41,115 bases of DNA, taken from assembly GCA_964554315.1 (NCBI GenBank), contig CAZKOI010000003.1, positions 1-41,115 of the forward strand, read 5' to 3'. The position numbers and the translations under genes are program-made. This document shows positions 1 to 41,115 of this stretch, in pieces. The notes beneath the pieces are model-generated. The model was not told the origin of the DNA. It saw only the letters and a program-made list of their open reading frames with translations, and ran no database searches. The stretch is from an uncultured Enterobacterales bacterium. Its GTDB lineage: Bacteria > Myxococcota_A > UBA796. Numbering within the stretch: the first letter of the stretch is position 1; each line of letters begins with the position of its first letter.

Positions 1-474
1 GCCAGTAGCCAGGGAACCATGCATAACCTCGCCGTCGGCTCAGACGGCGGCGTCTGGTACGAGACCCTTCCAGGAGGCTCAGGGGCGGGACCGGACTTCA
101 ATGGCTGCAGCGCTACTCAGGTTCACATGACCAACACAAAGACCACCGATGTTGAGCTCATCGAGGCTCGCTTCCCCGTGCGCATCACTCGGCTGGAGAT
201 TCGACGCGGCTCGGGCGGGTCCGGCGCGCATACCGGAGGGTGCGGCCTCATCAAGGAGTGGCTCTTCCTTGCGCCGGCAGAGGTTTCACTCCTCGCCGAG
301 CGAAGAGCGGCCGGCGCACCGGGTGCAAGCGGTGGCCGGCCGGGATTGCCCGGCGTGGACGAGGTCCACACGGGGACGGGGTGGAGCCCGATGCCCAAGC
401 GCTGGCGAGCCAGAGCAGGAGACAGGCTCCGCATCCTCACCCCCGGGGGAGGGGGTTTCGGACAGACGGACTGA
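1..474 (+). CDS. hydantoinase B/oxoprolinase family protein, C-terminal fragment (5' end outside the window)
   Basis: The frame-1 ORF is open to the left window edge. The translation ...RRGSGGSGAHTGGCGLIKEW...LTPGGGGFG resembles the conserved C-terminal end of HyuB/oxoprolinase-type proteins. TGA stop at 472-474. Confidence 0.65.
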   Translation, partial: ASSQGTMHNLAVGSDGGVWYETLPGGSGAGPDFNGCSATQVHMTNTKTTDVELIEARFPVRITRLEIRRGSGGSGAHTGGCGLIKEWLFLAPAEVSLLAERRAAGAPGASGGRPGLPGVDEVHTGTGWSPMPKRWRARAGDRLRILTPGGGGFGQTD

Positions 475-478
475 GCAG

Positions 479-640
479 TCAAGACTGCGGTGCTGTAAAG
501 GTGATGGTTTCCTCGTTGGGCCCCATGCGGCAGTGAGCCAAAAACTCACGAAGGGTCATGTTCAGGTCACGCGCGTGCGAGGTCCAGTAGGTCAGGACCT
601 TGCGCTTCACGTCCTTTCGGTCGCGTCCACGAAACTGCAT
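479..640 (-). CDS. small hypothetical protein, 53 aa (below the length cutoff of the supplied ORF track)
   Basis: Own translation of the minus strand: ATG at 640-638, MQFRGRDRKDVKRKVLTYWTSHARDLNMTLREFLAHCRMGPNEETITFTAPQS, TGA at 481-479. AGGAG (complement of 648-652) lies 7 nt upstream of the ATG. The gene abuts the convergent hyuB end with a 4-nt gap, like the other convergent pairs in the window. No family recognised. Confidence 0.3.
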   Translation of the reverse strand: MQFRGRDRKDVKRKVLTYWTSHARDLNMTLREFLAHCRMGPNEETITFTAPQS

Positions 641-903
641 TGGTGTGCTCCTGGGGAGGCCGGGCGCCGCTCTTGGGCGCAGCCAGGAGCGAGGTCAGGC
701 GAGAAAGGTTGGGCGGCTTAGTCGCATGAAGGGTTTCCGGCCGGGACCCTTGCCCGGCGGGTGACGAGTCGCGGTCCTCACGAACTGAGGGGGCGATCTC
801 AAGGGCTATTTGCCACGGGAATCCGCCCCCGTCAAGAGCATCCTGCATTCATCCGGTCACAGTGTTGTGACATCGGACATGTGTAGCGTTTTTAGACGCA
901 CGG

Positions 904-3066
904 ATGACGCCGGAGAGACCGCCGGAGAGTGGCCCAGGGCTTGCAGTCGACGACCCCATGATTTCTCCTCTCGCTTGGCTCGCCGTGGGCGCTGTCCTCG
1001 GTGCGTGGTCGTGGGCGCTGGCGGCCCTCACTCCGCCCCAGCTCGCGGCCGCGGCCTGCGCGGCGGCGGCGGCATCCTTCGCCCTCCCCGTGCGCCCTTC
1101 TCTGGTCCTGATCGGCATCGTCCTCGGGCAGGCCGCCATTGCTGCTCAGCCAGAGCCGGCAGCGCTCAGAGACTGGACCTCTGGCGAGGTCCTGGGGGTC
1201 TCGGGCCGATCCGTTCTCCTCAAGACACCCCAGGGCCACCTCTGGACCCAACTCTGGCCCAAACCCCCTCCTGTGGGCAGCCTCGTGGCAGGCCGCCTTC
1301 GGGCCTCCGCCCCTCGCCAGGCCCTCCCCGGCAGCTGGCCATCCCATGCTCAAGCCATCCTCTCCAGGGCTCATCAAGCCCGGATGCACCCGTGGGTCAG
1401 CCTGACCCCGAGCGAAGCGATGCCCACCGCCCTCGCGCATGTTCGACACCGCGGCCTTATCTGGGCGCTGGCAACAGGAGATCGATCCGCCATTGATGAC
1501 GAAACGACCAACCTGTTGCGCCGGACAGGAGCCGCCCACCTCCTCGCCATCAGTGGACTTCACGTCGGCATGGTCGCCGCGCTTGCTTGGGCCATCGCGT
1601 GGGCCCTGACCCGAGGCCTGACGTCGGGCCCCTGGCCGCCCATCGCGCGGGTCCTTCCTTCGCTCATGAGCGCGATCGCCGCCTGCCTCTACGCGCAGGC
1701 TGTCGGGTGGCCCGTCTCCACGCAGCGGGCCGCCATGATGGTCGCAGGAGCTTGTGCCTGCGCGATCATCGGGCGCCGGGTGGACCCCTGGCAGATCCTC
1801 GGCATCGCGGCGCTCGCGGTGCTCGCCGTCGAGCCTTCTCAGGTCGCCAGCCTGGGCTTTATGATGTCCTTCGGTGCGGCCGGGGCCCTCATCGGTTGGA
1901 TGCCTCGCTGGTCCACATGGACCGCCCATTACCTGCCGAGGCCCCTTCGCTGGGCGGCAAACAGTCTGGGTGTCACGCTCGTTGCCACACTCGGAACGCT
2001 TCCTTGCTCCGCCTGGGTCTTTCAGTCGGTCCCCATCGGAGGAATCCTCGCCAACCTGCTCGCAGTCCCCCTGTTCTCCCTGGTCACCGTGCCTGCTGCT
2101 CTCCTCGCGAGCTATGGTCCCGAGGTGTTCGCGAGCATGTTCGCTGCGATCGCGGAACGGAGCATCGACGCGGCCTTGGCATGGCTTGAAGTGTGCGATC
2201 TCGGCGAGCTCAATCCCGCCATCGGACCGGTCTTAGCCATCGCGCTCGCTGTCGCTGTGTTGACTCAACGCCCGAGGACGTTGGCGCTCATCGTGGCCTG
2301 CTCCGTGTTCTCCTTCTCTCTCCCGACCCGCGACCTTGTGGTCACGTTTCCCGCAGTGGGTCAGGGAAGCGCAGCGCTCGTTTCCTGGCCCGACGGCCGG
2401 ACGTGGCTCATTGACGGCGGCCCTGACGGACGCGGGCTGACTCAATGGCTTCGCCGCACCGGAATCGACACCCTTGATCGCGTCGTGGTCTCCCATCCTG
2501 ATCTCGATCACTTTGGCGGAATAGAGCCCGTCATCTCGTCGCTGGATATCGGCGAGCTGTGGTTATCGAGGCCGCCTGTGGCGGGCGAGGATCGGTACCG
2601 GCACCTGTGGCTCTTGGCTCACCAGAAGGCGATCACGATACGATCCTCCGTCGCTCAAGAGGGTCGTACGGACAACGATGCTGGCGTCGTCGTCAGCCTT
2701 CGTCACGGCCAGCACCGCTTCTTGTTCCTGGGGGATGTCAGTCGTGAAGTCGAGCGTGAGATTGCCCGTCAGCTACCGCGAACCTCTGTTGTTCAGATGA
2801 GCCATCATGGCTCAGGCCGATCGTCCGACCCTGCGATCGTCGATGCCACCAAAGCGGCGTTTGCCGTCGTTCAGAGCGGGCCAGGCAACCGCTACGGACA
2901 CCCGAGTCCCGAGGCAATCCGCCGCTGGTCCGGGACAAAGGTGCTTAGGACGGACACTCTCGGCAGCATCCGAATCCGGAGCAACGGGACCTCTTTGGTG
3001 GCACAGCGATGGGACCCGGTCTGGGGGTGGCGGTCCATACCCAGATCTCCTGCAGAGCAGCGTTGA
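904..3066 (+). CDS. comEC: DNA internalization-related competence protein ComEC/Rec2 (polytopic membrane domain plus C-terminal metallo-beta-lactamase domain)
   Basis: 720-aa ORF with many hydrophobic segments. It has the central competence-domain motif LLAISGLHVGMV and the C-terminal MBL motif VVVSHPDLDHFGG, followed by MSHHGS. The start is uncertain; an alternative ATG at 958 gives MISPLAWLAVGAV. Confidence 0.85.
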   Translation: MTPERPPESGPGLAVDDPMISPLAWLAVGAVLGAWSWALAALTPPQLAAAACAAAAASFALPVRPSLVLIGIVLGQAAIAAQPEPAALRDWTSGEVLGVSGRSVLLKTPQGHLWTQLWPKPPPVGSLVAGRLRASAPRQALPGSWPSHAQAILSRAHQARMHPWVSLTPSEAMPTALAHVRHRGLIWALATGDRSAIDDETTNLLRRTGAAHLLAISGLHVGMVAALAWAIAWALTRGLTSGPWPPIARVLPSLMSAIAACLYAQAVGWPVSTQRAAMMVAGACACAIIGRRVDPWQILGIAALAVLAVEPSQVASLGFMMSFGAAGALIGWMPRWSTWTAHYLPRPLRWAANSLGVTLVATLGTLPCSAWVFQSVPIGGILANLLAVPLFSLVTVPAALLASYGPEVFASMFAAIAERSIDAALAWLEVCDLGELNPAIGPVLAIALAVAVLTQRPRTLALIVACSVFSFSLPTRDLVVTFPAVGQGSAALVSWPDGRTWLIDGGPDGRGLTQWLRRTGIDTLDRVVVSHPDLDHFGGIEPVISSLDIGELWLSRPPVAGEDRYRHLWLLAHQKAITIRSSVAQEGRTDNDAGVVVSLRHGQHRFLFLGDVSREVEREIARQLPRTSVVQMSHHGSGRSSDPAIVDATKAAFAVVQSGPGNRYGHPSPEAIRRWSGTKVLRTDTLGSIRIRSNGTSLVAQRWDPVWGWRSIPRSPAEQR

Positions 3067-3067
3067 C

Positions 3068-3086
3068 ACCCCCATGGGACGGGGGT
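3068..3086 (+). terminator. candidate stem-loop just after the comEC stop
   Basis: ACCCCC (3068-3073), a 7-nt loop, then GGGGGT (3081-3086), starting 2 nt after the TGA at 3064-3066. There is no downstream U-tract, so the call is weak. Confidence 0.25.
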
Positions 3087-3102
3087 ACAAGAGGAGGGAG
3101 AC

Positions 3103-3133
3103 TTCAAACCCTTACGTAAACGTAAGATTTAAT
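3103..3133 (+). promoter_or_regulatory. candidate MerR-type promoter with a dyad operator in a 19-bp spacer
   Basis: TTCAAA (3103-3108), a 19-nt spacer, then TTTAAT (3128-3133). The spacer contains the inverted repeat CTTACGT-AA-ACGTAAG (3111-3126; 7-bp arms, 2-nt centre). It lies 22 nt upstream of the MerR-family gene ATG at 3155. Confidence 0.45.
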
Positions 3134-3154
3134 CCCTGATCCAACTGGCCATAA

Positions 3155-3637
3155 ATGTCCGCTGCAACCTTCCGAATCGGTGAGCTCGCCAAGCGTGCTG
3201 AGAAGACCGTGCGCACGATTCACTTCTACGAGGAGCTGGGCCTGCTCCAGCCGGCCTCACGCAGCCCAGGCGGATTTCGGATGTACAACAGTCAGGCGCT
3301 AGACCGCATCCACTGGATCGAGCGACTCCAGGAGCTCGGCTTCTCCCTCACCGACATCAAGCAGTTTCTCGCGGACTTCCACGCCCACGACACCGGGCCA
3401 CAGTCCATGGACGCCCTCCGGAGCTTCTACACCGAGAAGCTGGCCGAGACCCAGGAAGCGATCGGCCGCCTGCAGTCGCTAGCCGCCGAGCTCGAGGCCT
3501 CCATTTCTTACCTTCAGGCCTGCACCGGGTGCGCCGTGAGCGACCCCGTGCATGCCTGCGCACAGTGCGACGACGACCAACACTCCAACAGCGACACGCC
3601 GCGACTTGTGGCCACCATCGCGACGAGGCCTTCATGA
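3155..3637 (+). CDS. MerR family transcriptional regulator with a C-terminal CX2CX8CX2C cluster
   Basis: The N-terminal MerR helix-turn-helix signature is [26 protein letters not shown]...GGFRMY. A coiled-coil-like helix follows ([28 protein letters not shown]), then C123, C126, C135 and C138. The TGA overlaps the iscS ATG (ATGA at 3634-3637). Confidence 0.85.
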
Positions 3638-4857
3638 CGGTGAAGACCCCTATCTACCTGGACAACCATGCCACCACACCCTGCGACCCTCGCGTCGCTG
3701 AGGCCATGTGGCCCTACCTCACCGAGTCCTTCGGCAATGCTGCGAGCCGCAACCACGCCTTCGGCTGGGCGGCCAAGGAGGCCGTTGAGGTGGCGCGCGA
3801 ACAGATCGCTGATCTCCTCGGCGGCGACGCGAAGGAGATCGTGTTCACCTCCGGGGCCACCGAGTCGAACAACCTCGCCATCAAGGGCATTGCGAAGTTC
3901 TACCAGAGCCGCGGCAAGCACCTGATCACCGTAGCGACCGAGCACAAAGCGGTGCTGGACTCCGCCCACGCGCTCGAGGAAGAAGGCTGGGAAGTGACCT
4001 ACCTGGGCGTCGGCGAGGATGGCCGCGTCCAGCTTGACGAGCTCGAGGCCGCCTTCCGGGACGACACCGTGCTCGTGAGCGTGATGCTCGCGAACAACGA
4101 GATCGGTGTGATCCAGCCCATCGCCGAGATTGGCGAGCGATGCCGAGCGCGCGGAATCTTCTTCCACTGCGACGCAGTCCAGGGCTTGGGGCGCATTCCC
4201 TTCGACGTCAAGGACGCCAAGGTTGACCTCGTATCAATCTCGGCCCACAAGATGTACGGCCCCAAGGGCATTGGTGCGCTGTGGGTGAGACGCGGCCGCC
4301 CCCGGGTTCGCTTGGCGCCCATCATCGACGGCGGCGGCCACGAGCGAGGCATGCGGTCGGGCACGCTTCCCGTCCACCAGATTGTGGGATTCGGAAAGGC
4401 CGCCGAGCTCGCGAAGCAAGAACTTGAGAACGGCGGCATCGACCGCGTGCGGGCGCTCCGGGACAAGCTCTGGAGCGGCCTCCAGGAGCAGCTCGACGAG
4501 CTCTACCTGAACGGATCTTGGGAGCATCGCCTGCCCAACAACCTCAACGTCAGCTTTGCCTACGTGGAGGGTGAGGCCATGATGATGGGCATCAAGGACA
4601 TTGCCTGCTCATCAGGGTCCGCCTGCACCTCCGCCAGCCTCGAGCCGAGCTACGTCCTCCGCGCACTCGGCGTCGACGTCGAGCTCGCTCACACCTCCAT
4701 TCGCTTCGGCGTCGGACGCTTCACGACCGAGGAGGAGATCGACTTCGCGCTCGATCTCATCGTCAAGAAGGTGAAGTGGCTCCGGAGCATGTCACCCCTG
4801 TACGAGATGGTGCAAGAAGGCATTGATCTCAAGACCATCCAGTGGACTGCCCACTAG
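3634..4857 (+). CDS. iscS: cysteine desulfurase IscS (PLP-dependent)
   Basis: [16 protein letters not shown] start, the PLP-lysine motif [12 protein letters not shown], the active-site loop [21 protein letters not shown] and the C-terminal ...KTIQWTAH. The listed ORF starts at 3529. I chose the ATG at 3634 because it overlaps the upstream stop and matches the usual IscS N-terminus. Confidence 0.93.
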
Positions 4858-4874
4858 CAACTGAGGACCGAATC

Positions 4875-5261
4875 ATGGCCTACAGCGATAAAGTTATTGA
4901 CCACCTTGAGAACCCTCGGAACGTGGGCAGCATGGATCGGAATGATCCGGATGTCGGCACCGGCATGGTGGGCGCGCCCGCCTGCGGCGACGTGATGAAG
5001 CTCCAGCTCAAGATCAACGACAGCGGAATCATCGAGGACGCAAAGTTCAAGACCTTCGGGTGCGGCTCAGCGATCGCCTCAAGCTCGCTCATCACCACCA
5101 TGGTGAAGGGGCAGTCCATTGATCAAGCGCTGGCCATCTCCAACGCTGAGATCGCCAAGGAGCTGTCGCTCCCTCCCGTCAAGATCCACTGCTCGGTGCT
5201 GGCTGAGGATGCCATCAAGGCCGCGATCAACGACTACCAGACCAAGAAAGGGAACGGATAA
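4875..5261 (+). CDS. iscU: Fe-S cluster assembly scaffold IscU
   Basis: MAYSDKVIDHLENPRNVG, GAPACGDVMKL, FKTFGCGSAIASSS and IHCSVLAEDAIKAAINDY (three conserved Cys). GAGGA lies 7 nt upstream of the ATG at 4875. Confidence 0.93.
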   Translation: MAYSDKVIDHLENPRNVGSMDRNDPDVGTGMVGAPACGDVMKLQLKINDSGIIEDAKFKTFGCGSAIASSSLITTMVKGQSIDQALAISNAEIAKELSLPPVKIHCSVLAEDAIKAAINDYQTKKGNG

Positions 5262-5264
5262 GCC

Positions 5265-5597
5265 ATGGCCGTGACGATGACCGACGCTGCGATCAAGCGG
5301 GTGAGGACGCTCTGTAAGAAGCGTCAGACACCCGACGCGGTCCTACGGGTCGGCGTCCGCGGCGGCGGCTGCTCGGGCTTGTCGTACTTCATGGACTTTG
5401 TGGAGCAAGCCGAGGAGAAGGACAAGATCTTCGAGTTTGGCGAGCCCGCGGTTACCCTGGCTGTGGACCGCAAGTCGTACCTCTTCCTCAACGGCACCGA
5501 GATCGACTTTGAGCAAACCATGATGAAGAGTGGGTTTCAGTTCAACAACCCCATCGCCGGCCGGTCCTGCTCCTGCGGTGAGTCGTTCACGCTCTAG
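5265..5597 (+). CDS. iscA: A-type Fe-S carrier IscA/HesB family
   Basis: 110 aa with LRVGVRGGGCSGLSY and the C-terminal CSCGESF motif. It follows iscU after 3 nt. Confidence 0.9.
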   Translation: MAVTMTDAAIKRVRTLCKKRQTPDAVLRVGVRGGGCSGLSYFMDFVEQAEEKDKIFEFGEPAVTLAVDRKSYLFLNGTEIDFEQTMMKSGFQFNNPIAGRSCSCGESFTL

Positions 5598-5606
5598 AGG
5601 CTGGTC

Positions 5607-6167
5607 TTGATCTGCTGGCAATGCCATGAGTCGACCCAGGGGGCGGTGTGCGTCGGATGTGGCGCCCTTCAGCCCCCGCCGCCAAAGGCCGACCCCTTTG
5701 TGGTTCTCGGCCTCCCGCGCCGGTTCGCCACCGATGCAGAGTCGGTCGAGGCAGCTTGGCGGGCCGTGTCGCGCGCGGTTCATCCCGACCGCTGGGCGGG
5801 CAAGCCGGCCGTCTTCCGACGGATGAGCCTTCAGTGGACCGCAGCCGTCAACGAGGCTCGCCGCGTTCTCTCGGACCCCCTCTCTCGAGCCTGGTACCTC
5901 GCCACCGGCTCGCCATCACCGCCCGAGCGAGGCGGACCTCAGCCCGACGGTGACTTCCTCGAGGCCATCTTCGATCTCCAGATGATGAGTGCTGCCGATC
6001 CTGAAGGAGCAAGAGAGACCGTACGGCAGATGTGGGATACACACCGCCAGCAGCTCGACCAAGCCTTCAGCGCCTACGAGTCAGGCTGCGGCACCCTCGA
6101 TGGCGTGGAGATGATTCTCGCTAAGCTGCAATATCTGAACACCGCGCGCACCCAGACAGGCGCATAG
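5607..6167 (+). CDS. hscB: Fe-S co-chaperone HscB (J-domain) with an N-terminal tetracysteine motif
   Basis: J-domain sequence [35 protein letters not shown] (HPD present) and position between iscA and hscA. TTG start at 5607 with AGAGG 6 nt upstream. No in-frame ATG exists before the Cys motif C3-X2-C6-X8-C15-X2-C18. Confidence 0.8.
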
Positions 6168-6178
6168 ACGGAGCCGCC

Positions 6179-8020
6179 ATGGCCAACATTGGTATCGATC
6201 TCGGAACCACCCACTCCCTCGTTGCCGTCGTCATCGATGGCAAGGCACGCGTGCTGCTCGATGACGATGAGCGCCCCCTCCTGCCCAGCGCTGTCCGCTA
6301 CGACGGAGAGGGTCAGCCCGTCAGCGTCGGCTACCCCGCGCTCGAGGCTGCACCCAACCCCGACGGAACCACCTTCACCAGCGTCAAGCGCTTCATGGGC
6401 CGGTCCGGTGCGGAGGTCGCTGACGAAGCCCGACTCTTTCGCTACGACTTGGTCGAAGATGACGCACAGGCCGTTCGATTTCGGGTGGGCCCGAGGGAAG
6501 TCACCCCGATCGAGGTGAGCTCATTCATCCTGCGCCTGCTCCACGCGCGCGCCGAGGAGTGTTTGTTTGGGCGACCCGGGGGCGCGGTCATTACGGTTCC
6601 AGCCTACTTTGACGACGCCCAGCGCCAGTCCACCCGCGATGCCGCCAAGGTGGCAGGAATCAACGTCCTGCGACTCCTCAATGAGCCCACCGCCGCCGCC
6701 CTCGCCTATGGCCTCAACGAGGGCAAGGAAGGCCAGACCGTCGCCGTGTTCGACCTCGGCGGAGGCACCTTCGACATCTCCATCCTCCGGCTCGAGGACG
6801 GCATCTTCCAGGTCCTCAGTACCGCCGGTGACACCCACTTGGGGGGTGACGACTTCGACCAAGCACTCGCTGGGGTCCTGCTCAGCCAGGCGGGCATTAC
6901 CGATGCCGACGGTCCGACTTACCGTGCCGCTATCGGGGCCGCTGAGCGCGCCAAGCGGGCCTTGTCGGCCGAAGACACCGCCACGCTGAGCGCAACCCTC
7001 GGCGGCCAAGCCGTCGAGGCGGAGATTGATCGCGCGAGCTTTGAGAACTTGATCCGACCCATCGTGAGCCGAACTGGAAATGCCTGCCAGCAGGCCTTGA
7101 GCGATGCCGGTCTGAGCGCCAGCGACATCGATGAGGTCGTGCTCGTGGGCGGCTCGACGCGGGTCCCTCTCGTTCGCGCTTTCGTCGCCGAGCTCTTCGG
7201 GCGGACCCCGCACTGCGATCTCGACCCGGACCAGGTCGTGGCCTTGGGTGCCGCTCTTCAGGCGGACATCCTCACGGGAGAGAGCGAGCTGGCTGAGGAC
7301 ATGCTGTTGCTCGATGTCGTGCCGCTCAGCCTGGGTCTCGAGATGATGGGCGGCGTCGTGGAGCGGCTGATTCCTCGCTGCAGCGCGATCCCTGCTGCCC
7401 AGTCGCAGACCTTCACCACCCATGTCGACAACCAGACCGCGGTCGATATTCACATCGTACAGGGCGAGCGAGAGTTGGTCGGAGACTGCCGCAGCCTAGG
7501 GCGCTTCAAGCTCACAGGAATCGCCCCGCAGCCCGCCGGAACACCCCGAATCAAGGTGGAGTTCATGGTCGATGCAGACGGCATCCTTCGCGTGCAGGCA
7601 ACGGATGCGGCGACGGGCGCCAACACCAGCGTCGAGGTTCAGCCCAGCTACGGCTTGTCCGAAGACGAGATCGAGACGATGCTTGAGGCGGCCATCGACC
7701 ACGCAGAGAGCGACGTCGATGAACGGCTGCTGATCGATGCGCGAATTGAGGCCGAGCAGATCGCGAACCAGGTCCAGAAGGCCATCGCCGCCGATGGAGA
7801 CATGCTCGAGGCTCCCGAGCGCGCCCAGATTGAGGACCTCTTGGACACCCTTAGAGACGCCATGAGCGGCGGAGACCGCCACCGAATCTCCGAGCTCTCT
7901 CACCGGATCGATGAGGTCACGGCACCCTTCGCCCAGCGGCGAATCGAGCGAGACCTCGAGCTTGCCATTCAGGGCAAGGCGGCCTCGGAGGTTGCGAAGG
8001 AACTGGGCGTCTCGAAGTAG
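6179..8020 (+). CDS. hscA: Fe-S protein assembly chaperone HscA (Hsp70 family)
   Basis: 613 aa with [35 protein letters not shown] and a C-terminal helical lid. It sits directly after hscB. Confidence 0.9.
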
Positions 8021-8029
8021 ACTCTCGGC

Positions 8030-9424
8030 GTGGCACGATACGCGACAATGGTGGCCCTCTGGGCCCTTGCTGCTTGGCACAGACTGCGCTTGGTCGAGCA
8101 CGCGATCGTGGGGTCAGACTCTCTAGGCCCCTACCTCCAAGCCAAGGCGGCCTTGCTCGGTCACGTGCCTCGTCCACCGAACCCCGAGAGCGGCGACGCA
8201 CTGTGGTTGCTTGCGGTGCCGCTGGTGTCCTTAGCCGACTCATTGGAGGCACTGTTCGAGGCGCGATTTGTGCTGGGCGGCGTCGTAGCGCCCCTGGCCT
8301 TTGCCGCTGCTTGGCATTGGGCCGACGATGACGTCTCTGCGGCGCGGCGATGGGCGGGGGCGCTGGCGGCCGGGGTCCTGATGGCCTTCGATCCAGGCTT
8401 GGTTGACACCTTAGTGAGCGGGGCGCGGAGCTACGGTGCGCCCGAGCTTGTGGGCCTAATGACCCTCGGTGTCGCGCTCGCCATCCGCGGCTACACCCAC
8501 GGCTTAGCCCTCGCCATGTTGGGGCTGGTCTGGGCCGCGGGACACCACCCGCTCTCGATCGGAGCCGCCGCGGGTCTCTGGCTCATGTGGCCACAACGCG
8601 AAACATGGCGCGTCCGGCGGGCAGCGCTCCTCTTCGGTGCACTCCTCGCGGTACCGAGACTGCTCAGGCTCGCCAAACTTGCCCTCTGCGGGGAAGGTCT
8701 CGTGCCCTGCATTGTGCGCGTCGCACAGAGCAACAACAGCACGGCGGAGCCGATGCTTTCCCAGCTGAAGACCGCAATGCACGACCGCTTCTTGGTCGAC
8801 TGGGGCTCGGGTCTATGGGTGGTTCTTGCGGGGGTCCTGGCCACAGCACTGTGCCGGCACCGAACTCACCGACGCGCAGCAGGCTTCGCCGTGCTCTGTC
8901 TGATCGGCCTCGTCAGTGTCGGAATGCTGAACGGCTACCTGCGGTCGTACCACCTTCGGATCATCGCTGTTCCGCTCGCGGTCGCAGCAGGGCTCGGCCT
9001 GGCCAGGGCCTGGCCCCTGGCGCCTCTCGGCGCGCTCGCGGCCGTGATGAATTGGCAGCCACACCTGATCGTCGGGCCGGATCCCGGCGCCGTCGCCCGT
9101 CATGATCGCATCGCGGCCGAGCTTCCCTCAGGTCCTAAGTGGGTAGACCGCGTCTGGTGGTCGGGTTCACCGACCGTGGATGCATCAGCCGTCGTCCTGA
9201 GCGGCATGCTGCAAGGCGCCGAGGGCTTCGCCCTCGGGCCTGATGTTCCCGTCACGCTTCTCTCAGTGGAAGACAATTCCTGGGAGGTCATGCGTTTCAG
9301 GACATCAACCGAGGCTCGCTCATGGTTAGATGGACAAGGTCGGACGCCCCATCAGCGGGGTGGAGCGTATGACTGGGCAACAATTGTCGATCCCTCTACC
9401 CGCCTCGAGGATGCCCGCTGGTGA
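8030..9424 (+). CDS. polytopic integral membrane protein of unknown function (possibly GT-C-like) with a soluble C-terminal domain
   Basis: 464-aa ORF with about 10 hydrophobic segments and a roughly 110-aa hydrophilic C-terminus. It begins 9 nt after the hscA stop, and its stop overlaps the next GTG (GTGA at 9421-9424). The start is uncertain (GTG 8030 or ATG 8048). No family motif was recognised with confidence. Confidence 0.55.
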   Translation: MARYATMVALWALAAWHRLRLVEHAIVGSDSLGPYLQAKAALLGHVPRPPNPESGDALWLLAVPLVSLADSLEALFEARFVLGGVVAPLAFAAAWHWADDDVSAARRWAGALAAGVLMAFDPGLVDTLVSGARSYGAPELVGLMTLGVALAIRGYTHGLALAMLGLVWAAGHHPLSIGAAAGLWLMWPQRETWRVRRAALLFGALLAVPRLLRLAKLALCGEGLVPCIVRVAQSNNSTAEPMLSQLKTAMHDRFLVDWGSGLWVVLAGVLATALCRHRTHRRAAGFAVLCLIGLVSVGMLNGYLRSYHLRIIAVPLAVAAGLGLARAWPLAPLGALAAVMNWQPHLIVGPDPGAVARHDRIAAELPSGPKWVDRVWWSGSPTVDASAVVLSGMLQGAEGFALGPDVPVTLLSVEDNSWEVMRFRTSTEARSWLDGQGRTPHQRGGAYDWATIVDPSTRLEDARW

Positions 9425-10239
9425 CACTGAGCGTGCGCGAACGTGAATTCAAGATCGGCCCCTACCGGGTGATCCGCCACATCGCGCAGGGAGGCATGGG
9501 CGCCGTCTATGAAGTCGAAGACCCCACCAAAGACGGGCACTTCGCCCTCAAGCTCGGCGCAAATGATCACGGCAGAGACCCTCGATTCCTCCAGATCCAT
9601 CGCTCGCTTAGCCGCGTTCCACACCCTGGGATCGTGAACAGTCATGCCGTCGGTACCACACCGGATGGCCGCTCATTCCAGCTGCTCGACCTGATTCACG
9701 GGGAGCCGGCCCAGGTCTTCGCGCGAAGCATGGGCAGCCCGGGATCTCGGGTACGGTCAACGGCAGTCATCACCGTGGCCATCCACTTGGCCGAGGCCCT
9801 CGCGCACCTCCACAGTCACTCCATCATCCACCGCGACATCAAGTCTTCCAACGTCATGGTCCGACAGGACCACAGCGCCTGCTTAATCGACTTCGGTGCA
9901 GCCATCTTACCCGGTCTGCCCATGCGCCCGGGGCGCTTTGTCGGGACCTACAGCTATGCCGCACCGGAGCATATCCGTGGCGAGCCGCTCGATGGGCGTG
10001 CCGATGTCTACTCGATGGGGGTGCTCCTCCACCGAATGCTGAGCGGAAGACCACCGTTCGCGGCCGACACCACCAAGGACCTCATCCACCAACACCTTCA
10101 CGCGCCGCCGCCTCGCCTCGATGCCTCTCTCCTCGATCTTCCCTCCACCGTCGTCGAGCTGACGCTCGCCATGCTCGAGAAAGATCCCGCCCACAGGCCC
10201 AACGCTCAAGGCGTCGCCCAGACGTTGATGCAGGCCTGA
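9421..10239 (+). CDS. Hanks-type Ser/Thr protein kinase, kinase domain only (272 aa)
   Basis: IAQGGMGAVYEV (Gly loop), FALKL (Lys), HRDIKSSNVMV (catalytic loop), DFGAA and SYAAPE. There is no extra regulatory or transmembrane domain. Confidence 0.85.
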   Translation: MTLSVREREFKIGPYRVIRHIAQGGMGAVYEVEDPTKDGHFALKLGANDHGRDPRFLQIHRSLSRVPHPGIVNSHAVGTTPDGRSFQLLDLIHGEPAQVFARSMGSPGSRVRSTAVITVAIHLAEALAHLHSHSIIHRDIKSSNVMVRQDHSACLIDFGAAILPGLPMRPGRFVGTYSYAAPEHIRGEPLDGRADVYSMGVLLHRMLSGRPPFAADTTKDLIHQHLHAPPPRLDASLLDLPSTVVELTLAMLEKDPAHRPNAQGVAQTLMQA

Positions 10240-10241
10240 GG

Positions 10242-12173
10242 CTAGTCCGGAGCCCAGAGCTCGCCGGCCCCAGACTCCAGGCGCCGCAGAGTCGGCCCTG
10301 ACGTCGCGCCGCTAATCAGCTCCGTACCCCCCTCTGTGGCGACCTCAACAGCCTCCGAGCTGAGGTTGAGGTAGGCCGTTACACCGCCCTCAAACCGCCA
10401 CACCACGGGAACGCTGTCGTCTGGCATCGCGTCCTCAAAGGGCGGGCCTGGGTCGACGCCAGACACATGCTGCAGCGGATCCTGGGGTCGAACCGATTGG
10501 CCTCGAAGGCTCATGAGCTCATCGCTCGTCGCGAGCGCCAAGCGAGAGCCCGGCAAGGCCGGTAGATCGTCGCCGAGCATCCAGGTACCCCCGGACACTG
10601 CATTCGCCACGAGGGCTCCCGTCACCTCTTCATCCGAGAAAGGCGGGCGAACCAACAATTGATCGGGATCAATCCACCACCATCGACCATTGGTCCATCC
10701 CCGTGCCGCCGTCGACCGCGCAGCCCAGCGCAGGTAGGCCAGCTTGGGGATGCGATCAAAGCCAAAGGCGATGTCGGCCCCGGTCCGAAATGACTCTGCA
10801 TAGCCGTGAGAGGGCAAGAAGGGCGCACCGCAGGCCAAGATCCATGCGTCGCCTGCAGCCTCTCGAATCACCTGCATGCCCACATGAAAGGCCTCAATGC
10901 CAGTGACGTCATCATGCCTCTCGCCGACCTGGGCGCCCGCATAGAGGAAGTCGAGCTTGAGATAGGTCCATCCATCGGCGACCTTGGACGCGATCTCATT
11001 GGCAAGCCAGGTTGCGGCCTCAGGGTGCGTAGGATCGAGCACCGCGTAGTCTCCGGTGCCCAGGTTACTGAAGCTAATCTCGCCTCCACCGTCAATGCGC
11101 TTGACCCACCAGTCCGGGTGATCGCGATAGGTGTCGGTGCTTCGTGAGACGTAGAAGGGCGCCATCCACAGGCCAGGCGTGAAGCCCGCAGCCGCAATTT
11201 CGCTCGCGAGGGCCGGCATCCCCGATGGAAAGTCATCGCCCGCCTGCCAGTCGCCCCAGAGCCGCTGCCAGCCATCGTCAATCTGAAAGACCTCAAGCCT
11301 GGTGCCCCGCTCATCGCTGAGCTCGGTCTCGGCGAAGGCAAGGTTGGCTCTCACATCGACCTCCGAGATGTCCTCAAAGAAGTGATACCAGGTCGCCCAC
11401 CCTGTGGGCGGGCGGTCGCCGAGCACCCGCGCAGGTATGCGCTCAGCCACCGCCTCAGCATAGTCCTCGTGGAGCCCCTGGGGGTCCGCGCCGGAGCCCA
11501 ACCAGATGGGATCGAGGGCCACCGTCTCCCCCGCATCAAGCTCTATGCTGTCGCCGCGATGGCCCCACACGGCCCATACTCGCTCGTCGTCAAACGCGAG
11601 ATAGAACCGCGTCTTCTGCGCACCCAGCGCACCGATCAAGAGGCTCTCGCCGTCCGCCCGTCCAATCGCACCCACCCACCACGATGTTCCCGGCGCCTCA
11701 TCCTTGACGGCGACCGCGTCCCCGTCGCCCCCAATGAGGGGGACGTCGCGCTCATCGACCGCGATGCTATCAATCGGAGCGACTCCGGAGTGAGACCAGG
11801 ACTGGTAGCCTTGGCGCCAGACCACGGGCTCGCTCACCCCGGCTATCCGATAGGTGCCAGAGAGCATCAAGCCGTCGAGACGCCCCGCCTCCGTCGCGGT
11901 GATCAGCGGCTGCCAGCCTCCATCCACATCAATCAACTCGACCGTGAGCCCGCCGGTTCCATGGACCGACGCCACCAGCTGTGCCTCTGCGCAGTCCCTG
12001 CGACGGTACGTCAGCGTACCCTCCGCCCACATCGCCGCTCCTTCGATGCCGCTGCAGCGGGAGTCCGATCCCGTGTCGCTCGCCGATTTTTGCGGCTGAC
12101 ACGCGGAGGCCATGACCAAGACGCTCATCGAGAGGACTCGCAGCCGTCGCTCAAGGGTGTGACATTCAGGCAT
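10242..12173 (-). CDS. alpha-galactosidase, GH36-like, probable lipoprotein
   Basis: WATWYHFFEDISE, FQIDDGWQRLWGDW, GLWMAPF and YLKLDFLYAG are melibiase/GH36-type motifs. I chose the ATG at 12173 (MPECHTLERRLRVLSMSVLVMASAC) because it gives a signal peptide with a lipobox-like ASAC and removes the overlap with the divergent gene at 12232. The listed ORF extends to 12434. Confidence 0.75.
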   Translation of the reverse strand: MPECHTLERRLRVLSMSVLVMASACQPQKSASDTGSDSRCSGIEGAAMWAEGTLTYRRRDCAEAQLVASVHGTGGLTVELIDVDGGWQPLITATEAGRLDGLMLSGTYRIAGVSEPVVWRQGYQSWSHSGVAPIDSIAVDERDVPLIGGDGDAVAVKDEAPGTSWWVGAIGRADGESLLIGALGAQKTRFYLAFDDERVWAVWGHRGDSIELDAGETVALDPIWLGSGADPQGLHEDYAEAVAERIPARVLGDRPPTGWATWYHFFEDISEVDVRANLAFAETELSDERGTRLEVFQIDDGWQRLWGDWQAGDDFPSGMPALASEIAAAGFTPGLWMAPFYVSRSTDTYRDHPDWWVKRIDGGGEISFSNLGTGDYAVLDPTHPEAATWLANEIASKVADGWTYLKLDFLYAGAQVGERHDDVTGIEAFHVGMQVIREAAGDAWILACGAPFLPSHGYAESFRTGADIAFGFDRIPKLAYLRWAARSTAARGWTNGRWWWIDPDQLLVRPPFSDEEVTGALVANAVSGGTWMLGDDLPALPGSRLALATSDELMSLRGQSVRPQDPLQHVSGVDPGPPFEDAMPDDSVPVVWRFEGGVTAYLNLSSEAVEVATEGGTELISGATSGPTLRRLESGAGELWAPD

Positions 12174-12231
12174 CACGCGTGGCTCACTCTGACAGCTACG
12201 GTACCTTTGAAGTTTCCATGGAGGACGACTC

Positions 12232-12879
12232 ATGCGCGCGATCATTTGGACCCTCTTGTCTCTGCTCGTCATTGCGGTCGCGCCTGCCGCTTCGGCAGCC
12301 TCGGCCGATGAACCGCACGACCACCGGGGCCTCCTAACGCCCATCTCGACGACGCCAACCGCCGTCTCGCTCTCCGCCGAGGAGAAGGCGAAGCTGGAGG
12401 CTGGAAACCATGTGGAGCGCCACATCGAGAGCAAGGACGGTGGGTCGGGGGTCGCCGTTCAGTACATCAAGGCGAGTCCGGAGGCCATATGGCAGACCAT
12501 CCTGTCTTATCACCGCTACAGGGACTGGGTAAAGAACGTGGTCAGCTGCTCCGTCTACAAGCGAGAAGGGGACTACTTCTTTGTCGACATGCAGACCTCG
12601 GTGTTCGGCTTCAAGTCTCGCGTCTTCACCAAGAACATCGTCCACAAGACCGAGGGCTACATGGCCTGGACCCTGGACTACGATCGAAAGAGCGATGCAG
12701 ACGACCTCGTTGGGTACTGGCGGGTCGAGCCGGTGGCAGAGCTGCCCGGCGTGACCAAGCTGGAACACTCCAACACAATCAAGATCAAGGGCGTACCCGG
12801 ATTCTTGGTGAACTACATGACACGGGATGCACTCAAGGAAGGCACAGCCTGGGTCAAGCGAGAGGCGGAGAAGCGCTGA
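12232..12879 (+). CDS. secreted SRPBCC (START/polyketide-cyclase-like) family protein
   Basis: Signal peptide MRAIIWTLLSLLVIAVAPAASAASA. The body (AIWQTILSYHRYRDWVKNV...WRVEP...) looks like an SRPBCC ligand-binding fold. GGAGGA lies 6 nt upstream of the ATG. Confidence 0.65.
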   Translation: MRAIIWTLLSLLVIAVAPAASAASADEPHDHRGLLTPISTTPTAVSLSAEEKAKLEAGNHVERHIESKDGGSGVAVQYIKASPEAIWQTILSYHRYRDWVKNVVSCSVYKREGDYFFVDMQTSVFGFKSRVFTKNIVHKTEGYMAWTLDYDRKSDADDLVGYWRVEPVAELPGVTKLEHSNTIKIKGVPGFLVNYMTRDALKEGTAWVKREAEKR

Positions 12880-14029
12880 ATTCAGCCCCTCCGACCAGCC
12901 GAAAGATGAAGGACCTGGGCACCTCTGGCACGCGCAGCCTGTACGCTCCCAGGACCGCCTGAATGAAGTCCTGAGCGTGTTCGGCGCTCACCAAATTTAG
13001 GGTGCACCCGCCGAATCCACCCCCAATCATGCGGGCACCGAAGCACCCGCTGTGGGCCTGTGCAAGCTCGACGAGGAGATCAAGCTGCGCACAGCTGACC
13101 TCATAGTCATCCCGAAGGCTCACGTGAGCCTCCGAGAGGATCGCTCCGAGGCCAGGCGCATCCCCCGAGCGGACGGCCTGCACCGCTCGAAGCACGCGCG
13201 CATTCTCGGTGACGATGTGACGCAGTCGGCGCGCATGAACCTCGGATGGAGGAAGCTGGCCAAGGCCCACGTCCCGGAGGGTCCGAACCTGAGGTTGAGC
13301 GCTCTGCACCATCGACAGACCCTCTGCACACTCGCGGACTCTGTCTTGGTAGGCGCTGCCTGACAGCTCGCGGCGAACACCGCTGTGCAAGACCACCCAA
13401 GCCACACCCTGGAGGCCAACAGTCACGGGAGAGACCGACGCCTCCGCGAAGTCCACCAACATCACCTGTCCGGGGCGAGCCATCAGCGAGCCGATTTGAT
13501 CGAGCAAGCCGCAGGCCACCCCGAGGTGCACGTGCTCGACCTCTTGGGCCAGCTGGGTCAGCGCCAGATCATCGAGGTCGGCCCCAGTCCAGCCCCGAAG
13601 CAGCGTCATCCATGCAACGGTCAGTGCCGCCGATGACGACAGCCCCGCACCGTGTGGCACATCCCCCGTGAACACGGCGTCAAAGCCCGAGGGCAGCGGA
13701 TGCCGCGCCCCAAAGACCGCGAGACTGCCCGCCACAAAGCGCTGCCATGAGGCTGCCGTTGATGCCAACCCGTCTACATCGCCGATGAGCTCGCCGCCAA
13801 AATCCAGACTGCGGATCCGAACTCTTCGATCCGTTCGAGGTCGAATCGCGACCGCAATCCAGCGATTGATGGCGGCGGGAAGAGCAAGCCCACCGTTGTA
13901 GTCGGTGTGCCCACCGATGAGGTTGATCCGGCCGGGCGCCCACGCCATCAGGGCAGGCGCGCTTCCCATGTGCACGGCAAACTCGCGCGCACACAGCTCG
14001 ACCACCGCGGGTGCATCAACGGGCGGCAA
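12854..14029 (-). CDS. galK: galactokinase (GHMP kinase family)
   Basis: Galactokinase signature APGRINLIGGHTDYNGG, GHMP motif PHGAGLSSSAA and GARMIGGGFGGC. The start is set at TTG 14029, with GGAGG (complement of 14036-14040) 6 nt upstream. ATG 14053 is an alternative. The listed ORF to 14227 overlaps the upstream gene. Confidence 0.85.
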   Translation of the reverse strand: MPPVDAPAVVELCAREFAVHMGSAPALMAWAPGRINLIGGHTDYNGGLALPAAINRWIAVAIRPRTDRRVRIRSLDFGGELIGDVDGLASTAASWQRFVAGSLAVFGARHPLPSGFDAVFTGDVPHGAGLSSSAALTVAWMTLLRGWTGADLDDLALTQLAQEVEHVHLGVACGLLDQIGSLMARPGQVMLVDFAEASVSPVTVGLQGVAWVVLHSGVRRELSGSAYQDRVRECAEGLSMVQSAQPQVRTLRDVGLGQLPPSEVHARRLRHIVTENARVLRAVQAVRSGDAPGLGAILSEAHVSLRDDYEVSCAQLDLLVELAQAHSGCFGARMIGGGFGGCTLNLVSAEHAQDFIQAVLGAYRLRVPEVPRSFIFRLVGGAEFSASPPLA

Positions 14030-14747
14030 GAATCCCCTCCGCCCAGCGCACATCGGCCGGCGTGTTGAGCCCAACCAGCTCACGCCAGTCGTTGATGGAG
14101 ACCGCCTCGACACGGTGGCCTTCTTCGAGCAGGAGACCAATGGTATCGGTGAGGTAGCGCTCACCGGTGACGGGGTGGGGGACGACGCGGTCGAGGACCG
14201 ACCAGAGTGCGCGCGCATCAAAGACAAAGTGAGAGGTCAAGTACTCCGTCAACTGAGCCTGCTCCGGCGAACAGTCGCGCTCCTCGATCACTGCCGCAAC
14301 ACGGCCATCCTCCGCGCGGACGACGCGCGCATAGGGATAGTGCTGGGCAAAGTCTGCCGTGAGGAAAGAGCATGCGGCCTCACGCTCTCGGTGCTCCCGC
14401 TGCAGCGCACGAATCGACGACTCGGATATGAGCGGGCTGTCGCCGACAAAGACGAACACCTCGCTGCACTCACTCACCGACGATCTCGCCATGTCGACCG
14501 CATGGGCCGTCCCTAGACGGACGCCTTGCAGTGGCGTGCGAACCTCCTCACCGAGGTGGGCACGCATCGTCTCCGCTTGATGGCCCACCACAACCGAGAC
14601 CGTGCCGATACCGGCGGCTCGGACTGCGTCAATGAGGTGATCGATGATGGGACGTCCCGCCACCGGCACCAACGGCTTGGGTCGGTCCGAGCCCATTCGC
14701 TTGCCCTGGCCCGCAGCCAGGATGATGACAGCCGATTCAGTGCTCAT
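14016..14747 (-). CDS. sugar-phosphate nucleotidyltransferase (GlmU N-terminal-like, no acetyltransferase domain)
   Basis: MSTESAVIILAAGQGKRMGSDRPKPLVPVAG (the LAAGxGxRM motif) and LGTAHAV, about 243 aa. The ATG at 14747 overlaps the GH1 stop region by 11 nt. The listed ORF to 14906 is an extension inside GH1. Confidence 0.8.
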   Translation of the reverse strand: MSTESAVIILAAGQGKRMGSDRPKPLVPVAGRPIIDHLIDAVRAAGIGTVSVVVGHQAETMRAHLGEEVRTPLQGVRLGTAHAVDMARSSVSECSEVFVFVGDSPLISESSIRALQREHREREAACSFLTADFAQHYPYARVVRAEDGRVAAVIEERDCSPEQAQLTEYLTSHFVFDARALWSVLDRVVPHPVTGERYLTDTIGLLLEEGHRVEAVSINDWRELVGLNTPADVRWAEGILAAR

Positions 14748-16146
14748 GACGGTAGGCCTCGATGATGTCGCGATAGGCCAGGGAGCCCTCTCGCAGTGTT
14801 CGCACTTGGGTCTCTCGATCCACCGCATAGAGGCCGAAGTCCATTTGCCAGCCCTCCGCCCACTCGAAGTTGTCCATGAGCGACCAGTAGTGATACCCGC
14901 GAACATCCACGCCGTCTTCTATGGCCTTGCTCATCGCGTAGACGTACCGCTGGATCCACAGCGCGCGCCGATCGTCCCGGTCGTCGGCGATGCCGTTCTC
15001 GGTGACGATGACCGGGACACCGAGCGGCTGAAGCCGCATGAGCGCTCGATAGAAGCCCTCCGCGTAGATCGCATAGGGCATGTCGGTCAGCACCTGCCCG
15101 GGGCGAGCGTGAGGCTCGAAGGGCGGCTTGGTCTTCATGAAGAGCGACAGAATGAGGTTCGAGTAGTAGTTCAAGCCGATGAAGTCGGTCTTGCCTGCGG
15201 CCTCGGGATTCGACCTCACGAAGTTCACCTGCGTCGGAATACGAACCTTGAATTCCCCCCGACTGATGTACCCCAAGATGCTCTCATTGTAGGCGCCATC
15301 AGCGACCCGGCAGAGGATCCAGTGAAGAAGGTTCCACCGACGGTAGGGATCCAACTGGAAGATGTTCTTGACCAAGCCGACCTGGGCCTGCTCCCCTCCC
15401 GGCATGGCCTTGATGGCATCGTAGACGGCGGTGTGTGCCCGCATGAGGTGGTACAGCACCTGCGCCATGCGCTTGAAGTTCTTCACCCCCGGGGGAAACA
15501 CCCCGAGCCCGTAGCCCATCACGGCATAAGGACCGCACTCGTTGATGGTGCACCAGCGCTGAACCTTTCCGCCAAACTCCTCAAACATTCGCTTCGAGAA
15601 ACGGACAAAGAGCGCGATGTTCTCCTCGGGCTCAAACCCCCCCTTGTCCTCAAACCAGAGCGGGTTGGTGAAGTGATGCAGCGTGATCATGGGCGCTATG
15701 CCCGCCTCAAGGAGCGCGTCAATCATGCCGTGGTAGTGCGCGATGGCCTCGGCATCGAACCGCCCCTCTTCGGGCTCAACACGACTCCACTCTATGCTGA
15801 AGCGGTAGCTGTTGAGGCCCAAGTCCTCCTTCATCCGCCGGATGTCTTCGGGGTAGCGATCCCAGTGCTCGGCCGCCGGGCCAGCCCGATCCCCGTTGTG
15901 GATTCGTGGCTGGCCTGCCTCGTCGACGGCGTCCTCCCAGCGAGACCAGTTGTTGTTGGTGTTGCCGCCGTCGACCTGGTGTGCCGCGGTCGCCGATCCC
16001 CACAGGAAATTCGGCGGAAAAGAGACCTTGGACGTGTCTATCTCTGACCAATTCCAGAGCGGCTCAGGGTGGCGGCGGGACAGGACCATGCAGGCCACAA
16101 CCCAGCCCATGGCCAAGACACCAACGACATACAGCGTGACAATCAT
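14737..16146 (-). CDS. GH1 family beta-glycosidase (beta-glucosidase/beta-galactosidase type) with an N-terminal transmembrane anchor
   Basis: FLWGSATAAHQVDGG, TLHHFTNPLW, the nucleophile motif VTENGIAD and YHYWSLMDNFEWAEGW. The N-terminus MIVTLYVVGVLAMGWVVACMVLSRRH is a hydrophobic helix followed by basic residues. Confidence 0.9.
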   Translation of the reverse strand: MIVTLYVVGVLAMGWVVACMVLSRRHPEPLWNWSEIDTSKVSFPPNFLWGSATAAHQVDGGNTNNNWSRWEDAVDEAGQPRIHNGDRAGPAAEHWDRYPEDIRRMKEDLGLNSYRFSIEWSRVEPEEGRFDAEAIAHYHGMIDALLEAGIAPMITLHHFTNPLWFEDKGGFEPEENIALFVRFSKRMFEEFGGKVQRWCTINECGPYAVMGYGLGVFPPGVKNFKRMAQVLYHLMRAHTAVYDAIKAMPGGEQAQVGLVKNIFQLDPYRRWNLLHWILCRVADGAYNESILGYISRGEFKVRIPTQVNFVRSNPEAAGKTDFIGLNYYSNLILSLFMKTKPPFEPHARPGQVLTDMPYAIYAEGFYRALMRLQPLGVPVIVTENGIADDRDDRRALWIQRYVYAMSKAIEDGVDVRGYHYWSLMDNFEWAEGWQMDFGLYAVDRETQVRTLREGSLAYRDIIEAYRHEH

Positions 16147-16295
16147 GCGACTAACCTACTTGTGAGAAGTTTATTGCTCGGTCCTGTAATACGACCCTCG
16201 CGGCTCTGGACCGAACGTCGCCAAAATGACGCATTACGCAGAAGTTGGTACGCTTCGGCCGGCGGGAGTCACTCCTCCTTCACTATGGTGATCCG

Positions 16296-17795
16296 ATGAA
16301 CCGTGCTGCCCTCCTCTTTACCCTCGCGCTCAGCAGCCAAGCCTCCGCATCCGGCTACTACTTCACCGACATCGGTGTCCGGGGCTTCTCTCGTGGCGGT
16401 GCCTTTGTCGCAGGAGCCGACGATCTCACGGCCCTGTACTACAACCCGGCGGCGCTGACCCGCCTCGAGAAGCCTCAGGTCATGCTCAACGTGGCCGGAG
16501 TCCACCAGTCGGTGAACTTTCAGCGCTCCGGCGGGGAGGGCCTCGGCCCCTTCGATCCCGAGACTGGGGAGTACAGCAATGCGCGCTTTGGCGCCATCAA
16601 GAACACCGCACCGCCGTTTGCGATCCCCCACTTCGGCGTGAGCTCCAAGCTCGGCACCCCCAACACGACCTTCGCCTTCGGCTTCTACCCGCCTTACGCT
16701 CCCGATCTGTCCTACGACAAGGATGGCCCTCAGCGCTACTCGCTGATCGACACCATGGTCATTCAGACATCCCTCGGGCCGTCGATCGCCCACCGGGTGA
16801 ACGACTGGATCTCGGTGGGAGCGGGTGTCGCGTGGGGTGTTCTAATCGCCGAGCAGCAGCTCAAGATCTCGGTACCGTGGCAAGCCGACCGTGTCAGCGT
16901 CAGCTTCAATGCGGAGACGGGCGACTTCGATCTCGAAAATGAGACCCCTGCGAACGAGAATCCGGCGAACGATGTGGGGTTCGACTTCTCGGCCTCGGAC
17001 TGGGGTGGCCTCGCGTGGAACGCGGGCCTCTTGGTGGAGCCGCCCAGCAAGAAGTGGGCCTTTGGCTTGATGGTCCAGCCACCGGTCAAGTTCCACGCGA
17101 AGGGCAAGATGGAGGCGGACTTCTCCAACCACGTGTTGTTCACGGAGGGGTACCTGGGAGACCAGATCATCATGTCTGACCGCGTCACCGACGACGAGGT
17201 GACACTGAACATCACCATGCCGCTCATCCTGAAGATGGGCTTGGCGTTTCGGCCCACCGAGACCGCCGAGATCGAGCTGGCCGGCGTCTGGCAGAACTGG
17301 AGCAGCATCGATGCGGTTACGATCACGGGTCTCGATCTGGTCGTCGACCTGCAAGACGAGCACGCGACAACGCCCTATGCGAACCGAGAGGACGTCACCA
17401 TCAGCGACGACGTGGTCCTACCCACCAACTACGACGACGCGTGGTCTCTGCGCCTCGGTGGACAGAATCACTTTGGCGACTTTACGGCCCGAGCGGGCGC
17501 CTTCTTTGAGACCTCAGCGATCCCGACCAGCACCCAGAGTGTGTCCTTGGTCGACGGGCAGAAGATTGGGTACGGCGTCGGCGGCAGCTACCGGCCCAGC
17601 GCCGCGTGGAGTGTTGACTTCGGGCTGAGCCAGAGCTTCCTTGCCGAGAAATCCGTGAGCGACTCTGAGATCAAGCAGATCGCCGTGGAGCCCCTGACCG
17701 GCGACTTCGTGGATGGCACCACCATCGGCAACGGCACCTACCGGTCGCGCGTCCTCATCTTCGGCCTTGGGCTCAACTACACCTTCGGCACCTAA
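16296..17795 (+). CDS. outer-membrane transport protein, FadL/OmpP1/TodX-like
   Basis: Signal peptide MNRAALLFTLALSSQASA. The N-terminal hatch-like sequence is GVRGFSRGGAFVAGADDLTALYYNPAAL. Alternating beta-strand patterns run throughout, and the C-terminus LGLNYTFGT is aromatic. The family call is from pattern only. Confidence 0.65.
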   Translation: MNRAALLFTLALSSQASASGYYFTDIGVRGFSRGGAFVAGADDLTALYYNPAALTRLEKPQVMLNVAGVHQSVNFQRSGGEGLGPFDPETGEYSNARFGAIKNTAPPFAIPHFGVSSKLGTPNTTFAFGFYPPYAPDLSYDKDGPQRYSLIDTMVIQTSLGPSIAHRVNDWISVGAGVAWGVLIAEQQLKISVPWQADRVSVSFNAETGDFDLENETPANENPANDVGFDFSASDWGGLAWNAGLLVEPPSKKWAFGLMVQPPVKFHAKGKMEADFSNHVLFTEGYLGDQIIMSDRVTDDEVTLNITMPLILKMGLAFRPTETAEIELAGVWQNWSSIDAVTITGLDLVVDLQDEHATTPYANREDVTISDDVVLPTNYDDAWSLRLGGQNHFGDFTARAGAFFETSAIPTSTQSVSLVDGQKIGYGVGGSYRPSAAWSVDFGLSQSFLAEKSVSDSEIKQIAVEPLTGDFVDGTTIGNGTYRSRVLIFGLGLNYTFGT

Positions 17796-17885
17796 GCCGT
17801 TGCTCCACCTCGACGGCTCCATGGACCGAGGCGCTGCTCAGGCGGCCTCAAGGGGTTAGACCCCTGCGTCCGCCCGAGAGGTCTC

Positions 17886-19172
17886 ATGTCCATCAATATC
17901 CAAGAACATCTCGATGATGACACCGACGACGCCTGCCGGCGCGCGGTGACAGAGAGCGTCGACGGGCTCCGCGGCTCGCAGATTCTCGCCATCGCCACCA
18001 GCGTTCGGGCCCTCCTCGCCGAGGGCAAGGAGGTCTGCAACCTGACCGTTGGCGACTTCAAGCCCTCGGAGTTTCCGGTTCCCGACCTCCTCGTTCAGGA
18101 AATCCAAGCCGCCGTCGCTCGCGGTGAGACCAACTACCCTCCATCGGATGGTCTTCCGGTCCTTCGTGAGGCCATCGCGGGCCTCTACGAGCGTGAACTG
18201 GGTCTCGACTATGGCGCAGACGGCGTCGTTGTTTGCTCCGGTGCTCGCCCCGTGCTCTACGCCACGTGGCGCCTGTTCACCGACCCCGGCGACAAGACGG
18301 TCAGCTTCCTCCCGGCGTGGAACGTCGGGTACTACGCCCACATCTTCCAGACCGACCACCACTTCATCGGAACGGCGCCAGAGACCAACTTCTTCCCAAC
18401 GGTAGAACAGGTGAAGGCCGCCCTTCCAGGGACGCGCCTCCTCGTGATGAACAGCCCCCTGAATCCCACCGGGACCGTCATCGACAAGGACGTCTTGCGT
18501 GGGATCGCCCAAGCGATTGTCGACGAGAACAAGCGCCGGGGTAGCGCGCCTCCGTGCATGCTGATGTGGGACGCCGTTTATTGGCAGCTCACCAAGGACG
18601 CGTTTCCCTTCTACTCGCCCGTCCAGCTGGTCCCGGAGGTGGCGCCCTATGTCGTCCACATCGACGCCATCTCCAAGGGCTTCGCCGCGACCGGACTGCG
18701 CGTCGGATGGGCGGTCTTGCCGCCGTACCTTCAGAAGAAGATGAAGGCCGTCATCGGCCACATGGGGGCATGGGCCGGTCGCCCAGAGCAAATCGCCACT
18801 GCCGCGCTCCTGAACAACGAGAACGTGGTCTCGACCTACAATCAGTGGATCAAGCGCGAAATTAACGCGCGTCTCGACGCGCTGTATGCCGGCATCACGG
18901 CGATGAAGGCCGACGGCCTGCCCCTTGATGCCATCGAGCCACAGGGTGCCATCTATCTCAGCTTCCGGGTTGACCTGCCGGGCCGAACCAATGAGTCCAT
19001 CCGAGCGCTGCTCTTGGACGAAGCGGGGATGGCGGTGGTGCCGTTTCAGGCCTTCGATATGCCCGAGGACTCCGGCTGGTTCCGCATCAGCGTCGGGGCC
19101 GTCGGCCAGGCTGAGATTCCCCCCATGCTGGCGCGCCTAGAGCGCCTGCTCCAGAGAGAGGCCCGCCCATGA
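17886..19172 (+). CDS. class I/II PLP-dependent aminotransferase (aspartate aminotransferase-like)
   Basis: 428 aa with NSPLNPTG and the PLP-lysine motif ISKGFAATGLRVGW. GAGAGG lies upstream of the ATG. Confidence 0.85.
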   Translation: MSINIQEHLDDDTDDACRRAVTESVDGLRGSQILAIATSVRALLAEGKEVCNLTVGDFKPSEFPVPDLLVQEIQAAVARGETNYPPSDGLPVLREAIAGLYERELGLDYGADGVVVCSGARPVLYATWRLFTDPGDKTVSFLPAWNVGYYAHIFQTDHHFIGTAPETNFFPTVEQVKAALPGTRLLVMNSPLNPTGTVIDKDVLRGIAQAIVDENKRRGSAPPCMLMWDAVYWQLTKDAFPFYSPVQLVPEVAPYVVHIDAISKGFAATGLRVGWAVLPPYLQKKMKAVIGHMGAWAGRPEQIATAALLNNENVVSTYNQWIKREINARLDALYAGITAMKADGLPLDAIEPQGAIYLSFRVDLPGRTNESIRALLLDEAGMAVVPFQAFDMPEDSGWFRISVGAVGQAEIPPMLARLERLLQREARP

Positions 19173-19504
19173 CCAACGACTTCGCAGACGAGACCTCCTT
19201 CCGCCAGGCCGTAAAGGCCGTCCTGATGACGCTCCTGGACCAGGTCGATGCCATAGACTCGGATGAGCATGACCCCTCGATGACAGACGGAAACTTAAAG
19301 GTCGTCTTCGAAGACGGAAGCACCTTTGTACTGTCCCAGCAGCCCCCGACTCGAGAGCTCTGGTTGTCGGCCAATTTCACCGCCTGGCACTTCATCAGAA
19401 GCGGTGGTGCGTGGCAGGAGCGGGACTCCTCAGAGGCCATGTTGGACGTGCTTTCTGCGCTGTTTTCCGACAAACTGGAGATGAACATTCAGTTCACCCT
19501 CTGA
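19169..19504 (+). CDS. cyaY: frataxin-like iron-binding protein CyaY
   Basis: 111 aa. FRQAVKAVLMTLLDQVDAID...DGNLKVVFEDGSTFVLSQQPPTRELWLSA...WHF aligns by eye along its length with E. coli CyaY (acidic helix, then the INRQ.P...WLA..GYHF block). The ATGA overlaps the aminotransferase stop. Confidence 0.85.
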   Translation: MTNDFADETSFRQAVKAVLMTLLDQVDAIDSDEHDPSMTDGNLKVVFEDGSTFVLSQQPPTRELWLSANFTAWHFIRSGGAWQERDSSEAMLDVLSALFSDKLEMNIQFTL

Positions 19505-19510
19505 GGACTC

Positions 19511-22500
19511 ATGTCGGCTTCACCGACACTCCCCGACCGCTACGAGCTGATCGGTAAGATCGGCGAGGGCGGGTCTTGCTCGGTCTACCGAGCCCGCGAC
19601 ACTCACCTCGAGCGGGATGTCGCCATCAAGGTGGTGCGTCGAAGCCTCGCCATCCATGCTCGATTTCGAGCACGGTTTGCCCGCGAGGTGACCCTCTCAG
19701 CCAAGGTCGTACACCCCCGCATCATTCCGGTGCTGGATACCGGTCGGCTCGACGATGGACGGCCCTACGTCTCCTTGGCCCACGCCGACCACGGCAGCCT
19801 CTCGGACATGCTCAGACAGCGCCCTCCCATGAGTGATGCGCTGCAGATCATCCACCAGGTCCTCGATGCTCTGGCCCACATTCACGCCCACGGCTTCCTC
19901 CACCAGGACCTCAAGCCCGCCAATGTGCTCTTGCACGCTCAGGGCTCGAACACCGTCGATGCCTGGGTGACCGATCTCGGCGTGGCTGGGGCGATCACCG
20001 AGCTGGCGCTTCAGCAGCAGGGCATGGGCGGCACCCCCGTCTGGATGGCGCCCGAGCAGCGAGAGGGGCACTACGCCGAGCTCGGCCCCTGGACGGACCT
20101 GTATGCCGTCGGCTTGATGCTCTTTGAGATCTTGGGCGGCGATCGCTCTGGCGATACTCCGGGCTCTCGACGCCTCCTCGACCCCCTACCGGCCGGGCCG
20201 CTGGGCCTCGCCGAGGACATCCCCGTCGCGCTGGAGAATGTCGTTCGAAACCTCCTCCAGCCCGATCCGAGAGAGCGCTACGACCACGCCATGGATGTCG
20301 CCCGAGCGCTTCAACAGGCGACCAGCGACAACACGCTCTCCATGCTCGTGCCTCAACCTGTCGGCACATTCATGAGCCAGAGCTTCTCCGAGTTCTTGGT
20401 CGGACAAGGCCACGAGAGCAACCCCAAGCCGATGGTTCCTGTGCCTGAGGCCGGGGTTCGCTGGAACCGTGTCCAGCCCGGCGAGATGCCTGCGGAGCCT
20501 CCACCCCATCCCGCATCCGGCGCCGAGATCGGCGGCCTCACCATGGTTGGCATGAAGGACCCCCCCATCGACAGGCATGAAGACATTCGGTGGATTCTCT
20601 GGCAGCAAGCGAGAGAGGTCGTTCAAACCGGTGAGCCTCGGGTGGTCCTGTTGATCGGCGAAGAGGGCGCAGGCAAGTCACGCACGGCCCGGAGCATCGT
20701 CCGCACGATTGCCGCGAGCGGTCACATGGAGACCGTAGAGCTGCGGTACCACCAGCCCGCAGGCCCTGAGGACGGCTACCGAGGCGCAGTCCAAGAGATC
20801 TTGGCCCCGTGGAACGATAACCGCGAACGCCTGCAGGCTCGTCTCACCCGATGGCTCAGCCGAGACCAACAGCGAGACCCCGCCTCGGTGCGCGTCGAGG
20901 CCAGCGTACTGGCCCGATGGTGCGGCTACATGCAGGAGGGAGAGACCCCAGTGAACGCAGCGGTGGGTCTCGCCTTTCTGTACCGGCACCTCCATGCGCG
21001 AGCGTGGCGAGGAGGGGCCCTGTTGCTCCTGGAGAAGGCTCACCTCGCTCAAGAAGCAGGCGATGGCCTCAGCATCTGCGATGCCATCATCGACAGGAGC
21101 ATCGGCGAGCGACCCTTCTTGGTGATCGCTACCCTCTCAGCGGATGCCATCCGAAACGATCCGAAGCTCGCCGCCCGCGTCATCTCCATGGAGCAGCGAG
21201 GTGCGCTCAAGCTTGAGCTGTCGAAAATGTCAGACAGCGAGATTCGCACATTCCTTCGCCAGAGCCTTTCGCTCGACCCCAACCTCGCCGAGACCATGGC
21301 GCCGCTGTGCGAGGGGAGTCCTGGCCGCGCCATCTTGTTGATCCGAGACATGGCCACGCGGGGACTCCTCCACCAGCGCAAGGACGGCACGCTCACGCTC
21401 GATCCTCTCGTGATGCAGGAGGAGCTGGAGTATGAGGACATCGAGAGCGTGTACCTGTCTCGCATCCGTGGTGCGATAGACTCAACCGAATCTCCAGACG
21501 CCGCCTATGAGGCGCTCGCCGCGACGGCACTGGCCGGCCAAGAGCCTCCCGCTATGGTGGTGCGGCAGGTCAACCCCCAGGGTCTCGATGCTCTGCTGGC
21601 GACCGGACTCCTGCGGCAGCAGGCATGGCGCCTGGTCTTCGAGCACAGCCAAATCCATCGCGCGGCACTCCAGATTGCCTTGGGTCGGCCTCAGGTCAAG
21701 GAACTCCATCGAAGGCTGGGCGACGCGTGGGAACGGCTCCGAGAGCAGACGGGAGCGGACGTCGACCTGCCGGTCGGCATCCATCGACTCCACGCTGGGC
21801 AGGCCGGACCCGCCGTGGTTCCGCTGATCCGCGCTGCGCGCCGCACCAATCAAGAGGGCCGACTGGCTCTATCCATGAATGCGGCACGGCTGAGCATCGA
21901 CGCCTCTGACAAGGCAGGAGGCTTAGCCGCCCGGGCGGAGGCCCGCATTCGAACCGCGAAGGCGCTCATCAGTAACTCTCGTCCGAGCGAGGCTGTCCGG
22001 GTCATCCGAGACGCCGCCGAGTTGGGAAAGATCGACCGACTCACCGAGGCCCGAATGGCCGTCACGCGAGCCCATGCCGAGACGGAGATAGGCCACCTCG
22101 ACAGTGCTCGACGCCACCTCAGCGACGCCATTGTGACCTTCCGAGCAACTCAGGATCGCGCCGGGCTCGTCGAGACGGCAGCAGCGATGGCGCGCGTGCA
22201 CCGCCTCGAGGGGCGCCCGGGTGAGGCGGCACTCCAGTACGAGCGCATGCTGGAGCTGAACCGCTCCGATAAGCGCATCGAGGGACAGGCGCTCAATGGA
22301 CTGGTTGAAGCCCGCTGCTCCAGCGGAGACCTCGACGGCATCGCTCCCATGCTCCAGCGCCTCCAGGCCGTCGCCGTTGAGACAGGCGACACCCGAAGGA
22401 TCGCCAAGGCCACCTTTGCGGCCGGCCTCGTTCACTTGACGCTCCGGGAGTTGACACACGCCGAGGACCACTTCCAAACGACGCGCGCTCTCGCCGTCAC

Positions 22501-22993
22501 CATAGGAGACGATCGCCTCCAGCTCGACGCCGAGAACAACCTCGGCGAGGTCTACCGGATGCGAGGCGACAGCCGGGAAGCGGAGCGAATGTACGAGGCT
22601 GTAGCGAGGCTTGCTCTGGAGCGAGAGTGGATGGCCAGCGCGGCCATCGCCCACATCAACCTGACCTTCATCTGCCAAGACCGCGAGGACAACCACTTCG
22701 CTCGAATCGCCATCGACGAGGCCGAGAAGTGCTTGGCCGACCTACCGGAGCACTGGGCCTGGATGTACGTGGGACTGATCCGGTCGGGGTGGGCTGCTGA
22801 GGTGAGCGATGAGCCTCGGTGTCGAGCGTGGTGGTCGGTCGCGAATGATCGCGGACTGGGACGGGTTATGTCGGTTGACCAGATCAAACCTCTCGAGCGG
22901 ATCATTCGAGCAGCAGAGACCAACGGCTGGTCAGACCTCGCGGTCCGGGCCGGTCACTACCGCGACGCGGTGATTGGAAACCACTCGGCCTAA
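19511..22993 (+). CDS. Ser/Thr protein kinase fused to a P-loop NTPase (STAND/AAA-like) and TPR repeats
   Basis: 1160 aa. The N-terminal Hanks kinase has IGEGGSCSVYRA, VAIKV, HQDLKPANVL, DLG and WMAPEQ. Walker A is LLIGEEGAGKS at aa 380-390. The C-terminal third is TPR-like helical repeats. It starts 6 nt after the cyaY stop. Confidence 0.85.
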   Translation: MSASPTLPDRYELIGKIGEGGSCSVYRARDTHLERDVAIKVVRRSLAIHARFRARFAREVTLSAKVVHPRIIPVLDTGRLDDGRPYVSLAHADHGSLSDMLRQRPPMSDALQIIHQVLDALAHIHAHGFLHQDLKPANVLLHAQGSNTVDAWVTDLGVAGAITELALQQQGMGGTPVWMAPEQREGHYAELGPWTDLYAVGLMLFEILGGDRSGDTPGSRRLLDPLPAGPLGLAEDIPVALENVVRNLLQPDPRERYDHAMDVARALQQATSDNTLSMLVPQPVGTFMSQSFSEFLVGQGHESNPKPMVPVPEAGVRWNRVQPGEMPAEPPPHPASGAEIGGLTMVGMKDPPIDRHEDIRWILWQQAREVVQTGEPRVVLLIGEEGAGKSRTARSIVRTIAASGHMETVELRYHQPAGPEDGYRGAVQEILAPWNDNRERLQARLTRWLSRDQQRDPASVRVEASVLARWCGYMQEGETPVNAAVGLAFLYRHLHARAWRGGALLLLEKAHLAQEAGDGLSICDAIIDRSIGERPFLVIATLSADAIRNDPKLAARVISMEQRGALKLELSKMSDSEIRTFLRQSLSLDPNLAETMAPLCEGSPGRAILLIRDMATRGLLHQRKDGTLTLDPLVMQEELEYEDIESVYLSRIRGAIDSTESPDAAYEALAATALAGQEPPAMVVRQVNPQGLDALLATGLLRQQAWRLVFEHSQIHRAALQIALGRPQVKELHRRLGDAWERLREQTGADVDLPVGIHRLHAGQAGPAVVPLIRAARRTNQEGRLALSMNAARLSIDASDKAGGLAARAEARIRTAKALISNSRPSEAVRVIRDAAELGKIDRLTEARMAVTRAHAETEIGHLDSARRHLSDAIVTFRATQDRAGLVETAAAMARVHRLEGRPGEAALQYERMLELNRSDKRIEGQALNGLVEARCSSGDLDGIAPMLQRLQAVAVETGDTRRIAKATFAAGLVHLTLRELTHAEDHFQTTRALAVTIGDDRLQLDAENNLGEVYRMRGDSREAERMYEAVARLALEREWMASAAIAHINLTFICQDREDNHFARIAIDEAEKCLADLPEHWAWMYVGLIRSGWAAEVSDEPRCRAWWSVANDRGLGRVMSVDQIKPLERIIRAAETNGWSDLAVRAGHYRDAVIGNHSA

Positions 22994-23020
22994 GCACAGA
23001 CCCTGCACCAAGGACATGCC

Positions 23021-23626
23021 ATGCTGACCCTCTTTCTTGTGACTCAAATCTTCGCTTGCATCGAGCCTCCGCCCACGGCAACCGAGGGCGGCCAGGAGCC
23101 CTCCGGCGCGGCCAAGCCGGGCGCACCGGAGCCAGGAGATGCACCACCACCCGCCGAAGGTGAGGGAGGGGGAACCCCAGCGATGGACGACGCCCCCAAC
23201 CCTGCCGCGGTTCCCGAGCCCCACGACGGCAGCCCGCCCGGTGCACCCAAGCCCCAGTTCTCCCAGGCCGAGCTCACCGAGGGCGTGCAGCTGAGCCTCT
23301 CGCTGGCCTGCGACGGCTGCACAGGCGACCTCCTCGTCCGCGTTGAGAACGCCTCCTCATCCCCTCCAACACTGGCGACGCAGAAGGCTTTCAGCGAACC
23401 CGGGGCGGGCACTATTCTGGCGCCAAAAGGGATCGATGCGGTGATCATGGTCGTGGACGATGCGGACAAGAACGGACAACCCACCCCAGGCGAGCGCATC
23501 GGGATCTGGACCGGAGGGCTCCTCAAGACCAGCGAAGCACCCGCGCTCGTGGAGCTTGAGGTCGGCAAGGTTCCCGATGAGCCACCGCTGCCTCCCGCGG
23601 AAGACGACCCCGGTCGGCCTCAGTGA
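23021..23626 (+). CDS. hypothetical lipoprotein with a Pro/Gly/Ala-rich linker
   Basis: MLTLFLVTQIFAC (lipobox-like FAC), then a low-complexity P/E/G/A stretch and a roughly 110-aa C-terminal domain. AAGGA lies 6 nt upstream of the ATG. It follows the kinase gene after 27 nt. Confidence 0.5.
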   Translation: MLTLFLVTQIFACIEPPPTATEGGQEPSGAAKPGAPEPGDAPPPAEGEGGGTPAMDDAPNPAAVPEPHDGSPPGAPKPQFSQAELTEGVQLSLSLACDGCTGDLLVRVENASSSPPTLATQKAFSEPGAGTILAPKGIDAVIMVVDDADKNGQPTPGERIGIWTGGLLKTSEAPALVELEVGKVPDEPPLPPAEDDPGRPQ

Positions 23627-24846
23627 CCTTCCGCGGTATTCACCCGCTCCAGGAAGGCCATCGAGACTTCGCGCGCCCGGGCAAACAACGCTGGGGCCTG
23701 CGCCGAGGCATCAAGCGCTGCTAGGCGCGCGTCCAGGGCAAGGAGGATGCCCTCTCGATTGGGACACTCCCAGTCCTGGTGGTGAAGCGGAAAATTCATC
23801 GCCAAGACCTGGCGAGCCAGATCGTAGTGGCCGCGACCGGCGAGAACCCGAACCCCCTCGTTCCGCAACTGCTTGATGTTGTAGTACCGGCTGCCGTGCT
23901 TGAAGGCGTCCAGCTGGTCGGTACGCGACTTCAAGAGGCTCAGGACAGCACCGGGCCGCTCGTTCAGGCGTGCATTGAGCACGTAGACCGTGTCCTCAAC
24001 CCACTGGCGGTGAACAGGCTCACTGAGGCTCAACTTCTCTAGGGTCCCGATGGCTTTGGGACCGGGCTCCCCCCCTACGTCGATGAGGCTATCCCCCGTG
24101 GGCATTCCCCCCACGCCCTCCACCGTGAATTCAGGCCGATCGACCGTGGTAGGGCAAACCCAGCCGGGGCACTCTCCGGCCGCCACCGCACGCCGCTGCG
24201 CGAGCTGACGTCCGAATGCATCCCGATCAAAGTACCCCCACGCGGTGTCTGGATGCAGCGCATCCGCCGCCTCCAGATAGAGCGCCCAAAGCTTGATCCG
24301 CATCTCGTGCCGATCGTCAAAGTCCTTGAAGCTGCTGATATCGGGGAGCTCGGCTGCTGAAGCCTCCATCCCACTCCCCTGCTCAGAGCCGGACCCCGCA
24401 CGCGCTCGAATACGATCAGCATCTCGACTTGCTGCCTGCTGAATGAGCGCGGGTATTCGCTGTGTCTGTTCAGACATAGGCTCAGCCATGCGCTCCATGT
24501 CGCGGGCAAGGGCAGCGTAGACCTCCGCTGCCTCGGCCATTCGCCCTTGGCCTGCTAGCCACCGCGCCCGGTCTCGCTCGATGACGCCAAGGTGCCCCAG
24601 CACCCTCACGCGCACACCATCCCAGTCGTGCTCACCATAGAACCTCGGGTCCGGGACGAAGCCGCCTGGATCATGGCGCCATGCCGGACTGTCGGCGGGG
24701 ATCGGCGGATGCTGAACACCCGGCTGGATTCCGATGACGTCCGGGGCGGTGACCGCGGCGGGCTTCGTCGGCGAAGGGCTCGCCACGGGCGGCGGCGCGG
24801 GTACCGGATCACTCGATGTGCAGGCGAGCACGAACCAGAGCATCAT
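23620..24846 (-). CDS. hypothetical lipoprotein (about 408 aa)
   Basis: MMLWFVLACTSSDP (lipobox VLAC). The ATG at 24846 forms an ATGA overlap with the upstream gene stop. No family recognised. Confidence 0.6.
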   Translation of the reverse strand: MMLWFVLACTSSDPVPAPPPVASPSPTKPAAVTAPDVIGIQPGVQHPPIPADSPAWRHDPGGFVPDPRFYGEHDWDGVRVRVLGHLGVIERDRARWLAGQGRMAEAAEVYAALARDMERMAEPMSEQTQRIPALIQQAASRDADRIRARAGSGSEQGSGMEASAAELPDISSFKDFDDRHEMRIKLWALYLEAADALHPDTAWGYFDRDAFGRQLAQRRAVAAGECPGWVCPTTVDRPEFTVEGVGGMPTGDSLIDVGGEPGPKAIGTLEKLSLSEPVHRQWVEDTVYVLNARLNERPGAVLSLLKSRTDQLDAFKHGSRYYNIKQLRNEGVRVLAGRGHYDLARQVLAMNFPLHHQDWECPNREGILLALDARLAALDASAQAPALFARAREVSMAFLERVNTAEGH

Positions 24847-26525
24847 GGCCGGTCTCCCAGCGTCCACACCATGACGGGGCCGTCTACCGCTGGCGGGCCG
24901 AACTCCCGAGTCAGAACCGGCAGGTACGCGCTCTCCAGGTCGGCTCGGCGCTCGAGGTCGGCGTGTAGGACGATGGCGCCGTAGCGCTTGGCCAGCGCCT
25001 TCTGGTAGAGATCCGGTCCACGAGCCGGGTGCTCCACCACAGTGTGAGCGGTACGTCGGAGCTGAGGATCGGTGAAGGCGCTCTGGACATCCAGGTCACG
25101 ACAGCTATCCATTCGCACGTTGGGGGTGTAGGGAATCGGCTGCCCATGCACGGTCTGGTACCAGAAGTAGCGACTGGTGGCCATGGTCTTTCCTACGCTT
25201 CCAGGGAGGTCGAGGACCGGCCCATCAATGGCCGCCTGAGTGTAGGCCTCGGGGACCTCGGCGTCGGACACAGGGATCGGCCAGGGACCCGAGGAGACCA
25301 CCAAGGACTCGAAAACAATCGCTGCAGCCAATGCCGGAACCCAGGCCGCACGCGCCAGCGTGGCCGCCCCCACCGAGGCCAGCAAGACCATCGATATCTG
25401 CCCCCCAATGCTCAGCCTGAGCGGATGCGTAATCGCCACATCAGGGCCCACCGCCTGCGCCCAGTAGAAAGGCAGCGAGACGCGACGACCAAACAACTCT
25501 ACCCAACCATCCCAGTACAACATGGGACCGAGACCCATGATCAGCGAAACCGCGGCCGCAACCCCCCAAGGCCTCAGCGCCGGCCGGCGAATGAGGGCCA
25601 AGAGGCCAAGCAAGATGACGGTCCATCGAAGGTATGCGGTGTGAACAAACGCCTCACCATACTGCGTCAAGTCCACGGACTGGAACCCTCCCGGTGCGAT
25701 GTACGTGCGGGGGTCGACCGCATTATGGTCGAGGATCCAGCCGGAAGAAAATGCCTTCGGTCGAACAATGAGCGCATTCTCACTGCGCAGTGTCCACTGA
25801 AACGCAAGCCAGGAAGGCAGGGATACCAGCACCCATGCCGCCATGCCCCAGACCTTGTCGTGCCAGCCCAAGATCAAGCGAGAGGCCAGTCGGCGGCCCT
25901 GCATCGCCCCGTACAGCACGGCCACCATCATGGCGCTGACGAGGCCGTAGTAGAAGCTCGCCACCGTCGCCAGGCCGCCCAAGATGCCAACCTGAACCCA
26001 GGCCCTGCGGGATGGCGCGTGAAAAGCCCGCCAAGCCGCCCAGAGCACCCAGACAATCCAATGAACAGCGATGACCTCGGAGATGCCGTTCGACATCTCA
26101 CTCATCAAGAACGGCAGCGTCACCATCCCTGCTCCCGCCACCATCGTGTGTGGGCCTCGACCCGCGACCTCTTCCGCTAGAGCCTGGCCCGCGAGTCCGG
26201 CTGCAGTAAGCCGAGCCAGCATGACGCCGTTGTAGGCCACGGCCGGCCCAAAGAGCCAGCTCAATGGCGCGCCGATGACCGCTCCGAGCAGGTCGATGAA
26301 GTAAAGATCTCCGCCTTGAGGCACACCTATGAGCGACGTTGAGAAGGGCCAAGAAAGGTCGGAGAGTTGATGCGCAATGAACCAGTAGCCCCAGGCGTGG
26401 TTCCACACGTCAACATCCGGGTGCCCGATGAGGACGGAGGCTGGGGAGAGGGAGGCGGGCCAGGTGACGAGCATCGCCAAGGCGAGCCACACGAGGGTCC
26501 GCAAGCCCCAGCGCTGGAGGTTCAT
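24843..26525 (-). CDS. large polytopic membrane protein, GT-C-like putative glycosyltransferase
   Basis: 560 aa with about 12 hydrophobic segments. The first predicted loop has the acidic motif GHPDVDVWNH, reminiscent of the GT-C DxD/ExD loop, and there is a soluble C-terminal domain of about 150 aa. The ATG overlaps the reductase stop (ATGA at 26522-26525). Function is inferred only. Confidence 0.55.
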   Translation of the reverse strand: MNLQRWGLRTLVWLALAMLVTWPASLSPASVLIGHPDVDVWNHAWGYWFIAHQLSDLSWPFSTSLIGVPQGGDLYFIDLLGAVIGAPLSWLFGPAVAYNGVMLARLTAAGLAGQALAEEVAGRGPHTMVAGAGMVTLPFLMSEMSNGISEVIAVHWIVWVLWAAWRAFHAPSRRAWVQVGILGGLATVASFYYGLVSAMMVAVLYGAMQGRRLASRLILGWHDKVWGMAAWVLVSLPSWLAFQWTLRSENALIVRPKAFSSGWILDHNAVDPRTYIAPGGFQSVDLTQYGEAFVHTAYLRWTVILLGLLALIRRPALRPWGVAAAVSLIMGLGPMLYWDGWVELFGRRVSLPFYWAQAVGPDVAITHPLRLSIGGQISMVLLASVGAATLARAAWVPALAAAIVFESLVVSSGPWPIPVSDAEVPEAYTQAAIDGPVLDLPGSVGKTMATSRYFWYQTVHGQPIPYTPNVRMDSCRDLDVQSAFTDPQLRRTAHTVVEHPARGPDLYQKALAKRYGAIVLHADLERRADLESAYLPVLTREFGPPAVDGPVMVWTLGDRP

Positions 26526-27529
26526 GTCCCTGGTCGCTTGTTGATTCGGACCGACGAAAAAATGGTCCGTAGCTGATCAACCACTTCACCCGACAGGGTC
26601 AGGTGCATCGCACAGGCATTCTCTCGGGCCTGGGCTTCGGTTCGTGCACCCACCAGCGCAGCCGATACGCTCTCTTGGTGCAAGACCCACGCGACCGCTA
26701 GGTTGGCCAGCGAGCAGCGCAGATCTTGGGCCAGGACCTCGACCTGAGCGAGCGCCTCCAGCACTCGCGCCCTGTTCTCAGGGTGGTAGAGGGGCTCCTC
26801 AGCTCTCCCATCACCCTCTGGAAAGCGGCGCTCAAGGTCCACCTTTCCGGTCAGGATCCCCCGCGCCATCGGCGAATAGACGATGACGCCGACGTCATGA
26901 TCGCGCGCATAAGGAAGGACGTCCCGCTCGATTTGTCGGTGGAGGAGGGAGTACCGCGGCTGGTTGGACGCGAGGGGCACGTCCCCAAGCGCCGACTGAG
27001 CCTCCTGCATCTGCTCCGGGCTGAAGTTCGACACGCCGACCGCACCCACCTTGCCTTCTCGAACCAGCTCGGCCAGCGCACCCATGCTGTCCATGATGGG
27101 CGTCGACGGATCAGGCCAGTGGCACTGCACTAGGTCGATGTGGTCCACGCCTAGGCGAGTCAAGGATTGCTCCACCTCGTAGCGAATCGAGTGGGGTCGG
27201 AGGTTCCGAGTGATTCGCCAGGTCCGACCGTCCGGGTCTTTGGTGTCGAAGAAGTGCTCACCCTCCTCCGTGTCCCACCTCAGGCCGACCTTGGTGAGGA
27301 TCTGAACCCGATCACGGCGGTCACTAATGGCCCGTCCAACCACGGCCTCCGATCGACCAAAGCCGTAGACAGGCGCCGTGTCGATGCTGGTGATTCCCTC
27401 CTCTATGGCGGCATGTATCGCCCGAATCGACGTATCGTCCTCGGCTCCGCCCCAGTACCAGCCACCGTATGACCAAGCACCGAGGATGACGGGACTGACA
27501 CGAAGCGTGGACCGACCGAGCTGATTCAT
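26522..27529 (-). CDS. aldo/keto reductase family oxidoreductase
   Basis: MNQLGRSTLRVSPVILGAWSYGG..., GITSIDTAPVYG, DLVQCHWPD and AVGVSNFS. The start is ATG 27529. The listed ORF extension to 27643 would overlap the PBP gene. Confidence 0.85.
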   Translation of the reverse strand: MNQLGRSTLRVSPVILGAWSYGGWYWGGAEDDTSIRAIHAAIEEGITSIDTAPVYGFGRSEAVVGRAISDRRDRVQILTKVGLRWDTEEGEHFFDTKDPDGRTWRITRNLRPHSIRYEVEQSLTRLGVDHIDLVQCHWPDPSTPIMDSMGALAELVREGKVGAVGVSNFSPEQMQEAQSALGDVPLASNQPRYSLLHRQIERDVLPYARDHDVGVIVYSPMARGILTGKVDLERRFPEGDGRAEEPLYHPENRARVLEALAQVEVLAQDLRCSLANLAVAWVLHQESVSAALVGARTEAQARENACAMHLTLSGEVVDQLRTIFSSVRINKRPGT

Positions 27530-27539
27530 GTCTCTCTTC

Positions 27540-29897
27540 CTAGAAAGGGGTTGGACCGGTTGAGCGTGCTCTTCCGTTGGCACGCCTCGAGGGCGCTCCT
27601 CCTGCTCCGCGCCTTCGACCCTTTCGGCCCGACGACGCATCACCCGAGGACTTCTTCCGCCAGCGACTCACGAAAGACTTCTCAGGATCGACGGTGTCGC
27701 AGGCCTCCGAGACCGACTTCGGGGCCGTCCCCGGCAGGAAGGGCGCGCGAACCCCCAAGCATCCCGACTGAGCGAGCTTGCCCGTGATGTTGCACACCCG
27801 CCGGAACTCCAACTCCGGCCCCTCAAAAGGTCGGGCATCGAGGTGCTGGTGAATGTCGGCCATCCACCAGCCCCACAGCGGTGCAGCGATCTCACTCGAG
27901 CTGCCCCCCACCGACTTGGGCGTGTCGTAACCCACCCACAGCGCGCTCGCGTAGCGGGGGGTACCGCCGACAAACCAGAGGTCCAGCTCCTTGTCTGTCG
28001 TACCTGTCTTTCCAATCGCCTCGCCGGTGTACCCCACCATGCCATTCACACCACGAATGGCGCCACCCGTGCCCGACTGGACCACCCCCCGCATGAGCTC
28101 CCTCGTGAGGGCGGCTGCCTCAGGAGAGAGAACCGGTCGACCATCGTCGAGCGCGCTGATCGGGATCTGCTTGGCGGCATCTCGAGCGATGAGCACAGGG
28201 CTTCCTGATGTTCGCCGTCCCCCATTGATGACCGCACCGACAAAAGAGGCCATCTCAAGCGGCGTCACTTCTCCCTGTCCAAGCGCCAAGCCGAGCTCTT
28301 CGGGGAGCCAGCGCTTCTCGAAGCCGAGCCGGTCCGCGAAGTCCACGAGGTGCCGCGGGCCGCCCAGCTCCTCAAGCAACGATGCCGCCCCGATGTTCGA
28401 GCTGTGAGCGAGCGCGCTCGCGAGGGAGATAGTCTTCGAATACTTCCCGCCGACGTTTCGGGGCCGCCAGCCATCGGTATTCTCGAACGTTCTTCGCTCA
28501 TTGCCGACGGTGTCCGACGCACTGTAGAGGGGCATGCCGTCGCCGTTCGTCCGCGAGAAAGCCAGCGCATAGACCAGCGGCTTGAAGGCCGATCCAGCCT
28601 GGCGCCGAGCCTGGGTGGCCCGGTTGAAGCTGGTCGATGTCGCCTCCCGTCCCCCGTAGACCGCGACCAGTGCCCCTGTGTAGGGGTCGATCATTGCGCT
28701 CGCCGCCTGAAGAGGCTCCTCGCCTTGCCGACCGAGCTCTCGCTCCATGTACGCCAGCTTGTCGTTCAGCACTCTCTCCGTGCTCTCCTGGGCCACCACG
28801 TCGAGGGCCGTGTAGACATTCAGCCCTGACCCGTAGACGGATGATGTGGGAAGGTGCGCCTCAAGCCAAGCTCGTGTTGCCTGCATGTAGCTCGGGTACT
28901 TGACCTCCGGGAGGGGCGTCAACGTCACATTGATTTCTTCCGCACGGGCCGCTGTGACGTCGTATCCCATGGCTTCCATGCGACGGAGTACCCGGTCTCG
29001 ACGGAGCTTCGCGAGCTTGGGGGCTACATCCGGTCCATAGCGCCCGGGCGCAGGCAAGATGCCGGCGAGCGTCGCGGCTTCCGAGAGACTGAGCTCCTTG
29101 GCCGACTTGCCCCAGTAGTGCTTGGCCGCGGCCTCAAACCCGCAGATAGAGCGGTTGCCGGCCTGTCCGAGGTAGGGCGCGTCCAGGTACATCTGCAGCA
29201 CCCCTTCCTTGCCCAGGTACCCGTCAAGCGTGATGGCCATCGCCATCTCCCGAATCTTCCGAACGAGCGTCTTTTCCTCGTTCTGCGAGAGCCGCCGGAC
29301 CACCTGCATGGTCAGCGTCGAGGCACCCTGGCTGTACCGGCTCTTCTGCACGTTAGCCCACGCTGCCCGAAGACTGGCGAAGGGGTTGACCCCCGGGTGC
29401 TCCCAGAAGTCTTCGTCTTCTGCCGCCAGGATCGCATCGATTAGGTACTCCGGCGCTTCGTCAATCGGTAGATGCTCCCGGATCTCTGAATCCGAGCCGA
29501 TCAGGTGTCCGATCAGGATCGGCTCGAGGGCGACCGGCCGAGTCCATCCCGCGAGCCCCGGTGGCTGCCGACCCTCCGGGAAGGCGCCTCCTCTCGGAAT
29601 GACGGTGCCGGTCTTCTCGCAGTACTCTCCCGGCTCACTCGCTGGACACGCCCGCGTGTAGCCGCGAATGCGGGCGTGCTCCATCAACAACGGGGTCGGT
29701 AAGTCGAGGCTGGCGGAGTCTGACCATATCCGAGCGGGGAACGACCAGCCGGGATGAGCGACCTTGTGCCTGCGGTGCTCATCCGCCATCGTGCGGGTCT
29801 TCTCGCGAATGTCGATGAGCTGGGGCCAAAGGCCACCCACAGCAATGCCCCACATCAAGGAGATGCCAAGAAGTGAGTACTTCAGTGCGGGTCCCAA
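27540..29897 (-). CDS. class A penicillin-binding protein (PBP1A-type transglycosylase/transpeptidase)
   Basis: N-terminal transmembrane helix, the GT51 motifs AILAAEDEDFWEHPGVNP and GASTLTMQ, and the transpeptidase motifs GSAFKP (SxxK), SSN and KTGTT. There is a basic C-terminal tail. TTG start with GAGAGG upstream. Confidence 0.9.
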   Translation of the reverse strand: MGPALKYSLLGISLMWGIAVGGLWPQLIDIREKTRTMADEHRRHKVAHPGWSFPARIWSDSASLDLPTPLLMEHARIRGYTRACPASEPGEYCEKTGTVIPRGGAFPEGRQPPGLAGWTRPVALEPILIGHLIGSDSEIREHLPIDEAPEYLIDAILAAEDEDFWEHPGVNPFASLRAAWANVQKSRYSQGASTLTMQVVRRLSQNEEKTLVRKIREMAMAITLDGYLGKEGVLQMYLDAPYLGQAGNRSICGFEAAAKHYWGKSAKELSLSEAATLAGILPAPGRYGPDVAPKLAKLRRDRVLRRMEAMGYDVTAARAEEINVTLTPLPEVKYPSYMQATRAWLEAHLPTSSVYGSGLNVYTALDVVAQESTERVLNDKLAYMERELGRQGEEPLQAASAMIDPYTGALVAVYGGREATSTSFNRATQARRQAGSAFKPLVYALAFSRTNGDGMPLYSASDTVGNERRTFENTDGWRPRNVGGKYSKTISLASALAHSSNIGAASLLEELGGPRHLVDFADRLGFEKRWLPEELGLALGQGEVTPLEMASFVGAVINGGRRTSGSPVLIARDAAKQIPISALDDGRPVLSPEAAALTRELMRGVVQSGTGGAIRGVNGMVGYTGEAIGKTGTTDKELDLWFVGGTPRYASALWVGYDTPKSVGGSSSEIAAPLWGWWMADIHQHLDARPFEGPELEFRRVCNITGKLAQSGCLGVRAPFLPGTAPKSVSEACDTVDPEKSFVSRWRKKSSGDASSGRKGRRRGAGGAPSRRANGRARSTGPTPF

Positions 29898-30025
29898 AGG
29901 TCTGCCTCTCGTCGAATCAGCGCGCGCCGCCGCTGCTATGCTACCCTATGAGGTCAGTCCTTCGCGCGCGAGCACGCGCAAGTCGCGGCTTCGGGCTCGC
30001 CCAAAAACTGCTACGACGGCCCAAC

Positions 30026-31837
30026 CTAGGCGTTTACGGTGGCCGCGATGATCGCCGGATCGACGGCATAGGTGGTCAAGAACCGGTGGCGCTCTTGCTT
30101 CATCCGGGTGACCCAGTCCGCGTAAGCCTCCGAAAGGCCTAACGATTGATAGTGCCGACGCGGGTTCAGGATCGGCACCCCAACCGCGTCGACAAGCGCC
30201 GCATTCTCAGGCGCATCCACGTCCACAATCTCGTAGCCGAAGTCCGGGTCCGTGACCCAGACAATCTCGTCCTTCAGCATCGCCTCCAGCATGGCGCTCG
30301 AGTGCCGGATCTTCACCTTGAAGCCCTCTCCGCGCTTCACGCTCTGGCTGTCCCCCGCGACAAAGCCGGTGTTCATCATCCAGAGGCCGACTTCAGGCAT
30401 GGTGCTGGCCAGCTCCGAGAAGCGCTGCGCCTGGAGCCCGTGGGCGAGCGGGAAGAAAGGCTGTGTGAAGGGACTGCGGGTCTTTCCCGTGTCCGTTCCC
30501 GCAGCCGAGGTCTTCGTGGTCTCCCCCAACATGAAGTAGCCCGCAGCCTGCTCCGGTGAGACAAAGCGAACAATGCCGGGAGTCGCGGCATCAGCCCCCT
30601 CGTCTCGGTTGAGGATTCCCATCGTCGCCACTGCGGAGATGCTGTGCAGGTCGGCCGCGTCGTCGATGCTTGACATCGGAATGATCGATCGACCATTCTC
30701 CGTCCACTTTACAAAATCCCAGCCCTGTTTGACCGCACCCGCCGCACTAACAACCTCGGACGGATCCACGTCTCCCGCGACGTAAGCCGCGAGGTTCGTC
30801 GGATCAGCTCCGGTGCAGAGCAGCACATCCTGGAGCCGGCGGGCATCCTCAACCGAGAGAATTCCCTTGGAGAATTCAAAGCGTCCCTGCTCGTCCGTGT
30901 AGACATTCTCGACCCACGCATTCGAGGACATCGTCCCGCGGTAAATGACGGGCTCATTCTCCTCGTTGAGGCCAAAGGTCTTCGCAAAGCAGCCATTCTC
31001 AGTGATGGACAGCTCGCCCTCAGGCCAGAGGCTGACCATGTCATCCTGAATAGGCCGGGTGACATCCCCCTGCTTGGAGAAGGTCGTCGTCGTCTTTCCG
31101 GTGCCGCTCAGACCCATGATCGTCATCGAGACGGTCTTGCCGCCGATCTCAACCGTCTTCGCTCCGGCATGCAGGACCAGTCCGCCATCTTGATAGACCT
31201 TGTGGTTGAGCATTCGGAGTGCGCCCTTCTTGGACTCTCCGAAGTAGTCTGGCCCCAGGATGTAGGTGACGTAGTTCTCCAGATCGACAATGATGGCTTG
31301 CTCGCCGGGCATGCCGGTCGCAGGACATCCCGGGGTGTAGACCACGCGGAACTGCGGCACGAAGTCCGCGGCATCGTCCAAGACATCTTCAACCGGGAAC
31401 GACAAGATCGACTGCATGCCCGCAATGTTGGCCCCCTCGAGGGTATAGAGCCACTGTGTGGGCACCGCGCGTGGACCCAGGCCGATGAACCCTCGGACCT
31501 CGATCAAGGTGCCTTGGTCTTCGATGTAGGCGCGCTGACGACCAATGAGCGCCTCCGCCAGATCGCGATCCATGACCTTGCAGCTGTAGAGGCTGGCGTC
31601 CGATTCTGGTGCGATCACGTAGGTCCATTGCGCCTTTCTGGCCTTGTTCTTGGCGACCTTGACCAGGTTGCCTTGGGCGGTCTGGGTGACGGCCGGTGTG
31701 TGCTTCAGGGCGAGCGCGACTAGCTGGTCCTGAGACGGATCCGTGATGGTGTCGACATCGTACGGATGAGAGACCCGGCTGCTGCCGGGAAAGGGGCCTT
31801 GGGTCATGCCGTGGGTGCCTTGGTCGGTGCCGAACAT
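30026..31837 (-). CDS. pckA: phosphoenolpyruvate carboxykinase (ATP)
   Basis: Kinase-1a motif MGLSGTGKTTTT, ITENGCFAK and overall PEPCK-ATP-like order. The start is ATG 31837, with AGGAG 6 nt upstream. The listed ORF begins at 31888. Confidence 0.8.
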   Translation of the reverse strand: MFGTDQGTHGMTQGPFPGSSRVSHPYDVDTITDPSQDQLVALALKHTPAVTQTAQGNLVKVAKNKARKAQWTYVIAPESDASLYSCKVMDRDLAEALIGRQRAYIEDQGTLIEVRGFIGLGPRAVPTQWLYTLEGANIAGMQSILSFPVEDVLDDAADFVPQFRVVYTPGCPATGMPGEQAIIVDLENYVTYILGPDYFGESKKGALRMLNHKVYQDGGLVLHAGAKTVEIGGKTVSMTIMGLSGTGKTTTTFSKQGDVTRPIQDDMVSLWPEGELSITENGCFAKTFGLNEENEPVIYRGTMSSNAWVENVYTDEQGRFEFSKGILSVEDARRLQDVLLCTGADPTNLAAYVAGDVDPSEVVSAAGAVKQGWDFVKWTENGRSIIPMSSIDDAADLHSISAVATMGILNRDEGADAATPGIVRFVSPEQAAGYFMLGETTKTSAAGTDTGKTRSPFTQPFFPLAHGLQAQRFSELASTMPEVGLWMMNTGFVAGDSQSVKRGEGFKVKIRHSSAMLEAMLKDEIVWVTDPDFGYEIVDVDAPENAALVDAVGVPILNPRRHYQSLGLSEAYADWVTRMKQERHRFLTTYAVDPAIIAATVNA

Positions 31838-31897
31838 CGTTCGCTCCTGATGAAGGGGGGAAGAACCGACCTTAACGTGCTGCACCATCCTCGGCCG

Positions 31898-33253
31898 TCA
31901 GAGCGTCGGTGGACGGACAAAACGGGCCACGGCCTCCACGTGAGGCGTCTGCGGAAAGAGGTCTATGGTCCACAGCTGATCGAGTCTCCAGCCACCGTCC
32001 TCAAGCAGCTCCCGGTCGCGCGCGAGGCTGGTCGGGCTGCAGGCCACATAGACCAGTCGTTCCGCGTCGTAGGTCGATAGAAACCGCGCCACCTTGGGGT
32101 GCAGGCCCGCGCGGGGCGGATCGACCACGACGTGCCGGGCGCCCTTGAGCGGCAGATCCGCGAGCACATCCTCAACCTTTCCCGCTATCCAGCGCCCGCT
32201 AATGCCATTGGCCTTCGCATTGCCTGCGGCAATCTGAACCGCCGAATCGACCACCTCCACCCCGAGAATCTCACGGTGACCCTGGCCCACAATGAGGCCG
32301 ATCGCCCCTACGCCGCAGTACAGGTCAAGCAGGGTGGCGTCACCGGGCTCACCCAGAGCCTCCGCCACGGTCTCAAAGAGGACCCGCGCCCCCTCGGTAT
32401 TGACTTGAAAGAACGCATCATGGGGAAGGGCAAGCTGCACGCCTGCCATCTCGAGCCGAACCAGAGGATCTCCCCATGTTCGCTGGGTATCGCCACTGGC
32501 CACATCGCTGAGCCGGTCTGTCGTGGTCCAGACCACGCCACCGACCTCGTCGCGCGCCAAGAGCCGATCGGCCACGCGCTCGACCGACGCGGGGTCCACG
32601 CTGGGGTGCGTCACCAGGTTGACCACGACGTGATGTCCTTCTCTGAGCACGACGTGGCGCCACTGGCCGCAGTGGGCTTGGTTATCCCAAGCGGGACCGA
32701 GCGATGCATCGTGGACATCCTCGAGGGCTGCGTTGATGCCGCTCGAGGCCAGCGGACATTGCGGCACGGGTACAATCTTCGAGAACCAGCCCGGCGGATG
32801 AAAGCCCAGCCAGTCGCCCTCGGAGGGCGCATCTCGCTCATCGTCAGGCAGGAAGCGTCGAACGCCGAACGACAGCTCGAGCTTGTTCCGGTAGCCATAG
32901 CCTGCGCCATCACCTCGTATTGGCCTGGACGCGTGCCCGACCAAGCGCTCTACCATGGCTTGCTTCTCCGCGCGCTGCCGCTCAAGCGGCATCTCTTGGT
33001 ACTGGCAGCCGCCGCAGACGCCGAAGAGCGAGCACGCGGGGGCCACCGCATCCGCCGAGGGGGTCTCTATAGCGATTCGTCGGGCGGACTGCTTCCTTCC
33101 CGGCCAAGCTGAGACGACCGCACCCACGGGCGCTGCCCAGACCCGCCATGTCCGGCCAGCATCATCCTCACCCTCCGCACCCTTAGGCTGAAGCCGCTCC
33201 AGCTTGACGGTAATCGGCTCTCTGTTCTTCTTTCGATGTCCGCGACGGCCCAC
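31898..33253 (-). CDS. RumA/RlmD-type SAM-dependent RNA (uracil-5-)-methyltransferase with an Fe-S Cys cluster
   Basis: CSLFGVCGGCQYQ plus a later QCPL (the RumA-type 4-Cys pattern), the SAM motif LLDLYCGVGAIGL, then DPPRAGL and VYVACSP. The start is set at GTG 33253, with GGAGG 4 nt upstream. The listed ORF to 33445 would overlap the divergent gene. Confidence 0.8.
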   Translation of the reverse strand: MGRRGHRKKNREPITVKLERLQPKGAEGEDDAGRTWRVWAAPVGAVVSAWPGRKQSARRIAIETPSADAVAPACSLFGVCGGCQYQEMPLERQRAEKQAMVERLVGHASRPIRGDGAGYGYRNKLELSFGVRRFLPDDERDAPSEGDWLGFHPPGWFSKIVPVPQCPLASSGINAALEDVHDASLGPAWDNQAHCGQWRHVVLREGHHVVVNLVTHPSVDPASVERVADRLLARDEVGGVVWTTTDRLSDVASGDTQRTWGDPLVRLEMAGVQLALPHDAFFQVNTEGARVLFETVAEALGEPGDATLLDLYCGVGAIGLIVGQGHREILGVEVVDSAVQIAAGNAKANGISGRWIAGKVEDVLADLPLKGARHVVVDPPRAGLHPKVARFLSTYDAERLVYVACSPTSLARDRELLEDGGWRLDQLWTIDLFPQTPHVEAVARFVRPPTL

Positions 33254-33280
33254 GGTCCCTCCATAGGATAGGTCGTGCCC

Positions 33281-36200
33281 ATGCTTACCGTCCTGACCTC
33301 TGTACTGGCCACCATCCTTCCCGTCTTTGCGGCGGACAGCCCTGCTCCCGAGGAGCCCAACTGGGACATCTCCGCTGCGCACGGACCCACCCACACCCGA
33401 ACGATCGACACCGATGAAGGCACCTGGATGAGTGTCACGGTTCATGGCGAGACGATCGTCTTCGACCTATTGGGCGACCTGTGGATGATTCCCCTCGAGG
33501 GGGGCGAAGCAACCCGACTCACCGAGGGTCCGGCATGGGACTCGGAGCCCCGCTTCTCGCCCGACGGCAGCCGCCTCGCCTACGTCTCGGACGCCGGCGG
33601 CAATGAGCAACTGTGGATCATGGACGCCGACGGCAACAACGCCAAACAGATCACCCAAGAAGAGGATGCCCGCGTCACCGATCCGGTCTGGGACCCCGAT
33701 GGACCGTGGCTGCTGGGACGACGCCGAACGGTCGACACGCGCAGCATCGGCGTGACAGAGCTCTGGCAATACCATCTCGACGGCGGCGATGGCTTCGCCC
33801 TCACGACGAAGGACGCTCATCCGCACGCAGGCGAGATGACAACGGACGGGGACCACCTCTGGTTCTCCAGTCGGGCGGGTCGCTTCAGCTACGACGCGAA
33901 CCCCCTGACAGGCCTCTGGCGGATCATGCGGCTCGACCGAGAAACCGGAGAGCTCCGCGTCGAGATCAGCGGCAACGGGAGCGCCGTCCGTCCCATGCTG
34001 ATGCCCGACGGAAGCGGCATCGCGTTCGCAAGCCGCGACCGCAACCGTACGCTGCTCGAGGTGCTTGACTTCTCGACCCGACAGCGTCGGGTCCTCGGAG
34101 ACTGGCTGGACCACGATCAGATGGAGGGCTTTGCTCTCCATGGTGTCTACCCGGCCGGCGACTGGACCCAAGACGGGGACTTGGTGATCTGGGCCGAGGG
34201 CAAGCTCTGGCGCGTCTCGATGACTGGCGATCGCCAGCCCATTCCTTTTCGCGCGCGGGGAGACTGGACGTTCCACGATGTTCCACGGTGGCAGCGGACC
34301 ACGCCTTCCGACGTTCAAGCTCGGCTAAACCGATGGGCAACCGCCAACCGCTTCGGTGACATTGCCTACTCGGCGATGGGTCGTCTGGTGGTCCAGGGAG
34401 CGACTGGGGAGATCCGCGATCTCGGTCCCGGCTTCTCCCCCTCATGGAGCGCTGACGGACGCGAGGTCCTGTGGACATCTTGGTCGGATGAGGCCGGAAC
34501 CGGGCGCCTCCACATTACGGGCAGGCGAGGTCGAGGAAAGACGACCGATCTCGGCATCTCGGGACAGCTGGTCAGCCCGGTGATGTCGAGAGATGGTCAG
34601 ACCGTGGCGGTTCTTCGAGATCCGAACACCGACAACAGCCCGAGCATGGGCAGCATCCCGTGGTACGAACTCATCGTCTTGCGGCGGGGGCAGGGTCAAT
34701 GGACGCCCGAGGTGACCGCGGCCAAAGTGGACACTGGAATGGGCTTCCGGGCACCTCGTCTCGCGCTTCACGACGGTCGCATCTGGTGGCTCAGCGTCGG
34801 CGAGACACCGGATCGCCAGCCGGCGAAAGCCGAGTGGGTTTCAGTCGATATGGCGGGAAGAGACAAGCGCGTCCACCTGCACCTCGAGGGCGCCGTCGAG
34901 GCCAGCCCATCGCCGGACTTCACTCGCTTGGCCTACAAGCTCGGCCACCAGGCGTGGATGACTGCTATGCCGAAGCCCGGCTCCGAGGTGGAGCTGAAGG
35001 CGCTGCCAAAGCGTAAGCTCAGTGAGACCGTCGGAGACTGGATGGGATGGACCGCGGATGGCCAAGGCGTCACGTGGACAGAGGGTGCCACCTTGGTCAC
35101 CTATCCGCTGGACGGGATCGGGATACCCCCCGCGCCCGAGCGCGCCCCCGACCGCACCGCCGATGACCGTCCGAGCACGCCCGCTCGTCTGGAGACACCG
35201 CTTCGCTACAGCCGCCCTCGAGATGCGCCGACCACGATGACGGCGCTCACCCACGCGACCGTGCTCACCATGGGAGGCGAGGAGGTCCTGGAGAACGCAA
35301 CCATCCTGATTCAGGGTGACACGATCAAGGCCGTCGGCACCACGGTCGAGGTCCCACCCGGCGCGAAGACCATCGATCTCAGCGGCAAGACGGTGATTCC
35401 CGGTCTCATCGATGTCCACGCCCACATGCACTACGGCTCAAGAGACATCATCCCTGAGCAGCCCTGGGCCTACAGCGTCAACCTGGACTTCGGCGTCACC
35501 ACCGTTCACGATCCGAGCGCGTCCACCGACGTGGTGTTCACGCAGGCCGAGCGCGTCGAGGCCGGTCTCAGCGAAGGACCCCGAGTCTACTCCACCGGCT
35601 ATGTCCTCTACGGGGCCCTGGGTAACGAGAACGCGAAGACCCCGGACCAAGCATCGGCACAGCACCACGTCGAACGATTGAAGTTGGTCGGCGCGCAGAG
35701 CGTCAAGGTCTACCAGCAGAGCCGAAGAGACCAGCGGCAGTGGTACGTGAGCGCGTGCAATGAGCGCCAGGTCCTCTGCGTTGCGGAGGGCGGTGGAGAT
35801 CTGTGGATGAATCTCTCGATGGTGGCCGATGGCTTTCACGCCATCGAGCACGCCCTGCCCAATGCACCGCTCTACGGCGACGTGCACCAATTCATGGCGG
35901 CCAGCCAGACGGAAGCATCGGCAGGAACGGCCTACTCACCCACCCTCATGGTGGCGTACGGAGGGCTCAGCGGAGAGCAGCTCTACTTCGCTGAGGATCA
36001 AGCCTATGACCACCCCCGACTTCTGCGAAGCTGGGACCGCCGCGATCTCGACGCACGAACCTATCGCCGAGGTCCATCGGCGCGTTCCGGGGACTGGAAC
36101 CATCAACAGGTCGCGCGAGAAGCCGCGGAGATGGCCCGCCGCGGCGTGCTGGTCACTCTGGGCGCACACGGGCAACTGCAAGGCCTCGGCGTACACTGGG

Positions 36201-36424
36201 AGCTCTGGGCGCTGGGTGGGCCGGGGGCCATGTCGCCCATGGACGCTCTGCGGGCAGGCACGGTGGCGGGCGCTCGTTACCTGGGAATCGATGACCAGGT
36301 GGGCACGGTCCAGCCCGGTAAGCTCGCCGACCTCCTGATCCTGAACAGCGATCCTCGCCTCGACATCCGCAACTCCGCCGACATCCACATGGTGCTGAAG
36401 AACGGACGCATCGTGAGCGAGTGA
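33281..36424 (+). CDS. secreted TolB-like PD40 beta-propeller protein fused to a C-terminal amidohydrolase domain
   Basis: Signal peptide MLTVLTSVLATILPVFAA. PD40-type repeats recur (PRFSPDGSRLAYVSD, PMLMPDGSGIAFAS, SPSWSADGREVLW, PVMSRDGQTVAV). The amidohydrolase motifs are IPGLIDVHAHMHYG and, late in the protein, GKLADLLIL. Confidence 0.8.
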   Translation: MLTVLTSVLATILPVFAADSPAPEEPNWDISAAHGPTHTRTIDTDEGTWMSVTVHGETIVFDLLGDLWMIPLEGGEATRLTEGPAWDSEPRFSPDGSRLAYVSDAGGNEQLWIMDADGNNAKQITQEEDARVTDPVWDPDGPWLLGRRRTVDTRSIGVTELWQYHLDGGDGFALTTKDAHPHAGEMTTDGDHLWFSSRAGRFSYDANPLTGLWRIMRLDRETGELRVEISGNGSAVRPMLMPDGSGIAFASRDRNRTLLEVLDFSTRQRRVLGDWLDHDQMEGFALHGVYPAGDWTQDGDLVIWAEGKLWRVSMTGDRQPIPFRARGDWTFHDVPRWQRTTPSDVQARLNRWATANRFGDIAYSAMGRLVVQGATGEIRDLGPGFSPSWSADGREVLWTSWSDEAGTGRLHITGRRGRGKTTDLGISGQLVSPVMSRDGQTVAVLRDPNTDNSPSMGSIPWYELIVLRRGQGQWTPEVTAAKVDTGMGFRAPRLALHDGRIWWLSVGETPDRQPAKAEWVSVDMAGRDKRVHLHLEGAVEASPSPDFTRLAYKLGHQAWMTAMPKPGSEVELKALPKRKLSETVGDWMGWTADGQGVTWTEGATLVTYPLDGIGIPPAPERAPDRTADDRPSTPARLETPLRYSRPRDAPTTMTALTHATVLTMGGEEVLENATILIQGDTIKAVGTTVEVPPGAKTIDLSGKTVIPGLIDVHAHMHYGSRDIIPEQPWAYSVNLDFGVTTVHDPSASTDVVFTQAERVEAGLSEGPRVYSTGYVLYGALGNENAKTPDQASAQHHVERLKLVGAQSVKVYQQSRRDQRQWYVSACNERQVLCVAEGGGDLWMNLSMVADGFHAIEHALPNAPLYGDVHQFMAASQTEASAGTAYSPTLMVAYGGLSGEQLYFAEDQAYDHPRLLRSWDRRDLDARTYRRGPSARSGDWNHQQVAREAAEMARRGVLVTLGAHGQLQGLGVHWELWALGGPGAMSPMDALRAGTVAGARYLGIDDQVGTVQPGKLADLLILNSDPRLDIRNSADIHMVLKNGRIVSE

Positions 36425-36425
36425 G

Positions 36426-37136
36426 CTACTCCGTGGCGAGCTCGTAGCGGAAGCTGCTGTTGCCGATCCGAACCCGATCGCCGCTTCGAAGCGGCTGGGA
36501 GGTCACGGCCTGCTCGTTCACCGTGACCTTGATCATCCGTCCTTGCTTGTTCAGGACGTGGTTCTTGCCGTCCCACGAGACGTCGGCCACGACGCCCCCC
36601 GAGAACATGCCCTCGACCGGAATCATTCCGTCTCCGCCGAAGGTCAAAGACCGGTCCTCCGGGTGCCAAAACCGGGCCTGATTGGTGACCAATACAAGGC
36701 GAGCGTTTCGCATCTTGTTGACCTCGTCCTGCATCTGCCTCAGCTGCGCCGGCGACATCGCAAAGGTCGAGTCGTCAAAGTTTCGCGCCTTTGCGTCATA
36801 GCGAACCATGTACTCCAGAAAGCGACCCTTGTAGAACCGATCATCGGGCCCGTCACCCATGTACACCAGGTTGAACTTTCCGAGGAGAATCTCATCACCA
36901 CTACCGAGAATGGCCCCCTCGACCGTTCGACCATTCACCATGGTGCCGTTGCTGCTGCCCAGGTCTTCGATGGAGCAGGTGTGACCGTCCCAGAGCAGCT
37001 GGGCATGGTGCCGACTCACCGAAATGTTCGGGAGCATCAGGTCTGCGTCATCGCCACGGCCGATCACCACCTTGTCCTTCTCAATGTCGAAGACCCTGCA
37101 ACCCTCTGCTTGATTGAGAATGACGATCCGAGGCAT
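36426..37136 (-). CDS. FHA domain-containing protein
   Basis: The N-terminal FHA signature is VVIGRGDDADLMLPNISVSRHHAQLLWDG...IEDLGSSNGTMVNG. The C-terminal half resembles a second, degenerate FHA-like beta-sandwich (LTFGGDG...VTVNEQAV...GDRVRIGNSSFRY). AAGGAG lies 6 nt upstream of the ATG. Confidence 0.85.
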   Translation of the reverse strand: MPRIVILNQAEGCRVFDIEKDKVVIGRGDDADLMLPNISVSRHHAQLLWDGHTCSIEDLGSSNGTMVNGRTVEGAILGSGDEILLGKFNLVYMGDGPDDRFYKGRFLEYMVRYDAKARNFDDSTFAMSPAQLRQMQDEVNKMRNARLVLVTNQARFWHPEDRSLTFGGDGMIPVEGMFSGGVVADVSWDGKNHVLNKQGRMIKVTVNEQAVTSQPLRSGDRVRIGNSSFRYELATE

Positions 37137-37175
37137 GTGCTACTCCTTGGCCCTTACGCCCTTTCAAAGCGCATA

Positions 37176-37658
37176 TTACGCGTTGGCCTTGATTGCGTCC
37201 ACCACTCGAGGGAGCAGGTCGTTCCAGTCCACATCAGCGGCCTTTGAGACCGTGATGAAATCGTTCACACCGAAGACGCTGACCACACCCTCAAGAGCGA
37301 CAACGGCAGCCGCGATAGGATGCGCGATGTCCTGGTCTCCTGAGTTGAAAGAGAAGGAGCCCGTCTCTGCGACCTTCACACTCAGCGCGAATTTCATGGC
37401 GTTCGGGTTGGGCGTCTCCTGCGGGTCCACCTGAATGTCAGACCGCTTTGGCGCCTTGGTGACCCGCTTCTTTGGGGGGGCCTTCTTCGGGGCGGGCTTG
37501 GCGCTCTCGGTCGGGGTTGCCTCGGCTCTGGGAGGGGCTGCAGGCGCCGCGACCGGTGCCATAGGGGGTGCCGGTGAGGGCGCATTTCTCTCCCCGTCCA
37601 TGACGCTGATCGCCCGCTTGAGCACTCGGATGGGAAGGCTTGCAAATCGTCGAATCAT
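37176..37658 (-). CDS. Nfu_N (scaffold protein Nfu/NifU N-terminal) domain protein with a Pro/Ala/Lys-rich N-terminal region
   Basis: The C-terminal roughly 85 aa (IQVDPQETPNPNAMKFALS...HPIAAAVVALEGVVSVFGVNDFITVSK...W) match the Nfu_N pattern (TPNPN.LKF). No CxxC NifU C-terminal domain is present. GGAGGA lies upstream of the ATG. Confidence 0.7.
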   Translation of the reverse strand: MIRRFASLPIRVLKRAISVMDGERNAPSPAPPMAPVAAPAAPPRAEATPTESAKPAPKKAPPKKRVTKAPKRSDIQVDPQETPNPNAMKFALSVKVAETGSFSFNSGDQDIAHPIAAAVVALEGVVSVFGVNDFITVSKAADVDWNDLLPRVVDAIKANA

Positions 37659-37727
37659 GACGTCCTCCTAGCGCTTGATCTTAGCGTGACTAACGATCTT
37701 TGGCTCATCATGGCATGATCGAAACGC

Positions 37728-38537
37728 ATGGAACTATCTCTCCTCGACGGCCCGATGGGCACCGAGCTTATCCGACTTGGTCACCCCTGCACGGGTCCTT
37801 CATGGAGTGCAGAGCCCTTGCTCACGGCGCCGGAGGCCGTGGCGGCGATCCACGCGGCCTACGCGCGGGCCGGAGCGACCCTCCATACCGCCAACACCTT
37901 TCGTACCCAGCCTCACATTCTCGGTGATGGCTGGATTCAATCGGCGAAGGCTGCCGTCGCACTCGCTCGAGGCGCCGTGCCTGCCGGACACCGGGTGCTC
38001 GGAAGCATGGCCCCCATCGGCGACTGCTACCGGCCCAACGAGAGTCCCGACCGACCCGGCCCCCAGCATGAGCCTCTCGCCCAGGTGCTCGCGGAGGCCG
38101 GCGTTGACATCATCTTGGTCGAGACCTTTCCGCACCCAGGAGAAGCCCTAGCGGCCGCCCGGGCTGCGCTCGCCACCGGGGTTCCTACATGGCTCAGTCT
38201 CACCGCTGGCCCCAACGCCGATCTAATGAGCCCGACCCGCCTTCAGCGTGCGGCAGAACAGGCGGGTAAAGCGGGTGTTGCGGTGGTCTTGGTCAACTGC
38301 ATCGCCGCGTCGCTCATCGATCCCTATGTTGCTGCGCTCGCAGAGGTTGGTCTTCCATTCGGAGTCTACGCAAACGCGGGTGACATCGCCCACGGCATGG
38401 GCTGGGGAAGGGGCGGCGCCAAGGAATACGCCGAGCGCGCAGAGCGTTGGGTCGAGCGGGGTGCTTCAGTGGTCGGGGGGTGCTGCGGGACCGACCCCTC
38501 GCATGTGGCCGAGCTGAGGCGCGCGCTCTTCGACTAG
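37728..38537 (+). CDS. homocysteine S-methyltransferase family protein
   Basis: LLDGPMGTELI at the N-terminus, LVNCIA, and the C-terminal Zn-site motif VVGGCCGT. Confidence 0.8.
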   Translation: MELSLLDGPMGTELIRLGHPCTGPSWSAEPLLTAPEAVAAIHAAYARAGATLHTANTFRTQPHILGDGWIQSAKAAVALARGAVPAGHRVLGSMAPIGDCYRPNESPDRPGPQHEPLAQVLAEAGVDIILVETFPHPGEALAAARAALATGVPTWLSLTAGPNADLMSPTRLQRAAEQAGKAGVAVVLVNCIAASLIDPYVAALAEVGLPFGVYANAGDIAHGMGWGRGGAKEYAERAERWVERGASVVGGCCGTDPSHVAELRRALFD

Positions 38538-38539
38538 GG

Positions 38540-39388
38540 CTACTTCTTCCCGAACAGCTTTCCGAAGAACCCGGGCTTCTTGGCGGCTTCTTGCGGCTTC
38601 TGCGAGGCCGTCTTCCCCTCAAGGCGCCGCAGCTCGCGGGGCGCATCAGGATTAGCGGGGTTGAACTTCAAAGCCTGGACCAACGCACGCTTGGCGGCAT
38701 CTTTCTCGCCAAGCTCTCGATAGGCCCGCCCCAGCAGCACCCAGCCTCCATCCAGTCGCCTCTGCTGGTGGGAGTTGGCGTCGAGGATGTCCTTGAGGTC
38801 GGTCATCGCTCCGTCTGCGGCCTCCGCATCGGTGCCTCGATTTAGCGCAAAGGTGGTGTAGGCCTTGTAGGCCCCAAACTCCAGCTCGTCCGGAGCCTGC
38901 TCGCACGCGGACTCGAAGAGCTTGTGCGCTGCACTCAGTCGGCCTGCATTGAACGCCGCCAGACCCTTCTTGAAGTCCGCCTCGGCGTCCAAGAGCGCCT
39001 TGACCTGCGCCATTGCCTCCTCTTCCTCCGTAGGCTTTCCAAGAATGACGTGGTCGATGTACTTCTGGCGCTTCTCGTCCGTCTCAACCGCCTCCCAGGC
39101 TGCACGAACCTGGTCAAAGGCCTCCGTTGCCTGATCTTGGACCTCTGGGGAGGCATCAGAATACTTGTCAGGGTGGAGCTGGTTGGCCAACGCCATGTAG
39201 GACGAACGAAGCGCGTCCGTTGCCGCCTCGGGATCCAACCCAAGGACCTCGAAGGCATTCTGGGCGGCCTCCATTCGAATCCTCAGGGTGTTGAGTTGCG
39301 CCACCATCGGGTGGCCGCTCGAGGTGTCCACAGGGGCACCCACTTCCTCAGCGATCATGTTCGCAATGTCCAGACCATCACCACTCAC
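38540..39388 (-). CDS. J-domain (DnaJ-like) protein with C-terminal TPR-like repeats
   Basis: J-domain AFEVLGLDPEAATDALRSSYMALANQLHPDKY, then TPR-like helices (LGRAYRELGEKDAAKRALVQALKFNP). The start is set at GTG 39388, with GAGGAG 6 nt upstream. The listed ORF to 39547 would run across the htrA start. Confidence 0.7.
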   Translation of the reverse strand: MSGDGLDIANMIAEEVGAPVDTSSGHPMVAQLNTLRIRMEAAQNAFEVLGLDPEAATDALRSSYMALANQLHPDKYSDASPEVQDQATEAFDQVRAAWEAVETDEKRQKYIDHVILGKPTEEEEAMAQVKALLDAEADFKKGLAAFNAGRLSAAHKLFESACEQAPDELEFGAYKAYTTFALNRGTDAEAADGAMTDLKDILDANSHQQRRLDGGWVLLGRAYRELGEKDAAKRALVQALKFNPANPDAPRELRRLEGKTASQKPQEAAKKPGFFGKLFGKK

Positions 39389-39458
39389 AGCGTACTCCTC
39401 AGGGACATTGGAGTGTACCACGGGTCGTCGCGGTGGTGGTTTCGGGTAAGCTGGCCTC

Positions 39459-40832
39459 ATGAAGGTGAATCGACTGTGGTTGCTCGTGCTGCTGTGGCTC
39501 GCTCCCGCGAGCGTGCGCGCCCAAGGCATCGGGCCCGACTTCACCACACTCTCGGCAGCCGCGGTGCGAGTAACGGTTCACATCCAGGTCGAGCGAGGCC
39601 CCCTGATCGCAGCCGGAATCCAGCAGCTTGCGAGGGAGCGCCTCATTCCCGCGCCCCGCCCTCAGGCGTCCGGTTTGCAGACCTCTTCGGGTTCTGGCGT
39701 TATCTTCGACAAATCGGGCCTCGTGCTCACCAACCACCATGTCATCAACGGCGCAACCACCCTCCGGGTGTCGATGCACGACAAGCGAGTCTTCAAAGCC
39801 GAGGTTGTCGGGAGTGATCCAAGAACCGACTTGGCGGTCTTGGCGATCAAGGGACCGGGGCCCTTCGAGGCCGCCAACTTCGCCCTCGATGAACCGGTGC
39901 AGGTGGGCGAGTGGGTCGTGGCAGTGGGCCACCCCTTCAACTTCCCCTTCACGGTCACGGCGGGAATCGTGAGCGCCCTCGGCAGGCGCGGGCTCGCTCG
40001 AAATGAGATCCAGGACTACATCCAGACCGATGTTGCCGTGAACCCCGGATCGAGCGGCGGGCCATTGTTCGACACCACCGGCGCGGTGGTGGGCATCAAC
40101 ACCGCCATATTCAGCCCCGACAAAGAGAACACCGCGAGCGCCGGCATATCCTTCGCTATCCCTGCAGCCATGGCCCACCGCGTGGCGTCAAAGCTCGCCG
40201 CAGGCGAGCCCATCGCCACGGCAGGTATTGGACTGCGCATAGACGATGCCCAAGCCACGGCGACTGAGTCCCGCCAGGGCGCACGAGTCACGCAGGTCAT
40301 TGCCGGCGGACCGGCCGAGCAAGCCGGTGTACGGCGGGGCGACATCATTTACGCGGTGGACGGCGTCCGGGTTGGAGGACGGGCGGACTTTACCGGCGTC
40401 CTTCAAGCCAAGGACGTCGGCGTCCTGGTGTCCCTGGATCTTGCGAGAGGTCCCGTCTCAAAGATCATTGAAGTCCGCACACAGGATGCATCAAAGATTG
40501 GCGCACAGCTGGGGGTTGAGAAGGAAAAAACCAAGCAATGGGCAGGACTCAGCATGATGGACGCCACACCCGAGCGTCTCCTTGCACGAGGCATCTCGGC
40601 GCCGGACCGAGACGGCGGGAGCGTCCTTGTAACCGCTGTAGAGCCCGGCAGTCCGGCCTCAGTCGCAGGTCTTCTGCCCGGTGATGTCCTGCTGCAAATA
40701 CAAGAATCGCCCATCAAAAGTGTGGACGAACTGCTCAAGACAGTGGACAATCGGCGTGTGGTGCTGGTCTCGTTTTGGCGAGGCGAGAGCCGCTACTTGG
40801 CTGCGCTGGCTAACCGGGTTGATCCTGGCTAG
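39459..40832 (+). CDS. HtrA/DegP/DegQ family periplasmic serine protease with two PDZ domains
   Basis: Signal peptide MKVNRLWLLVLLWLAPASVRA. Catalytic motifs are LTNHHVI, DLAVL and TDVAVNPGSSGGPLFD. Two PDZ-like segments are present (GARVTQVIAGGPAEQAGVRRGDII and VLVTAVEPGSPASVAGLLPGDVLL). Confidence 0.9.
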   Translation: MKVNRLWLLVLLWLAPASVRAQGIGPDFTTLSAAAVRVTVHIQVERGPLIAAGIQQLARERLIPAPRPQASGLQTSSGSGVIFDKSGLVLTNHHVINGATTLRVSMHDKRVFKAEVVGSDPRTDLAVLAIKGPGPFEAANFALDEPVQVGEWVVAVGHPFNFPFTVTAGIVSALGRRGLARNEIQDYIQTDVAVNPGSSGGPLFDTTGAVVGINTAIFSPDKENTASAGISFAIPAAMAHRVASKLAAGEPIATAGIGLRIDDAQATATESRQGARVTQVIAGGPAEQAGVRRGDIIYAVDGVRVGGRADFTGVLQAKDVGVLVSLDLARGPVSKIIEVRTQDASKIGAQLGVEKEKTKQWAGLSMMDATPERLLARGISAPDRDGGSVLVTAVEPGSPASVAGLLPGDVLLQIQESPIKSVDELLKTVDNRRVVLVSFWRGESRYLAALANRVDPG

Positions 40833-40929
40833 TTCATCAGTCAAGCGTCGGTTGGTCTTGGGGGACTGACGAAGCCGCTTGGAAAACCGCTCATTTTTCG
40901 GTGAAATCTGCCGATAATATTCTCTCTTG

Positions 40930-41115
<186 letters not shown>

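Follow-up and report, generated by a model that had tools for sequence, protein, structure and literature searches.

Analysis of the window, a 41,115-nt stretch of DNA from an uncultured marine Myxococcota lineage (UBA796-like), reveals an inherited, operon-like extended ISC neighbourhood in which genes of Fe-S assembly adjoin genes of Ser/Thr signalling. The gene order is merR-type regulator-iscS-iscU-iscA-hscB-hscA-GT-C-fold membrane protein (memb)-kinase-a-(sugar island)-aminotransferase-cyaY-kinase-b, and a second, separate unit consists of two genes, for an Nfu_N-domain protein devoid of Cys and for an FHA protein. The three adjacencies between an Fe-S gene and a kinase or FHA gene do exist; they are close, ranging from overlapping genes to spacers of tens of nt, and hold across the whole clade. 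A regulatory link between Fe-S assembly and the Ser/Thr signalling genes is plausible from the sequence, with frataxin (cyaY) as the strongest case, and we assign this reading as a whole, including the roles proposed below for the kinases and the FHA protein, a probability of about 0.42. Gene identities were obtained from Pfam and NCBIfam profile searches, and the junctions were taken from the DNA letters. The relatives checked belong to one uncultured marine Myxococcota clade (UBA796-like), and the same gene cluster is present in the MAG UBA796, the namesake of a GTDB class-level taxon.

The isc core (3640..8020, plus strand; Pfam Aminotran_5, NifU_N, Fe-S_biosyn, DnaJ and HSP70) comprises the genes of IscS (about 3640-4857; Aminotran_5, 273 bits), IscU (4842-5261; NifU_N), IscA (5265-5597; Fe-S_biosyn), HscB (5607-6167; the J-domain match to Pfam DnaJ is weak and NCBIfam HscB is below its cut-off) and HscA (6179-8020; HSP70), all on the plus strand. 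A comparison with iscRSUA-hscBA-fdx-iscX of E. coli reveals the same iscS-iscU-iscA-hscB-hscA order, tight spacing and families. However, the window set lacks fdx and iscX, and probes for Fdx, IscX and IscR give no match. The place of the Rrf2-type IscR is occupied by a MerR-family regulator (3155..3637, plus strand; Pfam MerR_1, MerR and MerR-DNA-bind), whose gene heads the isc genes with its stop 2 nt before the iscS start and whose C-terminal motif, CxxC-x9-CxxC, has all four Cys invariant in 14 clade orthologues. Additionally, the genes that come after hscA in the window encode the GT-C-fold protein memb and then a Hanks kinase, and cyaY, which E. coli carries apart from isc, lies 0-8 kb downstream on the same strand.

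The membrane protein memb (464 aa; 8030..9424, plus strand) begins 9 nt after the hscA stop (TAG 8018-8020) when the GTG at 8030 is taken as its start; its homologues begin at the position of the ATG at 8048, which is possibly the true start, and the gap may then be 27 nt. A GTGA overlap at 9421-9424 joins memb to kinase-a (9421..10239, plus strand; Pkinase, 129 bits), a Hanks kinase of 272 aa that is a bare catalytic domain with HRDIKSSN, DFG and APE motifs in its translation. The memb family has no Pfam or NCBIfam match (58 members searched) and is small: among 1.84e9 proteins it counts no more than 228 cluster representatives, and its distant members sit away from isc and kinases. The best Foldseek matches of the AF2 model (pLDDT 93.8, pTM 0.92) are STT3, ALG9, ArnT, PMT, AftD and Emb, with a probability of 1.0 and TM values of 0.45-0.54, and the polytopic membrane protein of the earlier note thus looks like a glycosyltransferase-like GT-C-fold protein of an uncatalogued family. 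In the model, memb shares with the GT-C glycosyltransferases (STT3/PglB, ArnT, PMT, ALG9, Emb/AftD) the overall fold (TM about 0.5), and it likewise has a soluble C-terminal alpha/beta domain and, in the first loop after TM1, an almost invariant Asp (D30), whereas it is short and no sequence-level family membership was found.

The orthologues of kinase-a are about 1140-1200 aa long in L009, L010, L011 and L022 and 1109 aa in L002, and those of L010, L011 and L022, which were scanned, have a kinase-AAA_16-TPR architecture. Kinase-a is a truncated kinase-STAND-TPR protein, the NTPase/TPR part of which was lost in the subclade of the window. The genes of memb and kinase-a lie at most 2.3 kb apart in all 20 loci and are split by an opposite-strand gene in 6 of them, and the pair persists without isc upstream in L010, L011 and L022 (ThiG is upstream in L022). 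The hscA-memb junction is kept in 18 of 23 loci and broken in the other 5. Kinase-a is tied more tightly to memb than to isc; its main role may be in envelope glycosylation, in partnership with the GT-C membrane protein, and it may be no more than co-expressed with isc.

A lineage-specific insertion (10242..17795; Pfam) lies between kinase-a and the aminotransferase gene, and its genes encode GH31/melibiase-like, polyketide-cyclase-like, galactokinase, NTP-transferase, GH1 and FadL-type porin proteins. L005 and L110 lack this insertion, and their kinase-a directly precedes the aminotransferase gene; kinase-a also abuts this gene in L111, and only fadL intervenes in L003 and L004. In every relative, isc-memb-kinase-a and aminotransferase-cyaY-kinase-b are on the same strand and 0-8 kb apart. 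They are one ancestral same-strand cluster that was split by the sugar island in the window lineage, and two of the three separate Fe-S modules described in the earlier note are therefore one.

The class I/II (Asp-aminotransferase-like) PLP aminotransferase (17886..19172, plus strand; Aminotran_1_2, 135 bits), for which the top NCBIfam matches, none reaching its cut-off, are aspartate aminotransferases, adjoins cyaY in every clade locus seen; in the window the two genes overlap by ATGA at 19169-19172. The cyaY gene (bacterial frataxin; 19169..19504, plus strand; PF01491, 59.7 bits; TIGR03421, 67.2 bits, above the 53.25 cut-off) stops at 19504, and the ATG of kinase-b follows at 19511, after a gap of 6 nt. 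Kinase-b (1160 aa; 19511..22993, plus strand; Pkinase, 117 bits; AAA_16, 26.9 bits, below the 32.6 cut-off; TPR_12, 40.5 bits) consists of a Hanks kinase, a STAND-type NTPase (AAA_16) and TPR repeats, and its translation has the HQD and DLG motifs of a non-RD kinase. The catalytic motifs of both kinases are intact. The PknK type (M. tuberculosis PknK, with many others in Myxococcota and Actinobacteria), to which kinase-b is likened by architecture, has the same kinase-AAA_16/STAND-TPR/MalT-like order and is likewise soluble; kinase-b differs from it in being non-RD, and kinase-a differs in that the NTPase/TPR part is missing in the subclade of the window.

All 11 clade loci keep the aminotransferase-cyaY-kinase-b order unbroken, even where CyaY identity has fallen to 57-64%, with 3-151 nt between cyaY and kinase-b, and the segment just upstream of the aminotransferase gene varies from 0 to 7.6 kb across the same range. 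As the sole clean, never-broken pair, cyaY and kinase-b are the best candidate for a genuine link between Fe-S assembly and a kinase. A proline-rich predicted lipoprotein (23021..23626, plus strand; signal peptide with a Cys lipobox in the translation, no Pfam match) is encoded 27 nt after kinase-b and occupies the same place in L003, L004, L005, L035 and L110; its gene was used as a conserved-synteny control.

The second unit lies on the minus strand. The gene of the Nfu_N-domain-only protein (37176..37658; PF08712, 78.9 bits) ends with TAA at 37178-37176, and a 39-nt spacer containing AAGGAG leads to the ATG at 37136 of the FHA gene; this spacing is 23-55 nt in 26/26 loci. The gene identities and the three sets of junctions are as the earlier note had read them. 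The Nfu_N domain is common to the NFU1/NfuA-type carriers, whereas the window protein lacks the NifU C-terminal domain with its CxxC and any cysteine (18 orthologues have 0-1 Cys, none conserved) and carries a Lys/Pro/Ala-rich, histone-H1-like N-terminal tail, in which no conserved Thr is found and which matches PF07382 (HC2) in homologues. Judged by its residues, this protein cannot ligate a cluster through Cys and, because it lacks both Cys and the NifU C-terminal domain, is not the bona fide cluster carrier that it had been taken for.

The FHA protein (236 aa; 36426..37136, minus strand; PF00498, 83 bits) has a canonical N-terminal FHA domain; NCBIfam OdhI reaches 75 bits, below its cut-off. 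The nearest solved relatives of the domain are the actinobacterial GarA, OdhI and FhaA (E 2.5e-15 to 7.7e-11), and the pThr-binding residues GR, SRxH and SxNGT are kept in 25/25 orthologue matches; the pThr pocket of the domain is retained. In contrast to GarA/OdhI, the N-terminal ETTS-type phospho-acceptor arm is missing, because the FHA domain starts at residue about 14. Further differences from GarA/OdhI/FhaA are an additional, uncharacterised C-terminal domain (about 140 aa), possibly a degenerate FHA domain, and the position of the gene after that of an Nfu_N-domain protein. The FHA protein may read a pThr mark written by kinase-a or kinase-b, and its tie to Fe-S via the Nfu_N protein is the weakest step of the proposed mechanism.

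Low-depth metatranscriptome contigs cross hscA/memb (7896-8179 and 7876-8034), cyaY/kinase-b (19355-19533) and Nfu_N/FHA (37108-37301), and another contig (19189-19515) covers cyaY. Coverage in the window is highest for the iscS-iscU-iscA-hscB-hscA genes and zero in the four runs for the aminotransferase gene and the 3.4-kb body of kinase-b, although cyaY is covered, which hints at a cyaY-sized transcript that is separate or far more abundant. Because the coverage is patchy and gene-specific, the contigs are argued to be RNA and not contaminating DNA.

Within the clade, conservation of the adjacencies, proposed earlier as a check, is complete in the relatives that could be checked (memb-kinase-a 20/20, aminotransferase-cyaY-kinase-b 11/11, Nfu_N-FHA 26/26). 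None of the three was found outside the UBA796-like clade: the nearest outgroup cyaY (54% identity) has ffh (SRP54), a dUTPase gene and pnp as neighbours, and the gene after Nfu_N encodes no FHA domain in ten outgroup loci. Unrelated flanking genes, serving as an internal control, are conserved as well as the kinases. The control pair comEC-merR is adjacent in 14/15 loci, the lipoprotein gene keeps its place after kinase-b, and the HMT (methyltransferase) and PD40-amidohydrolase genes around Nfu_N/FHA are kept in all loci; hydantoinase and comEC upstream of isc and DnaJ-TPR and HtrA around Nfu_N/FHA are also conserved. Because the flanks are conserved equally, the conservation may merely reflect slow rearrangement in one clade, and the idea that Fe-S assembly is wired to Ser/Thr phosphorylation is partly supported, by clade-conserved adjacencies that are no better kept than the controls. 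In that case the two kinases, like the GT-C and FHA proteins, would stand beside Fe-S genes through little rearrangement of a roughly 40-kb region since the clade ancestor and would have no Fe-S role, which we regard as a serious possibility, though not the favoured one. The uncovered body of kinase-b agrees with such neutral synteny, as do the absence of the adjacencies from the nearest outgroups and the number of coincidences. When the 27 gene units of the window are permuted, all three Fe-S units have a signalling gene at most two same-strand genes downstream in 4e-4 of permutations, by a criterion set after seeing the data; since modules 1 and 2 are one locus, only two coincidences are independent, and at least two arise by chance in 0.018 (same post hoc criterion, uncorrected). 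The earlier "three out of three" argument is weakened accordingly, and also because kinase-a follows memb, the Nfu_N protein is no carrier and the flanks are equally conserved. However, the region has not stayed fixed: between kinase-a and the aminotransferase gene, insertions of 0-7.6 kb are observed, as are breaks at hscA/memb and memb/kinase-a, whereas aminotransferase-cyaY-kinase-b is broken in 0/11 loci, down to about 74% (IscS) and about 63% (HscA) identity. Overlapping start and stop codons and gaps of 3-15 nt, as seen here, are what translationally coupled genes of an operon usually show, and bacterial Hanks kinases are often encoded beside their targets, as are PknH-EmbR, PknG-GlnH and PknK-virS/mym of M. 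tuberculosis. No further kinase or FHA domain is found in 536 kb of clade loci, and the local kinase density is therefore not high.

It is also conceivable, though unlikely, that the signalling genes serve other neighbours and not Fe-S assembly, with kinase-a and the GT-C protein controlling envelope glycosylation and kinase-b and/or the FHA protein controlling amino-acid or central metabolism in a GarA/OdhI-like manner, for example via the adjacent aspartate-type aminotransferase. Memb-kinase-a is the most persistent pair, even where isc is missing upstream, the modelled fold of memb is GT-C, the solved relatives of the FHA domain include GarA, OdhI and EmbR-type regulators of metabolism and arabinosyltransferases, and the aminotransferase is linked to kinase-b as tightly as cyaY is. 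Yet cyaY lies between the aminotransferase and kinase-b genes in every case, the GarA/OdhI acceptor arm is missing from the FHA protein, and the GT-C protein has no link to any one substrate. A role of the kinase/STAND-NTPase genes in anti-phage defence (of PD-T4-6, MADS or Avs-like type), after chance insertion beside housekeeping genes, is highly improbable: the PADLOC PD-T4-6 and mad6 models match both kinases (E down to 1e-60), both of which have a STAND-type architecture, but the matches are confined to the generic kinase domain (residues about 1-280), the neighbourhood has no other defence genes, and the chromosomal position is the same clade-wide with orthologous sequence divergence, unlike that of mobile defence islands.

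A precedent for Ser/Thr kinase control of bacterial Fe-S assembly is provided by Streptococcus suis, in which STK acts through SstP1 on SufB, as shown biochemically and genetically in a SUF system with a DUF1831 adaptor (published 2026, PMC13085941); the earlier statement that no such bacterial circuit had been described is thereby overtaken. Both cases connect a Hanks-type kinase with Fe-S biogenesis, whereas the window, unlike this Firmicute, offers ISC and CyaY in Myxococcota, gene order alone and no DUF1831 protein. Literature searches found no ISC/CyaY-linked case of a bacterial STK.

Confidence in the proposed steps decreases from the cyaY/kinase-b unit to kinase-a with the GT-C protein and then to the FHA protein reading pThr. 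In the favoured reading of an Fe-S assembly locus linked to Ser/Thr signalling, the aminotransferase, cyaY and kinase-b would form one co-regulated unit, in which kinase-b would be a cytosolic Hanks kinase gated by its STAND/TPR part. Kinase-b may have IscS, IscU or CyaY itself as a phosphorylation target within ISC, or may be set by Fe-S/iron status, and would thereby tune the effect of CyaY on IscS.

The gene map of the window, obtained from Pfam and NCBIfam scans, begins with comEC, a merR-family regulator gene, iscS, iscU, iscA, hscB, hscA, memb (a 464-aa membrane protein gene) and the gene of a 272-aa Hanks kinase (kinase-a). Sugar genes and a FadL porin gene, mostly on the opposite strand, precede a class I/II aminotransferase gene, cyaY, the gene of a 1160-aa kinase/AAA_16/TPR protein (kinase-b) and a lipoprotein gene, followed by two hypotheticals without a family match and genes for an aldo-keto reductase, PBP1, PEPCK, a tRNA methyltransferase and a PD40-amidohydrolase. 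The map ends with an Nfu_N-domain protein gene followed by an FHA gene on the minus strand, and with genes for a homocysteine methyltransferase (HMT), a DnaJ-TPR protein and HtrA. Taken at their greatest ORF length, the genes of the tRNA (uracil-5) methyltransferase (31898-33445, minus strand) and the PD40/amidohydrolase (33275-36424, plus strand) overlap head-to-head by about 170 nt, and the start of one or both genes probably lies further in. The G+C content is 62-67%, near-identical DNA is contained in salt-marsh, estuary and seawater metagenomes, and homologues of the window genes carry the labels Myxococcota or "Deltaproteobacteria" MAGs. The same gene cluster is present in the MAG UBA796 (locus L005), after which an uncultivated class-level Myxococcota taxon is named (PMC11937823).

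An earlier note on this DNA had described three separate modules of Fe-S assembly genes, each followed in the same apparent operon by a Ser/Thr phospho-signalling gene, and all of the junctions that it named are found in the sequence. The TAG of hscA ends at 8020 and the GTG of memb lies at 8030, with homologues starting at the equivalent of ATG 8048, which gives a gap of 9 or 27 nt; memb and kinase-a overlap by GTGA at 9421. The aminotransferase gene overlaps cyaY by ATGA at 19169, and 6 nt separate cyaY from the kinase-b ATG at 19511. The 39-nt spacer between the Nfu_N and FHA genes contains AAGGAG, and the FHA ATG lies at 37136. In a gene-unit permutation of the window, all three same-strand adjacencies within two genes occur in 4e-4 of the permutations and at least two in a fraction of 0.018, both under a post hoc criterion. 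Consensus promoter and terminator scans of the three junction regions reveal nothing at the junctions, with counts at or below the shuffle expectation.

Low-depth contigs of this organism are present in four salt-marsh metatranscriptomes, and their coverage is uneven between genes, which argues for RNA rather than contaminating DNA: iscS, iscU and iscA reach a depth of 4-8, the Nfu_N and FHA genes are each covered in three of the four runs (FHA also in a fifth metatranscriptome, X23), cyaY is covered in two, and comEC has no metatranscriptome coverage. Contigs at 2-3x cross the hscA/memb junction (7896-8179 and 7876-8034) and another crosses Nfu_N/FHA (37108-37301), which makes co-transcription of these two pairs plausible. 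The two contigs at cyaY/kinase-b (19189-19515; 19355-19533) stop 5-23 nt inside the kinase gene, and in the four runs no contig crosses memb/kinase-a or covers the aminotransferase gene or the 3.4-kb body of kinase-b. The coverage of cyaY beside neighbours that have none may mean that an RNA of about the size of cyaY outnumbers those of the adjoining genes.

The ISC core is complete in one cluster, with Pfam scores of 273 bits for Aminotran_5, 179 for NifU_N, 66 for Fe-S_biosyn, 28.8 for DnaJ and 600 for HSP70; the NCBIfam models for HscB match below cut-off. Whereas the E. coli-type isc operon has IscR (Rrf2), Fdx and IscX, the cluster in the window has a MerR-family regulator instead of IscR. 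In tblastn searches with approximate sequences of these three E. coli proteins, only noise is found in the window at E<=10 and no match in the clade loci L001-L023 (loci of the UBA796-like Myxococcota) at E<=0.01. The MerR-family gene (3155-3637, plus strand) heads the isc genes, and the CxxC-x9/10-CxxC motif at the C terminus of its product does not vary among 14 of 14 clade orthologues; the protein could be a metal- or Fe-S-sensing substitute for IscR. In the deepest subclade, a protein of 297-363 aa with weak MerR/HTH matches (L002:17862-18761, L108:5389-6480 and L112:3956-4849) is encoded between a long kinase-a and the aminotransferase-cyaY-kinase-b trio; it is absent from the window and may be a second regulator. 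CyaY matches PF01491 with 59.7 bits (gathering threshold 21.3) and TIGR03421 with 67.2 bits (cut-off 53.25). The aminotransferase was considered as a MalY/PatB-type C-S lyase; the NCBIfam ranking is against this assignment, and the idea that it supplies sulfur was therefore dropped.

None of the 58 homologues of memb (8030-9424, plus strand) has a Pfam or NCBIfam match, and Pfam searches of all 58 at E<=1 yield no consistent family. An AlphaFold2 model built from the 58-sequence alignment has a pLDDT of 93.8 and a pTM of 0.92, and every Foldseek match of the model is to a GT-C glycosyltransferase (STT3, ALG9, ArnT, PMT4, AftD and Emb; probability 1.0, TM 0.45-0.54). The loop after TM1 carries a near-invariant Asp, D30 (GSDSLG), and further features are a pair of invariant Cys and an alpha/beta domain at the C terminus. 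Members of the GT-C superfamily are polytopic and carry an acidic catalytic residue in the first extracytoplasmic loop; the predicted fold of memb agrees with this superfamily, and D30 is a candidate for that residue. With its modeled fold, memb defines a new small family of putative GT-C-fold membrane proteins outside Pfam and NCBIfam, with 228 cluster representatives at 50% clustering among 1.84 billion proteins. The family motifs are GSDSLG, PPNPE, DTL, R-x-Y-x-x-PE and the CGxGxxxC pair. Two distant memb relatives have neither isc genes nor a kinase nearby. In the MAG UBA2385 (L022), memb and kinase-a are preceded, with a 4-nt overlap, by the thiazole synthase gene thiG (8884-9762, plus strand) and not by hscA; thiG again belongs to a sulfur-transfer-dependent pathway.

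Kinase-a (9421-10239) matches Pkinase with 129 bits, and GGMGAVY, ALK, HRDIKSSN, DFG and APE are present in the translation. Within the 42-45% memb subclade, kinase-a orthologues have a length of approximately 1140-1200 aa (L009:11376-14981, L010:3962-7390, L011:2639-6076 and L022:11360-14785), and those scanned, from L010, L011 and L022, have a kinase-AAA_16-TPR/MalT architecture; AAA_16 scores 56-61 bits in the long orthologues. The orthologue found in the most distant subclade has 1109-1130 aa. Lengths of about 1110-1200 aa on the deeper branches indicate that the 272-aa kinase-a of the window is a truncation that has lost the STAND/TPR regulatory part. Kinase-b (19511-22993, plus strand) matches Pkinase with 117 bits and contains GEGGSCSVY, VAIK, HQDLKPAN (non-RD), DLG and APE; it is a predicted kinase of the non-RD type, with HQD for HRD and DLG for DFG. 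Kinase-b is a candidate for the PknK-like arrangement of kinase, STAND NTPase and TPR: the kinase domain is N-terminal, TPR_12 scores above threshold (40.5 bits) and AAA_16 below it (26.9 bits, threshold 32.6); an orthologue from L110 matches AAA_16 at E<=1e-5. Beyond the orthologues of kinase-a, kinase-b and the FHA gene, no kinase or FHA domain is found in 536 kb of clade loci, which are orthologous neighbourhoods for the most part; signalling genes are therefore not locally dense.

The Nfu_N protein (37176-37658, minus strand) had been taken for a cluster carrier in the earlier note. In Nfu-type carriers, the cluster is ligated by a CxxC motif in the NifU C-terminal domain, whereas this protein of 160 aa contains zero Cys, matches only PF08712 (Nfu_N) and has no NifU C-terminal domain. 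Its orthologues contain 0-1 Cys, none of them conserved, and judged by these sequences the protein cannot be a conventional cluster carrier. The conserved N-terminal motif MIRRxAxLPxRxLKRA...DGERxAPSP is followed by an H1/HC2-like tail. The tail is rich in Lys, Pro and Ala, and homologues score with the histone-H1-like HC2 family, which suggests that the protein may bind the nucleoid or a polyanion rather than transfer clusters. A conserved Thr that could serve as an FHA dock was sought in the tail, and none is found in the window's subclade, where the site is SP and not TP. The FHA protein matches PF00498 with 83 bits, its nearest relatives being GarA, OdhI and FhaA, and the pThr-contact motifs GR, SRHH and SSNGT are present in the window and in 25 of 25 orthologue matches. 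Its C-terminal 95 aa yield only a sub-threshold FHA match in Pfam (E 0.039), and a single-sequence AF2 model of the protein has a pLDDT of 34.7, too low for a fold assignment. In several lineages outside the clade (outgroup Nfu_N loci L067, L069, L070, L073, L086 and L102), a homologue of the window's 560-aa hypothetical (24843-26525, minus strand, no Pfam match) lies approximately 0.5-0.7 kb downstream of Nfu_N; the gene between the two encodes a LysM domain in L102 and has no Pfam match in L086. In the window, the 560-aa gene is about 11 kb from Nfu_N.

For comparison of the adjacencies, the memb-homologue alignment was used to scan one genome per GTDB species, which gave 21 loci; two long metagenome contigs were added, and the loci were compared by tblastn with all window proteins and by gap measurement. 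Where upstream sequence is visible, comEC-merR-iscSUA-hscBA lies upstream of memb in 18 of 23 loci (window included); L008 has a 9-kb insertion between hscA and memb, and the two genes are unlinked in L010, L011, L017 and L022. A kinase-a orthologue is downstream of memb in 20 of 20 clade loci, at -4 to 194 nt in 14 of them and at about 2.2 kb in the other six, where an opposite-strand gene (MopE-type in L002) intervenes. The aminotransferase-cyaY-kinase-b trio is unbroken in the 11 clade loci where it is visible (the window, L002-L005, L016, L020, L107, L108/109, L110/111 and L112/113), across which CyaY identity falls as low as 57-64%. The closest CyaY from beyond the clade (identity 54%) is encoded with ffh (SRP54) on one side and a dUTPase gene, then pnp, on the other, and no aminotransferase or kinase gene adjoins it. 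A metagenome scan for Nfu_N gave 80 loci, and all 26 with a full-length clade-type Nfu_N have FHA 23-55 nt downstream. The outgroup Nfu_N loci contain no FHA orthologue by tblastn, and in the ten of them that were scanned with Pfam the downstream gene has no FHA domain; these genes encode aminopeptidase P, LysM, amylase, sigma-54, GBBH-like_N or GNAT proteins, and three have no assignable family.

L005 has an uninterrupted run of twelve same-strand genes that extends from merR to hyp201. Kinase-a abuts the aminotransferase gene in L110 and L111, the contigs of which end short of the isc genes; only fadL lies between the two in L003 and L004, and a 7.6-kb sugar island does so in the window and L001. 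The contiguity in L005, together with these variable spacers, indicates that isc and cyaY ancestrally formed one extended cluster, which also enclosed the two kinases, so that the first two of the three supposedly separate modules are not independent. The sugar-utilisation block of the window (10242-17795) comprises GH31/melibiase-like, polyketide-cyclase-like, galactokinase, NTP-transferase, GH1 and FadL-type porin genes; its absence in L005 and L110 and its partial presence in L003 and L004 indicate that it was inserted in the lineage of the window.

These results support an ISC cluster that has been extended in this clade, in an inherited and operon-like form, by cyaY, the new protein with a predicted GT-C fold and two Hanks kinases of probable STAND type; the Nfu_N-like/FHA gene pair stands apart from it in another part of the window. 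The preferred interpretation, with a probability of about 0.4, is that kinase-b shares its regulation with cyaY and has the ISC system as its target or its signal, that kinase-a goes with the GT-C protein, and that the link of FHA/Nfu_N to Fe-S is at best indirect. Nearly as likely is neutral conserved synteny, in which no signalling gene has an Fe-S role. Unrelated neighbours are conserved equally, namely hydantoinase and comEC upstream of merR (comEC-merR adjacent in 14 of 15 loci), the lipoprotein after kinase-b, and HMT, PD40-amidohydrolase, DnaJ-TPR and HtrA around Nfu_N/FHA. The clade keeps gene order well, and beside this internal control the kinase adjacency is therefore nothing unusual: the conservation proposed as a check in the earlier note holds throughout the clade, but is no better than that of unrelated neighbours. 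What speaks against mere synteny is that rearrangements do occur at hscA/memb, at memb/kinase-a and, as spacers of 0-7.6 kb, between kinase-a and the aminotransferase gene, and never at aminotransferase/cyaY/kinase-b; an unbroken trio amid such rearrangements favours the cyaY-kinase-b pair.

That the kinases control other neighbours, through envelope glycosylation or a GarA-like control of the aminotransferase, appears distinctly less probable; kinase-a stays with memb also where memb is far from isc, which is in its favour. A defence island is very unlikely, as the PADLOC matches are to the generic kinase domain only. A further-reaching form of the preferred interpretation, in which a class-level marine Myxococcota lineage has put ISC under Hanks-kinase control, is regarded as improbable. 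In this scheme, kinase-b, gated by its STAND/TPR part and co-encoded with CyaY, would phosphorylate CyaY or IscS/IscU and thereby switch the effect of CyaY on cluster assembly, and the second kinase and the FHA reader would supply the ISC circuit with signals from the envelope or the nucleoid.

The earlier note had regarded a bacterial circuit of this kind as undescribed. In S. suis, a DUF1831 protein that has been phosphorylated by STK binds to SufB and in this way maintains Fe-S assembly by the SUF system (PMC13085941, 2026), so that a bacterial kinase-to-Fe-S link is no longer unprecedented. The STK-SstP1-SufB circuit uses a DUF1831 adaptor, whereas the 33 window ORFs have no SUF or DUF1831 match in Pfam. 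Apart from this paper, the literature searches gave only eukaryotic NFS1 and ISCU papers, and neither cyaY-kinase neighbourhoods nor bacterial ISC proteins as Hanks-kinase substrates were found.

If the link is not functional, the cluster is a warning that clade-internal adjacency needs comparison with the conservation of unrelated neighbours before a functional reading. The region also contains previously unannotated items: a small GT-C-fold family accompanied by a kinase in the clade, a four-Cys MerR-family regulator where IscR would be expected, and an Nfu_N protein that lacks Cys and has a histone-like tail. The debate on whether frataxin/CyaY is an activator or a brake of the cysteine desulfurase is an old one, and the way in which CyaY activity is set in vivo is, to our knowledge, unclear. 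A lineage in which cyaY always lies a few nt upstream of a sensor-type Ser/Thr kinase gene, in an extended isc cluster, offers a concrete test case for the control of CyaY and, if the proposed phosphorylation is real, would provide the first ISC/frataxin-linked phospho-switch in bacteria.

Follow-up and report, generated by a model that had tools for sequence, protein, structure and literature searches.

We propose that the open reading frame at positions 3155-3637 of a 41,115-nucleotide stretch of DNA from an uncultured bacterium (the whole of which is referred to here as the window) encodes a regulator of Fe-S cluster biogenesis built on a MerR scaffold, which would repress its own operon through a 22-bp palindrome when its four-cysteine loop is loaded with a cluster. 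We put this reading, taken as a whole, at about an even call. Its parts differ in strength: the dedicated role of the protein in Fe-S regulation is well supported and, since the regulator and its 22-bp site nearly always head isc operons and rarely suf operons, it likely replaces the usual IscR. The features on which the argument is built are collected in Table 1.

Table 1. Regulator gene, promoter region and isc operon in the window.
Feature	Position (nt)	Strand	Basis
Candidate sigma-70-like promoter P1: TTGACA (3063-3068), 17-bp spacer, TACAAG (3086-3091)	3063..3091	+	Deduced from sequence
22-bp operator ACCCTTACGTAAACGTAAGATT, predicted MerR-dimer binding site	3108..3129	.	Inverted repeat and cross-locus conservation
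AT-rich TTTAATCC right after operator, degenerate TATAnT counterpart (alternative promoter P2)	3128..3136	+	Upstream alignment, weak evidence
MerR-family regulator gene, 160 aa	3155..3637	+	Pfam matches, AlphaFold2 model, Foldseek
Regulator winged helix-turn-helix, residues 6-73	3170..3373	+	Pfam
Regulator dimerisation helix, residues 81-122	3395..3520	+	AlphaFold2 model
C123-X2-C126-X8-C135-X2-C138, expanded metal-binding loop, presumed sensor site	3521..3568	+	Conservation and alignment with MerR proteins
Conserved C-terminal tail: H143 (at least 90%), invariant P149, then L/M-V (V152 at least 90%)	3581..3613	+	Alignment conservation
iscS, cysteine desulfurase	3634..4857	+	NCBIfam PRK14012, 683.8 bits (cut-off 548), aligned 2-407 of 407
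iscU, scaffold	4875..5261	+	TIGR01999, 222.2 bits (cut-off 192.4)
A-type Fe-S carrier (iscA)	5265..5597	+	TIGR00049, 118.2 bits (cut-off 58.8)
hscB, co-chaperone, N-terminal CX2C-X8-CX2C head	5607..6167	+	DnaJ domain; HscB models below cut-off
hscA, chaperone, last recognisable isc gene	6179..8020	+	PRK05183, 776.2 bits (cut-off 620)

The regulator is a member of the MerR family. Its winged helix-turn-helix (residues 6-73) scores 59.5 bits against PF13411 (cut-off 21.6) and 45.2 bits against PF00376 (cut-off 28.2), and the coiled-coil helix and effector region score 45.5 bits against PF09278; the Pfam E values are 3.5e-16 for MerR_1, 8.3e-12 for MerR and 1.1e-11 for MerR-DNA-bind, and no Rrf2 model of Pfam or NCBIfam matches. 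The AlphaFold2 model has a mean pLDDT of 90.9, with a helix at 81-122, and is only moderately confident over residues 123-160 (pLDDT 77-84). All of the top 50 Foldseek matches are MerR-family structures; they span the MerR core only, just as the profile alignments to PDB entries, GlnR and TnrA among them, all end where the dimerisation helix ends. The nearest profile matches are ZntR, CueR, MerR and CadR (E 1e-22 to 1e-16), yet the NCBIfam cut-offs of these metal sensors are all missed (78.1 bits against 143, 74.1 against 147.4, 68.5 against 150.9 and 59.6 against 151.5, respectively). The TGA stop codon (3635-3637) overlaps the ATG of iscS (3634-3636) as ATGA. The first-pass annotation had described a MerR-type and not an Rrf2-type gene directly before iscS, and the family matches and this overlap agree with that description.

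A word-indexed search returned 484 homologues of the regulator at E<=1e-3, and the subfamily itself comprises approximately 174 clusters at 50% identity (E<=1e-30), nearly all of them from MAGs of uncultured, Myxococcota-like bacteria. By sequence, then, the subfamily is distinct and conserved and, as full-text literature searches turned up no account of any MerR regulator associated with isc or suf, it is apparently undescribed. Whether such genes are always followed by iscS was a question raised by the first-pass annotation, and the answer is close to yes. The next gene on the same strand is iscS in all 80 species-representative genome loci (two of which hold only a cut iscS fragment on the contig), and iscS-iscU-iscA-hscB-hscA follows the regulator directly in all 78 whose contig continues for 450 nt or more beyond it, while iscS adjoins in 61 of 67 metagenome loci, the exceptions being suf operons. 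Overall, isc genes are the neighbours in 139 loci and suf genes in five; variants of the regulator with CX2C-X9 or CX3C-X8 spacing likewise head iscSUA-hscBA(-fdx). In the window, fdx and iscX are absent from the operon, and tblastn with Fdx gave no match there. No transporter, metal efflux or detoxification gene is the downstream neighbour of the regulator at any of the isc- or suf-linked loci examined. Neither profiles nor tblastn found an Rrf2 gene in the window, or at any locus within a distance of some 6 kb. The tblastn queries included E. coli IscR and NsrR sequences, which had no match in the window or the loci; the IscR query had no positive control, although the Fdx query did give matches elsewhere. 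About 145 informative loci combine the regulator with isc genes (suf in five loci) and with a conserved 22-bp palindrome in the promoter of the regulator. This three-way linkage, the position of the cysteine loop and the lack of a nearby Rrf2 gene bear out the earlier suggestion of a non-orthologous occupant of the IscR position that is dedicated to Fe-S biogenesis.

The palindrome has the form ACCCTTACGT-nn-ACGTAAGGGT, with the perfect core CTTACGT-AA-ACGTAAG (3111-3126), and we infer that it is the site bound by the regulator. It is the sole match in the window at up to three mismatches, where 0.01 would be expected. Of the 80 genome loci, 79 have it upstream of the regulator gene, and the 856 kb searched contain it at no other place: all 99 matches in that sequence (at least 15 of 20 positions) are immediately upstream of a regulator gene, and the flanks of the genome loci hold no further copies within 6 kb on either side. 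In the reverse test the exact degenerate operator pattern alone was searched in metagenome contigs. This gave 120 loci, in 96 of which the regulator adjoins the operator; 61 of these lead to iscS, five lead to sufA-sufC(-sufB) and 30 are on contigs too short to tell. Thirteen metagenome matches have no regulator, and just one of them (L145) is Fe-S related, with the operator 23 nt upstream of sufC-sufB. Two others (L103 and L139), which lie by an MsbA-like ABC exporter, look like chance and not like members of the regulon, and the same is true of the remaining matches of this kind, whose neighbours' translations read as malate dehydrogenase, thiL and an ABC substrate-binding protein; by a rough estimate, 10-20 chance matches are expected in the metagenome search. 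At L195 the MerR protein, of 123 aa and beside an MFS transporter, is unrelated. In fifteen loci the gene is preceded by two operators at a distance of 32-54 bp from each other, and these flank the core promoter where one is recognisable.

A strict scan of positions 2900-9600 for sigma-70 promoters and terminators found no promoter and no meaningful terminator. It rejects P1 because the -10 ends in G, and our statements on promoter positions are therefore drawn wholly from cross-locus conservation; in general, the candidate -10 hexamers end in C or G, not T. The closest loci (L001-L005, L083, L128, L136 and L190) keep TTGACA-N17-TAnAnn in this position, and the P1 spacer holds an inverted repeat, ACCCCC/GGGGGT (3068-3086). 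Among the 80 genome loci, TTGAC-N16-17-TAtAAC reaches up to 4 nt into the operator in 39 (2-4 nt in 37), the operator starts 3-19 nt downstream of the -10 in about 17 (16 nt in the window) and 22 have no recognisable promoter. These placements, for the most part over or beyond the -10, are those of a repressor, as is that of the paired operators, and they favour repression, here autorepression, over activation of the SoxR type.

The default of the MerR family is a different one, in which the regulator is always on its operator and activates a promoter with an over-long spacer by untwisting the DNA, in this case perhaps when the cluster is oxidised or lost. The operator has the 22-bp length of the CueR and ZntR operators, and several loci have a layout that would suit such a switch. 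In L002, L003, L083, L128, L136 and L190, the final T of the operator is also the first base of a hexamer (TATAAG, TATAAT, TATAGT, TATACT or TATATT), with the ATG 6-7 nt further on; the five suf-linked loci and L129 have TACGAT from the operator's last base; and in L092 TAGACT overlaps the operator start, with 18-bp spacing to a TACGAT hexamer. In these near relatives of the window and in the suf-linked loci the operator would fill an 18-19-bp spacer. The window can be read in this way too, with TTCAAA (3103-3108), 19 bp and TTTAAT (3128-3133) as the elements of P2 and the operator in the spacer, but the hexamer has no A at position 2, where this base is key, and the ATG is 21 nt downstream of it. 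Against such a switch in the family at large, TAnnnT is found at the operator end in only 18 of 170 loci, the logo shows neither a TTG ahead of the operator nor a -10 signal behind it, and in the 39 loci noted above a good TTGAC-N17 -35 puts the -10 at the 5' edge of the operator. The distance between -10 and operator also ranges from a 4-nt overlap to a 19-nt downstream gap; a mechanism specific to one helical face would not tolerate such variation at that promoter. We therefore regard the classical switch as somewhat unlikely and a repressor as the better reading of the family, although the spacer-type layout of the near relatives and suf-linked loci means that the regulator may act with a different sign in different clades, or with both signs.

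Turning to the presumed sensor, the cysteine motif was read correctly by the first-pass annotation, as the translation and its conservation attest. The protein has four cysteines in total, at residues 123, 126, 135 and 138 (TGC codons at 3521-3523, 3530-3532, 3557-3559 and 3566-3568). The exact CX2C-X8-CX2C spacing is kept in 118 of the 120 best homologues (50-99% identity); of the other two, one is a fragment of 127 aa and one departs from the family in its C-terminal part, and all four cysteines are invariant in the 118 of these homologues with an intact C-terminus. The motif is therefore not due to chance. They are also invariant in a 47-sequence alignment in which mean column identity is 51%. 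In more distant representatives, C-X2-4-C-X5-16-C-X2-C is present in 121 of 150; most of the remainder are truncated or frameshifted, and four have their cysteine pairs wider apart. All full-length members that were examined retain a four-cysteine motif. P(E/S/D)L(V/I)xG, in the tail, also recurs among the distant representatives. As judged by alignment, the motif occupies the metal-binding loop of MerR proteins at the end of the dimerisation helix: C123 aligns with the first loop ligand and C138 with the last in SoxR, CueR, ZntR and MerR, and C123, C126 and C138 align with C119, C122 and C130 of SoxR. ZntR and MerR also use a trans-subunit cysteine at the beginning of the dimerisation helix, which the regulator lacks.

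What the loop binds is a matter of likelihood. We infer an Fe-S cluster, but the same regulator could act on the same operator with a structural or redox-labile zinc, or with two disulfides, as a thiol switch of the RsrA/Hsp33 type that needs no cluster; oxidation would then free the regulator from DNA and isc expression would rise. CX2C-Xn-CX2C is typical of zinc ribbons and knuckles, as the first-pass annotation had remarked, and is a classic structural-zinc or thiol-switch pattern, and zinc sites tolerate both the variation in loop length across the family (5 to 16 residues) and a first pair of the form CX3C. The HscB of the same operon has an N-terminal head of identical tetracysteine spacing, kept in 93 of 94 loci, and in eukaryotic homologues of HscB this head binds zinc. 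Several points speak against zinc or a thiol switch, none of them decisive. The site lies in the MerR effector-binding loop and not in a separate ribbon domain, and AlphaFold2 models the cysteine region as short helices, not as beta-knuckles. We also considered whether the four-cysteine tail of the regulator is the same module as the HscB head and rejected this, since hhalign gave a probability of 11.7% over 22 columns, which does not support kinship between the two. In addition, every dedicated regulator of Fe-S biogenesis known to us senses through a cluster. Overall, we consider this alternative unlikely.

Less probable still is a sensor of iron itself, or of another metal, in which the loop binds a single Fe(II) in a rubredoxin-like manner and tunes ISC to the iron supply. 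Four thiolates in one loop can make Fe(Cys)4, and the closest profiles are those of mononuclear sensors (ZntR, CueR, MerR and CadR). However, the scores against those profiles are all far below their cut-offs, the trans-subunit cysteine of ZntR and MerR is missing, and the linked genes are only isc or suf and never those for metal transport or efflux; we think such a sensor quite improbable. Lastly, that an ordinary heavy-metal or drug-responsive MerR protein adjoins iscS by accident, as the labels 'copper efflux regulator' and 'Zn(II)-responsive regulator of zntA' given to its relatives in public annotation might lead one to think, is effectively refuted by the constancy of the isc or suf linkage in genome and metagenome loci alike and by the confinement of the operator to these promoters, and every named metal-sensor cut-off is missed by a wide margin.

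The first-pass annotation had suggested that the protein could be a SoxR-like sensor, which is borne out in part. Three of the four metal-loop cysteines align with those of SoxR, the fold is the same (Foldseek 2zhg, E 7e-6), and in both proteins the four cysteines belong to one protomer, in a loop right after the dimerisation helix, with no trans-subunit ligand; in SoxR this loop holds a [2Fe-2S] cluster (PMC11672702). In other respects the likeness fails. The regulator does not reach the cut-off of the SoxR model TIGR01950 (50.8 bits against 116.9), and its cysteine spacing is CX2C-X8-CX2C as against the CX2CXCX5C of SoxR, a difference already noted in that annotation. SoxR acts on soxS or on efflux and redox genes, whereas the regulator is found with isc or suf and is predicted to autoregulate the target operon that encodes it. 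While the SoxR operator fills a 19-bp spacer, that of the regulator is mostly outside a 19-20-bp spacer, overlapping or following the -10.

The [2Fe-2S] Rrf2 protein IscR, encoded in iscRSUA-hscBA-fdx, shares with the regulator the position of first isc gene and an operator in its own promoter, and for this reason we predict negative autoregulation coupled to ISC output. The two differ in fold (Rrf2 as against a MerR winged helix-turn-helix with coiled coil), in ligands (three cysteines and a histidine in IscR, four cysteines here) and in operator sequence. Myxococcus xanthus has no regulator gene at isc and uses the Rrf2 protein RisR (group IS6, with a probable [4Fe-4S] cluster), which binds palindromes overlapping the -10 and -35 of isc and suf (PMC9973013). 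The regulator would resemble RisR as a repressor of Fe-S biogenesis in the same phylum, and in five loci a MerR-type gene takes the position of RisR at the head of suf. Nevertheless, RisR belongs to another protein family, and its box (TtGAC-N7-GTCCt; core GAC-N7-GTC) is absent from positions 3040-3160 of the window, as read by eye.

In sequence and structure the best relatives of the regulator are CueR, ZntR, MerR and CadR, with which it also has in common a palindromic operator of 21-22 bp with ACC...GGT edges and a sensor loop between the first and last cysteine in the same place. In these sensors the first and last cysteines are 9-11 residues apart, whereas in the regulator the span is 16 and holds four cysteines; nor is the regulator ever linked to efflux or detoxification genes, and its operator is mostly outside the spacer. 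HspR, CarH/LitR and GlnR/TnrA are precedents for MerR-fold repressors that sit on promoter elements without untwisting DNA, but they respond to other effectors (B12, glutamine synthetase and chaperones) and have no four-cysteine loop.

Based on these observations, our preferred model is as follows. A homodimer of the regulator would bind the palindrome that lies at 3108-3129, in the promoter region of the operon that encodes it (regulator-iscS-iscU-iscA-hscB-hscA), by which the whole ISC machinery would be autoregulated, as it is with iscR in E. coli. The four cysteines, as an enlarged metal-binding loop, would receive an Fe-S cluster from the ISC (or SUF) machinery, and the cluster-loaded regulator would sit on the operator and block transcription. 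When iron limitation or oxidants make clusters scarce or destroy them, the regulator, now in its apo or damaged form, would release or remodel the DNA and the operon would be derepressed. The net effect would be homeostatic negative feedback on Fe-S assembly, with the cluster as the sensed signal, as it is for IscR and RisR (PMC9973013; PMC11672702).

More broadly, we tentatively suggest, with confidence just short of even, that a large uncultured Myxococcota-like branch harbours a second, independently evolved lineage of Fe-S MerR proteins after SoxR, acting, unusually among metal-loop MerR proteins, as a four-cysteine cluster repressor at the -10/+1 region of ISC and SUF operons, sometimes with two operators flanking the promoter. 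SoxR is the sole Fe-S-binding MerR protein described in a review, and the regulator is a possible second. The control of Fe-S biogenesis is understood almost wholly through Rrf2 proteins (IscR, RisR and RirA) and SufR, which also senses through an Fe-S cluster. If our reading is true, a mostly uncultured branch of bacteria has swapped Rrf2/SufR control for a MerR-fold protein, which would be a clean natural case of the convergent recruitment of a regulator scaffold, and a fourth scaffold for Fe-S homeostasis besides Rrf2, SufR and RirA-type proteins. It would also test whether the allostery of the MerR metal loop can drive simple repression and not DNA untwisting. The comparative data already define the operator precisely and delimit the sensor loop, which is conserved, and the targets, which are isc and, in some lineages, suf; as the components are a 160-aa protein and a 22-bp site, the hypothesis is open to in vitro test without culture of the host. 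Finally, a rule for annotation follows, by which relatives now labelled as copper or zinc efflux regulators could be corrected.

The 160-aa protein encoded directly before iscS is, very probably, a regulator dedicated to isc and suf operons that acts through a palindromic operator upstream of its own gene. It matches the MerR models of Pfam and not the Rrf2 model, its only four cysteines form the motif C123-X2-C126-X8-C135-X2-C138, its TGA stop codon shares an ATGA with the start codon of iscS, and the isc genes follow downstream. The first-pass annotation, which had described a MerR-type rather than an Rrf2/IscR-type protein translationally overlapped with iscS at the head of isc, was therefore correct throughout in what it observed. 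No Rrf2 gene was found among the major ORFs of the window or, by tblastn, in any fetched locus.

Features of the window around the isc operon and beyond it
Feature	Position (nt)	Strand	Remarks
ComEC/Rec2 gene	904-3066	+	upstream of the regulator gene, same strand; stop codon 3064-3066
Candidate promoter, TTGACA	3063-3068		-35-like hexamer
Inverted repeat ACCCCC/GGGGGT	3068-3086		
Candidate promoter, TACAAG	3086-3091		operator 16 nt further on
Operator	3108-3129		ACCCTTACGTAAACGTAAGATT; predicted site; right arm 3120-3129
Regulator gene	3155-3637	+	160 aa; Pfam MerR_1, MerR, MerR-DNA-bind
Regulator Cys motif	3521-3568		
ATGA overlap	3634-3637		regulator gene and iscS
iscS	3634-4857		downstream of regulator gene; above NCBIfam curated cut-off
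iscU	4875-5261		downstream of iscS; above NCBIfam curated cut-off
A-type carrier gene	5265-5597		between iscU and hscB
hscB	5607-6167		between A-type carrier gene and hscA; Cys codons 5613-5660
hscA	6179-8020		downstream of hscB; above NCBIfam curated cut-off
Hydrophobic ORF	8030-9424		464 aa; no Pfam match
Two eukaryotic-type Ser/Thr kinases and an FHA-domain protein	9421-10239, 19511-22993, 36426-37136		
Nfu_N scaffold-domain protein	37176-37658	-	160 aa; 30 kb from isc operon
DnaJ-TPR protein	38540-39547	-	30 kb from isc operon

By its sequence, the regulator is a member of a real and distinct MerR subfamily. Its resemblance to the NCBIfam models of ZntR, CueR, MerR, CadR and SoxR amounts to 50-78 bits against cut-offs of 117-168, so that it belongs to none of them. 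Among 5.8 billion proteins, 484 homologues were found, and CX2C-X8-CX2C is exact in 118 of the best 120 (50-99% identity), the exceptions being one fragment of 127 aa and one protein that departs from the family at its C-terminus. All four cysteines and P149 are invariant in an alignment of 47 members with a mean column identity of 51%, and H143 and V152 are conserved at 90% or more. When 1.84 billion cluster representatives were searched exhaustively with a profile, 174 clusters came out at E<=1e-30, against 9,073 generic MerR proteins at 1e-10; C-X2-4-C-X5-16-C-X2-C is present in 121 of the best 150 representatives, and the remainder are mostly truncated or frameshifted, with Cys pairs further apart in four. 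The members come from metagenomes and MAGs, most of them under the labels Myxococcota, 'Deltaproteobacteria' or Polyangia, and no cultured organism was found among those looked up.

Whether this subfamily had been described, and whether it is always linked to iscS, had been raised by the first-pass annotation. Neither a full-text literature search nor a 2024 review of metal sensors yielded an account of a regulator of this kind. With each GTDB species represented by one genome, 300 stretches were found to encode a relative; the best 80 (46-78% identity) were fetched, and in all of these iscS lies immediately downstream on the same strand (78/78 among those with at least 450 nt of downstream sequence), followed by iscU, iscA, hscB and hscA wherever the contig permits. 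The CX2C-X9 variant P0140 likewise heads iscSUA-hscBA, as does the CX3C-X8 variant P0174, there with fdx and with cyaY nearby. Among 67 informative metagenome loci recovered through the operator, iscS is downstream of the regulator gene in 61, and in five (L091, L092, L144, L151 and L196) a SufA-like A-type carrier and SufC follow, then SufB if the contig extends far enough; suf operons are thus headed by this regulator and operator too. These five share a TACGAT hexamer after the operator and a strong AGGAGG Shine-Dalgarno; in L092, the one that was read, the motif is CX2C-X9-CX2C. In about 30 loci ComEC/Rec2 is the conserved neighbour upstream.

Several other features of the window deserve mention. 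After hscA comes neither fdx nor iscX but the hydrophobic ORF, a counterpart of which is syntenic in about 20 related loci; fdx follows hscA in 41 others. HscB carries an N-terminal C3-X2-C6-X8-C15-X2-C18, identical in spacing to the tail of the regulator; such a head (X7-X9) occurs in 93 of the 94 HscB proteins of related loci and recalls the Zn-binding N-domain of eukaryotic HscB homologues. Using hhalign, homology between this head and the regulator's C-terminus was not detectable. The window scan placed no operator near the Nfu_N or DnaJ-TPR genes. One of the Ser/Thr kinases has 1,160 aa with AAA and TPR domains, and this gene content, at 64% G+C, fits a Myxococcota-like genome.

The upstream palindrome common to these loci spans 22 bp, A-C-(C/T)-C-T-n-A-C-G-T-n-n-A-C-G-T-n-A-G-(G/A)-G-T, and we infer that the dimer binds there. 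Matches at 15 or more of 20 positions number 99 in 856 kb (loci plus window), all just upstream of a regulator gene; one or two copies are present in 79 of the 80 loci, and the one without lacks upstream sequence. In the window, the operator, with its perfect core repeat CTTACGT/ACGTAAG, is the sole match at three or fewer mismatches (0.01 expected). In reverse, the DNA pattern (ACYCTYACGTNNACGTRAGRGT), used by itself to scan public metagenome contigs, gave 120 loci: a family regulator lies right beside the site in 96, the contig end is too close to judge in 10, no family gene is nearby in 13, and in one an unrelated small MerR gene adjoins an MFS transporter. In L145, the operator (2763-2784) precedes sufC-sufB by 23 nt and no regulator gene is close by, a hint that suf is a possible target in trans. 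The other matches lacking a family gene look like chance, as does, probably, an operator-like palindrome where a gene for an MsbA-like ABC exporter begins, beside an amidase (L103, 895-916; L139, 878-899), yet it is conserved between these two homologous contigs. In many related loci the start codon lies only 3-12 nt past the operator, so the right arm, (A/G)AGGGT, may double as the Shine-Dalgarno of the regulator gene; in the window the gap is 25 nt and an obvious Shine-Dalgarno is absent.

Promoters were predicted, from conservation only. In 39 of the 80 loci, a TTGAC(n)-N16-17-TA(t)A(a)C element reaches at most 4 nt into the operator (2-4 nt in 37), an arrangement in which the operator would cover about -8 to +14. 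It starts 3-19 nt past the -10 in about 17 loci, the window included, and in 15 loci two operators 32-54 bp apart precede the regulator gene, flanking the core promoter where one is recognisable, as also in L201 and L202. Such positions, at variable distance, would be those of a repressor, unlike the fixed spacer of classical MerR activators. A strict consensus scan of the window found no promoter, and 22 of the 80 loci lack a recognisable one. MerR-type activation could nevertheless operate in some clades: the nearest relatives of the window and the suf-linked loci have a TAnnnT hexamer beginning at the last T of the operator, which would then sit within a spacer of 18-19 bp. In the window this element is degenerate. 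On balance, we lean somewhat towards autorepression. The ComEC/Rec2 stop codon falls within the -35-like hexamer and the inverted repeat fills the 17-bp spacer of the candidate promoter, so the repeat may be either what is left of a terminator or a promoter component.

With regard to what the cysteines might sense, AlphaFold2, supplied with the alignment of 47 members, gave a confident MerR fold (mean pLDDT 90.9) with a dimerisation helix at 81-122 and a less confident tail (pLDDT 77-84) in which there are three short helices. Foldseek matched MerR-family structures only, including CueR, SoxR, CadR, PbrR, BmrR and NmlR, and PDB sequence alignments stop where the dimerisation helix ends. Aligned with four reference sequences, C123 corresponds to SoxR C119, CueR C112, ZntR C114 and MerR C117, C126 to SoxR C122, and C138 to SoxR C130, CueR C120, ZntR C124 and MerR C126, and the first-to-last span is 16 residues against 9-12 in the references, which makes the motif an enlarged metal-binding loop. 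As in SoxR, whose loop carries a [2Fe-2S] cluster (PMC11672702), all predicted ligands would come from one protomer; the trans-subunit cysteine of ZntR and MerR is absent.

Given that the operon makes Fe-S clusters, that its first product has a Cys4 effector loop and that the predicted site of this product lies on the operon's own promoter, the simplest circuit is that of IscR and RisR. We propose that ISC (or SUF) would load a cluster onto the regulator, that the holo-dimer would sit on the operator and limit transcription, and that shortage or damage of clusters would lift repression. We put an Fe-S cluster as ligand at even chances. A Zn site or thiol switch, for which the four cysteines could also serve, is a distinctly less probable reading, and mononuclear Fe or another metal is improbable.

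In this proposed circuit the regulator would work like IscR of E. coli and RisR of Myxococcus xanthus (PMC9973013), although it does not belong to the Rrf2 proteins. In build it resembles SoxR, CueR and ZntR, but it falls below the curated model of each family and departs from the motif and target of each. The idea of a SoxR-like sensor of Fe-S biogenesis fits where the cysteines lie but, judging by operator placement, probably not how the protein acts; the link to Fe-S biogenesis itself is strong, as gene, operator and isc or suf operon occur together. In M. xanthus no regulator gene is present at isc, and control is by RisR, whose gene is at suf (PMC9973013); here a MerR-type protein occupies that position at isc and also at suf in five loci. 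Relative to known MerR transcription factors, its sensor loop and its target are new and its operator position is atypical.
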